DNA of 64,000 nt from an uncultured virus (IMG/VR IMGVR_UViG_3300040801_004110) (IMGVR_UViG_3300040801_004110); one strand, 5' to 3'; shown: positions 1 through 64,000, numbered from the stretch's first letter. A program made the numbers and translations. The notes: a model not told the origin generated them from the sequence alone.

Positions 1-1
1 A

Positions 2-337
2 AATGATATATTAGAAAGCTATACACCAAAAAAACCTATATATGGATATCTAATCAGAGTAAGAAATAGGTTCGAAATATTAAAAAATGGAGAGCTTTAT
101 CATTTATATGTATATGGAGATTTAATAACAACATTTACTTATGATAGGGATGGTGATTTATCTCTATATATTAGAGATATATCAGAGACTTCACTTTATT
201 ATAATATTAAAAGCTACTACAGTATTACATTTAAATCGTCTAGTATTTATTTCTATCGAGACCTAGAATCTTTTTTGTATACTTACTTAACTAACTCTAT
301 AAAAGAACAACATAATGAACAGCATCAAGGAATTTAA
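2..337 (+). CDS. Partial hypothetical protein (5' truncated by window), probably N-terminal RxxKL-tag family
   Basis: Open frame 2 (NDILESYTPKK...) to TAA at 335-337; overlaps next family member. Confidence 0.6.
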   Translation, partial: NDILESYTPKKPIYGYLIRVRNRFEILKNGELYHLYVYGDLITTFTYDRDGDLSLYIRDISETSLYYNIKSYYSITFKSSSIYFYRDLESFLYTYLTNSIKEQHNEQHQGI

Positions 338-677
338 AAGGCTAGTAAAGTTAAGTGAGGTGTTAGATAGTGATATTGATAATTCACTGTATGCCTTTCT
401 TAATAAAATTTCTAATGGTCAATTCGAAAAAATAATTTATGAGGGCGTAGAAGAAGAAGTTTATACCTATGATGATGTTGTTTGGTTTTATAGGATTAAT
501 GGTAAATTTAGGGAAACTGAAAATTTCTCACATGAATATAATAGACTTTGTGATGATAATTACTATCATGTAATAGATGATAAAACTTACGGTGATTCCT
601 TTGAGAGAGTATTAAATTCAGAAGTGTTCATAGACAATTATATTGATTATTTATTGTCCAAGCACAACTACAAATAA
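315..677 (+). CDS. N-terminal RxxKL-tag protein
   Basis: MNSIKEFKRLVKLSEVLD. Confidence 0.8.
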   Translation: MNSIKEFKRLVKLSEVLDSDIDNSLYAFLNKISNGQFEKIIYEGVEEEVYTYDDVVWFYRINGKFRETENFSHEYNRLCDDNYYHVIDDKTYGDSFERVLNSEVFIDNYIDYLLSKHNYK

Positions 678-678
678 A

Positions 679-1086
679 ATGATAGATAGCCATTATAAAA
701 ACTACATGAGGATAGCTAAGTTAGAAAAACTAGATGGTAACGATAATAGCTATACAAAAACATACGATTTCTTAAAAAAAGTATGTGAAGAATCCGAGGT
801 AACTTCAACGGATTTAAAAGGATCACGCTCAAGGATAGTAAATTTTGGATATGATGATTGTTCATTCCTTAATTTTTTTATAAATAGAGGGATAACTTCT
901 AGTGTTAAAATAGATTACTATTACTTTTATGAGAAAATAGATTTGTCTGAATATTTTAATAAAATAGATCTTTTAAATTACAAATTAACACAAGATTTTT
1001 ATATTGAATTTATAGATTATTTTGTTTCTAAAGTTCTTATTGTAAAATTAAATGGTGAAAAAATAGATATTAGGGTACATTTCTAA
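679..1086 (+). CDS. N-terminal RxxKL-tag protein
   Basis: MIDSHYKNYMRIAKLEKLD; start moved from 643. Confidence 0.75.
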   Translation: MIDSHYKNYMRIAKLEKLDGNDNSYTKTYDFLKKVCEESEVTSTDLKGSRSRIVNFGYDDCSFLNFFINRGITSSVKIDYYYFYEKIDLSEYFNKIDLLNYKLTQDFYIEFIDYFVSKVLIVKLNGEKIDIRVHF

Positions 1087-1088
1087 TG

Positions 1089-1541
1089 TTACACCACACA
1101 ATCTTTTCTCACATACATTGTTACTTCATCACTTTCTAGTATTTTAAATCCATCAATATCCTTTACTATTTCTTCGAGTATATTGTTGACTAATCTAGAA
1201 AGGGGAATTTCATCTTCTGAAAAATCAAATAGGTCACTGGCTTCAAATTCTATATCAAGTTCGTCCAGAAAATCCTCTAATTGGTATTCTTCTAAAGTGT
1301 CATCCATGTCGTAATCGCTTAAGTCTAATATATTAAATTTAGACTCATCAAAACTATATTCGTTTACTACTGAATCACCTCCATATATTATTTTATTTAT
1401 ATCAGAATACTTTTTTGCTAAACTACTAGATCTAGTTATCCATATATAATCACTTTCATTTGTTTTATCAGTTACACCTCTATACCACTTTTTAGAGTTT
1501 TCGGTTATGAACTGTTCTAATGTTCTAATTATTTTTCTCAT
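1089..1541 (-). CDS. CTS-like leader protein, ADP-ribosyltransferase-like
   Basis: Leader MRKIIRTLEQFITE; WYRG and WITRSSSLAKKY motifs. Confidence 0.6.
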   Translation of the reverse strand: MRKIIRTLEQFITENSKKWYRGVTDKTNESDYIWITRSSSLAKKYSDINKIIYGGDSVVNEYSFDESKFNILDLSDYDMDDTLEEYQLEDFLDELDIEFEASDLFDFSEDEIPLSRLVNNILEEIVKDIDGFKILESDEVTMYVRKDCVV

Positions 1542-1545
1542 GTTC

Positions 1546-1561
1546 TATATATTAATATATA
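1546..1561. promoter_or_regulatory. Bidirectional putative late promoter
   Basis: Perfect palindrome TATATATTAATATATA between two divergent leader-bearing genes. Confidence 0.65.
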
Positions 1562-1565
1562 CCGT

Positions 1566-2225
1566 ATGAAATATCTGAAAACTTTCGAAAACTACGAAGA
1601 GTTATTTGATTATAACATGAGTGACATAAAAGCCATCTTAGAATTAAGAGGTTTAAATAACCCATCGATAGAATTCATTGGTGAGGGTAGCTACGGATCA
1701 GCATTTAAATTAAATGGTGATAAGGTGCTTAAAATAACAACTTTAGAGAATGAAATTTACTATGCTAACAAAATAAAGGATATATCCTCTGATAAAATAG
1801 TTAAAATATATGATGCTTTTTTCAATGAGTATTATGACATTGGATATAACGTGAAGAACCCATTCATAATTATGGAACACCTCGATACTGACATAGACCC
1901 ATCCCTTAGAAGGTTTGTAGATTATTTAAGTGCTAGAAATCCATTAAGTTCTAAAGTTAACACAGTAGAAAATGATGAGGTTATTTCTTATTTTAAAGAA
2001 TTACTTTATAAAGATGAGGATGAAATCTTAGAGTACTGGAATATTTATAAAGGTATTGTTAATGAGTGTTTAAAATATAACTTACCCATAGATGATCTAA
2101 GAGGAAATAACATTGGTTTGAGTAATGGCAATTATAAATTTTTTGACATATCTAACATACACACTTCTAAAGATTATGATTACAGTGATATAGATGTGGT
2201 CAAACACTATCCATATTCTTTATAA
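1566..2225 (+). CDS. CTS-like leader protein, protein-kinase-like fold
   Basis: MKYLKTFENYEE; GEGSYG, KVLK, IIMEHL, DLRGNNIG, FFD. Confidence 0.8.
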   Translation: MKYLKTFENYEELFDYNMSDIKAILELRGLNNPSIEFIGEGSYGSAFKLNGDKVLKITTLENEIYYANKIKDISSDKIVKIYDAFFNEYYDIGYNVKNPFIIMEHLDTDIDPSLRRFVDYLSARNPLSSKVNTVENDEVISYFKELLYKDEDEILEYWNIYKGIVNECLKYNLPIDDLRGNNIGLSNGNYKFFDISNIHTSKDYDYSDIDVVKHYPYSL

Positions 2226-2619
2226 AATATCTTTCAAAACACGTTCTTTCAGGTATTGGTATAATATATAACTGCTTAAGAGCAACACTATAATCCACAT
2301 AACCTAATTTTGTAAAAACTTCCTCTAGTACTGTCTCTAATGCTGATATGGTTATAACCTTACTCATAAAATACTGTTCATATACTTCATCGCTTATATC
2401 TATACATTTTAATTCTTTCTTTATCTTAATATAGAAACCAAATTCATTAAATATGTATATGGTCTTTTCTTCAATTATGTCAAGAGGCTCGAATATGTAC
2501 AAATCGTCAAGTAAGTATCTTATAAAATAATCGATTCTTTGGCAAGACATACTAACATCAGAAATGCCTAAATTTTCTATTTTTTTATTTCTGAAATATA
2601 CTTTTGGATCTTTTATCAT
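2200..2619 (-). CDS. N-terminal RxxKL-tag protein
   Basis: KVYFRNKKIENLG. Confidence 0.7.
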   Translation of the reverse strand: MIKDPKVYFRNKKIENLGISDVSMSCQRIDYFIRYLLDDLYIFEPLDIIEEKTIYIFNEFGFYIKIKKELKCIDISDEVYEQYFMSKVITISALETVLEEVFTKLGYVDYSVALKQLYIIPIPERTCFERYFIKNMDSV

Positions 2620-2647
2620 TTATTTATTTATTTTTTGCCATTTCTTC

Positions 2648-2944
2648 TTAATCTACCAGATTATAATATTTAAAATTATATCCATTTTTTTCAGATATTT
2701 TTTTAAATATAAGTACACTTAGAAAAACACTAGTTTCACTATCTTCTTCTGAGAAAACCCTGCTTAGCTCACTGTAGACAGAAAATGATAATGCTATACA
2801 TTGATCAGATATATGATAATACTTTCCATCTTTATTTTCAACCACTGTGTCTATAAAATTACTAATGCTTAAATAAGGCTCGTATAACTCTTCGCCTAAA
2901 GCTAAGCTTATTTTTATTTGCCTTTTATAATCTTTAATAGTCAT
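2648..2944 (-). CDS. N-terminal RxxKL-tag protein
   Basis: MTIKDYKRQIKISLALG; promoter CAAATATA at 2962-2969. Confidence 0.75.
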   Translation of the reverse strand: MTIKDYKRQIKISLALGEELYEPYLSISNFIDTVVENKDGKYYHISDQCIALSFSVYSELSRVFSEEDSETSVFLSVLIFKKISEKNGYNFKYYNLVD

Positions 2945-3101
2945 GTATCTATTTATTTACGCAAATATAAACATAAAAGAAACATGCCTTTTTCTTTAAA
3001 TGTTAATGTAATGTTAAAATAGTAAACAAAACCTGATATTATTCATATATTTGCAGAGGAATCGTTTAAGAGATTTAACGTTCAAATTTACTTATTTAAC
3101 T

Positions 3102-3133
3102 AAAAAGCACCTTCCCGAGGTGCTTTTTTTTTT
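3102..3133 (+). terminator. Intrinsic terminator
   Basis: AAAAAGCACCT-TCCCG-AGGTGCTTTTT plus T run. Confidence 0.8.
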
Positions 3134-3145
3134 AATTTAAAACTT

Positions 3146-3880
3146 ATGAAAAGGAAAGCATTTTTAGAGAAGATAAATGGTATGTGGTTAGACGACTTCG
3201 TTTACATATCTTTATTCCCATTGTATAACAGAGGGTTCGAAATTGTTGAATTTGATAGCGATGATTTAGAAAACACACTTAATCCTTCCAAGGAAGATAT
3301 AATTATCGGTAGTGTGCAATCAACTGAGTACTTCTTCAAAAAAATAGGTATGGAAATACCCAAATACCTTGGATACCCAGAATCACTAAAACCTTATATG
3401 GGTCGAAATGTTTACAAAACCAAATTTGGTGATATAGACTCAAAGTTTCCTTATTTTATAAAACCAAGTATTGGTGTGAAATCTTTCACAGGAACACTTA
3501 TAGAAAGCGAGGATACTATTAAATTTTTAAAAGACTTTGATAACTTAAACAATGATACAGAAGTTTGGTATTCTGATGCTGTTGATTTTATAACAGAGTA
3601 TAGATGCTTTGTACATAAGGATGAATTAGTAGGCATTAAAAACTACACAGGGGACTTTAAAGTATTTCCTGATGTAAGTGTTATAAATAATATGATAAGT
3701 GCTTACAAAGGCTCTCCATGCTCTTACACACTAGATGTTGGTGTAGACAACAATGGCAATACCTTACTCGTTGAGGTTAATGATATGTGGGCTATTGGGT
3801 CGTACGGACTAGATGGGAAAACATATGTTAGGATGTGTATTGATAGACTTATAGAATTAAAAGGGAAATATATTAAATAA
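3146..3880 (+). CDS. ATP-grasp domain protein (DUF4343/R2K-like)
   Basis: FIKP..KSFTG, EYRCFV, YTLDVG, LVEVND motifs. Confidence 0.8.
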   Translation: MKRKAFLEKINGMWLDDFVYISLFPLYNRGFEIVEFDSDDLENTLNPSKEDIIIGSVQSTEYFFKKIGMEIPKYLGYPESLKPYMGRNVYKTKFGDIDSKFPYFIKPSIGVKSFTGTLIESEDTIKFLKDFDNLNNDTEVWYSDAVDFITEYRCFVHKDELVGIKNYTGDFKVFPDVSVINNMISAYKGSPCSYTLDVGVDNNGNTLLVEVNDMWAIGSYGLDGKTYVRMCIDRLIELKGKYIK

Positions 3881-3960
3881 ATCCAATCTTTTTTTATATA
3901 TTTGCATGAGGATACAAATAAGTATTTTAGAATTTAATATATAATAAAAAAAGTATTAAT

Positions 3961-4242
3961 ATGAAAAGAGTATCAAAATTTAATGAATTTGGTAACAATT
4001 CTATAAATGAAAATAAATTCTATACAGATCTTGATTTCGAGAGTAAAGAAGAATATTTTGATTATTTTGTAGCCACTATGGATAATGGTCAAAGTACCCA
4101 ACTTAGAAAAATGACCAAAACATTACTAGATGAAGGTGAGCTAGAATCAGCATTATCTTATATAGAGTCTAATTACGAAAGTAATTGTGGTGAAATTAAA
4201 GATAAAGTTATTTCTTATCTTATTGAGTTGTTAGAAAAATAG
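3961..4242 (+). CDS. CTS-like leader protein
   Basis: MKRVSKFNEF...SINE; TAATATATA at 3935-3943. Confidence 0.7.
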   Translation: MKRVSKFNEFGNNSINENKFYTDLDFESKEEYFDYFVATMDNGQSTQLRKMTKTLLDEGELESALSYIESNYESNCGEIKDKVISYLIELLEK

Positions 4243-4262
4243 TTAGAAAACAAATTAAGATT

Positions 4263-4297
4263 AAATCCGAATATGTGTATGCGTGTTCGGATTTTTT
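4263..4297 (+). terminator. Intrinsic terminator
   Basis: AAATCCGAA...TTCGGATTTTTT hairpin. Confidence 0.65.
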
Positions 4298-4323
4298 AGT
4301 ATATTTGATTTAAATATTAATAT

Positions 4324-4512
4324 ATGTTAAGAATTCATAAAGATTCAGAAGGTACTACAAAATGGTATAAAGGTGATAATCTTCACAGAGAAGGTGGTCC
4401 TGCTATAGAAACACCAAATTCACATGGCTTGTATTTTCTTAATGGTGTTCAGTATGAACCAAGTGAATATAAAAAAATTATGAGAAATAAAAAATTAGAT
4501 AGTATCCTATGA
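4324..4512 (+). CDS. LHREDGPA-repeat protein with C-terminal RxxKL tag
   Basis: LHREGGPAIE; ends YKKIMRNKKLDSIL. Confidence 0.8.
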   Translation: MLRIHKDSEGTTKWYKGDNLHREGGPAIETPNSHGLYFLNGVQYEPSEYKKIMRNKKLDSIL

Positions 4513-4758
4513 TGGATTTTGTCTATGCCAAACTTCTGCTTGATCTATCATTTCCACCATATCTAACAAATTTTCCCTAGTCAGTTTTAAATATGAATAA
4601 TCTCCTGCATCTACTTCAGCACATCCATTATCCGAAAATTTAATAACGAAACTATCTGAATCACCATCTTTTATCGAAGCATTTGGAATATTACCATCGA
4701 ATGATAGTTTACATTCATTGGGTTCAATACTTAATTTGAATTTATCTATTTTATCCAT
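4507..4758 (-). CDS. Hypothetical protein
   Basis: ORF in compact minus-strand operon. Confidence 0.65.
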   Translation of the reverse strand: MDKIDKFKLSIEPNECKLSFDGNIPNASIKDGDSDSFVIKFSDNGCAEVDAGDYSYLKLTRENLLDMVEMIDQAEVWHRQNPS

Positions 4759-4763
4759 TATAT

Positions 4764-4946
4764 TTATTTAAAATTTTCATCTAGTTCAAAGTGTTCACAT
4801 GTTTGCCACTTGGGATCTGTTATACTGCAATTGTCTTTATGAAAGTTGCAGTTATATTTGGCATAGGATTCTTTACTCTCTACTTGTTCTATTGAAAAGT
4901 TACTACAATTCCAACACTTATAGAATTTATTACAATTATCCTCCAT
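4764..4946 (-). CDS. Small Cys-rich protein
   Basis: CxxC...C...C pattern. Confidence 0.6.
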   Translation of the reverse strand: MEDNCNKFYKCWNCSNFSIEQVESKESYAKYNCNFHKDNCSITDPKWQTCEHFELDENFK

Positions 4947-4947
4947 T

Positions 4948-5139
4948 CTATTTTAATTTTGTTACTACTTCCATATCATCAACTATAATAGTGTTATAGT
5001 ACCCATCCTCATACATACCTCTTGCTTTATTACAAGCAAGTTGTATTAAATCTTCTTCTGTTATTTCCACATCTTGATATTTGCTCTCATGATCGTTTTT
5101 GAGGTAAACTGTTGCTTTTATCATAATAATATTTTTCAC
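4948..5139 (-). CDS. Hypothetical protein
   Basis: ORF in operon; start uncertain. Confidence 0.55.
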   Translation of the reverse strand: MKNIIMIKATVYLKNDHESKYQDVEITEEDLIQLACNKARGMYEDGYYNTIIVDDMEVVTKLK

Positions 5140-5222
5140 AAAAGTACATATAATTCTTGGACATAAATATCATTTAGATAAATATTAACTAAAACAAAAT
5201 TAACTAATTATATATAAGACTA

Positions 5223-5531
5223 ATGATAGAAATTATAAAGGATGATATCAAGGCTAAAAAAGACTTATCAATAATAGGCAGTGTTGGTGATAGTGTAGTT
5301 TATACATTATTGTGTCATGTAAATGGTAAATTCTATAGACTTATGAAACCTTTAAAAAAAGACCTAGAGAGAATAACATATAAAGAGTTCATGAACATAT
5401 TAACCGATTCTATTGATAACATCATTTTTTATAAAACTGAGGATATTTTTTACAATAATGTATCAATGGAAAAAATAAAACAAGCTGATAACAATCATAG
5501 AATTAATATACTAAAATCACTAGGAATTTAA
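5223..5531 (+). CDS. Hypothetical protein, weak C-terminal tag
   Basis: Ends HRINILKSLGI; TATATA upstream. Confidence 0.65.
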   Translation: MIEIIKDDIKAKKDLSIIGSVGDSVVYTLLCHVNGKFYRLMKPLKKDLERITYKEFMNILTDSIDNIIFYKTEDIFYNNVSMEKIKQADNNHRINILKSLGI

Positions 5532-5558
5532 TAGGTAAATAATTAAAAATATAGATAT

Positions 5559-5795
5559 ATGGAAACTTGTACAATAGATAGTGACAAAGGAAGTTTTAGA
5601 TGGAATACTGAATACTACCATCAAGACAATGCTTTCACAATGACTGATTTTTTAGAAAATCGTTTAGATGGTTGTGTTATTATAGAAGAAGATGGAAGCT
5701 ATGCAGAAGTTGAATATAATGGAGTCACATATGCTTTATACGCATCTGGGGATGGTGATAGCTTTAATCATATAGTAGAGTGGAATAGGTTGTAG
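5559..5795 (+). CDS. Hypothetical protein
   Basis: Clean ORF. Confidence 0.65.
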   Translation: METCTIDSDKGSFRWNTEYYHQDNAFTMTDFLENRLDGCVIIEEDGSYAEVEYNGVTYALYASGDGDSFNHIVEWNRL

Positions 5796-5802
5796 TTAAT
5801 GA

Positions 5803-5851
5803 ATTCGACTCTAAGCTCGAATTTGGTAATATTCGATTTTAGGCTCGAATT
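5803..5851. repeat. Tandem pair of palindromic ATTCGA-N8-TCGAAT units
   Basis: Units at 5803 and 5831, 28-bp period. Confidence 0.75.
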
Positions 5852-5857
5852 AAAAAC

Positions 5858-5890
5858 AAAAAACCCACTAAATTATTTAGTGGGTTTTTT
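5858..5890. terminator. Bidirectional terminator
   Basis: AAAAAACCCACTAAAT/ATTTAGTGGGTTTTTT between convergent genes. Confidence 0.85.
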
Positions 5891-5911
5891 ATTTAGGCTA
5901 AAGAGTAAGAA

Positions 5912-8314
5912 TTAAGATTCAACCTTACTTTTTGTTTTAGAGCCTGAACCATTAGGAAATTTTTTATCCCCTTTAATTTCTTTGATCCTTTCTCTTTCTT
6001 CTCTTTCTTCTTGCTCTTTTTTATATTCGATATGACTCTCTCTTAATTTTTCAACATCTTTGCTATTTGAAATAAGTGAATCAGCCATTAAGTTTAAAGA
6101 TAAGTTGATATAAGATCCGTACACCTCAACAAATTTGGTATTACCTTGGACTGATAAACCATATTCATCAGTATAATTGATCTTATAACAATGTTTAAAA
6201 GCTTCCTCATTAAGCATTTTATAAACACGTGAAAAGATATGTTCTTTGCTTTTACCATTTTCTGCAAAAGTGTAGATCTTAGGATTTGCATTATTAAGTA
6301 AAATCTTTTTCTTACTAGAACTCCATTTAACTAGGCATTTTCTATCGTTTTCTTCTGTGAAGTATATTTTATCATCTTCTTTTAAAGACCCAGTATTTCC
6401 ACCACCACTTCCAGAGTTACCACCACTAGAAGATTCGCCTTTTGGTGTGTCAACAGTAAAATCAAGCTCATACATTTTCTCACCAACTCTAACATGGTTT
6501 TTCCTTCTAGGATAGTGACTTGGGATTTGAGGTTTATATTCTTCTTCATCGATTATTTCTAACTCATTTATACCCTTACCGTCTTTACAAAGCTCCCTTG
6601 TGGTTATCTCATATATACCATCTTTAGTTGGGTGTCTTGTAATTGCCACACCAGGCTTTTCAGTCTCTATATCCATACCAGTTATTTGCTTTCTATCATC
6701 ATCAACAAATGTAACTTGTATTCTTTCATCAATAAGACCAACAGGAACTTTCTTTAAATATGAATTTTTATCCACTTTCGCATTTATGAAATCAGGAATT
6801 TTTCTTAAAGAAGATTCTTGAACGATTGCATATAACTTGTCAAGTTTAACCTTACTTTTTGAATCTGAATAACTCAGAAGTCCCATATCTTTCTCAGGTG
6901 GCATGAAGTCTTTAATATAAGAATTATACTCCTGTAAAGTTTCACAGTTATCAAAATTAGCTTTTTCCATAATAGCAGATATAGCCTTTTTCATAACATG
7001 TTGTGAAGATACATAGAAAACATTATCAATAGATCCAATGTCATCCATGTCATTAACATCATGTAGTACAATTTTCATTGTAACACTAGGGACCCATTTG
7101 TTTATTCTGTTAAAATCTTCTGGTTTTAAATATTTAAAAGAATTGCCTAAATACTCTTTCAATTTACTAATATTAACATCCCATTGTTTAGAGATCAATG
7201 GTCTATTAGCACCCATGCTTTCAAAGCTGTGACGAGATGCTTTATGGCTTTCAGCATAGCATATTTCCTCACTATACCTACCAGAGTTATTACTACCCAT
7301 GTCTAAATCATTGTAAACAAATAATCCGTGACTGTTGTAGTCAGTGATATCCTGAATAGTCTTATGACCATAGTAGTATGGTTTTGTAATTGATTCACCC
7401 TCTGGTTCATGTATCAATCTAAGCTTCTCTCTAGATAAAAGTGCTTTTTCTTTACCCTCATAGGTGATATTAGGCTGAACCTCAAGAGTTACAGTGGCGT
7501 TAAGATTAATAACCTTACTACCATCATCTTTAAATTGTACATTTTTAACAGGAATCTCAAATTTCTTTATACAGAAATCATCTCTCAGGGATACCTTTTT
7601 CATTTCAGCCTTGTGTCTAGATCTCAAAGGATTATTTTCATCAAAGCCAGTCTGGACATTATAATGTATCTTATTGCCTTTATTAACCCAATCTTGTGCT
7701 TGGTCTGTAAAGTTCATAAAATTATTTATACGTTTATCTGAAGTTGGGCTTTCACCACCTATTTTAAATAAAGGATTATCCAATCTATAAATGTAGATAA
7801 CAGTGAAATCTTGGTAGACATCTATTACTTTATCCCTTCCATTGTCATATAGAAGCTTGGCTAGAAAATCATTCCATTCATCAGACTTTACTTTTTCTTG
7901 TAATTTAATACCGTTTTTATCCTTAAAGGAAAGGCTTGTGGTGTTAATACCGTCCTGACACTTAGAATGTATTAAATATTCGGCTGTGTCTTTATTAACA
8001 GACATAACAGACATAACAGCCTTACCGCCACTACCCTGAACACCATTCCCACCAGTCTTATTAAACTCCATAGAATCTAACATAGATTGTTCGTCTAAAA
8101 AGGGCGTTCCGTTGTGTCCAAAAGCAACATAGGGCTTATTGTCCTTCATAAAGTGAAACATATGTACCATAGTTGCACCGTGGTCTTTGGCATTATGGAA
8201 GCACTCCCTGTATGTTATAGCTATGGGGTTTGTTAATTGATGAGCTTTCGCAGCATACAATCTTTGTTGATCCATTGTTGATGTGTAGACCTTCTTTTTT
8301 CTTGGTTTATTCAT
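5912..8314 (-). CDS. Large divergent GHKL/MORC-like ATPase
   Basis: ECFHNAKD, GHNG, GVQGSGGKA Bergerat-like motifs; Gly/Ser linker; charged C-terminus. Confidence 0.6.
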   Translation of the reverse strand: MNKPRKKKVYTSTMDQQRLYAAKAHQLTNPIAITYRECFHNAKDHGATMVHMFHFMKDNKPYVAFGHNGTPFLDEQSMLDSMEFNKTGGNGVQGSGGKAVMSVMSVNKDTAEYLIHSKCQDGINTTSLSFKDKNGIKLQEKVKSDEWNDFLAKLLYDNGRDKVIDVYQDFTVIYIYRLDNPLFKIGGESPTSDKRINNFMNFTDQAQDWVNKGNKIHYNVQTGFDENNPLRSRHKAEMKKVSLRDDFCIKKFEIPVKNVQFKDDGSKVINLNATVTLEVQPNITYEGKEKALLSREKLRLIHEPEGESITKPYYYGHKTIQDITDYNSHGLFVYNDLDMGSNNSGRYSEEICYAESHKASRHSFESMGANRPLISKQWDVNISKLKEYLGNSFKYLKPEDFNRINKWVPSVTMKIVLHDVNDMDDIGSIDNVFYVSSQHVMKKAISAIMEKANFDNCETLQEYNSYIKDFMPPEKDMGLLSYSDSKSKVKLDKLYAIVQESSLRKIPDFINAKVDKNSYLKKVPVGLIDERIQVTFVDDDRKQITGMDIETEKPGVAITRHPTKDGIYEITTRELCKDGKGINELEIIDEEEYKPQIPSHYPRRKNHVRVGEKMYELDFTVDTPKGESSSGGNSGSGGGNTGSLKEDDKIYFTEENDRKCLVKWSSSKKKILLNNANPKIYTFAENGKSKEHIFSRVYKMLNEEAFKHCYKINYTDEYGLSVQGNTKFVEVYGSYINLSLNLMADSLISNSKDVEKLRESHIEYKKEQEEREERERIKEIKGDKKFPNGSGSKTKSKVES

Positions 8315-8366
8315 TATTATCTAATTTAAATTAATATACTTATTTATGTAGAAGAATACAAAAGAA

Positions 8367-8726
8367 TTATATATCTTCTGATTCTTTTATAATACCAACA
8401 GTTCTTATGAAATCATCTATAAAGAAATCTAAAAATCCGCTTTCCCACCCAAGGCTGTCTACTTCTATATCATCAGAATGCAATCTTGAATTCAAAACAA
8501 ATTTCCAGTAAAAAAACTTATCATGTATGTTATGTGCTAAGCCATCTAATTTCATGTCAACTTTATAATCATAGACACCGTTGTATCCACCATCATAAGT
8601 GATTTTAAAATTATCACCTTTTCTAACTATATCAAAGTCATTGCTGTTGTTAAGCAACATTAGCATTGATATAACATCTTCTTTATTGTTGTTAAATTTC
8701 AGGTTATACTTTTCTGTATCTTTCAT
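8367..8726 (-). CDS. Hypothetical protein
   Basis: Operonic ORF. Confidence 0.65.
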   Translation of the reverse strand: MKDTEKYNLKFNNNKEDVISMLMLLNNSNDFDIVRKGDNFKITYDGGYNGVYDYKVDMKLDGLAHNIHDKFFYWKFVLNSRLHSDDIEVDSLGWESGFLDFFIDDFIRTVGIIKESEDI

Positions 8727-8938
8727 TCTTCATTTTTTTCAAAATCCCCATCAGCATCACAATGTTCTGGTGGGTATCCATATTTTCTAATATTCCAATG
8801 TCTTAAAGGTCTGTTTATAGCATATTTTATAACACTAGCTGGTACTCCTAATATTAGAGCAACCATTATCCAGTAGCCTACAAATGTCCAGAATCCACCG
8901 CTTACACTTTCTTTGATAATTTCATGTATTGTTTCCAT
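8723..8938 (-). CDS. Small membrane protein
   Basis: One hydrophobic segment. Confidence 0.65.
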   Translation of the reverse strand: METIHEIIKESVSGGFWTFVGYWIMVALILGVPASVIKYAINRPLRHWNIRKYGYPPEHCDADGDFEKNEE

Positions 8939-8945
8939 ATCTTAA

Positions 8946-9155
8946 TTATTTAGGTTCTACTAAAATTTCAATTACTTTGAAATCATTTTCGAAATCTTCA
9001 ATCGACTTTCTGAATCTATGAGAGGTATCTACATTTTCAATATAGTACGTGACACCTGTTACCTCAACTATTTTTAACTTCATATAGTTTTTTTCATTGG
9101 ATGCTCTTGCACCTTTAACTATAACTTCACTTCCCTCTTTTAATTTATTTTCCAT
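8946..9155 (-). CDS. Hypothetical protein
   Basis: Operonic ORF. Confidence 0.6.
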   Translation of the reverse strand: MENKLKEGSEVIVKGARASNEKNYMKLKIVEVTGVTYYIENVDTSHRFRKSIEDFENDFKVIEILVEPK

Positions 9156-9160
9156 ATTAA

Positions 9161-9358
9161 TTATTTTAATTTTTCTATAGCTTTTTTTAGATTGGCTACA
9201 TCCTCTTTCAATCCTTTAATTATTTGTTCATGGTTGTATTCCCATTCTAAAGATGGATTATTAATATTATTTTCTGCCATTTGGCAATATCTAAATAGTT
9301 GTTCTTTTTGTTCTATTCTTTTCCTAATACTATTTCTTGCTTCGCTCATTGAGTCCAT
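9161..9358 (-). CDS. Hypothetical coiled-coil protein
   Basis: Operonic ORF. Confidence 0.6.
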   Translation of the reverse strand: MDSMSEARNSIRKRIEQKEQLFRYCQMAENNINNPSLEWEYNHEQIIKGLKEDVANLKKAIEKLK

Positions 9359-9576
9359 ACTTGTTATTTATTATCAGCTATATACTGTGTAACAACATTT
9401 TCAACAGTAGGATCAAACTCATCACCTGACTGGACAATTTGTAAATGTCCATAATTATCAATGTGATTTTCCATCACATATCTTAAGAACTTTTCGTAAT
9501 CTTCTCTTTCCATCATTTATAATTTTATGCAAATATAAACAAAAATTTCTAATTACATATAATAAAAAAGAAAAAT

Positions 9577-10308
9577 ATGGAAATAAAATTAATAAATGGT
9601 GAGTGTTTAGAAGAAATGTCTAAAATTAAAGATGGTAGTATTGATATGATACTTGCTGATTTACCATATGGCACAACTAGTAATAAGTGGGATTCTGTAA
9701 TACCGTTTGAACCTCTATGGGAACAATATTGGAGAATATTAAAACCAACAGGCGTTATAGCATTAACTGCTAGTCAGCCCTTTAGCAGTGCTTTAGTGAT
9801 GAGTCAACCTAAATGGTTCAAACATGAGTGGATATGGATTAAAAATAGAGGAAGTAATTTTGCAAATACAGTAAGAGAACCAATGAAAGAACATGAACAG
9901 GTTTTAATATTCAGCAAAGGCAAATGGACTTATAATAAGCAAATGCAGGAAAGAACAGGCGCAGGTGCTAGCAGAGTTAAATACGAGTTAAACCATAAGA
10001 GTAAAAGCGAGAACTATAGAGATTTTGAGGGAAGAGAAAAAGTAAAAATGCCAAAATTAAGAGTACCTTCTACATGGCAAAAATTTAACACATGTACAAG
10101 CAAGTTACACCCAACAGTTAAACCATTACCTCTCTTTGAATATATGGTAAAGACTTACACTAACGAAGGTGATACTGTATTAGACAATACCATGGGAAGT
10201 GGAACTACAATGATTGCATGTATGAACCTTAACCGAAATGGTATAGGCATAGAACTTGATAAAAAGTATTTTGATGTTGCTCAGAAAAGAGTCAATGATA
10301 ACAAATAA
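9577..10308 (+). CDS. N6A/N4C DNA methyltransferase (beta class)
   Basis: GECLE, ADLPYG, HPTVKP, VLDNTMGSGTT, GIELD. Confidence 0.92.
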   Translation: MEIKLINGECLEEMSKIKDGSIDMILADLPYGTTSNKWDSVIPFEPLWEQYWRILKPTGVIALTASQPFSSALVMSQPKWFKHEWIWIKNRGSNFANTVREPMKEHEQVLIFSKGKWTYNKQMQERTGAGASRVKYELNHKSKSENYRDFEGREKVKMPKLRVPSTWQKFNTCTSKLHPTVKPLPLFEYMVKTYTNEGDTVLDNTMGSGTTMIACMNLNRNGIGIELDKKYFDVAQKRVNDNK

Positions 10309-10311
10309 AGT

Positions 10312-10737
10312 CTACTTTTTGTAAACTAATTTAACAGATCTTATTCTCCACTTTTTACCTGGTGCAGTATCAATCACAACCTCACCTAAGCCATTAAGTA
10401 TCATTAAATGAGCAGAGTTTCTTTGATATCCACTCACTATAAATAAGTCATCTTTGGTATATGATTTCTTTTTTATATTTTTCTTAAGTGATGTCATTGT
10501 TGTTGAAATGCCATCTTTACAAAGTTCACTGAATCTACTCCTAAGGGCATAACCATTTCGTCTTATAACACCTTCCCAACTTCTGATAGTTTTATCCGAT
10601 GAGGTATAATGATACGAATTGAAATCAATACCTAAAAAGCTTAAGCACGTTGATACACATACAGTTTTGCTACCTTTACCATATCTTAAGTGGTTGTTTA
10701 TTTCTTGAAAAGCTTTAGTTTGATTAACGGTTTCCAT
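10312..10737 (-). CDS. Hypothetical protein
   Basis: METVNQ start after promoter CAAATATA at 10762. Confidence 0.7.
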   Translation of the reverse strand: METVNQTKAFQEINNHLRYGKGSKTVCVSTCLSFLGIDFNSYHYTSSDKTIRSWEGVIRRNGYALRSRFSELCKDGISTTMTSLKKNIKKKSYTKDDLFIVSGYQRNSAHLMILNGLGEVVIDTAPGKKWRIRSVKLVYKK

Positions 10738-10792
10738 TTGTTTAGTTTTGTTTAGTTTAGACAAATATACAAAAATATTTAATATATAAGCT

Positions 10793-11335
10793 ATGGAAAA
10801 GATAAAAAAAATAAAAACCTTATCAGAATTTTTAAATGAAGATATTAAAATCGATAATATAAATGATGATTTTTGGAAGTGGTTTAAAAATTCTAATTTA
10901 AAAGAAAATGATAAACCAATCGTTTTTTACCACGGAACAAAAACAAATTTTGATTCTTTCAAACCAAGTAAAAGTGTAGGTAATCAAGGAGAGACAGATC
11001 AAATAGAAGGAATATACTTTACAACCAATAAAGATGCAGCAAGGTTCTTTGCTTTAGGTGACGATGATAGGTTCGTAAAAGAAGTATATCTATCAATACA
11101 AAATCCTTACTATGCTAAAGATATGAATGAATTAAAACATTCTTTAAACACAAACCTCTTAGCAGATGTTAATAAAAAGCTAGTAGATAAAGGATATGAT
11201 GGACTTATAATAGATAAAGGGTTTTATGCAAATGGTGGACCATTTACATTATACTTACCATTCTATCCCAACCAAATAAAGTCAATAGACAATGATGGGA
11301 GTTGGGATGTAGATAACAATAACATTTATTCTTAA
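10793..11335 (+). CDS. CTS-like leader protein, ART-PolyVal-like ADP-ribosyltransferase
   Basis: KIKTLSEFLNE; FWKWF, FYHGT..F..F, GIYFT, GYDG, NQIKSI; TAATATATA at 10780. Confidence 0.75.
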   Translation: MEKIKKIKTLSEFLNEDIKIDNINDDFWKWFKNSNLKENDKPIVFYHGTKTNFDSFKPSKSVGNQGETDQIEGIYFTTNKDAARFFALGDDDRFVKEVYLSIQNPYYAKDMNELKHSLNTNLLADVNKKLVDKGYDGLIIDKGFYANGGPFTLYLPFYPNQIKSIDNDGSWDVDNNNIYS

Positions 11336-11526
11336 TCAACCCAAACTATCTCTTTATTAGCGACACCACAGTTAAGCGATTCGGTAAGTTTATTAATGAA
11401 TTCTTTTTCTTTTACTTCTCTGTAATGTTGTCCTTCGTTATCAAAGTCCATTTCTACTCTAAAATAATCTAGAATAGATTTGCTCATTTTTACTACCTGT
11501 ACATTATTATCTACATTATTATCCAT
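11332..11526 (-). CDS. Hypothetical protein
   Basis: ORF with upstream TAnnTTTG. Confidence 0.6.
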   Translation of the reverse strand: MDNNVDNNVQVVKMSKSILDYFRVEMDFDNEGQHYREVKEKEFINKLTESLNCGVANKEIVWVD

Positions 11527-11625
11527 GTCTTTTGTTTTTTTTATTCATGCAAATATAAAACTTTTTTAGAACTATACAACATTGTATCATATTATTTATT
11601 ATATTTGTCAAAAATATAAATTGAA

Positions 11626-11937
11626 ATGAAACTAAACTGGTGGAGAGCCGAACAGTGGGCAGAAAAAGTTAACGAAAGCAAAGAATACTATGACCCGAAA
11701 TGGAATTGGGATTGTGGATTCAAATTAGATTTTGACGGATCTCTTTTATCCGTAACTTCTAGATTTTATCCACCTCACAAAAATAAAGGGGATTGGTGGG
11801 AAGGTGACTTAGATATTTCTTTTTTAGGTAAGAAGATATCTACCAAAAGGTTTAAAGAAGATACACTTGATGAGTTGCACTTAAGTGTTGAAACTTATGT
11901 AAGGGAATATACAGATTCTATAAAAGATAAATTATGA
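11626..11937 (+). CDS. Hypothetical protein
   Basis: ORF with upstream TATATTTG. Confidence 0.7.
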   Translation: MKLNWWRAEQWAEKVNESKEYYDPKWNWDCGFKLDFDGSLLSVTSRFYPPHKNKGDWWEGDLDISFLGKKISTKRFKEDTLDELHLSVETYVREYTDSIKDKL

Positions 11938-12101
11938 GCGAAGAAATAATATCTCGAATAAAAGAGTTAGAAATCGACTGTCCTGAATGTGAAGATATGT
12001 ATTCTGATGACCAGTACACCTGCACCACATGTTGGTGTGAGGGTGGGCAAGGAAAAATTAATGCTTTTGAGTGGCTTAGTGAAAACAAAAATAAAAGATA
12101 A
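11934..12101 (+). CDS. Small zinc-finger-like protein (55 aa, not in ORF track)
   Basis: MSEEIISRIKELEIDCPEC...CTTCWCEGG; ATGA overlap with previous gene. Confidence 0.7.
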   Translation: MSEEIISRIKELEIDCPECEDMYSDDQYTCTTCWCEGGQGKINAFEWLSENKNKR

Positions 12102-12106
12102 GTAAT

Positions 12107-12433
12107 ATGGAATATACTGTAAATGGATATGAGATGCTAGTTGGTAACAAATATGCATGGATGAAAAGATATATCTATCAAGACACAGACAAACATTATT
12201 ATTATACTGTTTCCTTTAATAGCCTTTATGAAAACCAGGTTGAGTATTATCCTAAAGGTGGGCTAGTATCTATTTCGAGTCTAAATGATAAAATAGAAAT
12301 GAAAGGTGATATCCGTTTTGCAGAGACACTAGTTGATGCTATAAAAGATGCTAATGGTTATGAAATATCAACAGCTAATATATTACCTGATAAATATAAT
12401 AGAAGTAAGAAGCTTAGTGAAATATTGGATTAA
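12107..12433 (+). CDS. C-terminal RxxKL-tag protein
   Basis: Ends YNRSKKLSEILD. Confidence 0.75.
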   Translation: MEYTVNGYEMLVGNKYAWMKRYIYQDTDKHYYYTVSFNSLYENQVEYYPKGGLVSISSLNDKIEMKGDIRFAETLVDAIKDANGYEISTANILPDKYNRSKKLSEILD

Positions 12434-12814
12434 ATGATAAGTTATAAGACATTCGAGAGAAATTATAAACTATCAAAGGTATTCGATGGTGTGTCATATA
12501 TAGATCCAGAATATAAAGAATTAATAGATGACTTAATAGACATATCGGAGAATGGAAGTGTTATTTGTAGTAATGGTAAAGGAATAACCATCCCTGATAT
12601 TACGTATTCTTATGTATATAATAATGAAGAGAGGTTTCATTATTGTAAAATAAATAACGAAAGGACATTTATATATACGACACATTTAACAAAACGTTTA
12701 TTCCACAGTCACCGCATATCAGATTATCACATCCATTCTTTTATAAATGATTTCATAATTAATTTCATAGATTATGATAAAAAAGAAAGTCAAATGGTTA
12801 AATGCTTTCAATAA
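12434..12814 (+). CDS. N-terminal RxxKL-tag protein
   Basis: MISYKTFERNYKLSKVF; paralog of 17858. Confidence 0.75.
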   Translation: MISYKTFERNYKLSKVFDGVSYIDPEYKELIDDLIDISENGSVICSNGKGITIPDITYSYVYNNEERFHYCKINNERTFIYTTHLTKRLFHSHRISDYHIHSFINDFIINFIDYDKKESQMVKCFQ

Positions 12815-13065
12815 TTATTATCTATCCAATTACAGACTCTCCCAATTTGATTATCGGTTAATTCGGTATCTAAATCTTCTAAGACTCTATCAATTATCTT
12901 ATCCCAGTAAATGGCTAGTATTCTGTGATGATCACTATAATTATAATGGCTATCACCTACACTTTTATAATGCTCAAACCAATGGTCTACCATATCAAGG
13001 ATTTCTTCATCAGTAAACTTCTTGCGTATAACACAAGGTAATTTATTAATAACAAAACTATTCAT
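12808..13065 (-). CDS. Hypothetical protein
   Basis: Operonic ORF. Confidence 0.6.
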   Translation of the reverse strand: MNSFVINKLPCVIRKKFTDEEILDMVDHWFEHYKSVGDSHYNYSDHHRILAIYWDKIIDRVLEDLDTELTDNQIGRVCNWIDNNY

Positions 13066-13478
13066 TATATCTCTCCTTTATATTTCATATATACATAATA
13101 ACTTATCTCATCAGAAAGGACTTCACTTTCTTTAAATTCCCCATGTGGGAATTTATCACTAACTATATCTGATATTAATGATCTGGGATTGTCATGTTTA
13201 CCTAATATATCAAATTCATTTTTAAGAACATCCAAAACCATCTTTCTAGAACATCTCACAAAAGGATGTTTAAACTTGAACATGTATAAATCATCTTTAA
13301 AATAAAATACATCATCGGGATAATCCCCATGTGTCCACTTTTTCAAGCCTGAGGTTACATACGATACAAATTCATGCATTTCTTTAAAATCATCACTGAT
13401 TGGTCTATCTAAAATCTTTGATAGCTTAACTTGTCTTTTATAATCTTTATAGTCCATTTCTTTAGATCCAACCTTCAT
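13065..13478 (-). CDS. N-terminal RxxKL-tag protein
   Basis: MDYKDYKRQVKLSKILD (start may be 13457). Confidence 0.8.
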   Translation of the reverse strand: MKVGSKEMDYKDYKRQVKLSKILDRPISDDFKEMHEFVSYVTSGLKKWTHGDYPDDVFYFKDDLYMFKFKHPFVRCSRKMVLDVLKNEFDILGKHDNPRSLISDIVSDKFPHGEFKESEVLSDEISYYVYMKYKGEI

Positions 13479-13845
13479 AATTCATCGACTCATCATCTCT
13501 TTCAACATTGTTAAATGTAATAACGCTATATATCGAAAATTTCCTATCAAAATTATCATTTATAAAACTACGAACAAATTCTTTTACATCATCATCTTCC
13601 ATAGTTACTATTCTTGTCATTATGGGAAAGTGTATATAATAAAAAGAAAACTTAGCTAATTTTTCACTTATGCTTAACATATGAATTCCCTTTTTGGTAT
13701 AAAATTTTACACACCCATCCTCACACACCTCATCTAATTTTAATAGCTTACTCATTATTTTATACATTATCATATAATCACCTTCTAAAGGTTTGTTTAA
13801 AATCTTTGATAACTTGATCTGTCTCTTGTAATCATTGTACTTCAT
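13462..13845 (-). CDS. N-terminal RxxKL-tag protein
   Basis: MKYNDYKRQIKLSKILNKPLEG. Confidence 0.8.
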   Translation of the reverse strand: MKYNDYKRQIKLSKILNKPLEGDYMIMYKIMSKLLKLDEVCEDGCVKFYTKKGIHMLSISEKLAKFSFYYIHFPIMTRIVTMEDDDVKEFVRSFINDNFDRKFSIYSVITFNNVERDDESMNYEGWI

Positions 13846-13872
13846 ATGACAAATATACAAAAATAATTTATA

Positions 13873-13907
13873 TTAACACTTAGTTTGAAATATATTTACT
13901 ATATTTG
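13873..13907 (+). promoter_or_regulatory. TTAACA-N21-TATATTTG promoter
   Basis: Bacteroidota -7 element with TTAACA at a fixed spacing. Confidence 0.65.
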
Positions 13908-13931
13908 TCTAAACTAAAAAAACTATTACTT

Positions 13932-14132
13932 ATGGAAAATTTACAAATGAGTTCAGAAGAAGCTATTAAAAAAATAGAATCAGCCATTGAAAATGGTGAT
14001 AAAAAAGCAATGTTAGAATTAGTTGCCCCTGATGATTTAGACACATTACCCGATTGGGACAGTGAACCAGATTATCTCTGGGAAGATTGGGAAAATTTAG
14101 TAGATAAAGCAAACTCTTTGCTCGGAATTTAA
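13932..14132 (+). CDS. Hypothetical acidic protein
   Basis: MENLQM start after AAAAACTA leader. Confidence 0.65.
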   Translation: MENLQMSSEEAIKKIESAIENGDKKAMLELVAPDDLDTLPDWDSEPDYLWEDWENLVDKANSLLGI

Positions 14133-14143
14133 TATAATAATAT

Positions 14144-14455
14144 ATGGAATACACAGAAGAAATAATTAAAATAGCTGAGTTTATGGGTATTAAACCCATA
14201 AAGGATTTAAATAATCACGGCAATGAATATTATTATTATGATAATGGCTTAGGGGAATATGAAGCATTGCCTTATTATAATGATTGGAACGAAATAATGC
14301 CAGTTGTTATAAAAATAGAAAGTTTTGGTGGTGATGAAAATGAATTTGATATCTTCGGAAACTGCGTTCAACTTGGTGATGATGAATTCGTTGGAAAGAC
14401 AAAACTAGATGCTGTGACTAAAGCTATTAATTTCTGGATTTCGAAGAATACTTAA
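14144..14455 (+). CDS. Phage protein, possibly ABA-sandwich-like
   Basis: IAEFMG and YYNDWNEIMPVVIKIE motifs. Confidence 0.55.
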   Translation: MEYTEEIIKIAEFMGIKPIKDLNNHGNEYYYYDNGLGEYEALPYYNDWNEIMPVVIKIESFGGDENEFDIFGNCVQLGDDEFVGKTKLDAVTKAINFWISKNT

Positions 14456-14458
14456 ATT

Positions 14459-14692
14459 ATGAATTTAGATTACGTAAAAAAACATAGAGGATTAAAATTT
14501 GCCAAAAGAGGTATGAGGGTAGAACATACTTATAATGGTAAAACACAAACTGGTAGAATAACTAGTGGGAACTCTAGTGGAAATCTTAATATTTTATTCG
14601 AAGGGAAAAAGAAACCAGAGAACTGTCACCCAAGATGGGCTATGAAATACTTTGATAAAGATGGGAATGTTATAGCCGAATTCCCTGAATAA
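14459..14692 (+). CDS. Hypothetical protein (SH3-like?)
   Basis: GMRVE...G.IT...N.HP.W. Confidence 0.65.
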   Translation: MNLDYVKKHRGLKFAKRGMRVEHTYNGKTQTGRITSGNSSGNLNILFEGKKKPENCHPRWAMKYFDKDGNVIAEFPE

Positions 14693-14695
14693 CTA

Positions 14696-15049
14696 TTATA
14701 AAATTTTACTTAGTTTTTCAGATCTAATTTTTACTTTATATTCAAGCACCTTTTTATGATATGTATTCTCTTCGAAATGTTCTCCATCTATATACCACAT
14801 TTTATCACCATCAAAGTACTCAACCGCAGGTCCATCTAATCTATGTTTCTCTCCATTTTTAATCCACATTTTTGTTCCAGTTGACCAAATAATTGCAGGA
14901 CCATCCTCTCTATGTAGATTACCATTTATCCACCATTCTTTATCACCATTGATACCTTCTAAAGCAGGACCATCCTCTCTATGTAATTCACCACGACCAT
15001 TGATCCATTTTTCTTTACCGTAAGAATCTATTATTTTTTTAGATTTCAT
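14696..15049 (-). CDS. LHREDGPA-repeat protein with C-terminal RxxKL tag
   Basis: Three HR(E/L)DGPA repeats; ends IRSEKLSKIL. Confidence 0.85.
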   Translation of the reverse strand: MKSKKIIDSYGKEKWINGRGELHREDGPALEGINGDKEWWINGNLHREDGPAIIWSTGTKMWIKNGEKHRLDGPAVEYFDGDKMWYIDGEHFEENTYHKKVLEYKVKIRSEKLSKIL

Positions 15050-15378
15050 AATATTTCATTAAGCTTTATATTTCTCATTTCATTTTTATATTCTTCTTCG
15101 GTATACACTTCACCATTTATATACCATAATTTTCTACCGTCATAGTACTCAACCGCAGGACCATTCCCTCTGTGTATATTATTCTCTTTAAACCACTTCT
15201 TACTTCCACTTTTAGTTATAATAGCAGGACCACCATCACGATGATATTTACCTTCTTTATACCAAGCCTGATAGCCATTTTTCATTATAATAGCAGGACC
15301 ATCCTCTCTGTGCAATCTGCCCTTTTCATCGAACCATCTAATAGTTCCATTGTCATCAACTTCCTTTGTCGATTTCAT
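15046..15378 (-). CDS. LHREDGPA-repeat protein with C-terminal RxxKL tag
   Basis: Three repeats; ends YKNEMRNIKLNEIL. Confidence 0.85.
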   Translation of the reverse strand: MKSTKEVDDNGTIRWFDEKGRLHREDGPAIIMKNGYQAWYKEGKYHRDGGPAIITKSGSKKWFKENNIHRGNGPAVEYYDGRKLWYINGEVYTEEEYKNEMRNIKLNEIL

Positions 15379-15393
15379 AAATATTATTTAGCG

Positions 15394-15723
15394 TTAAATT
15401 ATGCCACTACTTGAAAATGCTATTCTAGCATCATTCGGTAAGGTATCACTTACCTTTCTTATATTGTAAAATTTAATAAGGTTTGTTGATACATCATTAG
15501 GCATTTCGCCTTTGATATATAAAACCACACTTCCATAGTAATCATCTGGCGTAATAACTTCTTTAACTTCATGCCACACATCCCCAAATTCATCATTAAG
15601 GTTGACCCACTGACCGCTTTTTATATTCATATCCCTTATCTCTAAATCTTTTTCTTTTCGTCTTTTCGTTAAGAATTCATCATTAGAGGTATTGTGGAAA
15701 TCATTATAGCCTTTTATCTTCAT
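15394..15723 (-). CDS. Hypothetical protein
   Basis: MKIKGYNDF start after TACATTTG. Confidence 0.65.
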   Translation of the reverse strand: MKIKGYNDFHNTSNDEFLTKRRKEKDLEIRDMNIKSGQWVNLNDEFGDVWHEVKEVITPDDYYGSVVLYIKGEMPNDVSTNLIKFYNIRKVSDTLPNDARIAFSSSGII

Positions 15724-15774
15724 AATTTTTATATTTTTAAAGCAAATGTACAACTTTTATATTTGAGAAACAAA

Positions 15775-16398
15775 TTATGTGTATATCTTTCTTCCTGTAT
15801 GTTTAATATCGAACATTGCTAAATGCCCATTTTTAAATCCTAGGTTATCTATTTTACAATCCAATAATTCGAATCCATGTTTAGATCCTTCTTTTCTTAT
15901 TTCTATCAAATCTCTATAAAGCCTTTTTTGATATTCTGTTAAGGTCACGTAAATATCAACATTAAAGCCATTATTTAACTCATCAAAGTTATATTCCCCA
16001 CTTTTATTATCTATGGGCATTTCTTTTAGACTATCTATAGTTTTTTTATCAAGTAATTTTAATTTTTCTAATATTATAATCCACGCACCATTAAATTCAT
16101 ATATCTTATAAACATCAGCAAAATATTCACAATGTTTACCTTCTATGAAATCACAAGCACCTACCTCTATGTCATCATATGTATATTTAAGTACTTTGTC
16201 ATTATTAAGTTCGAAAGCCACACCCCCAAACCCAATACCAATTATTTCGTTTATTACTAAACCTCTATCTTTAGCAAAATTTCTTATATTATTTTCTTCA
16301 TTTTCAGAAAAATCAAATGCTCTATGATATTCAACAGAATCAGGATTCACTCCTTTTAAAAATCCTGTATAATCCTCAAATAATTTAATATGTTTCAT
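15775..16398 (-). CDS. CTS-like leader protein, protein-kinase-like fold
   Basis: MKHIKLFEDY; GIGFGG, KVLK, IILEKL, DCKIDNLG, MFD; TAATATATA at 16405-16413. Confidence 0.8.
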   Translation of the reverse strand: MKHIKLFEDYTGFLKGVNPDSVEYHRAFDFSENEENNIRNFAKDRGLVINEIIGIGFGGVAFELNNDKVLKYTYDDIEVGACDFIEGKHCEYFADVYKIYEFNGAWIIILEKLKLLDKKTIDSLKEMPIDNKSGEYNFDELNNGFNVDIYVTLTEYQKRLYRDLIEIRKEGSKHGFELLDCKIDNLGFKNGHLAMFDIKHTGRKIYT

Positions 16399-16436
16399 AT
16401 ATTGTATATATTAAATATAATGGCTATATTTGCATT

Positions 16437-16943
16437 ATGAAAACTCTAGTTATACACCCAGAAGATGAAACAACTGACTTTCTATCAGAAATATATTCTG
16501 ATAAAAATTGGACTGTCATTAGGGACAATGTATCCAAAAAGTTACTAAAAGAAAGTATAAAATCACATGATAGAATTGTTATGTTAGGGCATGGCACAGA
16601 AGGTGGTTTATTTGGTCATAAGAACAGGTTTGTAATTAACCCTAGTATGGTCTATCTTTTGCGTGATAAGCTCTGTGTATGCATATGGTGTAATGCTGAT
16701 GTATTCTTTGAGAAGTATAACTTGAAGGGATTTTACACAGGTATGATAATATCTGAACTAGAGGAAGCAATTATGTACTGCGTTGATACTAGTATGCAAG
16801 ATATAGATTTATCTAATGAAAGCTTCTCTATGGCTATAAAAGAGTCCATTGATGAGGTAGATATGTTAAAGAATGTTAATAAACTATATAATAATGTTAA
16901 TGCAGTCACCGATTTTAATAAAAATAACTTATATTACAAATAA
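16437..16943 (+). CDS. Hypothetical protein
   Basis: MLGHG and IWCNA motifs (possible His/Cys pair). Confidence 0.7.
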   Translation: MKTLVIHPEDETTDFLSEIYSDKNWTVIRDNVSKKLLKESIKSHDRIVMLGHGTEGGLFGHKNRFVINPSMVYLLRDKLCVCIWCNADVFFEKYNLKGFYTGMIISELEEAIMYCVDTSMQDIDLSNESFSMAIKESIDEVDMLKNVNKLYNNVNAVTDFNKNNLYYK

Positions 16944-16950
16944 AAATATC

Positions 16951-17156
16951 ATGGAAAATAAAACAGTAGTAGAGAAAACAATTGAGGGTCTATCACCAGA
17001 AGAGTAAAAGATGATAGAGAAAGGAAAAAACATTGGGAGCTTGATACACTCAAAATAGAAAAGGGTGGTTATGTGAAAAGTGATACTATAAAGGATATTA
17101 TAGACATGCTCATTGAAATCACTTGGAGTCAAGCAAAAGATTTTTATAACAAATAA
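16951..17156 (+). pseudogene. Frameshifted small gene (or sequence error)
   Basis: MENKTVVEKTIEG continues in another frame as ITRRVKDD...FYNK*. Confidence 0.5.
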
Positions 17157-17168
17157 AATAAAAAAATT

Positions 17169-17480
17169 ATGGCAGATTATTTTGAGAAGTATGTGGCTAT
17201 GTGTCACATTGTTGAAAATTTAAAAAAGGAGTATTCAAAATCTGAATTAAAAAAGAAGATATCAGAGAAAGATGTTGAGATAGGAAAGTTGAAATCTGAA
17301 ATAGATGAGCTAAGGTATAAAAACCATCAGAGGTTAACAAAAGTTTACTCAACTATGAATCCAACACAAAAGCGAAATTTCAAAAAGAGTTATAAGGAAG
17401 TCTTCATAACTAACCAAAGAAAAGAAATAAAAGAGTTAAAAGACAAACTCAAAGAATTAAGCTCTCATGATAAGCTATAA
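17169..17480 (+). CDS. Hypothetical coiled-coil protein
   Basis: Heptad-rich, operonic. Confidence 0.65.
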   Translation: MADYFEKYVAMCHIVENLKKEYSKSELKKKISEKDVEIGKLKSEIDELRYKNHQRLTKVYSTMNPTQKRNFKKSYKEVFITNQRKEIKELKDKLKELSSHDKL

Positions 17481-17874
17481 AGAGTTAAGTAGAAAGTTAA
17501 AATTAAGGGAACTGGGCTACAGTTTTAATAGCCTAGATCCTATGATTGATTTCCTTGATGATGTTAAGAAAAGGAGTATAGTTGAAAAAACATTTACAGA
17601 TAGGTATATACTATTAATAGATGATGTTAAGGTAGCAGACATATATTATACTAGAGAAAATTATAATCTTAGAATTGACTTTGGAGATATTTATCCATTA
17701 GGTGAAAAACTAACAAAAGAATTTACCAAAATATATATCCCAAAAGACATAAAGATATATAGTGGTGACCAACTTATGGGTTTTATAAATAACAGAACAA
17801 AATTTTTACAAAGTTATATGACTGATCATCTAATAAAACCAATGCTTAAAAAGATACTTGGTGCTGAATTATAA
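17467..17874 (+). CDS. N-terminal RxxKL-tag protein
   Basis: MISYKELSRKLKLRELG. Confidence 0.75.
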   Translation: MISYKELSRKLKLRELGYSFNSLDPMIDFLDDVKKRSIVEKTFTDRYILLIDDVKVADIYYTRENYNLRIDFGDIYPLGEKLTKEFTKIYIPKDIKIYSGDQLMGFINNRTKFLQSYMTDHLIKPMLKKILGAEL

Positions 17875-18235
17875 ATCATTTGAGAGGGATTATAAAATGT
17901 CAAAGTTATTTGGGTATGATATCTTTGATACTAATACTTATCGTAAATATAAAGGCGTAATAGAAGATTTATTAGATATAAGTGATAAGTGTAAAGTTGT
18001 GATACACGAGCATAAAAAATATGATGTACATAAATATTATTATGATGAGAAGTTAATGTTCGATAGGTATAAAATAGATGATAGGTTTGTCATTGGTAAA
18101 ACTTCTTTAATTGTAACAGAAATAGTAGAAAATAACACAGAATACAATTATTTCATAACCGACTTTGTTATTGATTTTATAACCAATTTTATAGATCATG
18201 ATAGTAAAATAAAAGAACATGTTAGAGAGTTATAA
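17858..18235 (+). CDS. N-terminal RxxKL-tag protein
   Basis: NYKSFERDYKMSKLFG. Confidence 0.75.
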   Translation: MVLNYKSFERDYKMSKLFGYDIFDTNTYRKYKGVIEDLLDISDKCKVVIHEHKKYDVHKYYYDEKLMFDRYKIDDRFVIGKTSLIVTEIVENNTEYNYFITDFVIDFITNFIDHDSKIKEHVREL

Positions 18236-18581
18236 ATTATTTTTAAGGCATGTTAAATTAAACTCCATGGGTTTAAAGCCAGAAAAAGATGATCTAAAAT
18301 ACCTCATCAATTTAAAGGATGAAATAAATATAGATATAAATTTCTACCACAATGAAGCAGACATATATATTATAAAGGATAAGATGGTCTTATTCACTAT
18401 AAGATGTAGAATGGTGGGTCACTCTAGCACTCTTAATGTTGATATACAAGAAAATAATTTCATAGGAAAGATAATTCATGATTCTAGTTTTATGAAGGGA
18501 TCATCTTATATGTTCATGAGAAGTTATGTTTTAGACTATCTAGAAATAGAAAAGCAAATCAGAAAAATATACATGAGGTGA
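18219..18581 (+). CDS. N-terminal RxxKL-tag protein
   Basis: SYKLFLRHVKLNSMG. Confidence 0.75.
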   Translation: MLESYKLFLRHVKLNSMGLKPEKDDLKYLINLKDEINIDINFYHNEADIYIIKDKMVLFTIRCRMVGHSSTLNVDIQENNFIGKIIHDSSFMKGSSYMFMRSYVLDYLEIEKQIRKIYMR

Positions 18582-18608
18582 ATATTTAAAAAAATTATAT
18601 ATACCTTA

Positions 18609-19106
18609 ATGAAATATATAAAAACTACACTAAATCAATATATAAACGAGAATACTAATATACCAATTGTGTATCATGCTTCTGATGCAAATTTTGACGA
18701 GTTTGATATATCAAAAATAACTAATATAAGAGGTGATTTATATGGTGTTGGATTTTACTTCAGTGATAATTTAGAATATGTTAAACAATTTGGAAAGATC
18801 CTTTATGAGTGTGAGATAAATATACCTAATCCAATTAATTTAACTGATAAATTTTTGGCTAAAAAACAACTATCATACTTACTGGGTAAGATAGAAAATA
18901 TAAAAAGCAGTGATAAAGAATACATCGAAGATTCTATAGAGTATAAAGACTTCTCATCAGGATTTAGAAGAATAAGAAAATACTTGTCGTTTAATGACCT
19001 TAAAAAACATTTTGATGGTGTTATAGGTCATTCTGAAAAAGGGGGCATGGAGTACGTTGTGTATCATCCACAGAACATTAAAATAGTAAATGTGAATAAG
19101 ATATAA
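18609..19106 (+). CDS. CTS-like leader protein, ART-like
   Basis: MKYIKTTLNQYINE; VYHAS..F..FD, GFYFS, FDGVI, EYVV. Confidence 0.75.
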   Translation: MKYIKTTLNQYINENTNIPIVYHASDANFDEFDISKITNIRGDLYGVGFYFSDNLEYVKQFGKILYECEINIPNPINLTDKFLAKKQLSYLLGKIENIKSSDKEYIEDSIEYKDFSSGFRRIRKYLSFNDLKKHFDGVIGHSEKGGMEYVVYHPQNIKIVNVNKI

Positions 19107-19499
19107 TCTAATCATGACTAATTCATTATTTTCATACTTTGAGTCAATATATTTAGATACCATTCTATCAGGAATTTGATGAGAAGAATAATATTTTTTA
19201 TTAATTTTTTCACTTATAATCTCCATTGCTATTTTTGAAGATCCACTCGTATCAACACCAGATAGAGATTGAATATTATTAACTACAACTTCACGAATAG
19301 CCAAAAAGCCACTATCACCATAAAAATAACAACACCCGTCTTTAAAATAATAAATAATACCATTGTCTGTATACTTTTCTTTATATGCCTTAACATTAAT
19401 AATTTCGTTCAAATACATATTTAATGATACATATTTATCACTAGAATATCCAAGAATAGATTCTAATTTCATTTCTCTTTTATATTCTTTATAAGTCAT
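18957..19499 (-). CDS. N-terminal RxxKL-tag protein
   Basis: MTYKEYKREMKLESILG; 3' end overlaps convergent gene. Confidence 0.7.
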   Translation of the reverse strand: MTYKEYKREMKLESILGYSSDKYVSLNMYLNEIINVKAYKEKYTDNGIIYYFKDGCCYFYGDSGFLAIREVVVNNIQSLSGVDTSGSSKIAMEIISEKINKKYYSSHQIPDRMVSKYIDSKYENNELVMIRLYLIHIYYFNVLWMIHNVLHAPFFRMTYNTIKMFFKVIKRQVFSYSSKS

Positions 19500-19896
19500 A
19501 AAAAACATTTTGATTTAATCCTGAATTAATCCTGAATTCCTTTTCTACATTTGTATAATTGATATGAGGATCAAGTGAATAAAAACGTGTACAGTTTAAT
19601 TTCAATGTTTCATTTAAAAATTGGAAAACAAAGTATTCTGCATCATAGTAAGACATGTCATAATCAGCCATTATTTTTTCATTTATATACTTTGAGAACG
19701 AAAGAAAATAATCGTTCACATTAAAAAGGCACTTATTATCTTTGAAGTAATAAACTATATTTGGATTATTTCTGTTATAAGGCACTAGGTCTGTTGTTAT
19801 AGTTTCCAAATAGCTGTTAAGTGTTTTATACTTATCCTTTAATCCACCAAAAGCGGATGATAGTTTCATTTCTCTTTTATAGTCTTTATAAGTCAT
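19489..19896 (-). CDS. N-terminal RxxKL-tag protein
   Basis: MTYKDYKREMKLSSAFG. Confidence 0.8.
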   Translation of the reverse strand: MTYKDYKREMKLSSAFGGLKDKYKTLNSYLETITTDLVPYNRNNPNIVYYFKDNKCLFNVNDYFLSFSKYINEKIMADYDMSYYDAEYFVFQFLNETLKLNCTRFYSLDPHINYTNVEKEFRINSGLNQNVFYDL

Positions 19897-20093
19897 AAAA
19901 AATTTTTACAAATATAATGAAAAGGAGGTTATTATGTTAAGATTTAATGTTATATTTGCATATAAATAATAAATGAAAATATGGAAGAATTAACAAAAGA
20001 AGAAATAAACCATTTAAGGGACTTAGTTTTATCAGATATGTTAAATAAAAATGATGTTATTAAAAACAGTTCTATTTTAAGAAAATTAGATAG

Positions 20094-20705
20094 CTATTCC
20101 TTAGAATCATAATATTTTTTGAATACTGGAATATTTAGTAAATAATTTAAGTCTACCCCCATGATATCTAACCCATCTTCGATCATATCTTTTGTTGTTA
20201 ACTGACCCATAAAGTTACCATCATCGTCATAGTTATCCTCATCATCCTTGTCATCACTACCAATGCCAAAAAAATTATCATAACTATCAAATAGGAAATC
20301 TTCATCACCTATAAATTCCCACCCAATTATATTAATAGTATCTAAATTATTTGTTGGGACAACAACTATATCAGACAGAAAAGCACCATCTAATATATCC
20401 TCTATAACATAATTTTGTTTATTTTCCTGTCCATGTTTTAAAACTTCTTTTGGACTACCGCTAATAGGCGACTTCTTTATATCTTTAACCTCAACCTTAC
20501 ATAGAAAGTATTCAGTGTAATACTCAGCATTATCCTTTTCGCTAGTAAAGAAAAAACCATCATATTTATTATTCATCGATACCAACCCACTGCCTATCAT
20601 ATTAGAATCAAAGCTCATAAATGGTATAGTGCTTCTAGTGCCATGGTATAAAACCATGCTATTGTTTATGTCTTCGAATAGTTTATAAGGTGTTATATGC
20701 TTCAT
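20094..20705 (-). CDS. CTS-like leader protein, ART-like
   Basis: MKHITPYKLFE; LYHGT, GFFFTS..NAEYY. Confidence 0.7.
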   Translation of the reverse strand: MKHITPYKLFEDINNSMVLYHGTRSTIPFMSFDSNMIGSGLVSMNNKYDGFFFTSEKDNAEYYTEYFLCKVEVKDIKKSPISGSPKEVLKHGQENKQNYVIEDILDGAFLSDIVVVPTNNLDTINIIGWEFIGDEDFLFDSYDNFFGIGSDDKDDEDNYDDDGNFMGQLTTKDMIEDGLDIMGVDLNYLLNIPVFKKYYDSKE

Positions 20706-20706
20706 C

Positions 20707-21237
20707 TTATTCTTCTAAATATTTTTCTATTTCATCTATCACATTATCATCTATTGGCAAATCATATAATCCTAAGCTTGGATTAGGACCATATTTATCA
20801 TTTATATGAATATTGTTCATATCCCATAACTCAATGTTATTGGAATGTTTTCCTTTGATAATTGCTATTTTTCTCAAATCATAACCAGATAGACTATCTG
20901 ATAAATCTAAATACTCTTCCCTCTGAACCTCTGTTAATTCATCTCCATTATCAATATCTTCTTGGTACTTACTAAACTTATAGATGTTTTCTTCTCTTTG
21001 GTCTGAGTATTTTAGCTTTCTTTGGATTACCATAACGATCTTAGGATTGTTTTCTTCATCCCATATATCATCGTTTGAGGGTGCTGAAATGCACCATTTA
21101 GAAAATGCACCATATTTACAACTTGCCTTGAAAGATAGCGGTGCTACCACTACGTAGTTTTCATCTCGGTAGATATCTATCTTTTCACCAGGTTTTACCT
21201 TGCCCTCGAATAGTTTATAAGGTGTTATATGCTTCAT
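20707..21237 (-). CDS. CTS-like leader protein
   Basis: MKHITPYKLFE (same 11 aa as neighbour); SCKYG..KWCIS; TATATA upstream. Confidence 0.75.
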   Translation of the reverse strand: MKHITPYKLFEGKVKPGEKIDIYRDENYVVVAPLSFKASCKYGAFSKWCISAPSNDDIWDEENNPKIVMVIQRKLKYSDQREENIYKFSKYQEDIDNGDELTEVQREEYLDLSDSLSGYDLRKIAIIKGKHSNNIELWDMNNIHINDKYGPNPSLGLYDLPIDDNVIDEIEKYLEE

Positions 21238-21253
21238 AAACTATATATAAAAA

Positions 21254-21559
21254 CTATAGTTTAGGATCTTGGTGAAAAGGTTTGTTTTTTGTCTTAGTAG
21301 TTTTCTTTTTTGGCTTCATATCATCAGGTAAGAATTCACCAAACTCACGAACCATATTAACCTTAGCAAGGATATGATATTTATGATTGATGTCAAAATT
21401 ACTGGCTAAAACATTCCAACTTACACCCTTTGTCATTCCTTTATTAACATTACTTACTTTCTCCCAATCCGTGATGCTTTCCTTTGCTCTTTGGAACATT
21501 TCTGAAAGTTCTTTGTTTGATATCTTCTCAGCTATCAATTTTGCATCTTTCTTATTCAT
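21254..21559 (-). CDS. Hypothetical protein
   Basis: Operonic ORF. Confidence 0.65.
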   Translation of the reverse strand: MNKKDAKLIAEKISNKELSEMFQRAKESITDWEKVSNVNKGMTKGVSWNVLASNFDINHKYHILAKVNMVREFGEFLPDDMKPKKKTTKTKNKPFHQDPKL

Positions 21560-21936
21560 TATTTTCCTTTTAAACTATCTAAAACCTTTAACTCATACTT
21601 ACTTAGCTCTGATGGGCTGAGGTATAGATCGTGAAGATGGTCATCATTTATTTGTTTCCTTAAACCAATAACACTCACCTCGAATAATTCATCAGCAGTC
21701 CATTTTGCCTGTACAATAGTTTGGTTAATATTCTCATAATCACCACCAGACATATGCTCACTTGCTGCTCGGATTGTTTCTGTTATCCATGTCCTGTATT
21801 CCACTTTTAAACTATCTGGAACATATTCCACTTTAGTTAGTGAATATTTAGGATATGTTTCTTTTTTTGTTTCACATGAGGTGAAAAGAAATAAAGAACA
21901 AATTGTAAATAAAGTAATTGTTATTATATTTTTCAT
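21559..21936 (-). CDS. Putative lipoprotein
   Basis: Signal peptide with lipobox FLFTS-C. Confidence 0.7.
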   Translation of the reverse strand: MKNIITITLFTICSLFLFTSCETKKETYPKYSLTKVEYVPDSLKVEYRTWITETIRAASEHMSGGDYENINQTIVQAKWTADELFEVSVIGLRKQINDDHLHDLYLSPSELSKYELKVLDSLKGK

Positions 21937-22008
21937 TTTTTTGTTATTTTAGACAAATATACAGATTTTATTAATTACACAAAAAGAAATAGATCATAAA
22001 GACTTACC

Positions 22009-22437
22009 TTAGTGCCAAATAATTTTATTTCTTATTCTATTATCATATATGTATTTTTTACTGAAATGAACATCATATTGTCTGTATTTAAAATCGCTCA
22101 AAACATAAATAGTGTCAAGTGTGGATGAAGTTCCCAGGTAATGATTAATTGTTTTGGATATAAATTCTATTGTTTCATCTTGTGAGCCAAGCCCAAATAG
22201 GGATAAAAATCTATTGATTATTCTCTGTGAAATATACAAAATAGAATTTTGTGTGTGGAACATATACGCTTCTTTAAAGTAAAATTTATAACCAGGGTAT
22301 TCATCTTCATCCTTAAAGAGATCAATGCTTTTAAAAAAGCTATCTACATAGTTATGAAATTCTAGATACTTACCCTCTAATGGTTTATCTAAAACCTGTG
22401 ATATTACAAGTTGTCTTTTGTAGCTTTTATAATCCAT
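22009..22437 (-). CDS. N-terminal RxxKL-tag protein
   Basis: MDYKSYKRQLVISQVLDKPLEG. Confidence 0.8.
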   Translation of the reverse strand: MDYKSYKRQLVISQVLDKPLEGKYLEFHNYVDSFFKSIDLFKDEDEYPGYKFYFKEAYMFHTQNSILYISQRIINRFLSLFGLGSQDETIEFISKTINHYLGTSSTLDTIYVLSDFKYRQYDVHFSKKYIYDNRIRNKIIWH

Positions 22438-22483
22438 TATTTGTTTTTTATAATATATGCAAATATAGCTAAAATATTATAAT

Positions 22484-22867
22484 CTAGTCCTTTTTAATGA
22501 AATAATCACTCAGTATATTTTCGTCCCAAGGCAATGATAACTTATCAACACATACTTTAAGTGTATCATTTACCATATCTATACAAAACTCATCCAAATC
22601 ATTACTAGTAAAAGAAAAATCATGATATAACACACTATCCAAAGTTTCACCCACCATTAAGCTTTTTTCAGTTTTATTTATGATATACACAAGATGATGA
22701 CCTTTAAAATAGAACAAAGTATTAGGATAGCGATACTCATCAGTATATAATTTAATACCCGATGTTAATTCATTCAAAACATTATTAAGCTCTAAAAATT
22801 CACCATTGAGTTCTTTATCTAGAACAGAGGATAGCCTAACTTGTCTTTTATAGTTTCTATATTTCAT
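22484..22867 (-). CDS. N-terminal RxxKL-tag protein
   Basis: MKYRNYKRQVRLSSVLD. Confidence 0.8.
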   Translation of the reverse strand: MKYRNYKRQVRLSSVLDKELNGEFLELNNVLNELTSGIKLYTDEYRYPNTLFYFKGHHLVYIINKTEKSLMVGETLDSVLYHDFSFTSNDLDEFCIDMVNDTLKVCVDKLSLPWDENILSDYFIKKD

Positions 22868-23238
22868 TCTTGTATAGGTTGATAATAGTTAATATTAGAA
22901 GATATGTAAGTGTTTTTATAACTATAATAGCTGCCTATGTATTTGTTGAATAGGTATATCACTAACTTTTTTATATCTTCATGTTTCATTAAGAAATCAA
23001 ATTTTAGTATTTGATATATTTCTTGTTCTGACATAATAAGGTATTCATTAACAGTTTTAAATAAACATTTTTTCCCTATGAAGTAAACGGTTTCTAACCC
23101 ATTGGATTTAATTTTTAAATTATCTAGACCTAGACTATCTATAAACCCTTGTAAAAGTGAATACTTAGAATCTACATCATCCCCCAGAATACTTTCTAGA
23201 TTAACATACCTTTTATATCCTATGTAATCTAAGTCCAT
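22864..23238 (-). CDS. N-terminal RxxKL-tag protein
   Basis: DYIGYKRYVNLESILG. Confidence 0.75.
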   Translation of the reverse strand: MDLDYIGYKRYVNLESILGDDVDSKYSLLQGFIDSLGLDNLKIKSNGLETVYFIGKKCLFKTVNEYLIMSEQEIYQILKFDFLMKHEDIKKLVIYLFNKYIGSYYSYKNTYISSNINYYQPIQE

Positions 23239-23241
23239 AAT

Positions 23242-23568
23242 TTATTTATATGATAATAATTCGATTGAATAGTTGACCAGGTATGATGTTCCAAATATAT
23301 CATTCATAAATTCAGTTATAAAAATCTTAGATTCTGTGAAACCCATATCAAATTTATCTGCTAAAGTGTCTGTTATTTTTGAATTTATAGTTATCGTACT
23401 ACCGTCTGGATAAAATAAACATTTACCTCTTTTCATATATCCCTCTGGTGTTTTCTCAATATCAGAAAACCTGTTTAAATACTTTTGCATCTTAAGGTAT
23501 TTCTCTGGTAATACTTTATTGAATGCCGATGAATTTTTTATATTCCTTTTATACTCTTTATATGTCAT
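23242..23568 (-). CDS. N-terminal RxxKL-tag protein
   Basis: MTYKEYKRNIKNSSAF. Confidence 0.75.
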   Translation of the reverse strand: MTYKEYKRNIKNSSAFNKVLPEKYLKMQKYLNRFSDIEKTPEGYMKRGKCLFYPDGSTITINSKITDTLADKFDMGFTESKIFITEFMNDIFGTSYLVNYSIELLSYK

Positions 23569-23819
23569 AGTATATCTTTTAACTTCTTAGACCTCATCTT
23601 TTTTTTATACTCATCTTCTGAGTATTCAATGCCATCTAAGTACCAAGACTTAAGCCCACTGGATAATATAACAGCAGGACCATCCTCACGGTGTAACTTA
23701 CTATCTATAAACCAAAGTTTATCACCATTTTTATATTCAACAGCTGGTAAATTATTTTCCCTATGAAGCAAACTTTTATCATTAAACCACATATCTGTAT
23801 CCCCGAACTTTGTTTCCAT
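23565..23819 (-). CDS. LHREDGPA-repeat protein with C-terminal RxxKL tag
   Basis: Ends YKKKMRSKKLKDIL. Confidence 0.85.
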   Translation of the reverse strand: METKFGDTDMWFNDKSLLHRENNLPAVEYKNGDKLWFIDSKLHREDGPAVILSSGLKSWYLDGIEYSEDEYKKKMRSKKLKDIL

Positions 23820-23821
23820 AT

Positions 23822-24088
23822 TTATTCGTATCCCTCTAAGTCTGATTCTATTTCTTTCAAATCAGCACTGATATCAGCCAAGTTGTGAAACCAACTACAC
23901 CATATAAGAACTGTGTAACTTCCTTCCCAACCCTCGTGGTTTGAATGACATTCAACAATATTTACCTCAAAGTTAAGAAGTCCATATTTCAATATAGATC
24001 CCACAACTCTATTTAAATATACTCTATTCTTACATGTTATCTCTAATTCCCATCCTTGAGATTTAGAATTTTCGTCTGTGTTTATCAT
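23822..24088 (-). CDS. Hypothetical protein
   Basis: Operonic ORF. Confidence 0.6.
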   Translation of the reverse strand: MINTDENSKSQGWELEITCKNRVYLNRVVGSILKYGLLNFEVNIVECHSNHEGWEGSYTVLIWCSWFHNLADISADLKEIESDLEGYE

Positions 24089-24546
24089 TGTTTTTTATTT
24101 TATAATAAAATCCCTAAGATAAAACCGAACACGAATCCAAGAAAAAGAAACTTAAGCATTTCTTTCTTCCACTTAGCGTGTTCTTTATTTACTTCTTTTC
24201 TGCCTTTCTCGCTTAATAAATCTTCAATTTCCATATTTTTAATTATTTTTCTTTGTTAATAAACACGCTCTCATCTATTATCTGAGAGCTATTTTCACTA
24301 CGCACATCGATACTTTTTTCCCAATCGAACCTTATCCCCAGTTCTAACCTATTAGTCATCCTGTGTACAAAGCATTCCATTCTTCTTGGGTTAGTTTGTC
24401 ATTGAAAAGGTCAACAATTTCGCCTTCTCTTCCGATATCATCCATGTTATTGTTTTTGCAAATATAGTCAAAATTAATTAAACCACATCCATTATATCCA
24501 CAATTATAAGATTGTTCTGTGATAGTTGAGGTTTTATATTATACAT

Positions 24547-24798
24547 TTAAACGAAGCATGCTAGATGGGTTCTATCTTCGACCATCCAGTTTAACCTTCG
24601 AAGCTCTTTAACATCTTCTTCGGTTATTCCGTTTTCAATTAATACATCTATATCTTCAGACCATATAACATCATGCCCTGCACCTTGTATTAAATTATCT
24701 GTGTATTTCTTTATAATAGTGAGTCCTTGGTAGGCATTATCACCTTCCCATTTACCACTATCACCTTCCATTATTTCGATAAGTCTTTCTTCTGTCAT
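24547..24798 (-). CDS. Hypothetical protein
   Basis: Operonic ORF. Confidence 0.65.
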   Translation of the reverse strand: MTEERLIEIMEGDSGKWEGDNAYQGLTIIKKYTDNLIQGAGHDVIWSEDIDVLIENGITEEDVKELRRLNWMVEDRTHLACFV

Positions 24799-25004
24799 AA
24801 TTTGTAAAATCTTTTATGAAGGATTCTTTCACCCTCTGGTTTTGATATTTCTAATTGATATATTTCCCGAAGCATCCCATTAGTTATTTTAAGTGTACGG
24901 GTTTTGAGCCTGTAATGAACTCGGATCTTTTCACGTTCACTATAAGTTAAGGTTTCCATAAACCATTGTCCATAAGCATTAATTCCTATAGTAGTATTTT
25001 CCAT
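24795..25004 (-). CDS. Hypothetical protein
   Basis: ATGA overlap with downstream gene. Confidence 0.6.
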   Translation of the reverse strand: MENTTIGINAYGQWFMETLTYSEREKIRVHYRLKTRTLKITNGMLREIYQLEISKPEGERILHKRFYKL

Positions 25005-25015
25005 TGTTTTATTTT

Positions 25016-25774
25016 TTAAGCAGACTCATCTGCATATACTTCTTTTAATGTTCTATAAACACTATATCCATCTATAGATCCCATATTAACCTCTACATTT
25101 TCTACCTCAGCTTTGCAGTATTCAAGTGATTCTGATAAATCCAAACCTGTCCCAAGAATACTTGTTATGTATTTTCTTTTTTCCTCAGTATTATCGAATC
25201 TATACTTATCATCTTCGATTATTTCATAGTTGTTTTTCATAAGAGTTTTATCCTCTATATCAACTGTATCAATAGTTACCTTTAGAGCTTTATTACTATC
25301 CATTAAAAACATCTCGTGTGGCATTTTATTATAAAGCTCACCTGAGAAATTAAATGTACATAACTTATCGTTTACTAAAGCAAAACATAAATGCTTATAC
25401 ATCCACTCACATTTAAACCTATTGAACCAAATCTTATAAGATAATATACTTTTATTAACATCTTTAGGATTTAGAAGTGGTCTAATTGTAAAAGACTTTC
25501 CTTTATCCTTTGCACTTAGTTTAAATACATCTATTGTTTCTTCCTTACCCAAATACTCATTCCATTCTTTGGTAACCTCAGCATCTTCTTTAACATTCAC
25601 ATAAATCCTATTACCCCTCTTTGATAGGAAGCCTGGTAAGCCTTTGTTTGTTTTAATTTGATCTAATAAAGCTTTAATATCCTCTGTCATTATATCACAA
25701 CCTTTATCATTCCCATAAGAGGACATTGGATAACCTAGTCTTAATCTTTCTTCTATTTCTTTTATTTTTGACAT
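25016..25774 (-). CDS. Hypothetical protein
   Basis: 252-aa ORF. Confidence 0.7.
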   Translation of the reverse strand: MSKIKEIEERLRLGYPMSSYGNDKGCDIMTEDIKALLDQIKTNKGLPGFLSKRGNRIYVNVKEDAEVTKEWNEYLGKEETIDVFKLSAKDKGKSFTIRPLLNPKDVNKSILSYKIWFNRFKCEWMYKHLCFALVNDKLCTFNFSGELYNKMPHEMFLMDSNKALKVTIDTVDIEDKTLMKNNYEIIEDDKYRFDNTEEKRKYITSILGTGLDLSESLEYCKAEVENVEVNMGSIDGYSVYRTLKEVYADESA

Positions 25775-25922
25775 AATATTTTTTTGACTTTCATTAATCT
25801 AATCTTTATTTTATATTCTTCTTTGGAATACCTTTCACCATTTAACCAAAACTGACCATCTATAAGACCATATTTATTATTACTATTTGTCCAACGAGTA
25901 TAATTATTTTCTTAGATTTCAT
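25762..25922 (-). pseudogene. Decayed LHREDGPA-family gene
   Basis: MKSKKII start (as 14696..15049), frameshift, then FWLNGERYSKEEYKIKIRLMKVKKIL. Confidence 0.6.
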
Positions 25923-25984
25923 AGTATTTCCTAGTTTGTATTAAGATTTAAATCTTCACTAATTTCAATATCGAAATTATCATT

Positions 25985-26506
25985 CTACGCACCAATTTCG
26001 TGTATTGTATATTTTTCAAATTTTGTGCTTCCTAACCCATCAATGTTTTCTGCATTGTCCATCATCATATAATCCTCTATTTCGGCATAATTATCGAAAG
26101 TTACATCTAATAGCTTATCACATTTTCTTACCCCGAAATCCCCATCCACGCAAAATTGTTTGTATTTCTCAAATGTACCGTGAATTTTCTCATTATATTC
26201 CATTCTATTTTCCCCATTAACAATAACAGCGTAAAATTTATTTGGAGTAGTTACAATTTTTTGTTCATCCAAACACTTTAAAACATAGTCCAATAATTTA
26301 GGATTACCTTTTAAGTTTTGTAGTGCATCCAAAACTTTCTCACAATCTATTGTTTCATCATAACCAAAAAATTGTTCTTTGTAAATCCCATCCTTTAATT
26401 CATCGATTTCACCTACGCATAAAGGTTTAAAAATACCACTGTTAGCATCGGCTATATTTAGTGCTGACTTTTCTGCTTCATTCAAGTTTTCGTTATCTTT
26501 ATTCAT
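25985..26506 (-). CDS. Hypothetical protein whose N-terminus is encoded by a hairpin arm
   Basis: SALNIAD encoded in inverted repeat arm 26448-26467. Confidence 0.65.
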   Translation of the reverse strand: MNKDNENLNEAEKSALNIADANSGIFKPLCVGEIDELKDGIYKEQFFGYDETIDCEKVLDALQNLKGNPKLLDYVLKCLDEQKIVTTPNKFYAVIVNGENRMEYNEKIHGTFEKYKQFCVDGDFGVRKCDKLLDVTFDNYAEIEDYMMMDNAENIDGLGSTKFEKYTIHEIGA

Positions 26507-26559
26507 TTTATCTGTTATTTTAAGTTAATACTATTTAATTCGGCACTAAATATAGTCGA
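26448..26559. repeat. 20-bp inverted repeat enclosing a start codon
   Basis: TCGGCTATATTTAGTGCTGA ... TCGGCACTAAATATAGTCGA. Confidence 0.8.
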
Positions 26560-26756
26560 GAACCGATCCAAAGCTTACTACCGCCATGGTGACCATTTTT
26601 CTTGTACACATGAATGTTTTTGTCTATAAATTGATATTGATTCATTATTAACCATACCTATTTTTAATTCATAACAAATATAAAACATGGATGTGTATTA
26701 AACATTAAAAAAAAGTTTTTAACATTTTTATCTTATATAACCAATTAATTAAAGCT

Positions 26757-27137
26757 TCACTTTATTAGTTTTCTTGGTTCATATTTTTCCTTACTCTCCA
26801 TCTTAATTACACCATATAATACAGATATGAATAGGTTATTTCTAATTTCAAATTTACTTACACCAGTTATATGCTTTAAAACAATATGAATAATGCATAG
26901 GTTATATCCACTTTCAAAGAGAACACATAAATCAATCATTTCCTTTGAATAAACAATGTTAAACAAAGGAATCCCATTGTGTGTGAAGTAAGTATCATAA
27001 CTACCAGATGGTATCTCCATATAAAGATTATCTAATATTTCTTTAGATCTGTTATAGATATCCAAAGCTTCACCAGTTAATGGACTATTAGTTATCCTAG
27101 ATATTTTAAGCAGTCTTGAATACTCTTTATATTCCAT
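26757..27137 (-). CDS. N-terminal RxxKL-tag protein
   Basis: MEYKEYSRLLKISRIT. Confidence 0.75.
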   Translation of the reverse strand: MEYKEYSRLLKISRITNSPLTGEALDIYNRSKEILDNLYMEIPSGSYDTYFTHNGIPLFNIVYSKEMIDLCVLFESGYNLCIIHIVLKHITGVSKFEIRNNLFISVLYGVIKMESKEKYEPRKLIK

Positions 27138-27139
27138 AT

Positions 27140-27409
27140 TTAATCTAATAAGTCATTAATACTATTTAACTTTTTTAACCTCATCTCCCTAAACCATTCT
27201 TTTATGTCTATGTCTTTGATATAAACATTTTTACGACTTACTATAAAATGGCTCTGATCCATAGGTTGATAATATTCACAGACAACGACATGATATTCAT
27301 AACCATCAGATAATTCTGTATAAATATCTGATATTTCAAAATTATCAGTAAATCTATCCATAGTTTTTTTATATATTAGATACTTATATGCCTTATCTTT
27401 ATCAATCAT
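27140..27409 (-). CDS. C-terminal RxxKL-tag protein (AYKYL paralog family)
   Basis: Ends MRLKKLNSINDLLD. Confidence 0.75.
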   Translation of the reverse strand: MIDKDKAYKYLIYKKTMDRFTDNFEISDIYTELSDGYEYHVVVCEYYQPMDQSHFIVSRKNVYIKDIDIKEWFREMRLKKLNSINDLLD

Positions 27410-27653
27410 AACTAATCTTATTTAACTTTTTGGCTCTATCCCACTTTCTGTATTCACTAACCTCTATGTGAAATTCGCTTTTATTGTTTATATGACTTAA
27501 TTTTTTTGTTTTATAGGTAACCTCAATAATAATATAACCAATTATATCTGTGTCTAAATGTGAGATGTAAAAGGTAGTTTCTTTATTCTCGACAAGTTTT
27601 CCTGTTTCTATCAAGTAATTATATACCTTATCCTTTGTTATTTTACTACTCAT
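27402..27653 (-). CDS. C-terminal RxxKL-tag protein (AYKYL family)
   Basis: Ends YRKWDRAKKLNKI. Confidence 0.75.
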   Translation of the reverse strand: MSSKITKDKVYNYLIETGKLVENKETTFYISHLDTDIIGYIIIEVTYKTKKLSHINNKSEFHIEVSEYRKWDRAKKLNKISYD

Positions 27654-27931
27654 AATACCTCATTTAACTTTCTTAACCTCATATCCCTCACCCATCGTTT
27701 ATAATCAATATCTCTAATATAGATATTTTTATATTGTAATACATACGGATAATCTTCAATCGTATACGGATAATCTTCAATCATATACCCACAATTAACA
27801 ATAGCATGTGTATTAACACCATTTTTAGGTGGGTTTATATGAAATCCTGATATAAAAAAGTCATCAGTGTATTCATTCAATGCCCCTGTGTCTTTAAGAT
27901 ACTTATATGCTGTCTCTTTTGTAATTGTCAT
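27650..27931 (-). CDS. C-terminal RxxKL-tag protein (AYKYL family)
   Basis: Ends MRLRKLNEVL; internal IEDYPY duplication. Confidence 0.75.
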   Translation of the reverse strand: MTITKETAYKYLKDTGALNEYTDDFFISGFHINPPKNGVNTHAIVNCGYMIEDYPYTIEDYPYVLQYKNIYIRDIDYKRWVRDMRLRKLNEVL

Positions 27932-28281
27932 TGCCTTTTTTTAGAAAACCTTTTTAGGTGGTGGATAACAACAGTATCATACTTCTGTTTCCCACTTACT
28001 TTATTCTTGTCTAAGTATTTAGAGTTTTTAAGAAAACTAAAGTCAAACTCTATATCATAGTCATGAAATTTAAAAACAGTATCTGTGACTTCTACATCAC
28101 CAAGGATTCTATGATCTATCCTAGCATGGTGTCCAAACTTTCCCTCACTCATATATCCATCACCTAGTTCTGTAAACTTATCATCATCTCTAATAATAAA
28201 GAACCTGTTACCAGACCACGCAAATGAGAAAGGTTTACAATAGGCGAATATTTTATTATTACTTATAACTTGTTCTGTCAT
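27928..28281 (-). CDS. Hypothetical protein
   Basis: Operonic ORF. Confidence 0.65.
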   Translation of the reverse strand: MTEQVISNNKIFAYCKPFSFAWSGNRFFIIRDDDKFTELGDGYMSEGKFGHHARIDHRILGDVEVTDTVFKFHDYDIEFDFSFLKNSKYLDKNKVSGKQKYDTVVIHHLKRFSKKRQ

Positions 28282-28286
28282 ATCAT

Positions 28287-28514
28287 TTACTTTAATCGGT
28301 TCTTAAATTTGCCCCTTTGCATTTCCCAAGCTTTGTTGATCTTATGGATGCCAAGTTGCCTGTTAAGTCTAGTTGTAGTTTTGTTTATAAGATTGGTTGG
28401 TCTATAAGTCCAAATTTCAAAAGGATTAATTTCAGGTGCAAGTTCTTGAACCATATCTTGAATAGCCAAAAGCATAACACCCTTTTCATACGTTTCTTCT
28501 TTTTTAGTTTCCAT
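28287..28514 (-). CDS. Hypothetical protein
   Basis: TATCTTTG promoter upstream. Confidence 0.65.
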   Translation of the reverse strand: METKKEETYEKGVMLLAIQDMVQELAPEINPFEIWTYRPTNLINKTTTRLNRQLGIHKINKAWEMQRGKFKNRLK

Positions 28515-28618
28515 TGTTTAGTTTTTTTAGTTTATACAAAGATATAACGAAGAAGTGTACTAACCAAATTTATTTTTTAAGGTAACTATTATAGCCTATA
28601 TTAACTTTATTTTATACC

Positions 28619-28810
28619 TTACTTATATTTCGAAATATCAAAGTTAAGATCAGGATACTTATTTGAAAGGCGTTTTACCTTATTCTTCGCCACATCTTTC
28701 TTGGCAAACTTTAAAGCATTTTCTTTCACTGGTGTTATATCTGGTGAGCCACCATTAAAAGACCTAAGCCATCCTTTTTTATTATCGTATTCTATTTTTA
28801 TTAAGTGCAT
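28619..28810 (-). CDS. Hypothetical protein
   Basis: Operonic ORF. Confidence 0.6.
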   Translation of the reverse strand: MHLIKIEYDNKKGWLRSFNGGSPDITPVKENALKFAKKDVAKNKVKRLSNKYPDLNFDISKYK

Positions 28811-28815
28811 AATTT

Positions 28816-29082
28816 CTAATCGTTATTTACAATTACTGCCAGAAAGGTTTCGTTGTCATATTCAAAATTCTTTTCATAAGCACCATAATGACCAATCTGT
28901 TCTTCATTATATAACCTTTCCAATTCTACTTCACCCTCTACACTAAGTGGTAATACATAAAGACTTGGATAGTTAAGGCAATCCATTTCTTCTTTATATC
29001 TGCGCATCGCATATTCCTTTATTCCGATAGGAAGGAATTCTTCTTTAGTTGGTGTGTATTTTTCTAAGGCTAGTAAATCCAT
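28816..29082 (-). CDS. Hypothetical protein
   Basis: Operonic ORF. Confidence 0.6.
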   Translation of the reverse strand: MDLLALEKYTPTKEEFLPIGIKEYAMRRYKEEMDCLNYPSLYVLPLSVEGEVELERLYNEEQIGHYGAYEKNFEYDNETFLAVIVNND

Positions 29083-29092
29083 TAATAATTAT

Positions 29093-29350
29093 TTAAGTTA
29101 TATCTTTGCAATATTCCCACTGTAAGACTCTTTGTCCATTTTTAAAGGTTCTACTCCCTTCATAAGCACACCAACCCTTATCGTAATAAACTACTTCCCA
29201 ATAGGTGCTTTTCCCAAGTGAGGTTATATCTTCTATCTTGGCTATCACTGGCTCTAATTCCTCTGGTGTAGGTACATCTGAGACATCGACATCTAAATCA
29301 CTCTCACTAGAAGTTGATATAAAATCTTTTATTCTTTTTAATTTTTTCAT
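29093..29350 (-). CDS. Hypothetical protein
   Basis: Operonic ORF. Confidence 0.6.
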   Translation of the reverse strand: MKKLKRIKDFISTSSESDLDVDVSDVPTPEELEPVIAKIEDITSLGKSTYWEVVYYDKGWCAYEGSRTFKNGQRVLQWEYCKDIT

Positions 29351-29362
29351 AAGTTTATCTAT

Positions 29363-29575
29363 TTAATCTCTCCAATGTCTTTCCCAACTGACAGTTACAC
29401 TATCAGCTAATTGGTGCGAACTACCTATCACTCTATAACCTTGACTCTCTAAGTAATTTCTATCTACCAGTTCCTTTGGGATCTCTACTCTAGTTTTTCC
29501 TTGCGATGCTGCTCGGGCTATGTAATCCACTGCACGATTAGCCTTTGTCATATTTCTTGCATCTTCTGCTCTCAT
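29363..29575 (-). CDS. Hypothetical protein
   Basis: TATATTTG promoter upstream. Confidence 0.65.
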   Translation of the reverse strand: MRAEDARNMTKANRAVDYIARAASQGKTRVEIPKELVDRNYLESQGYRVIGSSHQLADSVTVSWERHWRD

Positions 29576-29639
29576 AATACTTTGATTAAATTAATATTGC
29601 AAATATAGACATTTATAATCAAATAAAATAATATTTATG

Positions 29640-30146
29640 TTAAGAAAAAATATTATTATCATTTATATCCCAACTCCCATCATTGTATATTGACTTTACT
29701 TGGTTTGCTGAAAATGTAACATATACTGTACCTGGGTCTTGATAATCTTCATCATCTATCCAACTATCTTTAACATTAGTAAATATAACTCCATCATGTT
29801 TACCTCTATTAATATTCTGTATAACCATTATAGTTGATGTTCCATAAGGGGTATCTATCTCATCCCATTTCTTACCTTTACAATCAATTGTAAGTGGGGT
29901 ATTCATTCTTAAGTAGACTTCATATACATACTCGCCACTTGCATAACCATCAGCATTCATATAATCGTCTGTGAAGAAACTATACCCTTTAAACTCATCA
30001 AAGTCACTTTGAGATCCATGATAAACAATCAAAGGTTCTTTATTATGTGTGACCTTGCTTTTGTCGAACCACCTCCAGAAGTTATCATTTATTTTAATAT
30101 CGGATTCTGAACTTTCGAATACTTTGAAAGGTTTAATATGTATCAT
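29640..30146 (-). CDS. CTS-like leader protein, ART-PolyVal-like
   Basis: MIHIKPFKVFE; FWRWF, VYHGS..F..F, FFTD, HDGVI, NQVKSI; paralog of 10793; TAATATATA at 30152-30160. Confidence 0.75.
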   Translation of the reverse strand: MIHIKPFKVFESSESDIKINDNFWRWFDKSKVTHNKEPLIVYHGSQSDFDEFKGYSFFTDDYMNADGYASGEYVYEVYLRMNTPLTIDCKGKKWDEIDTPYGTSTIMVIQNINRGKHDGVIFTNVKDSWIDDEDYQDPGTVYVTFSANQVKSIYNDGSWDINDNNIFS

Positions 30147-30159
30147 AAGACTATATATT

Positions 30160-30190
30160 AAAACCTCATCATAATACTTTGATGAGGTTC
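30160..30190. terminator. AACCTCATC/GATGAGGTT hairpin
   Basis: Short member of the AACCTCA repeat family. Confidence 0.6.
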
Positions 30191-30193
30191 TAT

Positions 30194-30397
30194 TTACTTC
30201 TCATCTTCCTTATAATGGACTGCAAATGATTTACCTCTCATTACTCTAATCCCATCATTGATTCTTTTAAGCTTAGTTTTTATACTATAAAAGGGAAGTG
30301 GTTTTGCAATATACCATTTCTTGTCATTAGATTGTGATGTAATTGATTCATCTATATCTTTCAATAGCTTATCGATTAATACACTCATGGTTTTCAA
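30194..30397 (-). CDS. Hypothetical protein
   Basis: Clean ORF; start uncertain. Confidence 0.55.
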   Translation of the reverse strand: MKTMSVLIDKLLKDIDESITSQSNDKKWYIAKPLPFYSIKTKLKRINDGIRVMRGKSFAVHYKEDEK

Positions 30398-30494
30398 TGT
30401 TTATTATTATACGTATATTAAAAATAAAGTTTATAAAAAGGTTGTTTGGTATTATGTTTATACTTATCTTTGTATGAATTAAAAAACTAAAACT

Positions 30495-30731
30495 ATGGAA
30501 ACTATAAACTTATCTACAGAAACTGAAAACAAAATAACACATTGGAGAGTCTTGGGAAATCTTAAAGGCATTGAAAAGCCAGTTGATTTAACTTTTAAAA
30601 AATCAAGATGTAAAAAACCAGAAACTGCACTAGCTAGATTCAAAAAAAGATTATCAGGTAACTGTAGTAATATTATTGTAACAGGTCTTTTAGTCCATGC
30701 TGAGACTAAGCCAATTATTTTTCAGGCTTAA
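30495..30731 (+). CDS. Hypothetical protein
   Basis: TATCTTTG promoter and AAAACTA leader. Confidence 0.7.
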   Translation: METINLSTETENKITHWRVLGNLKGIEKPVDLTFKKSRCKKPETALARFKKRLSGNCSNIIVTGLLVHAETKPIIFQA

Positions 30732-30739
30732 AAATTTAA

Positions 30740-30991
30740 TTATTCCAATATTTCATTTAAGGTATCTAATCTAGATTTCTTAAGCCATGCATTGAATTCT
30801 GATACACTTACATGTGTTGTCATTTTTTCCGAATATCTTTTATAATATGGTTTAATGTAACATTGTATGATATAAAAATTATAACTAGAGTATTCTTTAA
30901 TATAAAATTCTTCTATATGAAAGGGGCTAGTATATGCATCTAATACCTTATTTTCTTTTAAGTACTTATATAATAATTTAATATTTGCCAT
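30740..30991 (-). CDS. C-terminal tag protein (AYKYL family)
   Basis: LYKYLKE; ends SRLDTLNEILE. Confidence 0.7.
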   Translation of the reverse strand: MANIKLLYKYLKENKVLDAYTSPFHIEEFYIKEYSSYNFYIIQCYIKPYYKRYSEKMTTHVSVSEFNAWLKKSRLDTLNEILE

Positions 30992-30993
30992 CT

Positions 30994-31404
30994 TTAGCTT
31001 AGGTTTAAGATGGTTTTAATTTTTCTAGACCTCACTTTTTCTCTGTGACTGTATTCTGTGTACACTTTATCATTTAGCCACCATTCTTTACTACCACTAG
31101 AATATTCAATGGCAGGACCATCCTCTCTATGTAACTCACCATGTATCCTCCACTCTTTACTACCACTAGAATATTCAATGGCAGGACCATCCTCTCTATG
31201 TAACTCACCATGTATCCTCCACTCTTTGTATCCATTTACAAAACTAATAGCAGGACCACCCTCTCTGTGTGGAATACCATTTTTATACCAAATTTTATCA
31301 CCATTAGCATATTCAATGGTTGGTAGGTCGTTCTCTCTATGAAGATCACCCCTTTCATTATACCATTCAGTCGTTAAATATCTATCTACCCCTTTATAGC
31401 TCAT
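30994..31404 (-). CDS. LHREDGPA-repeat protein with C-terminal tag
   Basis: Four repeats incl. exact 69-bp duplication 31085-31222; ends VRSRKIKTIL. Confidence 0.85.
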   Translation of the reverse strand: MSYKGVDRYLTTEWYNERGDLHRENDLPTIEYANGDKIWYKNGIPHREGGPAISFVNGYKEWRIHGELHREDGPAIEYSSGSKEWRIHGELHREDGPAIEYSSGSKEWWLNDKVYTEYSHREKVRSRKIKTILNLS

Positions 31405-31733
31405 AATATTTGTTTAAGCTTTATGTATCTCATTTCTTTTTTATATTCTTGGTAGCTATATTGAACATTATTTACCCACCACTCTTTACTACCACTAGAA
31501 TATTCAATGGCAGGACCATCCTCTCTATGTAACTCACCGTGTAACCACCATTCTTTGTATCCATTTATAAAACTAATAGCAGGACCACCCTCTCTGTGTA
31601 GAATACCATTTGCATACCAAAGTTTGTCACCATTTGCATACTCAATAGCTGGTAGGTCGTTCTCTCTATGAAGATCACCTCTTTCATTATACCATTCAGT
31701 CGTTAAATATCTATCTACCCCTTTATAGCTCAT
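31401..31733 (-). CDS. LHREDGPA-repeat protein with C-terminal tag
   Basis: First 28 aa identical to neighbour; ends MRYIKLKQIL. Confidence 0.85.
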   Translation of the reverse strand: MSYKGVDRYLTTEWYNERGDLHRENDLPAIEYANGDKLWYANGILHREGGPAISFINGYKEWWLHGELHREDGPAIEYSSGSKEWWVNNVQYSYQEYKKEMRYIKLKQIL

Positions 31734-31921
31734 ATAATTTGCTTTAACTTTTTAGACCTCATCTTTATTTTATATTCTTGATGAGTACATTCAATATTAT
31801 TTAACCACCATTCTTTATAACCATTAGCATATTCAGCAGCAGGACCATCCTCTCTATGGTACTCACCATCGTCATTAAAACAAAAAATATTACCTTCATA
31901 ATCTATCAAATTATAACTCAT
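31730..31921 (-). CDS. LHREDGPA-repeat protein with C-terminal tag
   Basis: One repeat; ends MRSKKLKQII. Confidence 0.8.
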   Translation of the reverse strand: MSYNLIDYEGNIFCFNDDGEYHREDGPAAEYANGYKEWWLNNIECTHQEYKIKMRSKKLKQII

Positions 31922-32178
31922 AATATCTGCTTTAACTTTTTGGATCTCATCTTTTCTTTATATTCTTCTTCAGTGTATTCTACATTATTTAACCACCACT
32001 CTTTACCCCCACTACCATAGTCAACAGCAGGACCATCTTCTCTATGGCGTTTGTCATGTATCCACCATTCTTTTACAACATCAGACCATTCAATAGCAGG
32101 ACCATTCTCTCTATGAAGCGAACCATCATCATCGTACCATAGTATAGTTCCAGATCTAGATACCTTTTTATAATTCAT
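31918..32178 (-). CDS. LHREDGPA-repeat protein with C-terminal tag
   Basis: Two repeats; ends MRSKKLKQIL. Confidence 0.85.
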   Translation of the reverse strand: MNYKKVSRSGTILWYDDDGSLHRENGPAIEWSDVVKEWWIHDKRHREDGPAVDYGSGGKEWWLNNVEYTEEEYKEKMRSKKLKQIL

Positions 32179-32504
32179 AATATTTGTTTCATCTTTATAG
32201 ATCTCATTTTTTCTTTATATTCTTGATGGGTATATTCTATACTATTTAAATACCATTTTTTATTACCACTATAAATTTCAATAGCAGGACCATTCTCTCT
32301 ATGTAGTTCACCATTTATCCACCACTCCTTATAACCATTAGGATGTTCAAAAGCAGGACTATCTTCTCTATGTCGTACACCGTTTAACCACCATTCTTTC
32401 CCACCATTAATATATTCGATAGCATGACCACCCTCTCTATGTAGATTGCCGTTATCATTAAACCAACGAATAGTACCTTCTTTGTCTACTTCTTTATAAC
32501 CCAT
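32175..32504 (-). CDS. LHREDGPA-repeat protein with C-terminal tag
   Basis: Three repeats; ends MRSIKMKQIL. Confidence 0.85.
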   Translation of the reverse strand: MGYKEVDKEGTIRWFNDNGNLHREGGHAIEYINGGKEWWLNGVRHREDSPAFEHPNGYKEWWINGELHRENGPAIEIYSGNKKWYLNSIEYTHQEYKEKMRSIKMKQIL

Positions 32505-32654
32505 AATATATGCTTTAACTTTTATTTTTTAATGATAGTTTATCCCATCATTATAAACTATAATATACAATAGCGTTGGGATAAACTAACATTGTTATTT
32601 TTTATTTAGAACAAATGTACAAAAAATAATCGATGAGGTTATATTATCCACCAT

Positions 32655-33023
32655 TCAAAATCTATAAATTATATGTTCATCATTTAACATTACAGATAAT
32701 TGAATATTAAAGGGCTTATCTTTGACATTAAATTTTTCAATAATAAACTCACGTATAAATGCGAATGCTATTTTATTACTATACTTAGGATATAGAGAGT
32801 TATAAAGATCAGAATATTTAAAATAAAGATAAATATAATTACCAAAAAAATGAATTATGATATTATCCTCACTATCAACATATCTAACACTTATTTCTCC
32901 ATTGACCTCACGCAAGCTCTCTAAGTGATCTATATCTTTCTGTATAACTGAATAATATCCACTTAATGGCTTATCTAAAACCTCAGATAATTTAACTTGT
33001 CTTTTGTACTCACTATACTTCAT
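32655..33023 (-). CDS. N-terminal RxxKL-tag protein
   Basis: MKYSEYKRQVKLSEVLDKPLSG. Confidence 0.8.
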   Translation of the reverse strand: MKYSEYKRQVKLSEVLDKPLSGYYSVIQKDIDHLESLREVNGEISVRYVDSEDNIIIHFFGNYIYLYFKYSDLYNSLYPKYSNKIAFAFIREFIIEKFNVKDKPFNIQLSVMLNDEHIIYRF

Positions 33024-33073
33024 ATCACAAATATACAATTAATATCAATAATATGGAAATTGTTTTGAATGTA

Positions 33074-33127
33074 TTATCCGATTACGTTTAGCTGTTTACA
33101 AACGATTAAATAAATCTAATCGGATAA
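33074..33127. repeat. Outlying copy of CGATTAA-N6-TTAATCG-GATAA motif
   Basis: Matches units at 42831, 42935 and 42991 (one mismatch). Confidence 0.75.
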
Positions 33128-33193
33128 TTATTAACAGTTATTAGTTGTTTATAAGGTTTAAAATATTATCTTTGTACTTCTAAAGCTAATATT

Positions 33194-33466
33194 ATGATAA
33201 CAACAGAGAACCTAAGGGAATGTTTTAACCTCATCACAGAAGAAGATGTTAAAGAGTTAGAAAATGCATCAGGAGATTATATAGCAATGACTCTGAATGT
33301 ATTCAATACTGGTGGTGTTGTTATACTTTACAGAGGTGACTATAACGAAGATATAGAAGCAGAACAAGCATCAAGTGGGCAGTTATATTGTGACTGTGAT
33401 GACTTTTTAAGACTTTACAAGGAAAGCGGATCACAGAATGATTTCCTTGATGAGGTTTGCTTATAA
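33194..33466 (+). CDS. Hypothetical protein
   Basis: TATCTTTG at 33167. Confidence 0.7.
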   Translation: MITTENLRECFNLITEEDVKELENASGDYIAMTLNVFNTGGVVILYRGDYNEDIEAEQASSGQLYCDCDDFLRLYKESGSQNDFLDEVCL

Positions 33467-33491
33467 TACTAATCCTAATTAAAATATTGGC

Positions 33492-33698
33492 ATGGAATTT
33501 TACACTAATTTAGTAACCGAGACAGAAAACAAATTACAAAAGGGCGACCTTGTTAAAAGTAATATCCTGGGGAAACGACTTGTTATAAGCTTTGTGAGCA
33601 TTGATGGATCTAAGTTCATAGCTAGAGACAGGGCGAATAAATACTATAAAGGATATACTAAAGATGTTGAACTTGTAGAGAGCCGTTCAGTATCTTAA
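33492..33698 (+). CDS. Hypothetical protein
   Basis: Clean ORF. Confidence 0.6.
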   Translation: MEFYTNLVTETENKLQKGDLVKSNILGKRLVISFVSIDGSKFIARDRANKYYKGYTKDVELVESRSVS

Positions 33699-33807
33699 AA
33701 TGTTCAGTGACACTGAACAGACTCAAATAATGAACTAAAACTTAATAGAGTATTTTGTACTCATTATTTTTTATATTTGCTTTTATAAATCTGTAAATAA
33801 TTATAAT

Positions 33808-34008
33808 ATGAACAAGTTAACAAAAATAACACCCTACGAATTTGAGAAGATTGGAGTAACAACCTTCTTAATTACTTTAGATGGTGAAAAGTTCTTAACA
33901 GTTGAAAACAGTAATGAAGAAAATGTTAAAAAAACAACAAACTTACTAAATGGTGCTTTTAGAGAAGGTGTTATTTTTGGACAGTTTAATAAGATAGAGG
34001 ACTTATAA
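33808..34008 (+). CDS. Hypothetical protein
   Basis: TATATTTG upstream. Confidence 0.6.
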   Translation: MNKLTKITPYEFEKIGVTTFLITLDGEKFLTVENSNEENVKKTTNLLNGAFREGVIFGQFNKIEDL

Positions 34009-34050
34009 CCATATTATATAATGTATATTTGCAGTATAATAATTAAAGTA

Positions 34051-34230
34051 ATGGGAATCATGATGACTTACAAAGCAGAATTAGTAGAAAATAACGAAGT
34101 GGTAAAAACCTTTGAAGAAGAAACCAACGAAAATTGGTCTTCTTGGAGATTTAAAAAAGCCTTGGATGAACTTAAACCAAAAGGAAGAGAGATTAGATGG
34201 TTTATCAATGGTGATCGAAAGTTAAGCTAA
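34051..34230 (+). CDS. Hypothetical protein
   Basis: TATATTTG at 34024. Confidence 0.6.
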   Translation: MGIMMTYKAELVENNEVVKTFEEETNENWSSWRFKKALDELKPKGREIRWFINGDRKLS

Positions 34231-34253
34231 GTAGAAATAAGTAGAAATAGGTT

Positions 34254-34390
34254 TAAAAGCATTAATTGGGAGGACAGTCAAATCCCAACCACCACATACT
34301 TAAAAGTATAAGTGGGGAATAAGGCACGAAAGTGTAATGATGAGGTGACTTTCATCACTAACTTATGATGAACTGGGTGGTTTGCTTTTA
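34254..34390 (+). ncRNA. Candidate multibranch structured RNA
   Basis: Nested stems TAAAAGCA/TGCTTTTA, TTGGGA/TCCCAA, AACCACC/GGTGGTT, GCAC-GAAA-GTGT, TGATGA/TCATCA. Confidence 0.5.
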
Positions 34391-34524
34391 TTTTTTAACA
34401 ACATACTTGTATATGGGATTAAGCGAGTTATTAAGGTTTAGGGAAGAATACTAGCTTTAATCCTTTATAACGGACGAGTTTGTGATACGTTTCGGTGATA
34501 AATAGAAAAAATAAAAATTAAATT

Positions 34525-34884
34525 ATGAAAACAGAAATTGCAGAATTAGAAATTACACATCTAAAATCAGAAGGTTTATATTTTGATTATGAGTTTACAC
34601 AAGGAAATTACATTAACTATTTAAACTTGTGTATTGAAAAAGAAGGTTATGATATAAAAACAATCATATCAAAATTAAAACCAAATGAGAAAATAATTTT
34701 TTCACTTAACTCAGGTGATACATTCAATGGTTCAAAAGACCAAAAAGAAGGTAGTATTTATTGGAAACATCCACATTATGGATTATGCATCAGAGTTCAA
34801 TCAACAGAAAAAAGTTTACAAGAATGGTCTTATGAATTGGAAAAATTATTTTCTTCAAAACCTTCTGATTGTGTTGATATATAA
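34525..34884 (+). CDS. Hypothetical protein
   Basis: Clean ORF. Confidence 0.65.
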   Translation: MKTEIAELEITHLKSEGLYFDYEFTQGNYINYLNLCIEKEGYDIKTIISKLKPNEKIIFSLNSGDTFNGSKDQKEGSIYWKHPHYGLCIRVQSTEKSLQEWSYELEKLFSSKPSDCVDI

Positions 34885-35051
34885 TTACCACCATTTGATG
34901 ATTTGGATGATGATGGTAATTACATTTAAACTGACCCAAAATTTTTAAAAAGTTTTAATGACGGAACTTCATTAAATGATGGAAAGTAGTATATGAGTGG
35001 GTGTCATCAGTAGCCTTTAATTGAGCATAAAAACTTAAATAGATAGAAATT

Positions 35052-35282
35052 ATGAATAAAAAAGTAAACAACCAAAGAGATAAAAAGAAACAGGCTTCAT
35101 ATGGTGTTTTAAGATCGTTTTTTTGCTTTCTTGGAATACATAAATTAAGTGTTTATATAGACTTGAAAATATTAAAACAAAGTGAGTTAAAATACAATAA
35201 TTGTGATAAATGTAATTGGATTAAATATATGAGAAATCCAATAGGTAAAAACATTCTAGATATACCATATAAACCAAAATGA
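35052..35282 (+). CDS. Hypothetical protein
   Basis: FCFLGIH...CDKC motif. Confidence 0.55.
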   Translation: MNKKVNNQRDKKKQASYGVLRSFFCFLGIHKLSVYIDLKILKQSELKYNNCDKCNWIKYMRNPIGKNILDIPYKPK

Positions 35283-35385
35283 TCTTTTATGACTATATTC
35301 TATACGCAATTACTTATAATATTTAAAGAGTTGAAATTTTCATAATGATTGGATACGGTTTTTATTAACTTATCCATATATTCTT

Positions 35386-35431
35386 TTAACATTTCTTTAA
35401 CACTTTATATCAATATAGTTTAGTATCTTTG
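35386..35431 (+). promoter_or_regulatory. TTAACA-N5-TTAACA-N21-TATCTTTG promoter
   Basis: Direct-repeat box plus Bacteroidota -7 element; no ORF follows. Confidence 0.65.
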
Positions 35432-35435
35432 TATT

Positions 35436-35556
35436 GGCTGACGGGCGTAGTGTAATCCCAACACTGGAAGAGTAGGCTCCAACGAACTCCATTTTAAAAT
35501 GTTAATAAACTCTTAATTTTTTTAAATTAAGACGTGTTGGAGTCTACTTGCTCCCA
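35436..35556 (+). ncRNA. Candidate small structured RNA
   Basis: Follows promoter; stem GAGTAGGCTCCAAC/GTTGGAGTCTACTT, plus AGTGT/ACACT and TCTTAATTT/AAATTAAGA. Confidence 0.5.
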
Positions 35557-35908
35557 TATGTTAAAAATATGTTAGATCTTATTTCGTTTATTTTAATAAA
35601 AAATTTGTGCTACATAAACTAGATTTTAAGTTATATGTAAAGATACAAAATAATGATGTGTTGGGAAAGCCTTTAACATTTTTTTAACAAAAATCGTGCA
35701 GCATAATGATAATATAATTTATAAAAACATTTAATTATTTATTTTTAGTTTTTACTTTTAATGTTTTATAATTTAAATTATGTTAAAAAATAAAACTTTT
35801 TCTTGTTATTAGATATAGTATGTATGCTTGACCAAGATTCTGAAAATAGTTTTTAGAATCTCAAAAGCATAAAATAATAAAAATAAATTAAATTAAAGAA
35901 ATTTGATT

Positions 35909-37480
35909 ATGGGAAAAGAAAAAAGCTTAGCTCAAGCAAAAATGAGCAACGACAAAGTGTATCATGTTGATTCTACACCAAATGCAATGTTTTTAAACAC
36001 ACTTAGAAACTCTGGTTATAATAATTATACTGCAATAGCAGACATTATTGATAACTCTATAGATACTGATGTGGACTCTACAAAAGTATCAATAACATTT
36101 GAAGGTGATTCAATTAATAAATCATTTAAGTTTATAAAAATAACAGATAACGGATCTGGTATGGATTTGGATACATTAAGAGAATCTTTAAAATTGGGTG
36201 CAGTAACTGGTAAAAGCAGAGAAAAAGATCTTGGTAGTTATGGTACTGGGTTGAAAGCAGCTGGATTATCTATAGGTAGAAGGATTGTTATTAAAACTAA
36301 ATCGAAAGATGATGAATTATGGATAGCTACCTATGACCTTGATGAAATTTTAGAAAACGGATGGAATTCACCAACTATTACACAAGGAAAAAATTCAGAA
36401 TATGATGAGTTCAAAGAACAGACTGGATCTGAAACTGGTACTATCATAGTCTTAGATAAACTTGATAGAATTAGTGATTATCATGTTACGCAATTTAAAA
36501 ATAAATTAATCAAAGATATATCGCTATTTTATAAAGTTTTTATAGATGAGTTAGGTGTACAAATTACTGTTAATAATGAAATTGTTAAATCATTTGACCC
36601 AATGTTTAGGAATGAAAGTTTTTCTACAAGAATGAGTAGCTTGAATGAAAAGTTCAATTATAAAAATAAAGAAATAAAATTCAATGCATTTTATCTTGAG
36701 AAGATGGATGATAGGAAAAACCTTGGAATAAACCAAAGAAATGCTGGTCTGTACATTTATAGAAACAATAGACTTGTTGGTAGTGGTCTTGACTTAGGTA
36801 TTATAGGAAAACTTGGTGATGGTTATGCAAATGGTATTCGAATTGAATTATTAATAGACGGTGATTGTGATGAAATCTTTGGATCTACATATATAAAAAT
36901 GATTCATGAAAAAGACAAAGGTGAGATTGAACAAGGATTTAAAGATAGTTGTCAAAAAGCTTTACTTCCCTTTGTAAAATATGGCAGAGCTATAGAGAGA
37001 TCTGGAAAATCTAATTCAAAAATTAAAGATGAAGATAAAAAAGAATGGGATAACATTGGAGACAGAATTAATAAAAACAAATTGATTAAAGTAAAAAAAT
37101 CTGGCAAAAATACAAAAAAAGATACACCAGATAATAAAAAGCCAACTATGAATCCTGGTAGAAATAAATTTTCCAATAGAAAAAGAGATGATGCATTTGC
37201 TGATTTTAAATTTGTTAATTTAGGTGAAGCTGGTAATTTGTTTAATGTCTCTAAAGAAAATGGCAAACATGTTGTACATATGAATGTTGATCATCTCTTT
37301 TGGACTGAATTTCTACATGATGCAACAAATGAAACTAAAGGAATTATAGCTAGATTATTCGTATCTATGACTTTAAGCCTAGACAGTATAGGATATTATG
37401 ATGATGCAGAAAAAGAGGTACTGTTAGGAGAATACCTCTTGGAAATGTCTTCTAACTTAAGGAAACTAATTAAAGGATAA
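35909..37480 (+). CDS. MORC-family GHKL ATPase (HATPase_c_3-like)
   Basis: LRNSGY, AIADIIDNSID, DNGSGM, LGSYGTGLKAA, GTII, GLYIYRNNRL. Confidence 0.85.
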   Translation: MGKEKSLAQAKMSNDKVYHVDSTPNAMFLNTLRNSGYNNYTAIADIIDNSIDTDVDSTKVSITFEGDSINKSFKFIKITDNGSGMDLDTLRESLKLGAVTGKSREKDLGSYGTGLKAAGLSIGRRIVIKTKSKDDELWIATYDLDEILENGWNSPTITQGKNSEYDEFKEQTGSETGTIIVLDKLDRISDYHVTQFKNKLIKDISLFYKVFIDELGVQITVNNEIVKSFDPMFRNESFSTRMSSLNEKFNYKNKEIKFNAFYLEKMDDRKNLGINQRNAGLYIYRNNRLVGSGLDLGIIGKLGDGYANGIRIELLIDGDCDEIFGSTYIKMIHEKDKGEIEQGFKDSCQKALLPFVKYGRAIERSGKSNSKIKDEDKKEWDNIGDRINKNKLIKVKKSGKNTKKDTPDNKKPTMNPGRNKFSNRKRDDAFADFKFVNLGEAGNLFNVSKENGKHVVHMNVDHLFWTEFLHDATNETKGIIARLFVSMTLSLDSIGYYDDAEKEVLLGEYLLEMSSNLRKLIKG

Positions 37481-37505
37481 ATAGTCTATTCTAAGAGGGT
37501 TTAAT

Positions 37506-37588
37506 AAACCTCAACATATCATAACACTATAAATAAAAGAAACCTCTGGCAGATGTGCTATTATAAGGCTCTATGTTGAGGTTTTAAT
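37506..37588. repeat. AACCTCA element copy 1 (core orientation A)
   Basis: 13-bp IR AAACCTCAACATA/TATGTTGAGGTTT; direct repeat of 38327-38400. Confidence 0.85.
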
Positions 37589-37607
37589 ATATTTATTGAG
37601 ATTTTTA

Positions 37608-38213
37608 CTAAATTACCTCATAATGTTTTCTAACTTCATCCATATTAGGCATTTCCAAATCGAAATCATTTACAAAACCTTTTAATCTATTTAAATAAAT
37701 AACATTAGAATTACTATGAATAATTGAACGATCATTAAATTTTTCAACCAGTTCTAATGCATTATCATTTTTAATGAATGTATTAACTACTGAATATATT
37801 GGATTATCTTTGAACCTAGTAAGGCTAGATTGATAATCTATCCCAACTGGTAAATGTTCTAATGATAATATATTATTTTCATCACAACTAAAACCACCAT
37901 TTACTTCATTTGGACATCCCTGTAATGATACTAATTTATTTTGATAAAAATTAAAATTTCCACCAATTTTTTTAGGTGTACCTTCTAATGACACTAATTC
38001 ATTTTGATAACAAGCAAAATCCCCACTAACATAATTAAAATTTATGGGTATAAACTCTAAATCTGAAAAACTTAAATATACATTTCCATCAACATCAATG
38101 CTTAAATCACCATTAATAGTATAATTTCTTATGTTATACTTCATACATAGTTGGTGTATATCTCTCTCTATAAAAGGAAAGCCTGGATGACGTGGTAGTT
38201 TAATAGTTTCCAT
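37608..38213 (-). CDS. LRR-like repeat protein
   Basis: 22-aa repeats N.LVSL.G.P..V.G.F.C. Confidence 0.7.
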   Translation of the reverse strand: METIKLPRHPGFPFIERDIHQLCMKYNIRNYTINGDLSIDVDGNVYLSFSDLEFIPINFNYVSGDFACYQNELVSLEGTPKKIGGNFNFYQNKLVSLQGCPNEVNGGFSCDENNILSLEHLPVGIDYQSSLTRFKDNPIYSVVNTFIKNDNALELVEKFNDRSIIHSNSNVIYLNRLKGFVNDFDLEMPNMDEVRKHYEVI

Positions 38214-38292
38214 TGTAATATAGTTTTTTAGTTCAGTACAAATATAAAACAAACATCTATATAAACAATTAAAAAACTAAACTTTAACATTT

Positions 38293-38321
38293 AAACTTTT
38301 GGTCTGGTGTTTTTTGATTTA
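38293..38321. repeat. GTCTGG-T-tract repeat
   Basis: Also at 42126-42157 and 42865-42896. Confidence 0.75.
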
Positions 38322-38326
38322 GTTCT

Positions 38327-38400
38327 ATATCATAACACTATAAACAAAAGAAACCTCTGGCAGATGTGATATTATAAGGCTCTCTGTTGAGGTTTTAATA
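38327..38400. repeat. AACCTCA element copy 2 (core orientation A)
   Basis: Near-identical to 37516-37589. Confidence 0.85.
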
Positions 38401-38417
38401 GTTTAAGATTAAGCCTT

Positions 38418-38759
38418 TCAAAGATACAAAACCATTGGGATATTAAAAGGATCATTATTTTCTTCCATATCTACAAAACCAAACTTATCAAAAAATCCCC
38501 ATCCACTATGTTCTGTGGTTAATAATGTTATTTTCTCAATTCCTTTTTCCTTAGCATCGCTAATTATCCTTTTCATGAGTTCACTCCCACCACCTTTGCG
38601 TGTAGATTCTATAATTGAAATATACCAAGTATTATTATCAACTTCTGAAATTTCAGCATATGCTTTCTTATCCGATGTTTCATATCTTATGTAAGTATCA
38701 TTAGTATATGATTCTATGCTTTCTCTAATATATCCCCTAAGTGTTTTAATATACTTCAT
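38418..38759 (-). CDS. CTS-like leader protein, GNAT acetyltransferase
   Basis: MKYIKTLRGYIRE; RKGGGSELM, GFFDKFGF. Confidence 0.8.
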   Translation of the reverse strand: MKYIKTLRGYIRESIESYTNDTYIRYETSDKKAYAEISEVDNNTWYISIIESTRKGGGSELMKRIISDAKEKGIEKITLLTTEHSGWGFFDKFGFVDMEENNDPFNIPMVLYL

Positions 38760-38885
38760 AGGCTATATATTTATATTGGGGTTTAAACTTTTATTAAGAA
38801 AATTAATAAAAAAACACCAATTCCTTTGGTGGATAATATAGGAATTCTTATCTTTACCACATAGAAAACTAAAAAACTAAAAACT

Positions 38886-39122
38886 ATGTTATTTTCAGAA
38901 GCAAGAAACGAGAAAAACTTCCAAGATTCAAAAGCAGATTTTGAAGCTGAAAAATTAAGAAAGAGAAACGAGGATTTCATTAAATATTATCAGGGAGAAA
39001 TCGAAAGAGAAAAGAAACTAATTAAAGAATGCTTAGACCAAAACTTCTTTTCAATGGCAAAAAATAAGATTGAAAGTATTGAAGAAATGCAAGATAGAGT
39101 TAACTACCTAATGCAATCATAA
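38886..39122 (+). CDS. Hypothetical coiled-coil protein
   Basis: AAAAACTA leader repeats. Confidence 0.65.
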   Translation: MLFSEARNEKNFQDSKADFEAEKLRKRNEDFIKYYQGEIEREKKLIKECLDQNFFSMAKNKIESIEEMQDRVNYLMQS

Positions 39123-39133
39123 TTTTTCTAAAG

Positions 39134-39203
39134 ATATCCTAACACTATAAAGAGAAGAAACCTCATCAGAGAGCTTTATAATAGCACACCCGATGAGGTT
39201 TTT
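39134..39203. repeat. AACCTCA element copy 3 (core orientation B, inverted)
   Basis: Same left flank; 24-bp core is the reverse complement of that in copies 1 and 2. Confidence 0.8.
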
Positions 39204-39228
39204 GTTATAATTAAAATTGTAGATGCCT

Positions 39229-39519
39229 TTATTTGTTTATGTATTTGTTATAATATTCAGTGTTAATATAACTGACGTTTTTTGATTGAAAAAAACTCTC
39301 TGGAATTTCCCTACCAAGTGGAGCATATCCGAATTCATCCACATAGCTATAATCTAGTTCATAGTATGCTGTTTTAAAATCACCATGATGCTTAACATAT
39401 TTGATATTGTCACTAGTAAGAGGTTTTAATTCTTTCGGATCATCACCATATCTAATGTTAGCAATGATAATATCTTCTTGGATGCTGTCGAATAATCTGT
39501 AATCTTTTAAGTGTTTCAT
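39229..39519 (-). CDS. CTS-like leader protein
   Basis: MKHLKDYRLFDSIQE; TAATATATA at 39525-39533. Confidence 0.7.
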   Translation of the reverse strand: MKHLKDYRLFDSIQEDIIIANIRYGDDPKELKPLTSDNIKYVKHHGDFKTAYYELDYSYVDEFGYAPLGREIPESFFQSKNVSYINTEYYNKYINK

Positions 39520-39573
39520 ACACCTATATATTAATAAACCTTGTCAAATAATTATTAACTAGTTGAGGTTTAA

Positions 39574-39933
39574 TTAAGACCACTTTAAGGCTTCTTCTTT
39601 TATATAAACATTCCAAGGTTCAACTTTTTTAGAACTTAACTTATCATTCAAAATGTCAGCGATGAAAGATTCCACTATAGTAAGATGGTTTTCAAAAATA
39701 TCCATAATCGGATCATCATAATTATAAACGTAAAAGAATAAAAGATCAAAATGCCCAATGAGAAATAAAGGACCATTATCATTACTATAATAAGTATAAC
39801 CATCACCACTCTTATTCCTTTCTAAAGTATCTAAATGCTGTACAAACTTATGTATGACTAAATAATCATCCTCTAATGGCTTATCTAAAATCTCAGCTAG
39901 TTTAGCTTTCCTTTTATAATCTTTATAATTCAT
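39574..39933 (-). CDS. N-terminal RxxKL-tag protein
   Basis: MNYKDYKRKAKLAEILDKPLE. Confidence 0.8.
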   Translation of the reverse strand: MNYKDYKRKAKLAEILDKPLEDDYLVIHKFVQHLDTLERNKSGDGYTYYSNDNGPLFLIGHFDLLFFYVYNYDDPIMDIFENHLTIVESFIADILNDKLSSKKVEPWNVYIKEEALKWS

Positions 39934-40297
39934 ACATTTGTTTACTATAACTAATAGATACAAAAATATCATAATGATAACCTGTATCATTTATCAGTTC
40001 TTTATTTATCAGTTCGGTTAAAAAAACAACCATCTTATCGACATCTCGGAACAAATGTTTAGGAAGATTATGATCTAAAACTAAAGCACTAGATAGTTCT
40101 GTTTCAATAATAACTAAATCTTCATCAGTGTCATAAAAATAAACATCTGTTTCACAATATTCATCATAATGTTGATAATTCTTCTTCAAACCATATAAAT
40201 AATTAACATAATTATCTATAACCAAAAAATCACCCTCTAATGGTTTATCTAAAATCTCAGCTAGTTTAGCTTTCCTTTTATAGTCTTTATAATTCAT
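39923..40297 (-). CDS. N-terminal RxxKL-tag protein
   Basis: MNYKDYKRKAKLAEILDKPLEG. Confidence 0.8.
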   Translation of the reverse strand: MNYKDYKRKAKLAEILDKPLEGDFLVIDNYVNYLYGLKKNYQHYDEYCETDVYFYDTDEDLVIIETELSSALVLDHNLPKHLFRDVDKMVVFLTELINKELINDTGYHYDIFVSISYSKQMYEL

Positions 40298-40656
40298 AAA
40301 GTCTTTTTTAAAAAAACTGTACTGTGAATAATTTCACATTTTTTTTCATCTATTAATTCACTATTTATAAATTCAGTTAAGAACCCACTTACTTCATTCT
40401 TATTTCTAAATAAATAACTAGGTAAATTATGTTCCCAAACCTCAGCATAATAAGTTATGCATTTAATTATAACGAACTTATTATAGGGGTCAGTAAAAAT
40501 AATATCTACTCGATGGTCATAATCATAATGTCTATACTTCCTTTTTAAACTACTTAAATACTTAACATAATTATCTATAACCAAAAAATCACCCTCTAAT
40601 GGTTTATCTAAAACCTCAGCTAGTTTAACATGTCTTTTGTAATCTCTATATTTCAT
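40294..40656 (-). CDS. N-terminal RxxKL-tag protein
   Basis: MKYRDYKRHVKLAEVLDKPLEG. Confidence 0.8.
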   Translation of the reverse strand: MKYRDYKRHVKLAEVLDKPLEGDFLVIDNYVKYLSSLKRKYRHYDYDHRVDIIFTDPYNKFVIIKCITYYAEVWEHNLPSYLFRNKNEVSGFLTEFINSELIDEKKCEIIHSTVFLKKTL

Positions 40657-41069
40657 AAACTTTGGCTATAATAGAATTTACCAATAGATATCCTTTTCCC
40701 ATCCTTAAAATCTACCAATTCATTATTTATAAATTCAGTTAAAAAAGATTCTATCTCATCTTTATCTTTAAATAAGTAAGTGGGTAAATTATAATCTAAA
40801 ACTACAGCATTATGTAATGTTATCTCAATTATGACCAAATCATTATAATTGTCAGTAAAAGAAATATCCGTTCTAAAATTATTATGATGATCTTGTCTTT
40901 TTAATCCATGTAAATACCTTAAGTATTTATCAATAGCTAAATGATGATCTTGTCTTTTTAATCCATGTAAATACCTTAAGTATTTATCAATAGCTAAATA
41001 ATCATCCTCTAATGGCTCATCTAAAACCTCAGCTAGTTTAACTTTTCTTTTATAGTCTTTATAATTCAT
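40653..41069 (-). CDS. N-terminal RxxKL-tag protein
   Basis: MNYKDYKRKVKLAEVLD; exact 57-bp tandem duplication 40884-40997. Confidence 0.8.
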   Translation of the reverse strand: MNYKDYKRKVKLAEVLDEPLEDDYLAIDKYLRYLHGLKRQDHHLAIDKYLRYLHGLKRQDHHNNFRTDISFTDNYNDLVIIEITLHNAVVLDYNLPTYLFKDKDEIESFLTEFINNELVDFKDGKRISIGKFYYSQSL

Positions 41070-41076
41070 AGACTTG

Positions 41077-41274
41077 TTATTTCTTCGTATACCAGTTAGG
41101 TTTAACATATAATATCACAAGTGTTGATATAAATATAGAAAATATCCCACTTATAATAAATTGAGTAAATATGCTATAAGATGATTCGCTAACTAATGAT
41201 ATACAAAAAAAGAATAACCAAGCATAAAAAATATCCTTTTTACAAATCCATAAATATTTTAATATCTTTTTCAT
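41077..41274 (-). CDS. Small membrane protein
   Basis: Two hydrophobic segments. Confidence 0.6.
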   Translation of the reverse strand: MKKILKYLWICKKDIFYAWLFFFCISLVSESSYSIFTQFIISGIFSIFISTLVILYVKPNWYTKK

Positions 41275-41361
41275 ATGGCAAATATACAATTAATTTATAA
41301 ACTAGAAGTTTTAGCCTGTATGTTTTTAACTCAATTATATACAAACCCACCATAAACTAAA

Positions 41362-41392
41362 AAACCTCAACAAATTATATTCGTTGAGGTTT
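41362..41392. terminator. AAACCTCAAC/GTTGAGGTTT hairpin
   Basis: Short AACCTCA-family hairpin. Confidence 0.6.
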
Positions 41393-41429
41393 CATTAATT
41401 TTATAAAATATCTATTTTACTCAAATTAC

Positions 41430-42083
41430 TTATTCCACTACATAAAAGTCCATGTTAGTTTTCAAATCATCCTTATTTGAAACTTGATTCATTTTATTTT
41501 TTGTTAAAAACGATATAACATCACTTTTTTTAAAATTTGGATAATGATGTAACTTACCATCTTTAGTTTTAATTGTAACAGTACCTTTGTTTACTGATTC
41601 ATTCAAGTCATTACTTTTAATAGAATTTATTTTATCTATTAACTTTTTATTTTTTTCTTCTGGATACCATCCATCAAATGCAATTCTACCATCATCATAT
41701 ATGATAAATGAATCTGATGATCCATCACTAAATTCAATATATCCACTACTATCACTAGAAAATTCCACTTCAAAATCATCTGGTGTTGTATCATATTCTT
41801 CATCTGATATAACACGACCTAATTCTTCCTCAGTTCCATCCCTGTGCATAACCACTATATTAGAAATAGCTGAAAATCCTTTCTCACCATTATCCCATTG
41901 AACAGCAACATAATCTTCTCTATCTGGCTGAGAATATGTGCCATCAGTAGCATCTTTCCAATAGAACCAAGGTATAACAACACCAGTTCTTCTAATACCC
42001 ATATTTGTTTTAACTTTTGTTCCCAACGGAATCTCACTGTTTTCATTTGTATATTGTTCCCACAATTTAATATGTTTTGCCAT
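41430..42083 (-). CDS. CTS-like leader protein, multi-module
   Basis: MAKHIKLWEQYTNE; internal DLNES; TAATATATA upstream. Confidence 0.75.
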   Translation of the reverse strand: MAKHIKLWEQYTNENSEIPLGTKVKTNMGIRRTGVVIPWFYWKDATDGTYSQPDREDYVAVQWDNGEKGFSAISNIVVMHRDGTEEELGRVISDEEYDTTPDDFEVEFSSDSSGYIEFSDGSSDSFIIYDDGRIAFDGWYPEEKNKKLIDKINSIKSNDLNESVNKGTVTIKTKDGKLHHYPNFKKSDVISFLTKNKMNQVSNKDDLKTNMDFYVVE

Positions 42084-42173
42084 ATAATTTTTTTTATTTA
42101 TATATATTAAATCTAAAACATTAATAAAGTTTTGGTCTGGGCTTTTTTGACTTATAAATTTCTAATCAGATAA

Positions 42174-42443
42174 CTATATGAACTCAAAATCAACACCTTC
42201 TATGAACTTTCTATCTTCATCAATACTGTAATATGAAGTCCCACATCCATTTTCATTAAACATACCAACTCTATACTGATCAGGTGTTCTAGTGATTTGA
42301 CACACCTCATCACTTTCTATATTACAATCACTCATATACCCTGAGTCTATACCATCACCTGTATAATCATCATATATATCATCTAAACTTCTAAGTAATC
42401 TAATGTCATATGACTTGAAAATATCTATTTTTTTACTGTACAT
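42174..42443 (-). CDS. Hypothetical acidic protein
   Basis: TATATTTG upstream. Confidence 0.6.
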   Translation of the reverse strand: MYSKKIDIFKSYDIRLLRSLDDIYDDYTGDGIDSGYMSDCNIESDEVCQITRTPDQYRVGMFNENGCGTSYYSIDEDRKFIEGVDFEFI

Positions 42444-42629
42444 AATATAATTTTTAAAAATGAAAAACAAATATAACTATAAAATCAATACTAACCACCA
42501 CAAATACTTTTTTTCATGTCACTATAATATAATACATTAAGTGGATAGATAATAATTACTATTCCCCCACTATACAAAAGGATCACTTCCCTATTATAAA
42601 TAATTCACCCCCTTATATTATTTAATTTC

Positions 42630-42755
42630 ATATAAACCATTCTAAGCCACTATAAACTACTCAAACATATACTAACACTATAAATCATTAAAACCTCAAC
42701 ACAAAGCCTTTAAACACCACACCCGTCCATGCTATAATATAATGATGAGGTTAAA
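42630..42755. repeat. About 125-bp direct repeat (AACCTCA element copy 4, orientation B)
   Basis: Repeated at 43051-43175. Confidence 0.8.
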
Positions 42756-42775
42756 TAATAAACTGATGAGGTAAT

Positions 42776-43015
42776 TTATCCGTTTGTAAACGTTTATAAG
42801 CGGCTACAAACGGATAAAAACGGATATAAACGATTAAATTTTTTTAATCGGATAATCTATATCCAAACTTTTAGTCTGGGCTTTTTTGACTTATAATTTT
42901 ATAAACCACTGATAATCAATTATAATATTTTAAACGATTAAATTTTTTTAATCGGATAAGCGGCTACAAACGTTTACAAACGGATATAAACGATTAAACT
43001 TTTTTAATCGGATAA
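42776..43015. repeat. Iteron-like cluster
   Basis: Three CGATTAA-N6-TTAATCG palindromes, multiple AAACG units, two GCGGCTACAAACG. Confidence 0.85.
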
Positions 43016-43050
43016 ATATACTAAAAACCGATCCAAAATAACCTCAACCA

Positions 43051-43175
43051 ATATAAGCCATTCTAAGCAATTATAAACTACCTAAACATATAATAACACT
43101 ATAAACTAAAAAAAGACTCTATAAGAGCCTTTAAATACCACACCCGAAGATGCTATAATATAATGATGAGGTTAA
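43051..43175. repeat. About 125-bp direct repeat (copy 5, orientation B)
   Basis: Matches 42630-42755. Confidence 0.8.
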
Positions 43176-43176
43176 T

Positions 43177-43422
43177 CTATGAAGTCCATCCCAACCTCTC
43201 TAAATCACTCTCAATTAAATCTAAATTATAAATCTCCTCCATCTCATTAGTACTATAAGATAATAATCCTTCGGAAGTCTTAACAACCCATAACCTATTT
43301 GGTGTCCTACCCAAAATCACATCAAAAGTATCTGGTATCTTATATCCAATGATATTCTGCTCATCAGAACGAGTTATAATCTTCTTACTATTACTTTCGT
43401 TAAATTGTTTTATATGCTTCAT
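43177..43422 (-). CDS. CTS-like leader protein
   Basis: MKHIKQFNE; TATATATA upstream. Confidence 0.7.
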   Translation of the reverse strand: MKHIKQFNESNSKKIITRSDEQNIIGYKIPDTFDVILGRTPNRLWVVKTSEGLLSYSTNEMEEIYNLDLIESDLERLGWTS

Positions 43423-43510
43423 AACTTTAAACTATTTTCCAGTATATATAAAAAAAGAGGTTATAAAAATAACCCCCTGTCTAATATTGTTTTGCCTTGC
43501 CTATATAAAT

Positions 43511-43810
43511 CTAATCCCCTTGATTGGAACTAGAACGTGCAATCTCTTTATCTAAATATTCAGACTTAACTAATAACTCTGCCCCTACTAACTTCTTATG
43601 ATTATCATAAGTCTTAACAAATCCCAACTTTTCTAACTCATAAAGATTAGTCGCAGTCTTACCACTAACTCTAACTGTTTTCTTTCTAGTCCCATTTCGG
43701 TACGCCCAAAGAATAACACTGGTTAATAATTCTACCTGACTTCTAGTAAGATCTAAATCCTTTGTTACTTGTTTTGATAAAAGCTTAGCATCGTGAAGCG
43801 AATAATTCAT
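43511..43810 (-). CDS. Hypothetical protein (possible winged-helix)
   Basis: NLYELEKLGFV; promoter module shared with ~38220-38292. Confidence 0.6.
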   Translation of the reverse strand: MNYSLHDAKLLSKQVTKDLDLTRSQVELLTSVILWAYRNGTRKKTVRVSGKTATNLYELEKLGFVKTYDNHKKLVGAELLVKSEYLDKEIARSSSNQGD

Positions 43811-43889
43811 ATCTATTAGTTTTTAAGTTCAGCACAAATATAAAACAAATATCCACATAAACAATAGAAAAACCAAACTTTAACATTTA

Positions 43890-44310
43890 ATAATTTTTGG
43901 AATAGATTCGGAAGTTATTCGGAACGGATTCGGAATAGTTTAGGGAATTTGAGATGAGGTGGGATTAGTTTAGGGGATTTTAGATGAGATGAAATGAAAT
44001 GAGATGTTAATTAATTTAACATTTAATTGTTAAAGTTTTTGTAGTTTGTTTATGTATAAGTTTAATTTATGGTAGCGTAGGATTTAGTTTAGTTTGTTTA
44101 TACTTAGCAGCACGAAATTTAACAAAATATTAACTATCGTTAAATACAAATAGACATTTATCAAAAATATTCTAAAATCATAGGGGATTTTAGTAAGTTT
44201 TTAAGAATCCACCAAAATCTTACCAAAACCACCAAACTACCACTATACCATTAAAACTATAATTAATTACAAACTAACTCCAGTCATTTTAAACTACCTT
44301 ACTCTATTTA
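43890..44310. other. Low-complexity non-coding region with alternating G-rich and C-rich tracts; candidate origin
   Basis: TTCGGAA x3, GAGATG/AAATG repeats, then ACCA-rich tract; local gene-orientation switch. Confidence 0.45.
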
Positions 44311-44343
44311 AAAATCTATAAATAATAAAATTATATATACATT

Positions 44344-45045
44344 ATGAAACATATTATGAAGTATATAAAGTTATTTGAAGAATTAGATAGTGATAAAGTG
44401 GAAAGTGATATACAGCAATTAATTGACATTATTTCATTAGATCCAAATAAGTATAGTAAATATATTAATATTCTTAAAACGAAATATAATGTAGATTTTG
44501 ATGAAATATATAATGATGAAAAATATATAAATAATCCAAATTTAAATGATATAAAATCTAAAAATGATTTCCTTAATTTTGATAATTATATAAAATATGC
44601 AAAAAAAATTTTCAATAAAAGAAAAATATCTCAGCCAAATTATATTGATAGAATTATTAGTTATGATGATGTAAAAAAACTTGGTGATAAATTAGGTTTT
44701 AATGTTAATGTAAAAGAGTATATTGGTAGTGGTAATTATGCATCATTTGATTTGATTGATACTATCACAATACCATCAGAAGTTGATGTTAATACATTAA
44801 TACACGAGGTCGGTCATTTTTTTGATCATAATTATAGTAATGGTTATAATGGTTTAGCAAAAACAATAACACATGCATCATCATCATATTATATAGATAA
44901 AAGTAATGAGGTATTTGCTGAGAACTTTCTTCATTATTTTATTGCACCAGATATTTTAAAAACTAAACTACCTGTTGTTTACGAAGAATTAAATTCAAAA
45001 ATACCTAATAATTTTAAACTATTATTATCAAAACTATTAAACTAA
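44344..45045 (+). CDS. CTS-like leader protein, zincin metallopeptidase-like
   Basis: MKHIMKYIKLFEE; IHEVGHFFD and EVFAENF. Confidence 0.75.
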   Translation: MKHIMKYIKLFEELDSDKVESDIQQLIDIISLDPNKYSKYINILKTKYNVDFDEIYNDEKYINNPNLNDIKSKNDFLNFDNYIKYAKKIFNKRKISQPNYIDRIISYDDVKKLGDKLGFNVNVKEYIGSGNYASFDLIDTITIPSEVDVNTLIHEVGHFFDHNYSNGYNGLAKTITHASSSYYIDKSNEVFAENFLHYFIAPDILKTKLPVVYEELNSKIPNNFKLLLSKLLN

Positions 45046-45059
45046 TAAACTAATAAACT

Positions 45060-45686
45060 ATGAAGCATATAAAGTTATTTGAAGAATTAAATAATAAGAA
45101 AACAGTTAAAGAGATAGAATCTAATTATTCTTATTTTCATTTATCACAAACTTTATTAAATAATAATAGTAGTTTCACTTTTACTCCAAGAGTGCCTAGT
45201 GAAGTTTATGGTCATGAGATTTCTGTTATAGAGGATGATTTTACTAAGAGAGTATCTTTGGGCAAGACTATAGAAGATTGTCTTTATGCTTTACCTGAGG
45301 AAGAATATGCTACTTGGTATATTTATGGTATTAAGGATAGAGATATAGTTAGTAGGGATAGTATATTATCTGTTTCTGATATGTTTAAAAATTGTCCTAC
45401 TGGTTATGGTAAGGATTTTAGATTATTAGATTGGATCAATGATTTACCAGAGGGTGATAAGAAAGAGTTATCAGATGTAGATTTAGATGTTACTACTGGT
45501 GTAAGTGATTTGCCTGTTAAGTATAGGGATATGTTTTATGGTTGTGTTCCTGATGCTAAAGATAATGATGAGTATTGGTCTTTAGTTCCTATAACTATGG
45601 AATATTTAGGTTATATAAAACATGATTTGTATAATAAGGTTAATCTTTATGACACTAATTATTTAAGGGATGTTTTAGTAATGTGA
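45060..45686 (+). CDS. CTS-like leader protein, possibly ART-like
   Basis: MKHIKLFEE; YFHLS..FTPRVP..ED..RVS..CL. Confidence 0.65.
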   Translation: MKHIKLFEELNNKKTVKEIESNYSYFHLSQTLLNNNSSFTFTPRVPSEVYGHEISVIEDDFTKRVSLGKTIEDCLYALPEEEYATWYIYGIKDRDIVSRDSILSVSDMFKNCPTGYGKDFRLLDWINDLPEGDKKELSDVDLDVTTGVSDLPVKYRDMFYGCVPDAKDNDEYWSLVPITMEYLGYIKHDLYNKVNLYDTNYLRDVLVM

Positions 45687-45701
45687 TATTAGTTATATAA
45701 T

Positions 45702-45736
45702 AAAAAAACCTCAGCAAATAAATGTTGAGGTTTTTT
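45702..45736. terminator. Bidirectional terminator (AACCTCA family)
   Basis: AAAAAAACCTCAGCA...TGTTGAGGTTTTTT. Confidence 0.75.
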
Positions 45737-45763
45737 CTTTTTACTTTCGATTATTTTGAATAC

Positions 45764-45955
45764 CTATTGTGCAGCACTTGCACCCACAAAGATTACATTC
45801 ATCATAAAGAATACAATTGCAGATAACGCAGAAATCACCAATCCAGTGATTGCTAATGCTCTGTTGTTTCTTTGTTTCCCCATCCCAATGCCTGAAAATA
45901 TTAGACCTAGTACCCAAGGTATAAATCCAAATAAATTGAGGATAGGGATAAACAT
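45764..45955 (-). CDS. Small membrane protein (DUF4190-like)
   Basis: LGLIFSGIG...LAITGLVIS; start uncertain. Confidence 0.6.
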   Translation of the reverse strand: MFIPILNLFGFIPWVLGLIFSGIGMGKQRNNRALAITGLVISALSAIVFFMMNVIFVGASAAQ

Positions 45956-46066
45956 TAAAAGGATTATAAGAAAATAATTATAATGAGTATAATATTATTT
46001 ATTGTATATTTTATTGTATATTTGCATTATATAGAAACAGAAACAGAAATTAAAACATTTAGAGTT

Positions 46067-46414
46067 ATGATAGATATTATTTACATAGATTACACTTTAT
46101 CTAATTATTATCATACAGATTATTTTACTGTTCCTACACGTCTTGTATTTTACTATAAAGTGCATAATAGATATAAATATTTTAAGTTTGATTATATTTT
46201 TAAAAACAGATACTGGGAAAGTGGAATTAAACGTAAACCTTGGGATAATATTCATAAACTTACTATAACTAATATAAGTGATGGATGTTTTGAGACTATA
46301 GGTGATGAAAATTTTTTATATAAAACTTATGAAACATCACCATTTTATGACAATGTTATTTGTGATATTAGAAAGCATATACGGATAGAGAAGTTAAAAG
46401 ATTTAGATATATGA
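46067..46414 (+). CDS. C-terminal RxxKL-tag protein
   Basis: Ends IRIEKLKDLDI; TATATTTG at ~46017. Confidence 0.7.
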   Translation: MIDIIYIDYTLSNYYHTDYFTVPTRLVFYYKVHNRYKYFKFDYIFKNRYWESGIKRKPWDNIHKLTITNISDGCFETIGDENFLYKTYETSPFYDNVICDIRKHIRIEKLKDLDI

Positions 46415-46728
46415 ATGTGATTTTATTTTATAGAATGGATGAAGTATTATTGTATAATGGTTGTTATTTTAATATATTTGTTAATGATAATTCAATAGAG
46501 ATAACCGATATAAGCAGTGAATATTTTTTTGCAAAGCTTATGTATGATATGTCTTCTTTTGAAGATAAAATTGAATATTTTAAACAGGGAATTGATACAG
46601 TAGAAGTTGGTGAGAATGGCTATCAATTATGTCCTAGAAGTGGATATACTGATTTAACAAAGTCTATAATTATTAAGGCTAATAAAAAATTAAGAAATTT
46701 AAAAATAGATGAAATATTACGATTATAA
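46411..46728 (+). CDS. C-terminal RxxKL-tag protein
   Basis: Ends LRNLKIDEILRL. Confidence 0.75.
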   Translation: MNVILFYRMDEVLLYNGCYFNIFVNDNSIEITDISSEYFFAKLMYDMSSFEDKIEYFKQGIDTVEVGENGYQLCPRSGYTDLTKSIIIKANKKLRNLKIDEILRL

Positions 46729-47047
46729 GAATTTTATTAGATATACTAAGTTACATAACATATTAGGTGGTGGTGAGAATGATTTTTACAATTTACTTAT
46801 AAGAATAAGAAATGAGTGTAAAATAGAAATTTATAAAAAGTATCAGGAAGATGAATATGTTTTCACATATGATAAAGTTACAGTTCTAACTTATAAGAAA
46901 GACGATGATGGTAATATTTTTGATTTCATAGTCTCAAAAGGTTTTTATGATATGATAGGGCATCATTTAGATGATAATTATTATTATGACATTGATGCTT
47001 TTGTATGTGATTATTTCAAGTCATTTTTATATTACCTTAATAAATAA
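46709..47047 (+). CDS. N-terminal RxxKL-tag protein
   Basis: YKNFIRYTKLHNILG. Confidence 0.75.
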   Translation: MKYYDYKNFIRYTKLHNILGGGENDFYNLLIRIRNECKIEIYKKYQEDEYVFTYDKVTVLTYKKDDDGNIFDFIVSKGFYDMIGHHLDDNYYYDIDAFVCDYFKSFLYYLNK

Positions 47048-47055
47048 AAGAATCT

Positions 47056-47457
47056 ATGATACATAAAGATTTAATTAGAAAGCTAAAGCTAATAGAATTA
47101 TTAGGAAAGGATAATGGGGATGGTAAATTTAGTGAGTTATTTTCAGATCTTATAGATATAAGGAATAATGGAATTTTTTATCAAATGGCTTCTATAGATA
47201 ATAGAATAGAATATAATTATTATTTTTACTATAAGAAAGAGTTTCTATTTTCTTTTTATTTTCTTGATGATAATATTATAATAAGGGATTCCCATCGCAT
47301 AACATCTAAAATTCATGATCTTTATGATCTTTATAATCTTTATGATGGTGTTCATTATCTCGAGTTATATTATGATTTTGAGGTTTTCTGTAAATATTAT
47401 GTTAAGGAATATTTAATTAAGTCAAAGGAAAACATTATGAACAAATCAATTAAATAG
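47056..47457 (+). CDS. N-terminal RxxKL-tag protein
   Basis: HKDLIRKLKLIELLG. Confidence 0.75.
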   Translation: MIHKDLIRKLKLIELLGKDNGDGKFSELFSDLIDIRNNGIFYQMASIDNRIEYNYYFYYKKEFLFSFYFLDDNIIIRDSHRITSKIHDLYDLYNLYDGVHYLELYYDFEVFCKYYVKEYLIKSKENIMNKSIK

Positions 47458-47460
47458 GAT

Positions 47461-47850
47461 ATGATGACAGAAAAGGATATAAAAGATATAGTCAATGTTT
47501 CTTATATTGTGACTTATTTCAGTAAAGATAATAAAAAGGTAGAAGATTTATCATCTGGAAATGGATATGTTGATATATTAGTTTTGATTAAATTTCGGGA
47601 TGTGGGTAAAATATACAAAGGTGAATTTAGGATTTATTCTATTGCAGATTGGAATCTATCTTATTTTGATAAATGTGCATATACTTTGGATGATGTTGTT
47701 ATTTTTAAACCAGAGATAGAGTTAGATAATTTTATAGATAAGCATCGTTATATAACATGTACAAGCATTTCTAATGCTAAAAAATTTGAACAGGATTTAA
47801 GCTTAATTGTAAGAAATAATAAGTTAGATAAGATATTAAATCAGAATTAA
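47461..47850 (+). CDS. C-terminal RxxKL-tag protein
   Basis: Ends VRNNKLDKIL; paralog of 48227 and 50457. Confidence 0.75.
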   Translation: MMTEKDIKDIVNVSYIVTYFSKDNKKVEDLSSGNGYVDILVLIKFRDVGKIYKGEFRIYSIADWNLSYFDKCAYTLDDVVIFKPEIELDNFIDKHRYITCTSISNAKKFEQDLSLIVRNNKLDKILNQN

Positions 47851-47861
47851 ATAAGAATTAA

Positions 47862-48233
47862 ATGGAGGTAAAAGAAAAAACACCATCTTATGAAAAATTC
47901 ACTAGGTATGCTAAATTAAATAGTATATTAGGTGGTGGTGATAATGATTTTTATAATTTGCTTATTGATATTAAGGATAACTTAGTTCTTGAAGAAGATG
48001 AAGCAGATTCATGTTCTGGATATGTTTCTAAGTACATTTATAAAGGTGATTATATATTTAGTGTTAGAATTAAAGTTAGTGAAGAAAAATGTGCTTTTAG
48101 TTTCAATGGGTCGGCTTATTTTTATGATATGTTGAGGGAATCTTACGGAAAAGAATATCCTCGATATAAAAATTATAGCAGAATGAATTTAATAGTGGAG
48201 AAATACCTTAATAATTATTTAGATATATGGTAG
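47862..48233 (+). CDS. N-terminal RxxKL-tag protein
   Basis: YEKFTRYAKLNSILG; paralog of 46709. Confidence 0.75.
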   Translation: MEVKEKTPSYEKFTRYAKLNSILGGGDNDFYNLLIDIKDNLVLEEDEADSCSGYVSKYIYKGDYIFSVRIKVSEEKCAFSFNGSAYFYDMLRESYGKEYPRYKNYSRMNLIVEKYLNNYLDIW

Positions 48234-48643
48234 GAAATAAAAATAAAAATAGACATAAGGATATGATCAAAAAAAGGTTAATTCCTTATACTGCTCATTA
48301 TTTTGCAGATAAAACCCAAATTTCAATTGGTGACAGTGGCGTAGTAAACATGTTAGCCATAGTTATTTTCGCTGATAGAGAAAAATTTTATAAAGGAACT
48401 TATAAAGTACATAATGAATTGCAGTGGGATTTATCTTCTTTTAAAGAAGGTTTAAAAAGAATGGATGTTTCTATAACAAAGATATCAGCTTTAGATAATA
48501 TTCTAGACAAGTATACATTTATAACCCATGAATTTATTGATAATACTTATACCAATAATGAGAATTACCCAGATGAGTTGAAGCGGATATTGGATAAAAG
48601 AATAAGAGATAATAAGTTAAAATACATATTAGGCAATAAATAG
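48227..48643 (+). CDS. C-terminal RxxKL-tag protein
   Basis: Ends IRDNKLKYIL. Confidence 0.75.
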   Translation: MVGNKNKNRHKDMIKKRLIPYTAHYFADKTQISIGDSGVVNMLAIVIFADREKFYKGTYKVHNELQWDLSSFKEGLKRMDVSITKISALDNILDKYTFITHEFIDNTYTNNENYPDELKRILDKRIRDNKLKYILGNK

Positions 48644-48676
48644 TTAAATAGTTAAATATTTATTGTATATTCGTAT

Positions 48677-48940
48677 ATGGGAAAATTAGAACATTTAGAA
48701 CATTTAGAACATACATTAGAAAATTCAATTAAAGCAAAAGAATATCTAGAATCTAAACATGGCATGAAATTCATAAAGGCAACACCTACTGATGTTGAAC
48801 TAGGATATTTATTAGGCGAGTATTTGATCATCATAGATGAGTTTGCTAAAACTGCTATAGAAATTTATAATGAAAAGGTGTTTTGGGAAAATCATGAAGA
48901 TAGTTATATTGATCACATGATGAGTAATTTGTATCAATAA
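48677..48940 (+). CDS. Hypothetical protein
   Basis: LEH x3 from a 9-bp tandem repeat. Confidence 0.6.
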   Translation: MGKLEHLEHLEHTLENSIKAKEYLESKHGMKFIKATPTDVELGYLLGEYLIIIDEFAKTAIEIYNEKVFWENHEDSYIDHMMSNLYQ

Positions 48941-48951
48941 ATTAATTAAAT

Positions 48952-49275
48952 ATGAGTGCTAAAATATTTTTAAATCTTTCATTATCTGACTATAAAGGGG
49001 ATGTGAATATAGTGGTCTATTATGTATCTGGTGATTACCATATAGAGCTTAATTATCATTTTGTTCCTGATGCAGAAGATATTTGGAATTCTAAAGCAGG
49101 AGATCTTCATATAAAAAGTATTACATTAGAAGATTTCAAAGAAATTTCAAATTATTATACTTTGATTGATGTTGATGTGGATAAGAGTGTGAAAAGAATA
49201 ACAGTAGATGCTAAAAATTATTTAAGAACTATAAAATTAAAAGAATTAAAAATAAATAAGAATGGGCAAGGGTAA
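48952..49275 (+). CDS. C-terminal RxxKL-tag protein
   Basis: YLRTIKLKEL near C-terminus. Confidence 0.7.
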   Translation: MSAKIFLNLSLSDYKGDVNIVVYYVSGDYHIELNYHFVPDAEDIWNSKAGDLHIKSITLEDFKEISNYYTLIDVDVDKSVKRITVDAKNYLRTIKLKELKINKNGQG

Positions 49276-49618
49276 AGATATCACTATTTTCTATAGAAGG
49301 GAAGATAAAGGTACAGAAGACTTTATAAGCATGGATTATGATGGATATCCTTTTTTGGTTTTTTTGATACACAGTAATTATTTTATTTATATGAAAACTA
49401 ACAGGGATCTAAATGTGATTAAGTATATGGAATTAGAAAATAAAGATTTTAAAGAAATTCTTGGGCTTGATATTTTAAATGATGACTACAATATCCTTGA
49501 AGCCAAAAACGGATTTAGACTTTATGATAAAGAAATATATTCCAAAAGGGGTCTTGAGTTTCTAAGACAATTAAAGGTTGTAGAGAGAAAAATAAAATTA
49601 AAACATTTACCTATATAG
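49262..49618 (+). CDS. C-terminal RxxKL-tag protein
   Basis: Ends ERKIKLKHLPI. Confidence 0.7.
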   Translation: MGKGKDITIFYRREDKGTEDFISMDYDGYPFLVFLIHSNYFIYMKTNRDLNVIKYMELENKDFKEILGLDILNDDYNILEAKNGFRLYDKEIYSKRGLEFLRQLKVVERKIKLKHLPI

Positions 49619-49945
49619 AGTAGCTAAACCTTCATTTAACAACCATTGGTTTAGATTTTCATTATTATAGTATATTGTTCCTAACCATCTTCCGTATTTA
49701 CCAGTTTCATCTTTGTCAGTAACTATTATAACATTTTTGTTTAAAATTCTTTCTCTTAGTGCGTTACCTGATATAAGTCCTTCGGGTCTTTCATCACCTC
49801 TTATTTCTGGTGTATCTATACCAGATAGTCTAATACTTTGATCTCTTAATACCATATTAAATCCCAGGTCTATATCAACTGTTATAGTGTCACCGTCATA
49901 TACTCTTGTGACTAGTGCTTTGTAATGCCATAAATTATTTTCCAT
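49607..49945 (-). CDS. Thermonuclease (SNase) family nuclease
   Basis: RVYDGDTI, IRLSGIDTPE, KYGRWLG. Confidence 0.9.
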   Translation of the reverse strand: MENNLWHYKALVTRVYDGDTITVDIDLGFNMVLRDQSIRLSGIDTPEIRGDERPEGLISGNALRERILNKNVIIVTDKDETGKYGRWLGTIYYNNENLNQWLLNEGLATLYR

Positions 49946-50071
49946 ATGATTTATTAATAATATTTATAGTATATATTTTTTTATCATACTGTAAAGTACT
50001 ATATTTGTATATGATTGAAGCATATTACAAAAAAAGAATTGTATTTTACAAACAAGCTCATATAAACAATT

Positions 50072-50449
50072 ATGGATATTTATAAAGGAAATTTTTTATT
50101 TTACAAATACAAGTGCCAAATGAGTACAGATAGTGCAAGATCATCTGAAAGTATATTTAAGTTTTACTACAAAGGGGGGATTTGTATGTGTTTTACTGTA
50201 GTTATTAATAAACAAACAAATTGGTTTTCTATTTTAGAGCATTCTTCTATAGAATTTTCAGATTTATATACCGAGGTGGGTGAAGAGAGAACTGAAAACT
50301 TTGGATATAAGATGACATCTGGTGATTATCATCTTATAGATTTGGATAATGTAGATTCTGTCTATAAAAGAAGCATTTTAAAAGATTTGATGTCAGAAAT
50401 AAAAAATATTGTAAGGATTTATAAAATAGATTATTTATACGAAAAATGA
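50072..50449 (+). CDS. C-terminal RxxKL-tag protein
   Basis: Ends VRIYKIDYL. Confidence 0.7.
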   Translation: MDIYKGNFLFYKYKCQMSTDSARSSESIFKFYYKGGICMCFTVVINKQTNWFSILEHSSIEFSDLYTEVGEERTENFGYKMTSGDYHLIDLDNVDSVYKRSILKDLMSEIKNIVRIYKIDYLYEK

Positions 50450-50456
50450 AAGTAAA

Positions 50457-50870
50457 ATGAAAGTAAAAGACCTCTCACACATAGAGCTTATAACTAATAT
50501 TATGTATTCCTATGAGAATATAACTTTATTTAAAGGAGATGAGAATGGAGATGGTAGCATCAGAATGGTTATTGTAATTAACCTAGATTCAAATTATGAT
50601 CCTTATGCATCTGATAGTATTGATAGTAAATGTGAATTATTCATGGGTGAATTTTTAATCAATAATGGGGATTGGCGTTTGGCTTCTTTTGTCAATTTAA
50701 TTCAGAAAATAGATACTTTTAAAAAAACGTATAATGCTATTGACGAATTACAAGATTTAAATTATGTAACATATATAAGAACTAATGAACATGGTTTAAA
50801 TAAGGAATTTGTTGAGAAAATGGTAAAGGCAGGATACAGAAGATATAAATTAGATAAAATAAATTTGTAA
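50457..50870 (+). CDS. C-terminal RxxKL-tag protein
   Basis: Ends YRRYKLDKINL. Confidence 0.75.
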   Translation: MKVKDLSHIELITNIMYSYENITLFKGDENGDGSIRMVIVINLDSNYDPYASDSIDSKCELFMGEFLINNGDWRLASFVNLIQKIDTFKKTYNAIDELQDLNYVTYIRTNEHGLNKEFVEKMVKAGYRRYKLDKINL

Positions 50871-50871
50871 T

Positions 50872-51351
50872 ATGATTCATTCGGAAGATAAGAAAGATAT
50901 CCTTTTCAAGGATTATAAAAGTTTTAGGAGATTAGCAGTTATAGATATTGCTAACAATAGAAATAGTTTAGCGAGTGACCTTTATACCTTATTGAAAGAT
51001 GGGATTTCCAGTGGCTACTTTGAAAAAAATTGTACACAAGATAAATTTTCAAATATATGGAGCTTTAGGTTTTATATTAACACTTATATTGGAAAGGTTC
51101 ATTTTTTCAACATTCACATTCATAGAAATTATGATGATATATGGATTAATAGCATATCAATTACTAACCACTTTGAATCCTTTATAAGACAATCTTTAAA
51201 GGAATATGGTAAAGAGAATCTTATGAATCTATACAAAAGTAGCATAGTAAGAGATTATTTAAAATACGAACATGGTGTCACTTATGGCAATGCCATTTCT
51301 TTTGATGGTGAGATGCCATATATGGATAAAGAATATAAATTAAAAAAATAG
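50872..51351 (+). CDS. N-terminal tag protein (degenerate)
   Basis: DYKSFRRLAVIDI. Confidence 0.65.
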   Translation: MIHSEDKKDILFKDYKSFRRLAVIDIANNRNSLASDLYTLLKDGISSGYFEKNCTQDKFSNIWSFRFYINTYIGKVHFFNIHIHRNYDDIWINSISITNHFESFIRQSLKEYGKENLMNLYKSSIVRDYLKYEHGVTYGNAISFDGEMPYMDKEYKLKK

Positions 51352-51352
51352 A

Positions 51353-51688
51353 ATGGTAGTTATTTTTTACAAAAATACACCAAGTATAGCAAACGATAAA
51401 CGGTTTATAGAGCTTTTAATATACAATGGATTTTATAACTATATAAGAATAGTTGAATCTTTTAGTGAAAAAGACAGTTATGAACATGCATTCATAACAA
51501 AAGATAAATTCATTAGTAAACTCGGTATTAATAATATAGATGAGATTTTATTAGGGAATCCTGCTAAAGATTCTTATAATTCCTTTCAGATGTATGATGA
51601 AGAAGGGTATACACCAAAAATGAAAGACCTTCTAGAAGAAGTTAAAAAACTATCTAGGATTAAAAAAATAAAAGACTTTATCTTATGA
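51353..51688 (+). CDS. C-terminal RxxKL-tag protein
   Basis: Ends SRIKKIKDFIL. Confidence 0.7.
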   Translation: MVVIFYKNTPSIANDKRFIELLIYNGFYNYIRIVESFSEKDSYEHAFITKDKFISKLGINNIDEILLGNPAKDSYNSFQMYDEEGYTPKMKDLLEEVKKLSRIKKIKDFIL

Positions 51689-52032
51689 AAAAAATATACA
51701 ATGCTAATACAGAAGATGTAATACGTGATCTGGATCAGTTCATATTTTATAATAAATCAGAATTAGATTATTATGTTATTATAGCCAAATATAAAGAACA
51801 TTATTTCAAAATGGAAATTTGTTTAGAAAATGATGCAAGTATCAAAGAAAACAAGGTAATCGATAAAAAATGTCTATTACCTGAGATAGGTAGTAAAATA
51901 TTTGGTGGTTTTAGTACTAAAGGGTATAGGTTATTTGCTGGTGGTATTATAATTAATAATAAGTTATCTAAGTTAATTATGAATGGTGCTAAGATAAAAC
52001 TAAGAGAGGTTAAGTTAAATCAAATTCTTTAA
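51685..52032 (+). CDS. C-terminal RxxKL-tag protein
   Basis: Ends LREVKLNQIL. Confidence 0.75.
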   Translation: MKKIYNANTEDVIRDLDQFIFYNKSELDYYVIIAKYKEHYFKMEICLENDASIKENKVIDKKCLLPEIGSKIFGGFSTKGYRLFAGGIIINNKLSKLIMNGAKIKLREVKLNQIL

Positions 52033-52076
52033 AAAGCAAAAAGCCAATCTTTAATAGAGATTGGCTTTTTGCTTTT
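52031..52076. terminator. Bidirectional terminator
   Basis: AAAAGCAAAAAGCCAATCT/AGATTGGCTTTTTGCTTTT. Confidence 0.85.
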
Positions 52077-52091
52077 GGATTATTTATATTG

Positions 52092-52445
52092 TTATAGAGA
52101 ATCAATCACTTTTTCGATTTTATCTCTATCTTTTAAGCTTAGTCTGTGATAATTACCCATTAACTTACTTAAGAACATAGAATCTATTAAACTGGTTCTG
52201 CTGGTGTTTAATCCCATAATGGGTATGGATCTATGTTCACACTCAGATATTAAGGTAGAGTCGCTATAATCAGATAAATCTTCTATTTCGAAATCATCAC
52301 CACAGTCGCACTCATCACAATCATCTTCGTCTATCATGTCAAGTTCTATTTCTGCAAAGCTTTTAACCTCATCAGATATATCGTTTAAATCTATTTCAAC
52401 CTCAACTTCTTGGTTATTTAAAATGGCTTTTGTTTTTACTTTCAT
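52092..52445 (-). CDS. Hypothetical acidic protein
   Basis: Clean ORF. Confidence 0.65.
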   Translation of the reverse strand: MKVKTKAILNNQEVEVEIDLNDISDEVKSFAEIELDMIDEDDCDECDCGDDFEIEDLSDYSDSTLISECEHRSIPIMGLNTSRTSLIDSMFLSKLMGNYHRLSLKDRDKIEKVIDSL

Positions 52446-52494
52446 AATGTTTATAAATTAAATGTATAACTTATATACAGATTAATAAAAATGT

Positions 52495-52914
52495 TTAAGC
52501 AAATTGAAGCTTATAATCATTAAGCATTTTATTGACCTCTAACCTAGTCCAATGCATTTCTAATGGATAGCTTAGGTTATTTCTTTTTTCCCACTCTACG
52601 CAGAATTCTTGCACATCCTCGATGATGTTTTTATTCGTTTCGCTGTTTACTTCGGTGTTAGTTTCTTCCTGTTTGGTTTCCATATTACTCTGATTTGGTT
52701 TGTTTATAATTGATAAGACTTTCTCTCTGTTATTTTTTAACCATTCAATGGCTATAGATTTCCATATATGGTCATCCATACCCCATTTCTTACCCCCTTT
52801 TTTAATATCATCAGGCATTGAGTTATATACCTCACTGACATCATTATGTGGATATCCTATAACAGAAGATATACATTTAGTGAAGCTTTTAAGTTCTTCT
52901 TTATTTAGTTCCAT
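52495..52914 (-). CDS. Hypothetical protein
   Basis: Clean ORF. Confidence 0.65.
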   Translation of the reverse strand: MELNKEELKSFTKCISSVIGYPHNDVSEVYNSMPDDIKKGGKKWGMDDHIWKSIAIEWLKNNREKVLSIINKPNQSNMETKQEETNTEVNSETNKNIIEDVQEFCVEWEKRNNLSYPLEMHWTRLEVNKMLNDYKLQFA

Positions 52915-52938
52915 ATAGATTACTTGTTTTTTTTTGAT

Positions 52939-53502
52939 TTAGTTTATTTTATAGTTTCTTTTGATAGTACCCTCGGGTATAAAAATAACAGTCCTGTCAT
53001 ACTCAACTTCATTTTTCTTACTCTCTGGAATCCAGTTGTTATTTTCCACAATGCTATCTTCATATTTCTTGCCATAAACAACAACCTTGGGTGTGTCTGA
53101 GTAGCTTAGTCTATGATCTTTTTCATCTGCTCTTAATTTTTCAAATACCATCTCACCATTATTTAATTTTTTATAAAAGGCGTAATATTTAGTCTCATTT
53201 ATGTACCCACTTCCGACAAAGAAAACAGTGCTATATTTACCATTCATTTCATCACTAGTGTCTAGCCTAATAAGCTCATTTGATGATATTACAACTTCTT
53301 TAGTTTTTCTAACATCTGAATTAACTATTAAAGATATCAGTCCAAAAAGTAATGTTGATATAATAAACCCTAAAAGTGGTGCGCCTACTACACATGTAAA
53401 AATTCTAGTAAATAAAGAATCATTATCTCTATTATCAGTAAGTAAGAAGAAGAAAAAGAAAATAACAGTTATAATACTGAACATTATCCAAAAGTAATTC
53501 AT
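52939..53502 (-). CDS. Membrane protein
   Basis: Two N-terminal TM segments; FFVGSGYIN. Confidence 0.75.
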   Translation of the reverse strand: MNYFWIMFSIITVIFFFFFLLTDNRDNDSLFTRIFTCVVGAPLLGFIISTLLFGLISLIVNSDVRKTKEVVISSNELIRLDTSDEMNGKYSTVFFVGSGYINETKYYAFYKKLNNGEMVFEKLRADEKDHRLSYSDTPKVVVYGKKYEDSIVENNNWIPESKKNEVEYDRTVIFIPEGTIKRNYKIN

Positions 53503-53573
53503 AATAATTATTTAAAAGTTTATATATGCAAATATACATCATTATATCTAATAACAAACAAAATAAATATAAA

Positions 53574-53603
53574 AATCCACAAGAGAATAAACTTTTGTGG
53601 ATT
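53574..53603 (-). terminator. Terminator-like hairpin
   Basis: AATCCACAAGAG/CTTTTGTGGATT. Confidence 0.6.
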
Positions 53604-53634
53604 AGTATCTGTTTAGTTATTGTATGAGTATTAA

Positions 53635-54057
53635 TTACTCATCATTTTTAAGCATCTTAAGTGCGAAATCTTTAAAATAGCCACCACCTTGTGTACCTAA
53701 TTTGGAAACACCTAGATAATCTAAATAAGCTTCATCAAATGTTTTTGAAACCGTTAAACACCGAATCCATTTATTATCCTTTGTGTCCTTGTTATATCTA
53801 TAAATATATCTATAAGGATATTGTTTTGACCAGTCATTTTTAGGATCTTCCATCACAGTGTAAACAATCACATCCTCATTACTAAGAATGATTTCATCTA
53901 CCCTATCACTTGATACATCACTAACAAGGCTTCTAATGTCACTTGCTTTTTGTTCTGCCTCTCTATTTCTTTCTACAAAACCTTTGAAAATTTTCTTTTG
54001 TAGCTCTGAAAGAACAACAGTTGAATCAATTGCTTTATTAATAAGTTCGGTTTTCAT
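53635..54057 (-). CDS. Hypothetical protein
   Basis: TTAACA-N21-TATATTTG promoter at 54082-54116. Confidence 0.7.
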   Translation of the reverse strand: MKTELINKAIDSTVVLSELQKKIFKGFVERNREAEQKASDIRSLVSDVSSDRVDEIILSNEDVIVYTVMEDPKNDWSKQYPYRYIYRYNKDTKDNKWIRCLTVSKTFDEAYLDYLGVSKLGTQGGGYFKDFALKMLKNDE

Positions 54058-54118
54058 ATCTTTTAAGTTTTTAGTTCAGGACAAATATAAGACAAAAAAT
54101 TGAATTAAAATGTTAAAA

Positions 54119-54313
54119 TTACAAATATTCTAAAACTTCATCACAATACACACACATTTTAACTTCTGATATATTCCCTACTCTATAAGAATAGAGTCCA
54201 CTTTTACTATCCTCGTGTTTGCAAACTTTCCTTAACTCTTTTATTTTTTCGGTTGACTTTTCAATATTTTGTTGGTGTTTAGATATTTGTTCTCTTATTT
54301 CTTCTGGTTTCAT
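54119..54313 (-). CDS. Small Zn-binding-like protein
   Basis: CKH...CVYC. Confidence 0.65.
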   Translation of the reverse strand: MKPEEIREQISKHQQNIEKSTEKIKELRKVCKHEDSKSGLYSYRVGNISEVKMCVYCDEVLEYL

Positions 54314-54332
54314 GTATTTAATTATTATTTTA

Positions 54333-54551
54333 TTATTGATTTACTTTATAACTTTCGAATACTATACTAGCTATTAATATCCATAATGCGAATATAACAT
54401 AAGAGACAATTAAGAATATATTATCACCTAAATAATTTTGCTCAGAGTTGTGAATTAATACATATAGAGTGATGTATATGATTCCAATTACTGGTGGGAT
54501 AAGAACTTTTCTTCTAAAACTAGTGCTTTTTGCTTTTTCTGATAATTTCAT
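54333..54551 (-). CDS. Small membrane protein
   Basis: Two TM segments. Confidence 0.65.
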   Translation of the reverse strand: MKLSEKAKSTSFRRKVLIPPVIGIIYITLYVLIHNSEQNYLGDNIFLIVSYVIFALWILIASIVFESYKVNQ

Positions 54552-54638
54552 AATTTTATTTTTACAAATATAGTTAATATAATTTATATATGGTATTGTA
54601 GATAAGTTTAATTGTGTTTTATAATTAATATATAGTTT

Positions 54639-54806
54639 ATGGATAATATAAAAACCTTTAATAAATTTTTCGAGAATAACTTAGAAGATGATAGTAAAAC
54701 TGGTAAAACGATAAAAACAACATCCCTTAAGCATTATAAAAAATTAAGAGATCAAGGAATCGATTGTGAATTGGTGACTAAATATGATATTAATTTAAAA
54801 GATTAA
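54639..54806 (+). CDS. CTS-like leader microprotein (55 aa, not in ORF track)
   Basis: MDNIKTFNKFFE; TAATATATA at 54626. Confidence 0.7.
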   Translation: MDNIKTFNKFFENNLEDDSKTGKTIKTTSLKHYKKLRDQGIDCELVTKYDINLKD

Positions 54807-54816
54807 TATATAGAGT

Positions 54817-54966
54817 ATGAAACATTTAGAAACATTTAGTGTATTTGAGAAAAAGAAAAATGGGTGGAGCAATAAGTACAAAAGAAGTATTGACTGTAAT
54901 AATCCAAAAGGCTTTTCACAGAAGCAATATTGTAAAAGAAAAAATAAAGAAAAATCAAGTAATTGA
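54817..54966 (+). CDS. CTS-like leader microprotein (49 aa, not in ORF track)
   Basis: MKHLETFSVFE-KKKNGWSNKYKRSIDCNNPKGFSQKQYC; TAATATATA at 54804. Confidence 0.75.
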   Translation: MKHLETFSVFEKKKNGWSNKYKRSIDCNNPKGFSQKQYCKRKNKEKSSN

Positions 54967-54993
54967 TTATAAATAATAAAAAATAAAAAAACT

Positions 54994-55263
54994 ATGAAAC
55001 ATTTGCAAATATTTGAAAACTATAACGAAGAAAAACCACAGATGGCATCGATAAGAATTGAGGTTAAATTAGATGGTGAAGTAATTCCACATCAGACAAT
55101 AGATACTGTGTATAAAAAAGACAATAGTGATATACAAGGAATATGTGATTTCATTAAAACACTAGTTCCTGATGCTGATAGGATTCTTGTGACAAAATCA
55201 GTATATAATGGTGTAAGTGGTACTTATATGGAAATGGATAGCTGTTCACATTTCGGCAAATAA
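54994..55263 (+). CDS. CTS-like leader protein
   Basis: MKHLQIFENYNE. Confidence 0.7.
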   Translation: MKHLQIFENYNEEKPQMASIRIEVKLDGEVIPHQTIDTVYKKDNSDIQGICDFIKTLVPDADRILVTKSVYNGVSGTYMEMDSCSHFGK

Positions 55264-55265
55264 GG

Positions 55266-55607
55266 TCAAAATACACTTACCAAGATTATAAGTATATTAA
55301 CGTGTAGTATCTGATCAACTGCTGTCCAGTTTATCATTTCTCTTTCATTCCGACCACTGGGAAGTGCAAGGTCTATCAGAAAATGAGATATAAAATTAAT
55401 AGTACATATACCCAGTATATTATAAGGATCATAATTAAAGTAAATGAGTACAAAAGCCATCAAAAAGCTAAAAGGCATTATATTAATAAGCATGTGTATC
55501 ATAAGGCTTTTTGTATTCTTTTTTTTGTCCTTAGCAATGTTCCTTGGTTGTAAGATCCAATCGAAAATAAAATGAAGTGTTATAAGAATTATATAAAGTG
55601 TCCACAT
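55266..55607 (-). CDS. DUF3307-like membrane protein
   Basis: HFIFDWILQ, HFLID, DQILH. Confidence 0.75.
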   Translation of the reverse strand: MWTLYIILITLHFIFDWILQPRNIAKDKKKNTKSLMIHMLINIMPFSFLMAFVLIYFNYDPYNILGICTINFISHFLIDLALPSGRNEREMINWTAVDQILHVNILIILVSVF

Positions 55608-55622
55608 AGTATTACTATTTAA

Positions 55623-55862
55623 TTATTTGTTTAAAATCCATTCTTTGAATTCTCTAAAGTTTTTCTGAACCTGTTTATTATTGAAGTTGCTACTCACTTG
55701 TTTTTTGTGTGGTATATTTTTTTCAATTAAAAACTCTTTTATTATTTTCCTTAAATTACTCATCTCTTTATTAGGGGGTCTATCTTTAATTAGATCGTGT
55801 CTATTAGATTGAACCCAAAGCCATATGCCATTGAAAGAAGATTCTTTACTTTTATAAGCCAT
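55623..55862 (-). CDS. Hypothetical protein
   Basis: Operonic ORF. Confidence 0.6.
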   Translation of the reverse strand: MAYKSKESSFNGIWLWVQSNRHDLIKDRPPNKEMSNLRKIIKEFLIEKNIPHKKQVSSNFNNKQVQKNFREFKEWILNK

Positions 55863-56115
55863 ATTAAACTGTTTCTAATTTATAAACTACATTTGTTTTT
55901 GAACACATCGCCATATCATCACCGATTCTGACATCATTATTAGGAAGAACTTTACCATTGTGTTTAGATTTTCTTATCTTATTGAATATTGACGATGAAT
56001 CTGTACAGCTTAACTTTTTTCCTTTTCTCATATTTGTTTATTTGTCTATTTATTTATTGCAAATATAGTAAATAATAATTATTTTTATACTATATTTGTA
56101 CTAAACTAAAAAAAA

Positions 56116-56997
56116 ATGGAACAAATACTAGAAGACAATGATGCTTTAAACAAAATAGCAGACACTTTATCACAACACGGGATAAAAGATCATACACATA
56201 ATTACAACTACCATTATGACAACCGAGGTGATGTTAGTATTGTTTTAAATATAAATTTCAAAACATATGATAGTGATAGAGTATTTAATGAATCCCTATC
56301 TGATGGCTTGAAAAAAATAGAAAAAGAGAATACTGTAAATAAAATATCTGTGGTTTTTATGATGGGAAGCGAAAAAAATAAGGTAGATGATAAATTCGTA
56401 AACTCATATGAGCTACGTGTGGTTTTAAAAAATGTGCCAATAGATGATGAGATAAAACAAAAAGCAATCCAAGATTATGTTGACATGTGTGAACGGAGTC
56501 TTAATAATATGGGTGTTTTGGATTTTGTAAATAAATACGATATAAACACAGAGCGTGAGTTCATTGAGAAAATAGCCCTAGCTACCAATTATTTAAATAA
56601 AAGTGTTAAGTTAGATAATGTGGATCACAAGATAAAGAAAAAGTATTATACTATAAAAGACTGGGTAATTAAGATATTAATAAAAAAAGATTATATATCT
56701 GATGTATCTAAACATGTAATAAATGGAATGAATTATATTTTATTCACAACAACCATTAAAAACGAAACATCTTATGGGGGTTTTATATCATTTCATATAC
56801 CTGAGAGCAGGTGGCATAAGTTTGAGTCAATGTTAAAGTGTAATTTGTTAGATATGGGAACAATAGAAAATGAGTATAAATTAAGAGGTTGTGTTGAAAA
56901 TAGAGAGCTTATGGAGGATTTTATTTCTGTGGTTAGATCTAATTTTGTTGGACAAAGTTTTTATGACTCACTGAATGTGTATTTAGAAAACAAATAA
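56116..56997 (+). CDS. Hypothetical protein
   Basis: 293 aa; ISFHIP motif; TATATTTG at ~56091. Confidence 0.7.
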   Translation: MEQILEDNDALNKIADTLSQHGIKDHTHNYNYHYDNRGDVSIVLNINFKTYDSDRVFNESLSDGLKKIEKENTVNKISVVFMMGSEKNKVDDKFVNSYELRVVLKNVPIDDEIKQKAIQDYVDMCERSLNNMGVLDFVNKYDINTEREFIEKIALATNYLNKSVKLDNVDHKIKKKYYTIKDWVIKILIKKDYISDVSKHVINGMNYILFTTTIKNETSYGGFISFHIPESRWHKFESMLKCNLLDMGTIENEYKLRGCVENRELMEDFISVVRSNFVGQSFYDSLNVYLENK

Positions 56998-57018
56998 CGC
57001 TAAATGGTTATAAGCAAA

Positions 57019-57046
57019 AAAAAAGACTCTATTTAGAGTCTTTTTT
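57019..57046. terminator. Bidirectional terminator
   Basis: AAAAAAGACTCT/AGAGTCTTTTTT. Confidence 0.8.
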
Positions 57047-57069
57047 ATTTGTGGTTGTTAAGCAAATAT

Positions 57070-57405
57070 CTAGTAGGTCTTTATGACCTTTAAGCATCTT
57101 TCTGAATATCCACTATCTTTTTGCATCAAGTAGGCTATCCTAGGTATCAACTCTGAGGGCGTTTCTTTCCAGTCCCTATTAAATGATAAAGAATATAAAG
57201 GTGTACCATCACAATCTCTATCATGGCTAACTACGAAAAGTCTTAATCCACTAACTGGTTTATCGCAAAAACTATCATCAAAATCAACCTCTACAAGTGT
57301 GCCTAATGGGATATTATGCACTTTCTCATTGTTCTCTTCCCTGTATGATTTGCCAGTCTCGGGATTCTTTAGGTCAGCTACATTAACTAAATCTACTTTC
57401 TTCAT
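57070..57405 (-). CDS. Hypothetical phage protein
   Basis: HNIPLGTLVEV...RDCDGTPLYSL. Confidence 0.7.
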   Translation of the reverse strand: MKKVDLVNVADLKNPETGKSYREENNEKVHNIPLGTLVEVDFDDSFCDKPVSGLRLFVVSHDRDCDGTPLYSLSFNRDWKETPSELIPRIAYLMQKDSGYSERCLKVIKTY

Positions 57406-57692
57406 GTTGTTTTATTATTTTCATTAACTTTATTATTGCTTTCTTTAGCCTTTACTGTTATCGTAAAGGTATCTGGATCGAAACCACCTTTTTCAAGGTA
57501 GTCTCTTAGTGACTCATATTCAGTAGGTTTCCCTTCCCAATTTTTAGATATGTCCTCATCGAACAACCTAATCATATTGAAAAGGGAATTACCAACTATT
57601 CTAGCATTTCTATTTTCCCATTCTGGATACCGAGATATCCAGTCTTTTTCTCTTTTTGACCATTTTATAGTTACTTTTTCTTTTGATGCCAT
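57402..57692 (-). CDS. Hypothetical protein
   Basis: ATGA overlap. Confidence 0.65.
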   Translation of the reverse strand: MASKEKVTIKWSKREKDWISRYPEWENRNARIVGNSLFNMIRLFDEDISKNWEGKPTEYESLRDYLEKGGFDPDTFTITVKAKESNNKVNENNKTT

Positions 57693-57693
57693 A

Positions 57694-58491
57694 TTAACTA
57701 AGTTCTTTTATTCTTAATAATTTTGTCTCTTTTATAACCTCTCCACCATTGTTACACCATTCATTGTGTTTTACAGTTGCTTTAACTTTGATGGTATCAC
57801 CTTTATCAAAATCAAAGCACTTACTCCCCATATATTTTAGAAAGTTTTTGTCACTGTCACAGAAGGTGTATATGTAACACGTTCCGTATGTTCCTTCAAA
57901 AGATCCCTTAGAAAGTACTTTAAGATTAAAGTCTAACCTTTTTTTATCTTCAAAATGGAATCCCTTATTTAAGGAGTTTAAGAAATCTTCTTCTTTTTTT
58001 CTATTAAGCAAATAGTCATACTTTTCACTACTCACAATATCATAGTGGTCATTTATCTTTTCAGCATAAGGGGACTTTTTATACCCATTGCTCAAAAGTT
58101 TTTTAATAATAACTTGACCACGATCAGAATGTACGCCTATTTCAGATTGTAAAGACCAGTGTAAGTATTCCATATCATCGATATCAGCAATAAGCTCACC
58201 ACTATATTTGCCAAAGTTCATTTCCTCATCTTTGTAAACATCATGTCTTTTCACAGAATCCCAACTACTGTTTCTTCCAAAAAGATCTGTGTCTGGCTCA
58301 GGTGCTTTCTTTCCAGTTAATTCAGTAAACCGTGCCATTGCTTTATCTTTATCAATTGATAGGTTCTGTAAATAACAATAATGTATAGTTGTGGACTGCA
58401 ATTTGGAATGTCCATTTACTTGTATGTAGTTATCACTAGAGGAAACATCCCATAGTGTGTAATACTTATTAGAGAATCCGATACTTAGCAC
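57694..58491 (-). CDS. Protein with FGKY.G (DUF3820-like) motif and probable C-terminal OB fold
   Basis: MNFGKYSGELIADIDDMEYLHW; GDTIKVKATVKH. Confidence 0.6.
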   Translation of the reverse strand: MLSIGFSNKYYTLWDVSSSDNYIQVNGHSKLQSTTIHYCYLQNLSIDKDKAMARFTELTGKKAPEPDTDLFGRNSSWDSVKRHDVYKDEEMNFGKYSGELIADIDDMEYLHWSLQSEIGVHSDRGQVIIKKLLSNGYKKSPYAEKINDHYDIVSSEKYDYLLNRKKEEDFLNSLNKGFHFEDKKRLDFNLKVLSKGSFEGTYGTCYIYTFCDSDKNFLKYMGSKCFDFDKGDTIKVKATVKHNEWCNNGGEVIKETKLLRIKELS

Positions 58492-58574
58492 AATAATAGT
58501 TTTTTAGTTCACTACAAATATAAAATAAACAAATGAATTAAAATGTTAAAATAAATATTATTTTATTATATTAT

Positions 58575-59084
58575 TTATATTTCTTTAATTGCCTCTTCTA
58601 TACCTCTGTTTAAAACTTCTCTGTGGTCAAAACACGATAGCCTAGTTTCTACTGGTTTTATCTGCTTTATTATTGTTGATCCATCTTCTTCTTTGCCACA
58701 TTTTTTCTTTAGTATACACATGAATCCAATGCCGTCCCCCCAGAGTGTGACTTCGATAAAAATTCCCTTTTCGTCCCAAAAATAATTTACAATATCATTT
58801 AATCTTATTGCAGAGAAATGTTTCGCATCATTATCTGATTTATCTACACCTTTTATATTATTAACCATATAACCATCATACAAATGTATGTCACCTTTGT
58901 TATATCTTAATTCTTCATCAAACTCATCAGTGTAACTGGATAACATTTCCATATAATAAAAATCACTTGGGATTTGGATATTTTTTTCTTTGATTAATTT
59001 AGCTACCTCAAATGAAACTAATTTTTTATATGTTTCCTCACTCACAGTGCTAAACTTAATATCACTATATTTTGTTCTTACCAT
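58575..59084 (-). CDS. Hypothetical phage protein
   Basis: VSFEVAKLIKEK motif; promoter at 59102-59136. Confidence 0.7.
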   Translation of the reverse strand: MVRTKYSDIKFSTVSEETYKKLVSFEVAKLIKEKNIQIPSDFYYMEMLSSYTDEFDEELRYNKGDIHLYDGYMVNNIKGVDKSDNDAKHFSAIRLNDIVNYFWDEKGIFIEVTLWGDGIGFMCILKKKCGKEEDGSTIIKQIKPVETRLSCFDHREVLNRGIEEAIKEI

Positions 59085-59147
59085 AATTAATTATTTTATT
59101 GCAAATATAAGTCAAAGCAATTAATTAAAGTGTTAAAATAAAAAATT

Positions 59148-59855
59148 CTACTGTATATTCTTTATAGATTTAGTATAATAGTGTTCTTCCTTTTCTATGC
59201 CTATATACTTCCTATTTAATTTTTTACAAACTAAACCAGTAGTCCCATACCCAAAGAAGCAATCTAAGACAACATCACTTACAGATGTAAATTTACTTAT
59301 AAAATGTTCAGCAACTTCTTCTTTCATAACCGCTTTGTGATCTTTGGGCATCTTTGAATTGACAGAAGTGGTAATAATGTTTTTCGTATATGTTGTATTT
59401 GATTTTAGACTACAATTACCTAATATTATAAAGTACTCTACTGCATTGGTGACACTCTTACCACTTGCTGGCATGGGATTAGACTTTTCCCATATATGTA
59501 TATCCACTATACTTTTATCAAACATACCAATAAGGTTATATACGTCTTTCCTATTATAATAATTAGCTTGGACGTTATAGAAAACATGCTTTTTAGATAT
59601 TCTTAATAGTTCATTTATAACATCCATATTAAGCTGTAGCCAATTCTCATTTATATCTTTAAACTGTTTATACTTATCATTTCGTTTACGATTATATGGT
59701 GGGCTAGTAAAAGAATAATCTACACTATTAGTATCCATGAGAGGTAATATACTCATACAATCTCCATTAATAATACTTCCATTTACATCAGTGGAGTTAG
59801 TATTAGATTCTAATATGTCTTTGAAATTATTACTTTGTAGGCACATGCTATTCAT
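59148..59855 (-). CDS. DNA methyltransferase, probably N4-cytosine (beta class)
   Basis: GDCM, TSPPYN, HKAVM, VLDCFFGYGTT, YIGIE. Confidence 0.88.
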   Translation of the reverse strand: MNSMCLQSNNFKDILESNTNSTDVNGSIINGDCMSILPLMDTNSVDYSFTSPPYNRKRNDKYKQFKDINENWLQLNMDVINELLRISKKHVFYNVQANYYNRKDVYNLIGMFDKSIVDIHIWEKSNPMPASGKSVTNAVEYFIILGNCSLKSNTTYTKNIITTSVNSKMPKDHKAVMKEEVAEHFISKFTSVSDVVLDCFFGYGTTGLVCKKLNRKYIGIEKEEHYYTKSIKNIQ

Positions 59856-59906
59856 TTATGACTTTTATATGTAAATATAAAATTAAGTTTAATGAACACA
59901 TGGGTT

Positions 59907-60584
59907 TTATTTCTTTATTTCTTCTGCAAGACAAACATCTCCATATTCATCAATTAGTTTTTGCATATCATCAAATGATATATAAGCGAATCCTTTATTG
60001 CCCCAATTTCTACCCCAAGAATTTTTAATTCTGAACATTCTTTTTTCAGTGTTAACACCATTAACAACATAAGCATGACCTCCTAACCTACTTCCTCTTG
60101 GTTTTATAATTCCTTTATCATCTGGAAAAGACATTTCTGAATACCAAGTTGTCCCAACTAAGACAGGGGCGGTAGTTAGTATAGCTAGTGCCATTGTCTC
60201 TACATCCTTTGTCCAATTATATGCTCTAATATAACCCTCCTCTACTAAGACCTTAGCCCCTGATCTAACAGAAGTATCGTCATAATCAGAACCCCTCCAC
60301 TTATCTACTTTCTTACACCTTTCATAAAATACAGTAGGATCGATAATGGGTGGGTCTATTTTGCTTTGTGTTATGCTCCCATCTTCTAGCCAGTGAAGCC
60401 AAGAATAAGATATGGACTCAGGTTTATCACCTTGGTCACCCCACCATCCATTAGACCAGTAATACTTGAAATGTCTATCAGTGCTTTTATCTTTAAGCAA
60501 ATCTTTTATTGAGTGTTCCTTATCTTTTTCATCTGGTATATAAGTTCTACCTAGCCTTTTTTTAATAGCTGTCTTTTTGTCCAT
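59907..60584 (-). CDS. Papain-like (C1) peptidase fold with Ser at the nucleophile position
   Basis: DQG..PESISYSW, GGHAY, KNSWGRNWG; TAATATATA at 60605. Confidence 0.8.
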   Translation of the reverse strand: MDKKTAIKKRLGRTYIPDEKDKEHSIKDLLKDKSTDRHFKYYWSNGWWGDQGDKPESISYSWLHWLEDGSITQSKIDPPIIDPTVFYERCKKVDKWRGSDYDDTSVRSGAKVLVEEGYIRAYNWTKDVETMALAILTTAPVLVGTTWYSEMSFPDDKGIIKPRGSRLGGHAYVVNGVNTEKRMFRIKNSWGRNWGNKGFAYISFDDMQKLIDEYGDVCLAEEIKK

Positions 60585-60875
60585 ATAACAATATTAATTT
60601 TCTGTATATATTAAAAATAATTCATATATTTGCAAAATGGAAAAAGAAAAAATATATATATCGTATTTGATATCAAACATAGAAAAATTTGACACTAAAC
60701 ATCTTTTGATGTATTTGGATAGTGAAATATCTTTTTGTGAAATGACCGACCTTATAGATAAAAGCAATTCATATATCACCAGTTACGAGAAGTTCTTAAA
60801 AAAAGATATCTGCTAATAATACGATAAATTAAATTATCATATTTTTAGCAGATATCTATTTGTTTAAATATGTTA

Positions 60876-61382
60876 TTATTCAGCTACCTCGAAATACATC
60901 TTAGGTTCTGATGTCACATTATATATGTAATCACCACACTTTACAAGCAGTGCATTGTTCCCATAGTACTTGCTTCTCATACCTTCTACACTACCTGATG
61001 TGGAAAAACTAGGAAACCCTTTTAATACTTCACACTCATCTTCATCTAGCTCTTTAACAGGGTATTTTTTGCCTTTCAATTCAAAATCGTAACCATATTT
61101 TTCTTTGGCTTCTTCCCATCTTGGTGCTAGCTCTTCGTTTACTAAACTTTCATTAGATCCGAGTGATGCCTGTAAAGCACCTACCATAGCTCCATAATCT
61201 TTAACATACTTAGAAGTTAAACCATTAACTGTTGCTTGTGCTTTTTTAGGATCAAAATCTTCTCCAAAAGCTTTCTTAAGAACGGTAAAAGCATATTCTT
61301 TGAATTCTACATTTGAAGTTATTTCGTCATTCTTATCTTTTTTTGATTCGAAAAAAGATTTAAAGTTTTTTATATTTTTCAT
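60876..61382 (-). CDS. CTS-like leader protein, two modules
   Basis: MKNIKNFKSFFE; internal SLVNE; TAATATATA upstream. Confidence 0.75.
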   Translation of the reverse strand: MKNIKNFKSFFESKKDKNDEITSNVEFKEYAFTVLKKAFGEDFDPKKAQATVNGLTSKYVKDYGAMVGALQASLGSNESLVNEELAPRWEEAKEKYGYDFELKGKKYPVKELDEDECEVLKGFPSFSTSGSVEGMRSKYYGNNALLVKCGDYIYNVTSEPKMYFEVAE

Positions 61383-61415
61383 ATTATTATGTTATTTTTA
61401 TTATATATTATTTTT

Positions 61416-62303
61416 TCAGAACCATTTTAATGGTCTCATATTTTTTAACTTCCACTTCCCATTATCTTCTAGGGTAAAGTCAAATACATATGGATCAAAT
61501 TTTTCGATATATCCATCAAATTTTTTAGCTTTAATATCCTTTTTTAATCGTTCTATATTATTTCCATCTATTTCTAAAAAAACAATATTTTTTAGACTAA
61601 CTTCCACATTACCTATTACAATATCTTTGTATATTATTTTTCCACTTAAGTCTATTATAGAGTCGTGATATGAGTATTTTCTTCCACCTGGTATTCTTCC
61701 TCTATACATAACTACTTTTTTAGTCTCTATTTTCTTTATAGGATGGTTTATTAGGAAATTTACGAACTTATCATTTGATTCTATCTTAGATCCATCTTGT
61801 ACTAGTAAGTCTATCCCCTCTTTTTCTAACCTAGTTTTTACATCCTTTATAATATCTGGTAAAGTCCCATTTCTAGTCCCTAATGTTGTGAGGTAATTAG
61901 ATACTTTGCCACCACTCCAAGGATACACCATTAATGATTCAACTCGTGATTTTATTAAAACAACGTGCTTTATATATTTTCTTGCGTTTTGTATTATGGG
62001 GGTTTTTATTTGCTCTTCACGCTCATCAAAACCTTCGCCATTCCTTGAAAAATACCTAAATGGATTTATTTTATAATGGTTAGATAGTTTTTCTCCATCT
62101 AATACTAGCTTAAATATAGATGTGGGTGTGTCCCCTAAATAACTATTAAACATTTTATCCCTAGAAGTAGATATCCTACCACCACCACCTTTATATGACC
62201 TTATAGTATTACTTTGTAGAACAAATTTAAGTTTTTCATAATCTAGAACATGATACAAATCGCCTATGTGTTTACCTTCGTTAATACTTTTTAAATACTT
62301 CAT
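61416..62303 (-). CDS. CTS-like leader protein, possibly ART-like
   Basis: MKYLKSINE; LYH, ISTSRD, ExEE. Confidence 0.65.
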   Translation of the reverse strand: MKYLKSINEGKHIGDLYHVLDYEKLKFVLQSNTIRSYKGGGGRISTSRDKMFNSYLGDTPTSIFKLVLDGEKLSNHYKINPFRYFSRNGEGFDEREEQIKTPIIQNARKYIKHVVLIKSRVESLMVYPWSGGKVSNYLTTLGTRNGTLPDIIKDVKTRLEKEGIDLLVQDGSKIESNDKFVNFLINHPIKKIETKKVVMYRGRIPGGRKYSYHDSIIDLSGKIIYKDIVIGNVEVSLKNIVFLEIDGNNIERLKKDIKAKKFDGYIEKFDPYVFDFTLEDNGKWKLKNMRPLKWF

Positions 62304-62304
62304 A

Positions 62305-63066
62305 TTATCTCATGTTTTTACCTAGTATGTCCTCTTTGTACATCTTTCTTTTAACTTCCTTTTTCCAAGCATTATAATCATGATTATTCATTTTTTTCTT
62401 AATACTTGATAATGATGGATTTAAATATAACATATCCTCAAATGATAAATCATCCCAAATATCTTCGTTGTCAAGTTTTAACTGGTATATGTTTTGAATT
62501 ATTGCATATATTTCAAAGTATAGGCTATTAACATTATCATGTTTAGCTTTCTTAAGTTTCTTTCTAACAGTTCTGTCTTTTAACATTTTAGTTATATGAC
62601 TATTATTCATAGTATCATCGAGCCAATGGGCTAGCTCATGCCTTATGGATGATTTTATTCTGGTTGGCGAAAATTCTAATTTTATCTGTGGGTGTTCCTC
62701 AGTTGCTTTAATTACACTTCCATTTTTATATTTGTTAGTAAAATCAATCGCACTTTTGCTAACTTTAACTGAAATAGTAGATTTGGATGTATGTGAAAAA
62801 ATTTTTGGTCTATAATAGTTTCCATTTGATGTACCACCATAATCATTCAAGTGAATATAACAAGGATTTAACATATGTGCTTCTTTACACTTATTTGACT
62901 TTAGTTCACTTGAATAAATAATTTTCTTCGCAAACATCCCATCTCTTATCTCACCCGTTTTCATTACTTCCTCAATATCTTCTTTGAAAAAGGAGTATAA
63001 AAAATTAACATCTATATCTATATCATAATGTATTTTCTCTGTGATAAATTCATTAAATTTTAACAT
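62305..63066 (-). CDS. CTS-like leader protein, HExxH metallopeptidase-like
   Basis: MLKFNEFITE; IRHELAHWLD..EIYA; TAATATATA at 63084. Confidence 0.7.
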   Translation of the reverse strand: MLKFNEFITEKIHYDIDIDVNFLYSFFKEDIEEVMKTGEIRDGMFAKKIIYSSELKSNKCKEAHMLNPCYIHLNDYGGTSNGNYYRPKIFSHTSKSTISVKVSKSAIDFTNKYKNGSVIKATEEHPQIKLEFSPTRIKSSIRHELAHWLDDTMNNSHITKMLKDRTVRKKLKKAKHDNVNSLYFEIYAIIQNIYQLKLDNEDIWDDLSFEDMLYLNPSLSSIKKKMNNHDYNAWKKEVKRKMYKEDILGKNMR

Positions 63067-63109
63067 TTAAATTATTTTTATTGTATATATTAAAATATAG
63101 TATTACTTT

Positions 63110-63352
63110 TTGAATATGGGAAATTTCGAATATATAAAATTAATAAAAAAAGATATAGATAAAATGTCTGTGGGTGAAGTAATAGACTATATTTATTACT
63201 GTAGTAAATCATCTCCACGTGAATATCTAATAACACATTCAACAGATTCGGGCATAAGGGATATAGCAAAAAACGAAAGGCATCTTAGATGTGAAAAAGA
63301 TGCCCTTATATTAAAATTACATAGACTAGATAAACTAAGCCAGATTATCTAA
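63110..63352 (+). CDS. C-terminal RxxKL-tag protein
   Basis: Ends HRLDKLSQII. Confidence 0.65.
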   Translation: MNMGNFEYIKLIKKDIDKMSVGEVIDYIYYCSKSSPREYLITHSTDSGIRDIAKNERHLRCEKDALILKLHRLDKLSQII

Positions 63353-63827
63353 GCCTATCTATTAGATGCTTTCTCACCTCATCAGGTAAATCGCTAACTT
63401 CTATTTCTTCACCCAAATGACCACCTTCTTCAACTGCTCCTAAATATTGAGAAAACCCTTGAGGATGTGTTGGGTTGTGGCTAAATCCAAGAGCTTCCCC
63501 ATCTTTAAAAATAACAGTATATCTATCAAATGTTTCACCACCATTGTCCCACACTGAAGAAACTAAATCCAGTACATCTTCATCTTTATCATTTATTATA
63601 ACTTCTTCAATAGTTTGCATATTATCTTGTGGACCTATTCCAACATTAACTTTTGTCCCAACTTTAAAATAATCACGTATTTCTTCATCGGTTAAGTGTT
63701 TAGCTACTGATGTGTTTACAACATCACCATTCTCATATTTTACTGTAACTGATCTCATGTTATTTTCGTTTACCACATTTAAGTTTTCGTTTATAAATTC
63801 ATTAAAAGTTCTTTTTATGTTTGACAT
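63345..63827 (-). CDS. CTS-like leader protein, two modules
   Basis: MSNIKRTFNEFINE; DNGGETFDRYTV. Confidence 0.75.
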   Translation of the reverse strand: MSNIKRTFNEFINENLNVVNENNMRSVTVKYENGDVVNTSVAKHLTDEEIRDYFKVGTKVNVGIGPQDNMQTIEEVIINDKDEDVLDLVSSVWDNGGETFDRYTVIFKDGEALGFSHNPTHPQGFSQYLGAVEEGGHLGEEIEVSDLPDEVRKHLIDRLR

Positions 63828-63850
63828 ATTAGTTTATTTTTTTTTATATG

Positions 63851-64000
63851 TTATATATTATTTTCAGATTCTTTATTTTCTTTTTCGAACTCGTTATTAA
63901 ACATTGTCCAGTCTTTATAGAGTCTGTTTTTAATCCTTTTTTTCATTTTATTACTTAGGTATTCCCATGAAGTGAAATTTAGTAAGAAATCATCTAAAAC
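63851..64000 (-). CDS. Partial hypothetical protein (5' end outside window)
   Basis: Open frame VLDDFLL...ENNI* ending at 63851. Confidence 0.55.
   Translation of the reverse strand, partial: VLDDFLLNFTSWEYLSNKMKKRIKNRLYKDWTMFNNEFEKENKESENNI

Follow-up and report, generated by a model that had tools for sequence, protein, structure and literature searches.

The capsid targeting sequence of T-even phages is carried at the N-terminus only, on packaged proteins, and is removed by the prohead protease. Poxvirus ankyrin-repeat proteins, which form large paralog arrays, join variable binding domains to a C-terminal PRANC/F-box-like helical element that recruits a common machine. Recognition or tethering signals for a protease (ClpX) reportedly occur at both N- and C-termini (Flynn 2003 and Neher 2003, both among the references of PMC3983244). 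Most signals of this type lack structure, and those of one end are unlike those of the other. MORN repeats, as presented in part of PMC12748787, are protein-binding modules whose grooves bind partner segments (MORN4 with Myo3a, junctophilin with CaV1.1/1.2, and SETD7), sometimes from their own chain, and those of SETD7 take positively charged partners.

We analyzed a window of 64,000 nucleotides (the whole stretch of DNA from an uncultured virus) in which many small genes encode the same helical motif at one end of their product. Like the T-even capsid targeting sequence, which excerpts of PMC3012670 and PMC9026906 describe as an address on phage accessory proteins that evolve fast and have little else in common, it is a short, shared, terminal peptide; it differs in occurring at either end and in being absent from a second leader class of this genome (M-K-H-I-K-x-F-E). 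The resemblance to the poxvirus proteins lies in the MORN-like proteins of the window, in which a variable number of repeats precedes a conserved helix, whereas the organism here is prokaryotic, the motif is much shorter and the sequences are unrelated (no Pfam match), the helix also stands N-terminally on other folds, and recruitment is our proposal. ClpX signals are likewise short, terminal, possible at either end and read by one machine, but here the same helix is used at both ends, and no link to a protease was found. A hairpin-repeat sheet is common to MORN groove binding and to the proteins described here, which are MORN-like by weak structural likeness. We found no equivalent system in print.

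The terminal motif

The core motif is R-x-x-K-L-x-x-I-L (R-x-x-K-[LI]-x-x-[IV]-L in its wider form), and it lies in a basic helix of 14-16 residues that ends straight after I-L, the next element being a stop codon or a D-x-P or G-G-G breaker. The positions common to all families, counted from the arginine, are an aromatic residue at -5, K-4, a hydrophobic residue at -1, R0, K+3, L+4, I+7 and L+8; the pair Y-K at -5/-4 is an extra of only two families, the N-family and the MORN-like family. The helices carry a net charge of +2.4 to +2.7 on acidic bodies (about -0.04 charge per residue), and their hydrophobic residues form no single face: a residue table and helical-wheel angles place a basic ridge between two hydrophobic stripes.

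Copies were scored with an iterated 17-column matrix in a set of 148 genes (147 ATG ORFs of at least 40 amino acids, chosen greedily, plus 39923-40297, with four gene starts trimmed to an M-x-Y-K start), and those of 8 bits or more were taken as firm. At 12 bits or more there are 37 matches, 23 starting at most 7 residues from the N-terminus and 14 ending at most 4 residues from the C-terminus; four additional matches, all terminal, score 8-12 bits. Firm copies are thereby present in 41 of the 148 genes (24 N-terminal and 17 C-terminal), all 41 being terminal, with no internal copy of 8 bits or more in this set. About nine degenerate C-terminal copies lie beyond these (eight tails visible only in alignments and one ATG-less MORN-like remnant), so that the 26 N-terminal and about 27 C-terminal copies of the preliminary description are roughly reproduced, although only the 41 are firm; the example genes quoted there are all present, at the positions and in the register given.

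The likeness between the two ends does not depend on a pooled matrix. When the matrix was made from N-terminal copies only, 6 of the non-N proteins reached 12 bits, where composition-matched shuffles predict 0.13; when it was made from C-terminal copies only, it gave 10, where shuffles predict 0.11. Chance is thereby excluded. Of the 13,733 windows of the 124 non-N proteins, the ten that score best with the N-only matrix are all found at most 7 amino acids from the C-terminus, as are 16 of the best 20 (background 7.2%), and those ten are drawn from four body classes, in register. When all six frames were scanned, 37 of 38 windows of 12 bits or more fell inside called genes and in their coding frame. 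At Y, K, R, L and I, the choice among synonymous codons matches that of the background; because codons are free at conserved residues, selection acts on the protein, and the motif is a protein-level feature rather than a DNA element. Codon comparison found no DNA-level likeness pointing to recent transfer between copies.

Families of bearers and their genes

The roughly 45 small predicted proteins that bear the motif belong to at least four families without detectable mutual relation: the N-family, the MORN-like hairpin-repeat proteins, the 'AYKYL' family, and a cluster of about 10 genes at 46-52 kb together with gene 12107. The N-family (24 copies) has an alpha/beta body of about 120 residues in which the motif forms helix 1, predicted by AlphaFold2 with a pLDDT of 93-97; several members have G/D/N-rich linkers between helix and body. 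It is a new family, for which no matching solved fold was found. Its copies are as follows.

13065..13457, minus strand, N-family, motif MDYKDYKRQVKLSKIL (41.0 bits; AlphaFold2 model helix 3-16)
13462..13845, minus strand, N-family, N-terminal motif (36.5 bits)
32655..33023, minus strand, N-family, N-terminal motif (38.3 bits)
39574..39933, minus strand, N-family, N-terminal motif (38.3 bits)
39923..40297, minus strand, N-family, N-terminal motif (38.3 bits)
40294..40656, minus strand, N-family, N-terminal motif (36.9 bits)
40653..41069, minus strand, N-family, N-terminal motif (37.7 bits)
18957..19499, minus strand, N-family, N-terminal motif (36.2 bits)
19489..19896, minus strand, N-family, N-terminal motif (34.9 bits)
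22009..22437, minus strand, N-family, N-terminal motif (32.0 bits)
22484..22867, minus strand, N-family, N-terminal motif (34.8 bits)
22864..23238, minus strand, N-family, N-terminal motif (22.9 bits)
23242..23568, minus strand, N-family, N-terminal motif with degenerate end (31.6 bits)
26757..27137, minus strand, N-family, N-terminal motif (27.9 bits)
2648..2944, minus strand, N-family, N-terminal motif (30.5 bits)
2200..2619, minus strand, weak N-terminal copy (9.6 bits)
315..677, plus strand, N-family, N-terminal motif (31.5 bits)
679..1086, plus strand, N-family, N-terminal motif (22.7 bits)
12434..12814, plus strand, N-family, N-terminal motif (25.1 bits)
17467..17874, plus strand, N-family, N-terminal motif (21.5 bits)
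18219..18581, plus strand, N-family, N-terminal motif (23.9 bits)
46709..47047, plus strand, N-family, motif then G-G-G linker (23.4 bits)
47056..47457, plus strand, N-family, N-terminal motif without Y-K (12.5 bits)
47862..48233, plus strand, N-family, six-residue extension then motif (26.4 bits)

Relatives outside the window keep the N-terminal core in 32 of 48 cases (C-only matrix). In the tandem-repeat bacterial proteins P0019 and P0027, all ten of ten units begin at profile position 30-36, past helix 1; the N-family core thus occurs there without the motif, and the helix is separable from the body.

The MORN-like proteins (nine copies and a remnant) consist of a variable number of HREDGPA-type hairpin repeats, each with an acidic E-D pair, and end in the motif as a C-terminal helix (AlphaFold2 pLDDT 89-95). 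The model shows weak likeness, not specific to MORN proteins, to SET7/9 (Z 4.1), junctophilin-2 (Z 3.7) and MORN4 (Z 3.6).

31918..32178, minus strand, MORN-like, motif in the last 15 residues (35.5 bits; AlphaFold2 helix 70-85)
31730..31921, minus strand, MORN-like, C-terminal motif (32.5 bits)
32175..32504, minus strand, MORN-like, C-terminal motif (35.9 bits)
31401..31733, minus strand, MORN-like, C-terminal motif (36.2 bits)
30994..31404, minus strand, MORN-like, weak C-terminal motif (11.1 bits)
23565..23819, minus strand, MORN-like, C-terminal motif (29.1 bits)
15046..15378, minus strand, MORN-like, C-terminal motif (33.6 bits; best match of the N-only matrix)
14696..15049, minus strand, MORN-like, C-terminal motif (25.3 bits)
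4324..4512, plus strand, MORN-like with one repeat, C-terminal motif (31.1 bits)
25762..25911, minus strand, ATG-less frame, MORN-like half repeat with motif at end, a remnant or odd start (18.4 bits)

Among 32 external MORN-like proteins, the motif reaches the 8-bit threshold in only 4, with two more at 6.5-6.8; at least 21 of the 32 tails are one of three other recurring types, and the remaining five differ. MORN-like bodies elsewhere thus have other tails, and here too the helix is separable from the body. The aromatic residue at -5 continues a family-wide '...YTEEE[FY]' element that is present before all tail types.

The remaining bearers, among them four AYKYL-family members, have the motif at the C-terminus.

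27650..27931, minus strand, AYKYL-family, C-terminal motif, W at -5 (21.7 bits; alignment)
27402..27653, minus strand, AYKYL-family, weak C-terminal motif (8.9 bits)
27140..27409, minus strand, AYKYL-family, C-terminal motif (21.7 bits)
30740..30991, minus strand, AYKYL-family, degenerate C-terminal motif (<8 bits; alignment)
12107..12433, plus strand, singleton body, C-terminal motif (21.7 bits)
46411..46728, plus strand, 46-52 kb cluster, C-terminal motif (19.5 bits)
47461..47850, plus strand, 46-52 kb cluster, C-terminal motif (17.8 bits)
48952..49275, plus strand, 46-52 kb cluster, weak C-terminal motif (11.5 bits)
51685..52032, plus strand, 46-52 kb cluster, C-terminal motif (27.8 bits; N-only matrix 14.2 bits)
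45983..46414, plus strand, 46-52 kb cluster, degenerate C-terminal R..KL tail (alignment only)
48227..48643, plus strand, 46-52 kb cluster, R..KL..IL three residues before the C-terminal end (12.8 bits by HMM; alignment)
49262..49618, plus strand, 46-52 kb cluster, degenerate C-terminal tail (alignment only)
50072..50449, plus strand, 46-52 kb cluster, degenerate C-terminal tail (alignment only)
50457..50870, plus strand, 46-52 kb cluster, degenerate C-terminal tail (alignment only)
51353..51688, plus strand, 46-52 kb cluster, degenerate C-terminal tail (alignment only)
63116..63352, plus strand, small gene, weak C-terminal R..KL..II tail (5.2 bits with the N-only matrix)

With the motif removed, hhalign gives every pair of an N-group with a C-class, and every pair of C-classes, a probability of at most 1.3%. 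Among the four N-groups it gives N1-N2 89%, N3-N4 8%, and N1-N3, N1-N4, N2-N3 and N2-N4 only 0.3-0.4% each; the groups were united as one family by colinear alignments and not by hhalign. The preliminary description had spoken of about 50 unrelated proteins with a position-independent motif. At least four body classes are indeed unlinked, but the bearers form a few paralog families (the 24 N-bearers being one divergent family, and nine C-bearers one MORN-like family), and independence of position holds between families only, the end being fixed inside each. The helix is vertically inherited at a fixed end within a family and is module-like between families.

The genome is 24-31% G+C (in 4-kb windows), and the lineage is rare among the sequences searched. 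Genes adjoin or overlap by 4 nt, with N- and C-bearers interleaved in the same arrays and no fixed pairing in gene order; genes 4324, 14696 and 51685 have the motif and no co-directional downstream gene. TAnnTTTG sites head many of the arrays, as had been noticed before, but are not specific to bearers, preceding 31 of 107 non-bearer genes as well; because of this, early expression of the bearers is probable rather than established. No bearer has the M-K-H-I-K-x-F-E leader, in agreement with the earlier reading; that leader class has roughly 20 members, three of them ART-PolyVal proteins. In unrelated metagenome contigs, 16 ORF-borne matches to half of the motif were found (121 loci scored), none N-terminal or complete, and none in the two viral loci among those 121.

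Candidate roles of the helix

Our best guess, to which we give a probability of about 0.4, is that the motif forms a helix with two faces and serves to dock its bearers onto a partner that they share. A docking or address tag had been suggested before, and the motif is indeed protein-level, terminal, separable and present on at least four body classes; the pLDDT values speak against a free tag, and the search for a partner, in the window and elsewhere, found none. High confidence for the helix in both modelled families suggests that it packs on its own body, perhaps for purely structural reasons, and the models suggest that such a packed helix fits better than a free tag.

The same confidence values would also suit an ordinary helix that caps or packs against each small domain and has no common partner, a reading that we find somewhat doubtful. 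Likeness across families would then stem from convergence in a K/I/L/Y-rich proteome or from ancient recombination where genes meet in packed arrays, in which genes that abut or overlap by 4 nt could shift their borders, although no DNA-level likeness of recent transfer was found and the match between N- and C-terminal copies is far above composition-matched shuffles. Position is fixed in each family, and the start of the MORN-like helix belongs to a family-wide cap; yet a hairpin sheet and an alpha/beta domain, which are not related as folds, would both have to depend on one set of eight residues, and the N-family core occurs without the helix, as MORN-like bodies occur with other tails.

It is unlikely that the bearers bind each other, the groove of the MORN-like sheet reading the basic helix, either in cis on its own tail or in trans on about 35 other bearers, so that early proteins would assemble into a hub or into chains. 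Partner binding in the inner groove of MORN repeats, including intramolecular, autoinhibitory binding, and the positively charged partners of SETD7 (both from part of PMC12748787) offer a precedent, and the acidic bodies, basic helices and interleaved N- and C-bearers would fit. However, the structural matches (Z 3.6-4.1) are weak and not MORN-specific, and gene order shows no fixed N/C pairing.

A signal for a host AAA+ protease, an adaptor or a phage peptidase, which would give early proteins a common limited lifetime, is distinctly unlikely: degrons tend to be disordered, but the motif is predicted with confidence to be helical, and no link to a protease was found, even though the motif stands at the chain end, is basic and has its hydrophobic residues last, and signals at both termini are reportedly known. 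A papain-like peptidase gene is present in the window, which is compatible with such a signal. Anchoring to a membrane surface or to DNA or RNA is very unlikely; the positive charge with tyrosine and leucine/isoleucine would suit it, but the ridge between two stripes leaves no single hydrophobic face, strict conservation of single residues is unusual in membrane helices, and the bodies are acidic. A DNA or RNA element (promoter, coupling signal or recombination site) that is translated where genes join, or chance composition, to which the position at gene borders and the low G+C had pointed, is refuted by background codon variation, the 37 of 38 six-frame matches in frame, about 0.1 shuffle matches against 6-10 and the C-terminal top windows, besides the bearers with no co-directional gene downstream and the 16 half-motif matches, neither N-terminal nor complete.

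The docking helix that we prefer would have two faces, a split read from residue patterns. The shared residues would form one broad face, the basic ridge with its flanking hydrophobic stripes, and the family-specific residues the rest, which would pack against each protein's own body. The closest parallel is that of variable binding domains joined to a conserved motif that recruits: the shared face may dock many variable, probably early, small proteins, for recruitment, localisation or turnover, onto one partner, which could be a hub of the host or a machine of the phage.

Terminal placement and anatomy of the motif

We searched the 148 genes called in the window with a 17-column matrix, iterated from 18 strict matches to the basic helix whose core is R-x-x-K-L-x-x-I-L (with R as position 0). 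The matrix converged at 37 hits at or above 12 bits, none of them internal: 23 have their start no more than 7 residues from the N-terminus (N copies), and the end of the other 14 is no more than 4 residues from the C-terminus (C copies). The four further hits between 8 and 12 bits are all terminal as well (24 N and 17 C copies; 41 at or above 8 bits, none internal), in keeping with the preliminary description, which had claimed a motif placed at protein ends. Eight more C-terminal tails, in the 46-52 kb cluster, in the AYKYL family and on gene 63116 (genes are named by start coordinate), retain a partial motif. The helix is present on roughly one gene in four of the 64-kb accessory region. 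One additional frame is a tenth copy of the MORN-like proteins described below, truncated or oddly started:

25762-25911, minus strand: ATG-less stop-to-stop frame of 49 codons, ending in a MORN-like half repeat and the motif (18.4 bits)

The same description had taken the N- and C-terminal motifs to be one and the same, and cross-validation agrees. A matrix built from N copies only finds six non-N proteins at or above 12 bits (0.13 expected from composition-preserving shuffles), and a matrix built from C copies only finds 10 proteins at that threshold (0.11 expected), so that the match between the two ends holds against shuffles of matched composition. When a 14-column N-only matrix is run over the 13,733 windows of the 124 non-N proteins, the best 10 are without exception C-terminal, no more than 7 residues from the end (a zone that comprises 7.2% of windows), as are 16 of the top 20. 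Four body classes supply the top 10 (MORN-like, 51685, 12107 and 48952). Since paralogs cannot be taken as independent, classes should be counted instead, of which there are four or more; this still corresponds to about 0.072 to the fourth power.

Selection on the motif is at the protein level. The conserved Y, K, R, L and I are encoded by synonymous codons in about the proportions seen in the rest of the genes, and in a six-frame scan 37 of the 38 windows at or above 12 bits lie inside called genes. A translated DNA repeat or junction element was rejected, since nucleotide conservation beyond the need of the protein is absent and the codons at conserved residues follow background, as was an RNA-level coupling signal, since the motif is also found on operon-end genes and its codons vary. 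DNA-level, RNA-level and chance explanations are therefore excluded. In unrelated metagenome contigs, the half-motif gave 16 ORF-borne matches among the 121 loci listed (none from the two viral loci), with none N-terminal and none having the I-L end.

Across 40 firm copies, themselves chosen by the matrix, R is invariant (40/40), followed by K at +3 (37/40), L or I at +4 (38/40), I, V or L at +7 (36/40) and L at +8 (29/40). Y at -5 and K at -4 are characteristic of two families (20/23 and 17/23 in the N family, 8/9 for each in the MORN-like proteins) and are not near-universal in the other classes; position -5 is W in the AYKYL family. The helix always ends right after I-L, being followed by the stop codon in most firm C copies and by D-K-P-L-x-G or G-G-G in N copies. 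Its mean charge is +2.4 to +2.7, with acidic bodies attached. On a helical wheel the shared residues span about 0-220 degrees, with hydrophobic residues at 0, 40, 120, 180 and 220 degrees, K or R between them at 80-140 degrees and no single clean face; we infer a basic ridge (K-4, R0 and K+3) between two hydrophobic stripes, one made of Y-5 with position -1 and the other of L+4, I+7 and L+8. The remaining face carries residues conserved within one family only (for example, Y-2, V+2 and S+5 in the N family versus K, K and K in the MORN-like proteins).

Families of bearers and their folds

The proteins carrying the helix (bearers) had been described as about 50 unrelated proteins, and only part of this stands. 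With the motif masked, BLASTP groups nine MORN-like proteins (hairpin-repeat proteins with C copies) and a few pairs, leaving 21 bearers single; yet the 24 bearers with N copies are colinear, having a common length, a P-L-x-G or G-rich linker, a second helix, a strand region of the form Y-P..I-F-Y-x-K-D and a closing helix. Comparing bodies only, profiles of the N subgroups N1 and N2 match at 89% probability (E 2e-6), N3 and N4 weakly at 8%, and the other four pairs at 0.3-0.4%, so that N1/N2 are unlinked to N3/N4 by this comparison. We treat N1-N4 as a single family because of the colinear alignments and a whole-family profile search, in which the N-family profile found 58 proteins at E of 0.001 or below, mostly of 100-150 residues, among 1.84 billion representatives.

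What does stand is the absence of profile links between classes. Comparisons of N groups with C classes, or among the C classes (MORN-like, AYKYL, three subgroups of the 46-52 kb cluster and 12107), never exceeded 1.3% probability, and a 59-sequence N-family body profile reached at most 0.3% against each C class. A circularly permuted relation of N-family to C-class bodies is not supported, the best full-sequence E being 0.036 when 16 doubled C-class sequences were searched with the N-family HMM and junction-spanning hits scoring less than 3 bits. Judged by these profiles, the unrelated body classes number at least four and may be as many as about eight. The supposed independence of position likewise survives in part: the helix is at either end between classes, but always at the same end within each class.

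For the N-family fold, Foldseek found nothing in the PDB at E of 0.001 or below, the ESM Atlas gave no usable hit and there was no PDB match by sequence. The AlphaFold2 model gave a best Z of 3.7 in a wide VIA search, with no SUKH chain among the matches; membership in SUKH (SMI1/KNR4) is unsupported by profile, the SUKH_5 hit being confined to one of 48 bearers (E 0.0057, 16.9 bits against a cut-off of 27). In BFVD the model matched eight 'uncultured Caudovirales phage' proteins at probability 0.87-1.00 (seven at 0.96 or above; TM 0.38-0.58) and a ninth at 0.60; these matches may come from one data set, their accession numbers looking similar, and tblastn did not reach the matched proteins. 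The N family is a new domain family of about 120 residues without a solved-fold match; its occurrences are in sparse phage-like contigs and, in tandem, in a Cyclobacteriaceae genome.

The nine MORN-like proteins have variable repeat numbers (62 to 136 residues). None has a Pfam MORN or MORN_2 hit at E of 0.01 or below, their only Pfam hit being DUF6745 below cut-off (best 25.6 against 27 bits), and no match was found in NCBIfam or, by profile, among PDB sequences. The AlphaFold2 model has short strands throughout, forming a hairpin array, and one C-terminal helix. Its VIA matches to MORN proteins are weak (SET7/9, Z 4.1, rmsd 4.4 over 76 aligned residues; junctophilin-2, Z 3.7; MORN4, Z 3.6) and no better than those to phage spike proteins (Z 4.8). 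Since this likeness is weak and non-specific, and Pfam MORN matches are lacking, we name the proteins MORN-like rather than MORN. A PRANC/F-box-like C-terminal motif was rejected, 48 of 48 proteins having no such Pfam hit.

Genomic setting and rarity

The window is part of a 72,797-base contig and is AT-rich (24-31% G+C, measured per 4 kb), and both of its strands are crowded with small genes. Its few recognisable genes (two DNA methyltransferases, three ART-PolyVal ADP-ribosyltransferase domains, an R2K ATP-grasp protein, a GHKL ATPase, a papain-like peptidase and a nuclease) are a set typical for a phage accessory or counter-defence region.

Features of the accessory region
3146-3880, plus strand: R2K ATP-grasp protein (E 2e-38)
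5912-8314, minus strand: largest ORF of the window, 800 residues, with no Pfam, PHROG, PADLOC or PDB-sequence match
9577-10308, plus strand: DNA methyltransferase
35909-37480, plus strand: GHKL ATPase of 523 residues (HATPase_c_3, E 5e-22; PADLOC MzaB model, E 1e-23)
41077-41274, minus strand: hydrophobic 65-residue protein, probably membrane; a TATATTTG site lies 5 nt upstream, and the operon that it heads contains four N-family genes
59148-59855, minus strand: DNA methyltransferase
59907-60584, minus strand: papain-like peptidase

The GHKL ATPase at 35909-37480 (plus strand) is a defence-type ATPase within a phage accessory region.

The promoter-like sequence TAnnTTTG occurs 148 times in the window (110 +/- 10 expected; 148 was reached in 0 of 100 shuffles). 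Many bearer arrays have it at their first gene (2648, 4324, 13462, 19489, 22009, 22864, 32655, 39574 and 41077, the last heading the 40653 array), as had been proposed for units with bearers, but it is not peculiar to them: of the 39 genes among 148 with a site 5-80 nt upstream, 31 are non-bearers (31 of 107). A second N-terminal leader, M-K-H/Y-I/L-K-x-F-E..., is found on about 20 genes, three of whose products have an ART-PolyVal domain (E 9e-22, 8e-17 and 1e-5).

Second-leader genes (and others)
1566-2225, plus strand
10793-11335, plus strand
15775-16398, minus strand
20094-20705, minus strand
20707-21237, minus strand
29640-30146, minus strand
39229-39519, minus strand
41430-42083, minus strand
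43177-43422, minus strand
44344-45045, plus strand
45060-45686, plus strand
54817-54966, plus strand
54994-55263, plus strand
60876-61382, minus strand

No bearer has the M-K-H-I-K-type leader and no second-leader gene has the helix motif, as had been claimed. Because, in addition, no gene of the M-K-H-I-K type has TAnnTTTG within 80 nt upstream, the two tag classes look mutually exclusive and differently transcribed.

The lineage is rare. The window has no GenBank phage match by megablast, and the bearers have no relatives in GenBank phages by tblastn. IMG/VR protein scans and the genome collection yielded no relatives; IMG/VR pattern scans gave 0, 0 and 2 matches, the two being judged chance from their ORF lists, and none of the 119 loci listed in a metagenome pattern scan has a terminal or complete motif. 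A search of 5.8 billion proteins found only eight proteins at E of 0.01 or below. The stretch was detected in DNA of two studies and is mostly present in only two runs of one sample, labelled microbial mat metagenome (for 30000-38000, about 0.65 of sampled words in these two runs and 0.10 in two runs from the other study); no RNA run is listed as containing the stretch, and the one from the same sample has next to none of its words. No bearer family is above curated cut-off in PHROGs, Pfam, NCBIfam or PADLOC, where hits are weak and sub-threshold only: 47 of 48 bearers scanned have no PHROG (31401-31733 matches phrog_27531, of unknown function, at E 0.00038), 18 of 20 external relatives have none (the other two weakly hit unknown-function families), and PADLOC found nothing for six bearers tested. 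In the literature covered, with subscription journals largely outside it, we found no description of the motif, also in work on shared motifs or docking helices in phage multigene families and on MORN repeats in phages. Phage multigene families with a common terminal tag are already known; what is new is one helix at either end across unrelated folds.

Possible workings of the helix

The best reading, to which we give a probability of about 0.4, is a two-faced helix that docks variable proteins onto one common partner. The family-specific face would pack on the protein's own body, which would explain high model confidence, and the shared face would dock the variable bearers onto the partner. 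The arrangement resembles a conserved recruiting motif on variable binding domains, in that the MORN-like proteins combine variable repeats with the same helix and the paralog arrays are large and diverging.

A less probable alternative is that the helix is purely structural, and evidence on whether it is a module or an integral part points both ways. Bodies without the helix suggest a module. P0019 (588 residues, from a Cyclobacteriaceae MAG) and P0027 (760 residues), external relatives of the N family, have five tandem core units each without helix 1, all 10 units beginning at profile position 30-36, past helix 1 and the linker; P0054 (750 residues) has six reported N-family stretches, about four of them credible, with a short E-S-R-I-N-L-K element before each unit. 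The core, of the I-I-R-E-I-K-L-S-K-L-L type, is at the N-terminus in 32 of 48 external N-family relatives (C-only matrix). Small MORN-like proteins are widespread, in many metagenomes, and their tails differ beyond the conserved last half-repeat: 4 of 32 external relatives have the motif at the 8-bit threshold (one from the Psychroflexus torquis chromosome) and two more score 6.5-6.8, the other tails being about 12 of the ...A-E-I-E-x-L-L-G-Y..K-V-V-K form, four K-rich and five of two further types. Relatives of 31918-32178 (P0065-P0097) likewise have in common the body and its '...W-W-L-N-G-V-E-Y-T-E-E-E-F' end, followed by one of at least four alternative C-terminal tails, that of P0077 weakly matching the NCBIfam 'YWSERL motif small protein' (E 5e-4, below cut-off). 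Small MORN-like phage proteins swap C-terminal tails. An integral part is suggested by AlphaFold2, which predicts the helix at pLDDT 93-97 in the N family (model pLDDT 84, pTM 0.77) and 89-95 in the MORN-like proteins (model pLDDT 93.8), values that would be unusual for a free dangling tag.

Considerably less likely is that the bearers bind one another, the acidic MORN-like sheet acting as reader; this agrees with known MORN grooves (PMC12748787). Pair prediction of an N-family and a MORN-like protein gave ipSAE 0.00 in both runs, which, made without controls, count neither for nor against it. We regard a common degron or timer as improbable, and membrane or nucleic-acid binding as the least probable of these. 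The MinD/FtsA-type membrane-targeting helix has one hydrophobic face flanked by basic residues; here K/R lie between hydrophobic residues. The motif does not fit a T4-type capsid targeting sequence, a leader of packaged proteins that is removed by the prohead protease and is exclusively N-terminal, whereas 17 firm copies here are C-terminal.

If the docking reading is right, the helix would give, through a 16-residue peptide, a direct way to find, in one step, what dozens of orphan proteins target, and would be a rare prokaryotic-virus case of one linear motif functional at either chain end; as about a quarter of the genes carry it, its reader would be central to the phage's treatment of its host. 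More tentatively, the phage may have a linear-motif system of its own, in which a two-faced basic helix at either end, acquired independently by several families, plugs about 45 variable early proteins into one reader (a host hub, a phage machine or its own MORN-like proteins). Such a system, if true, would be the bacterial-virus counterpart of eukaryotic docking motifs and of the poxvirus families that join repeats to a recruiting motif.
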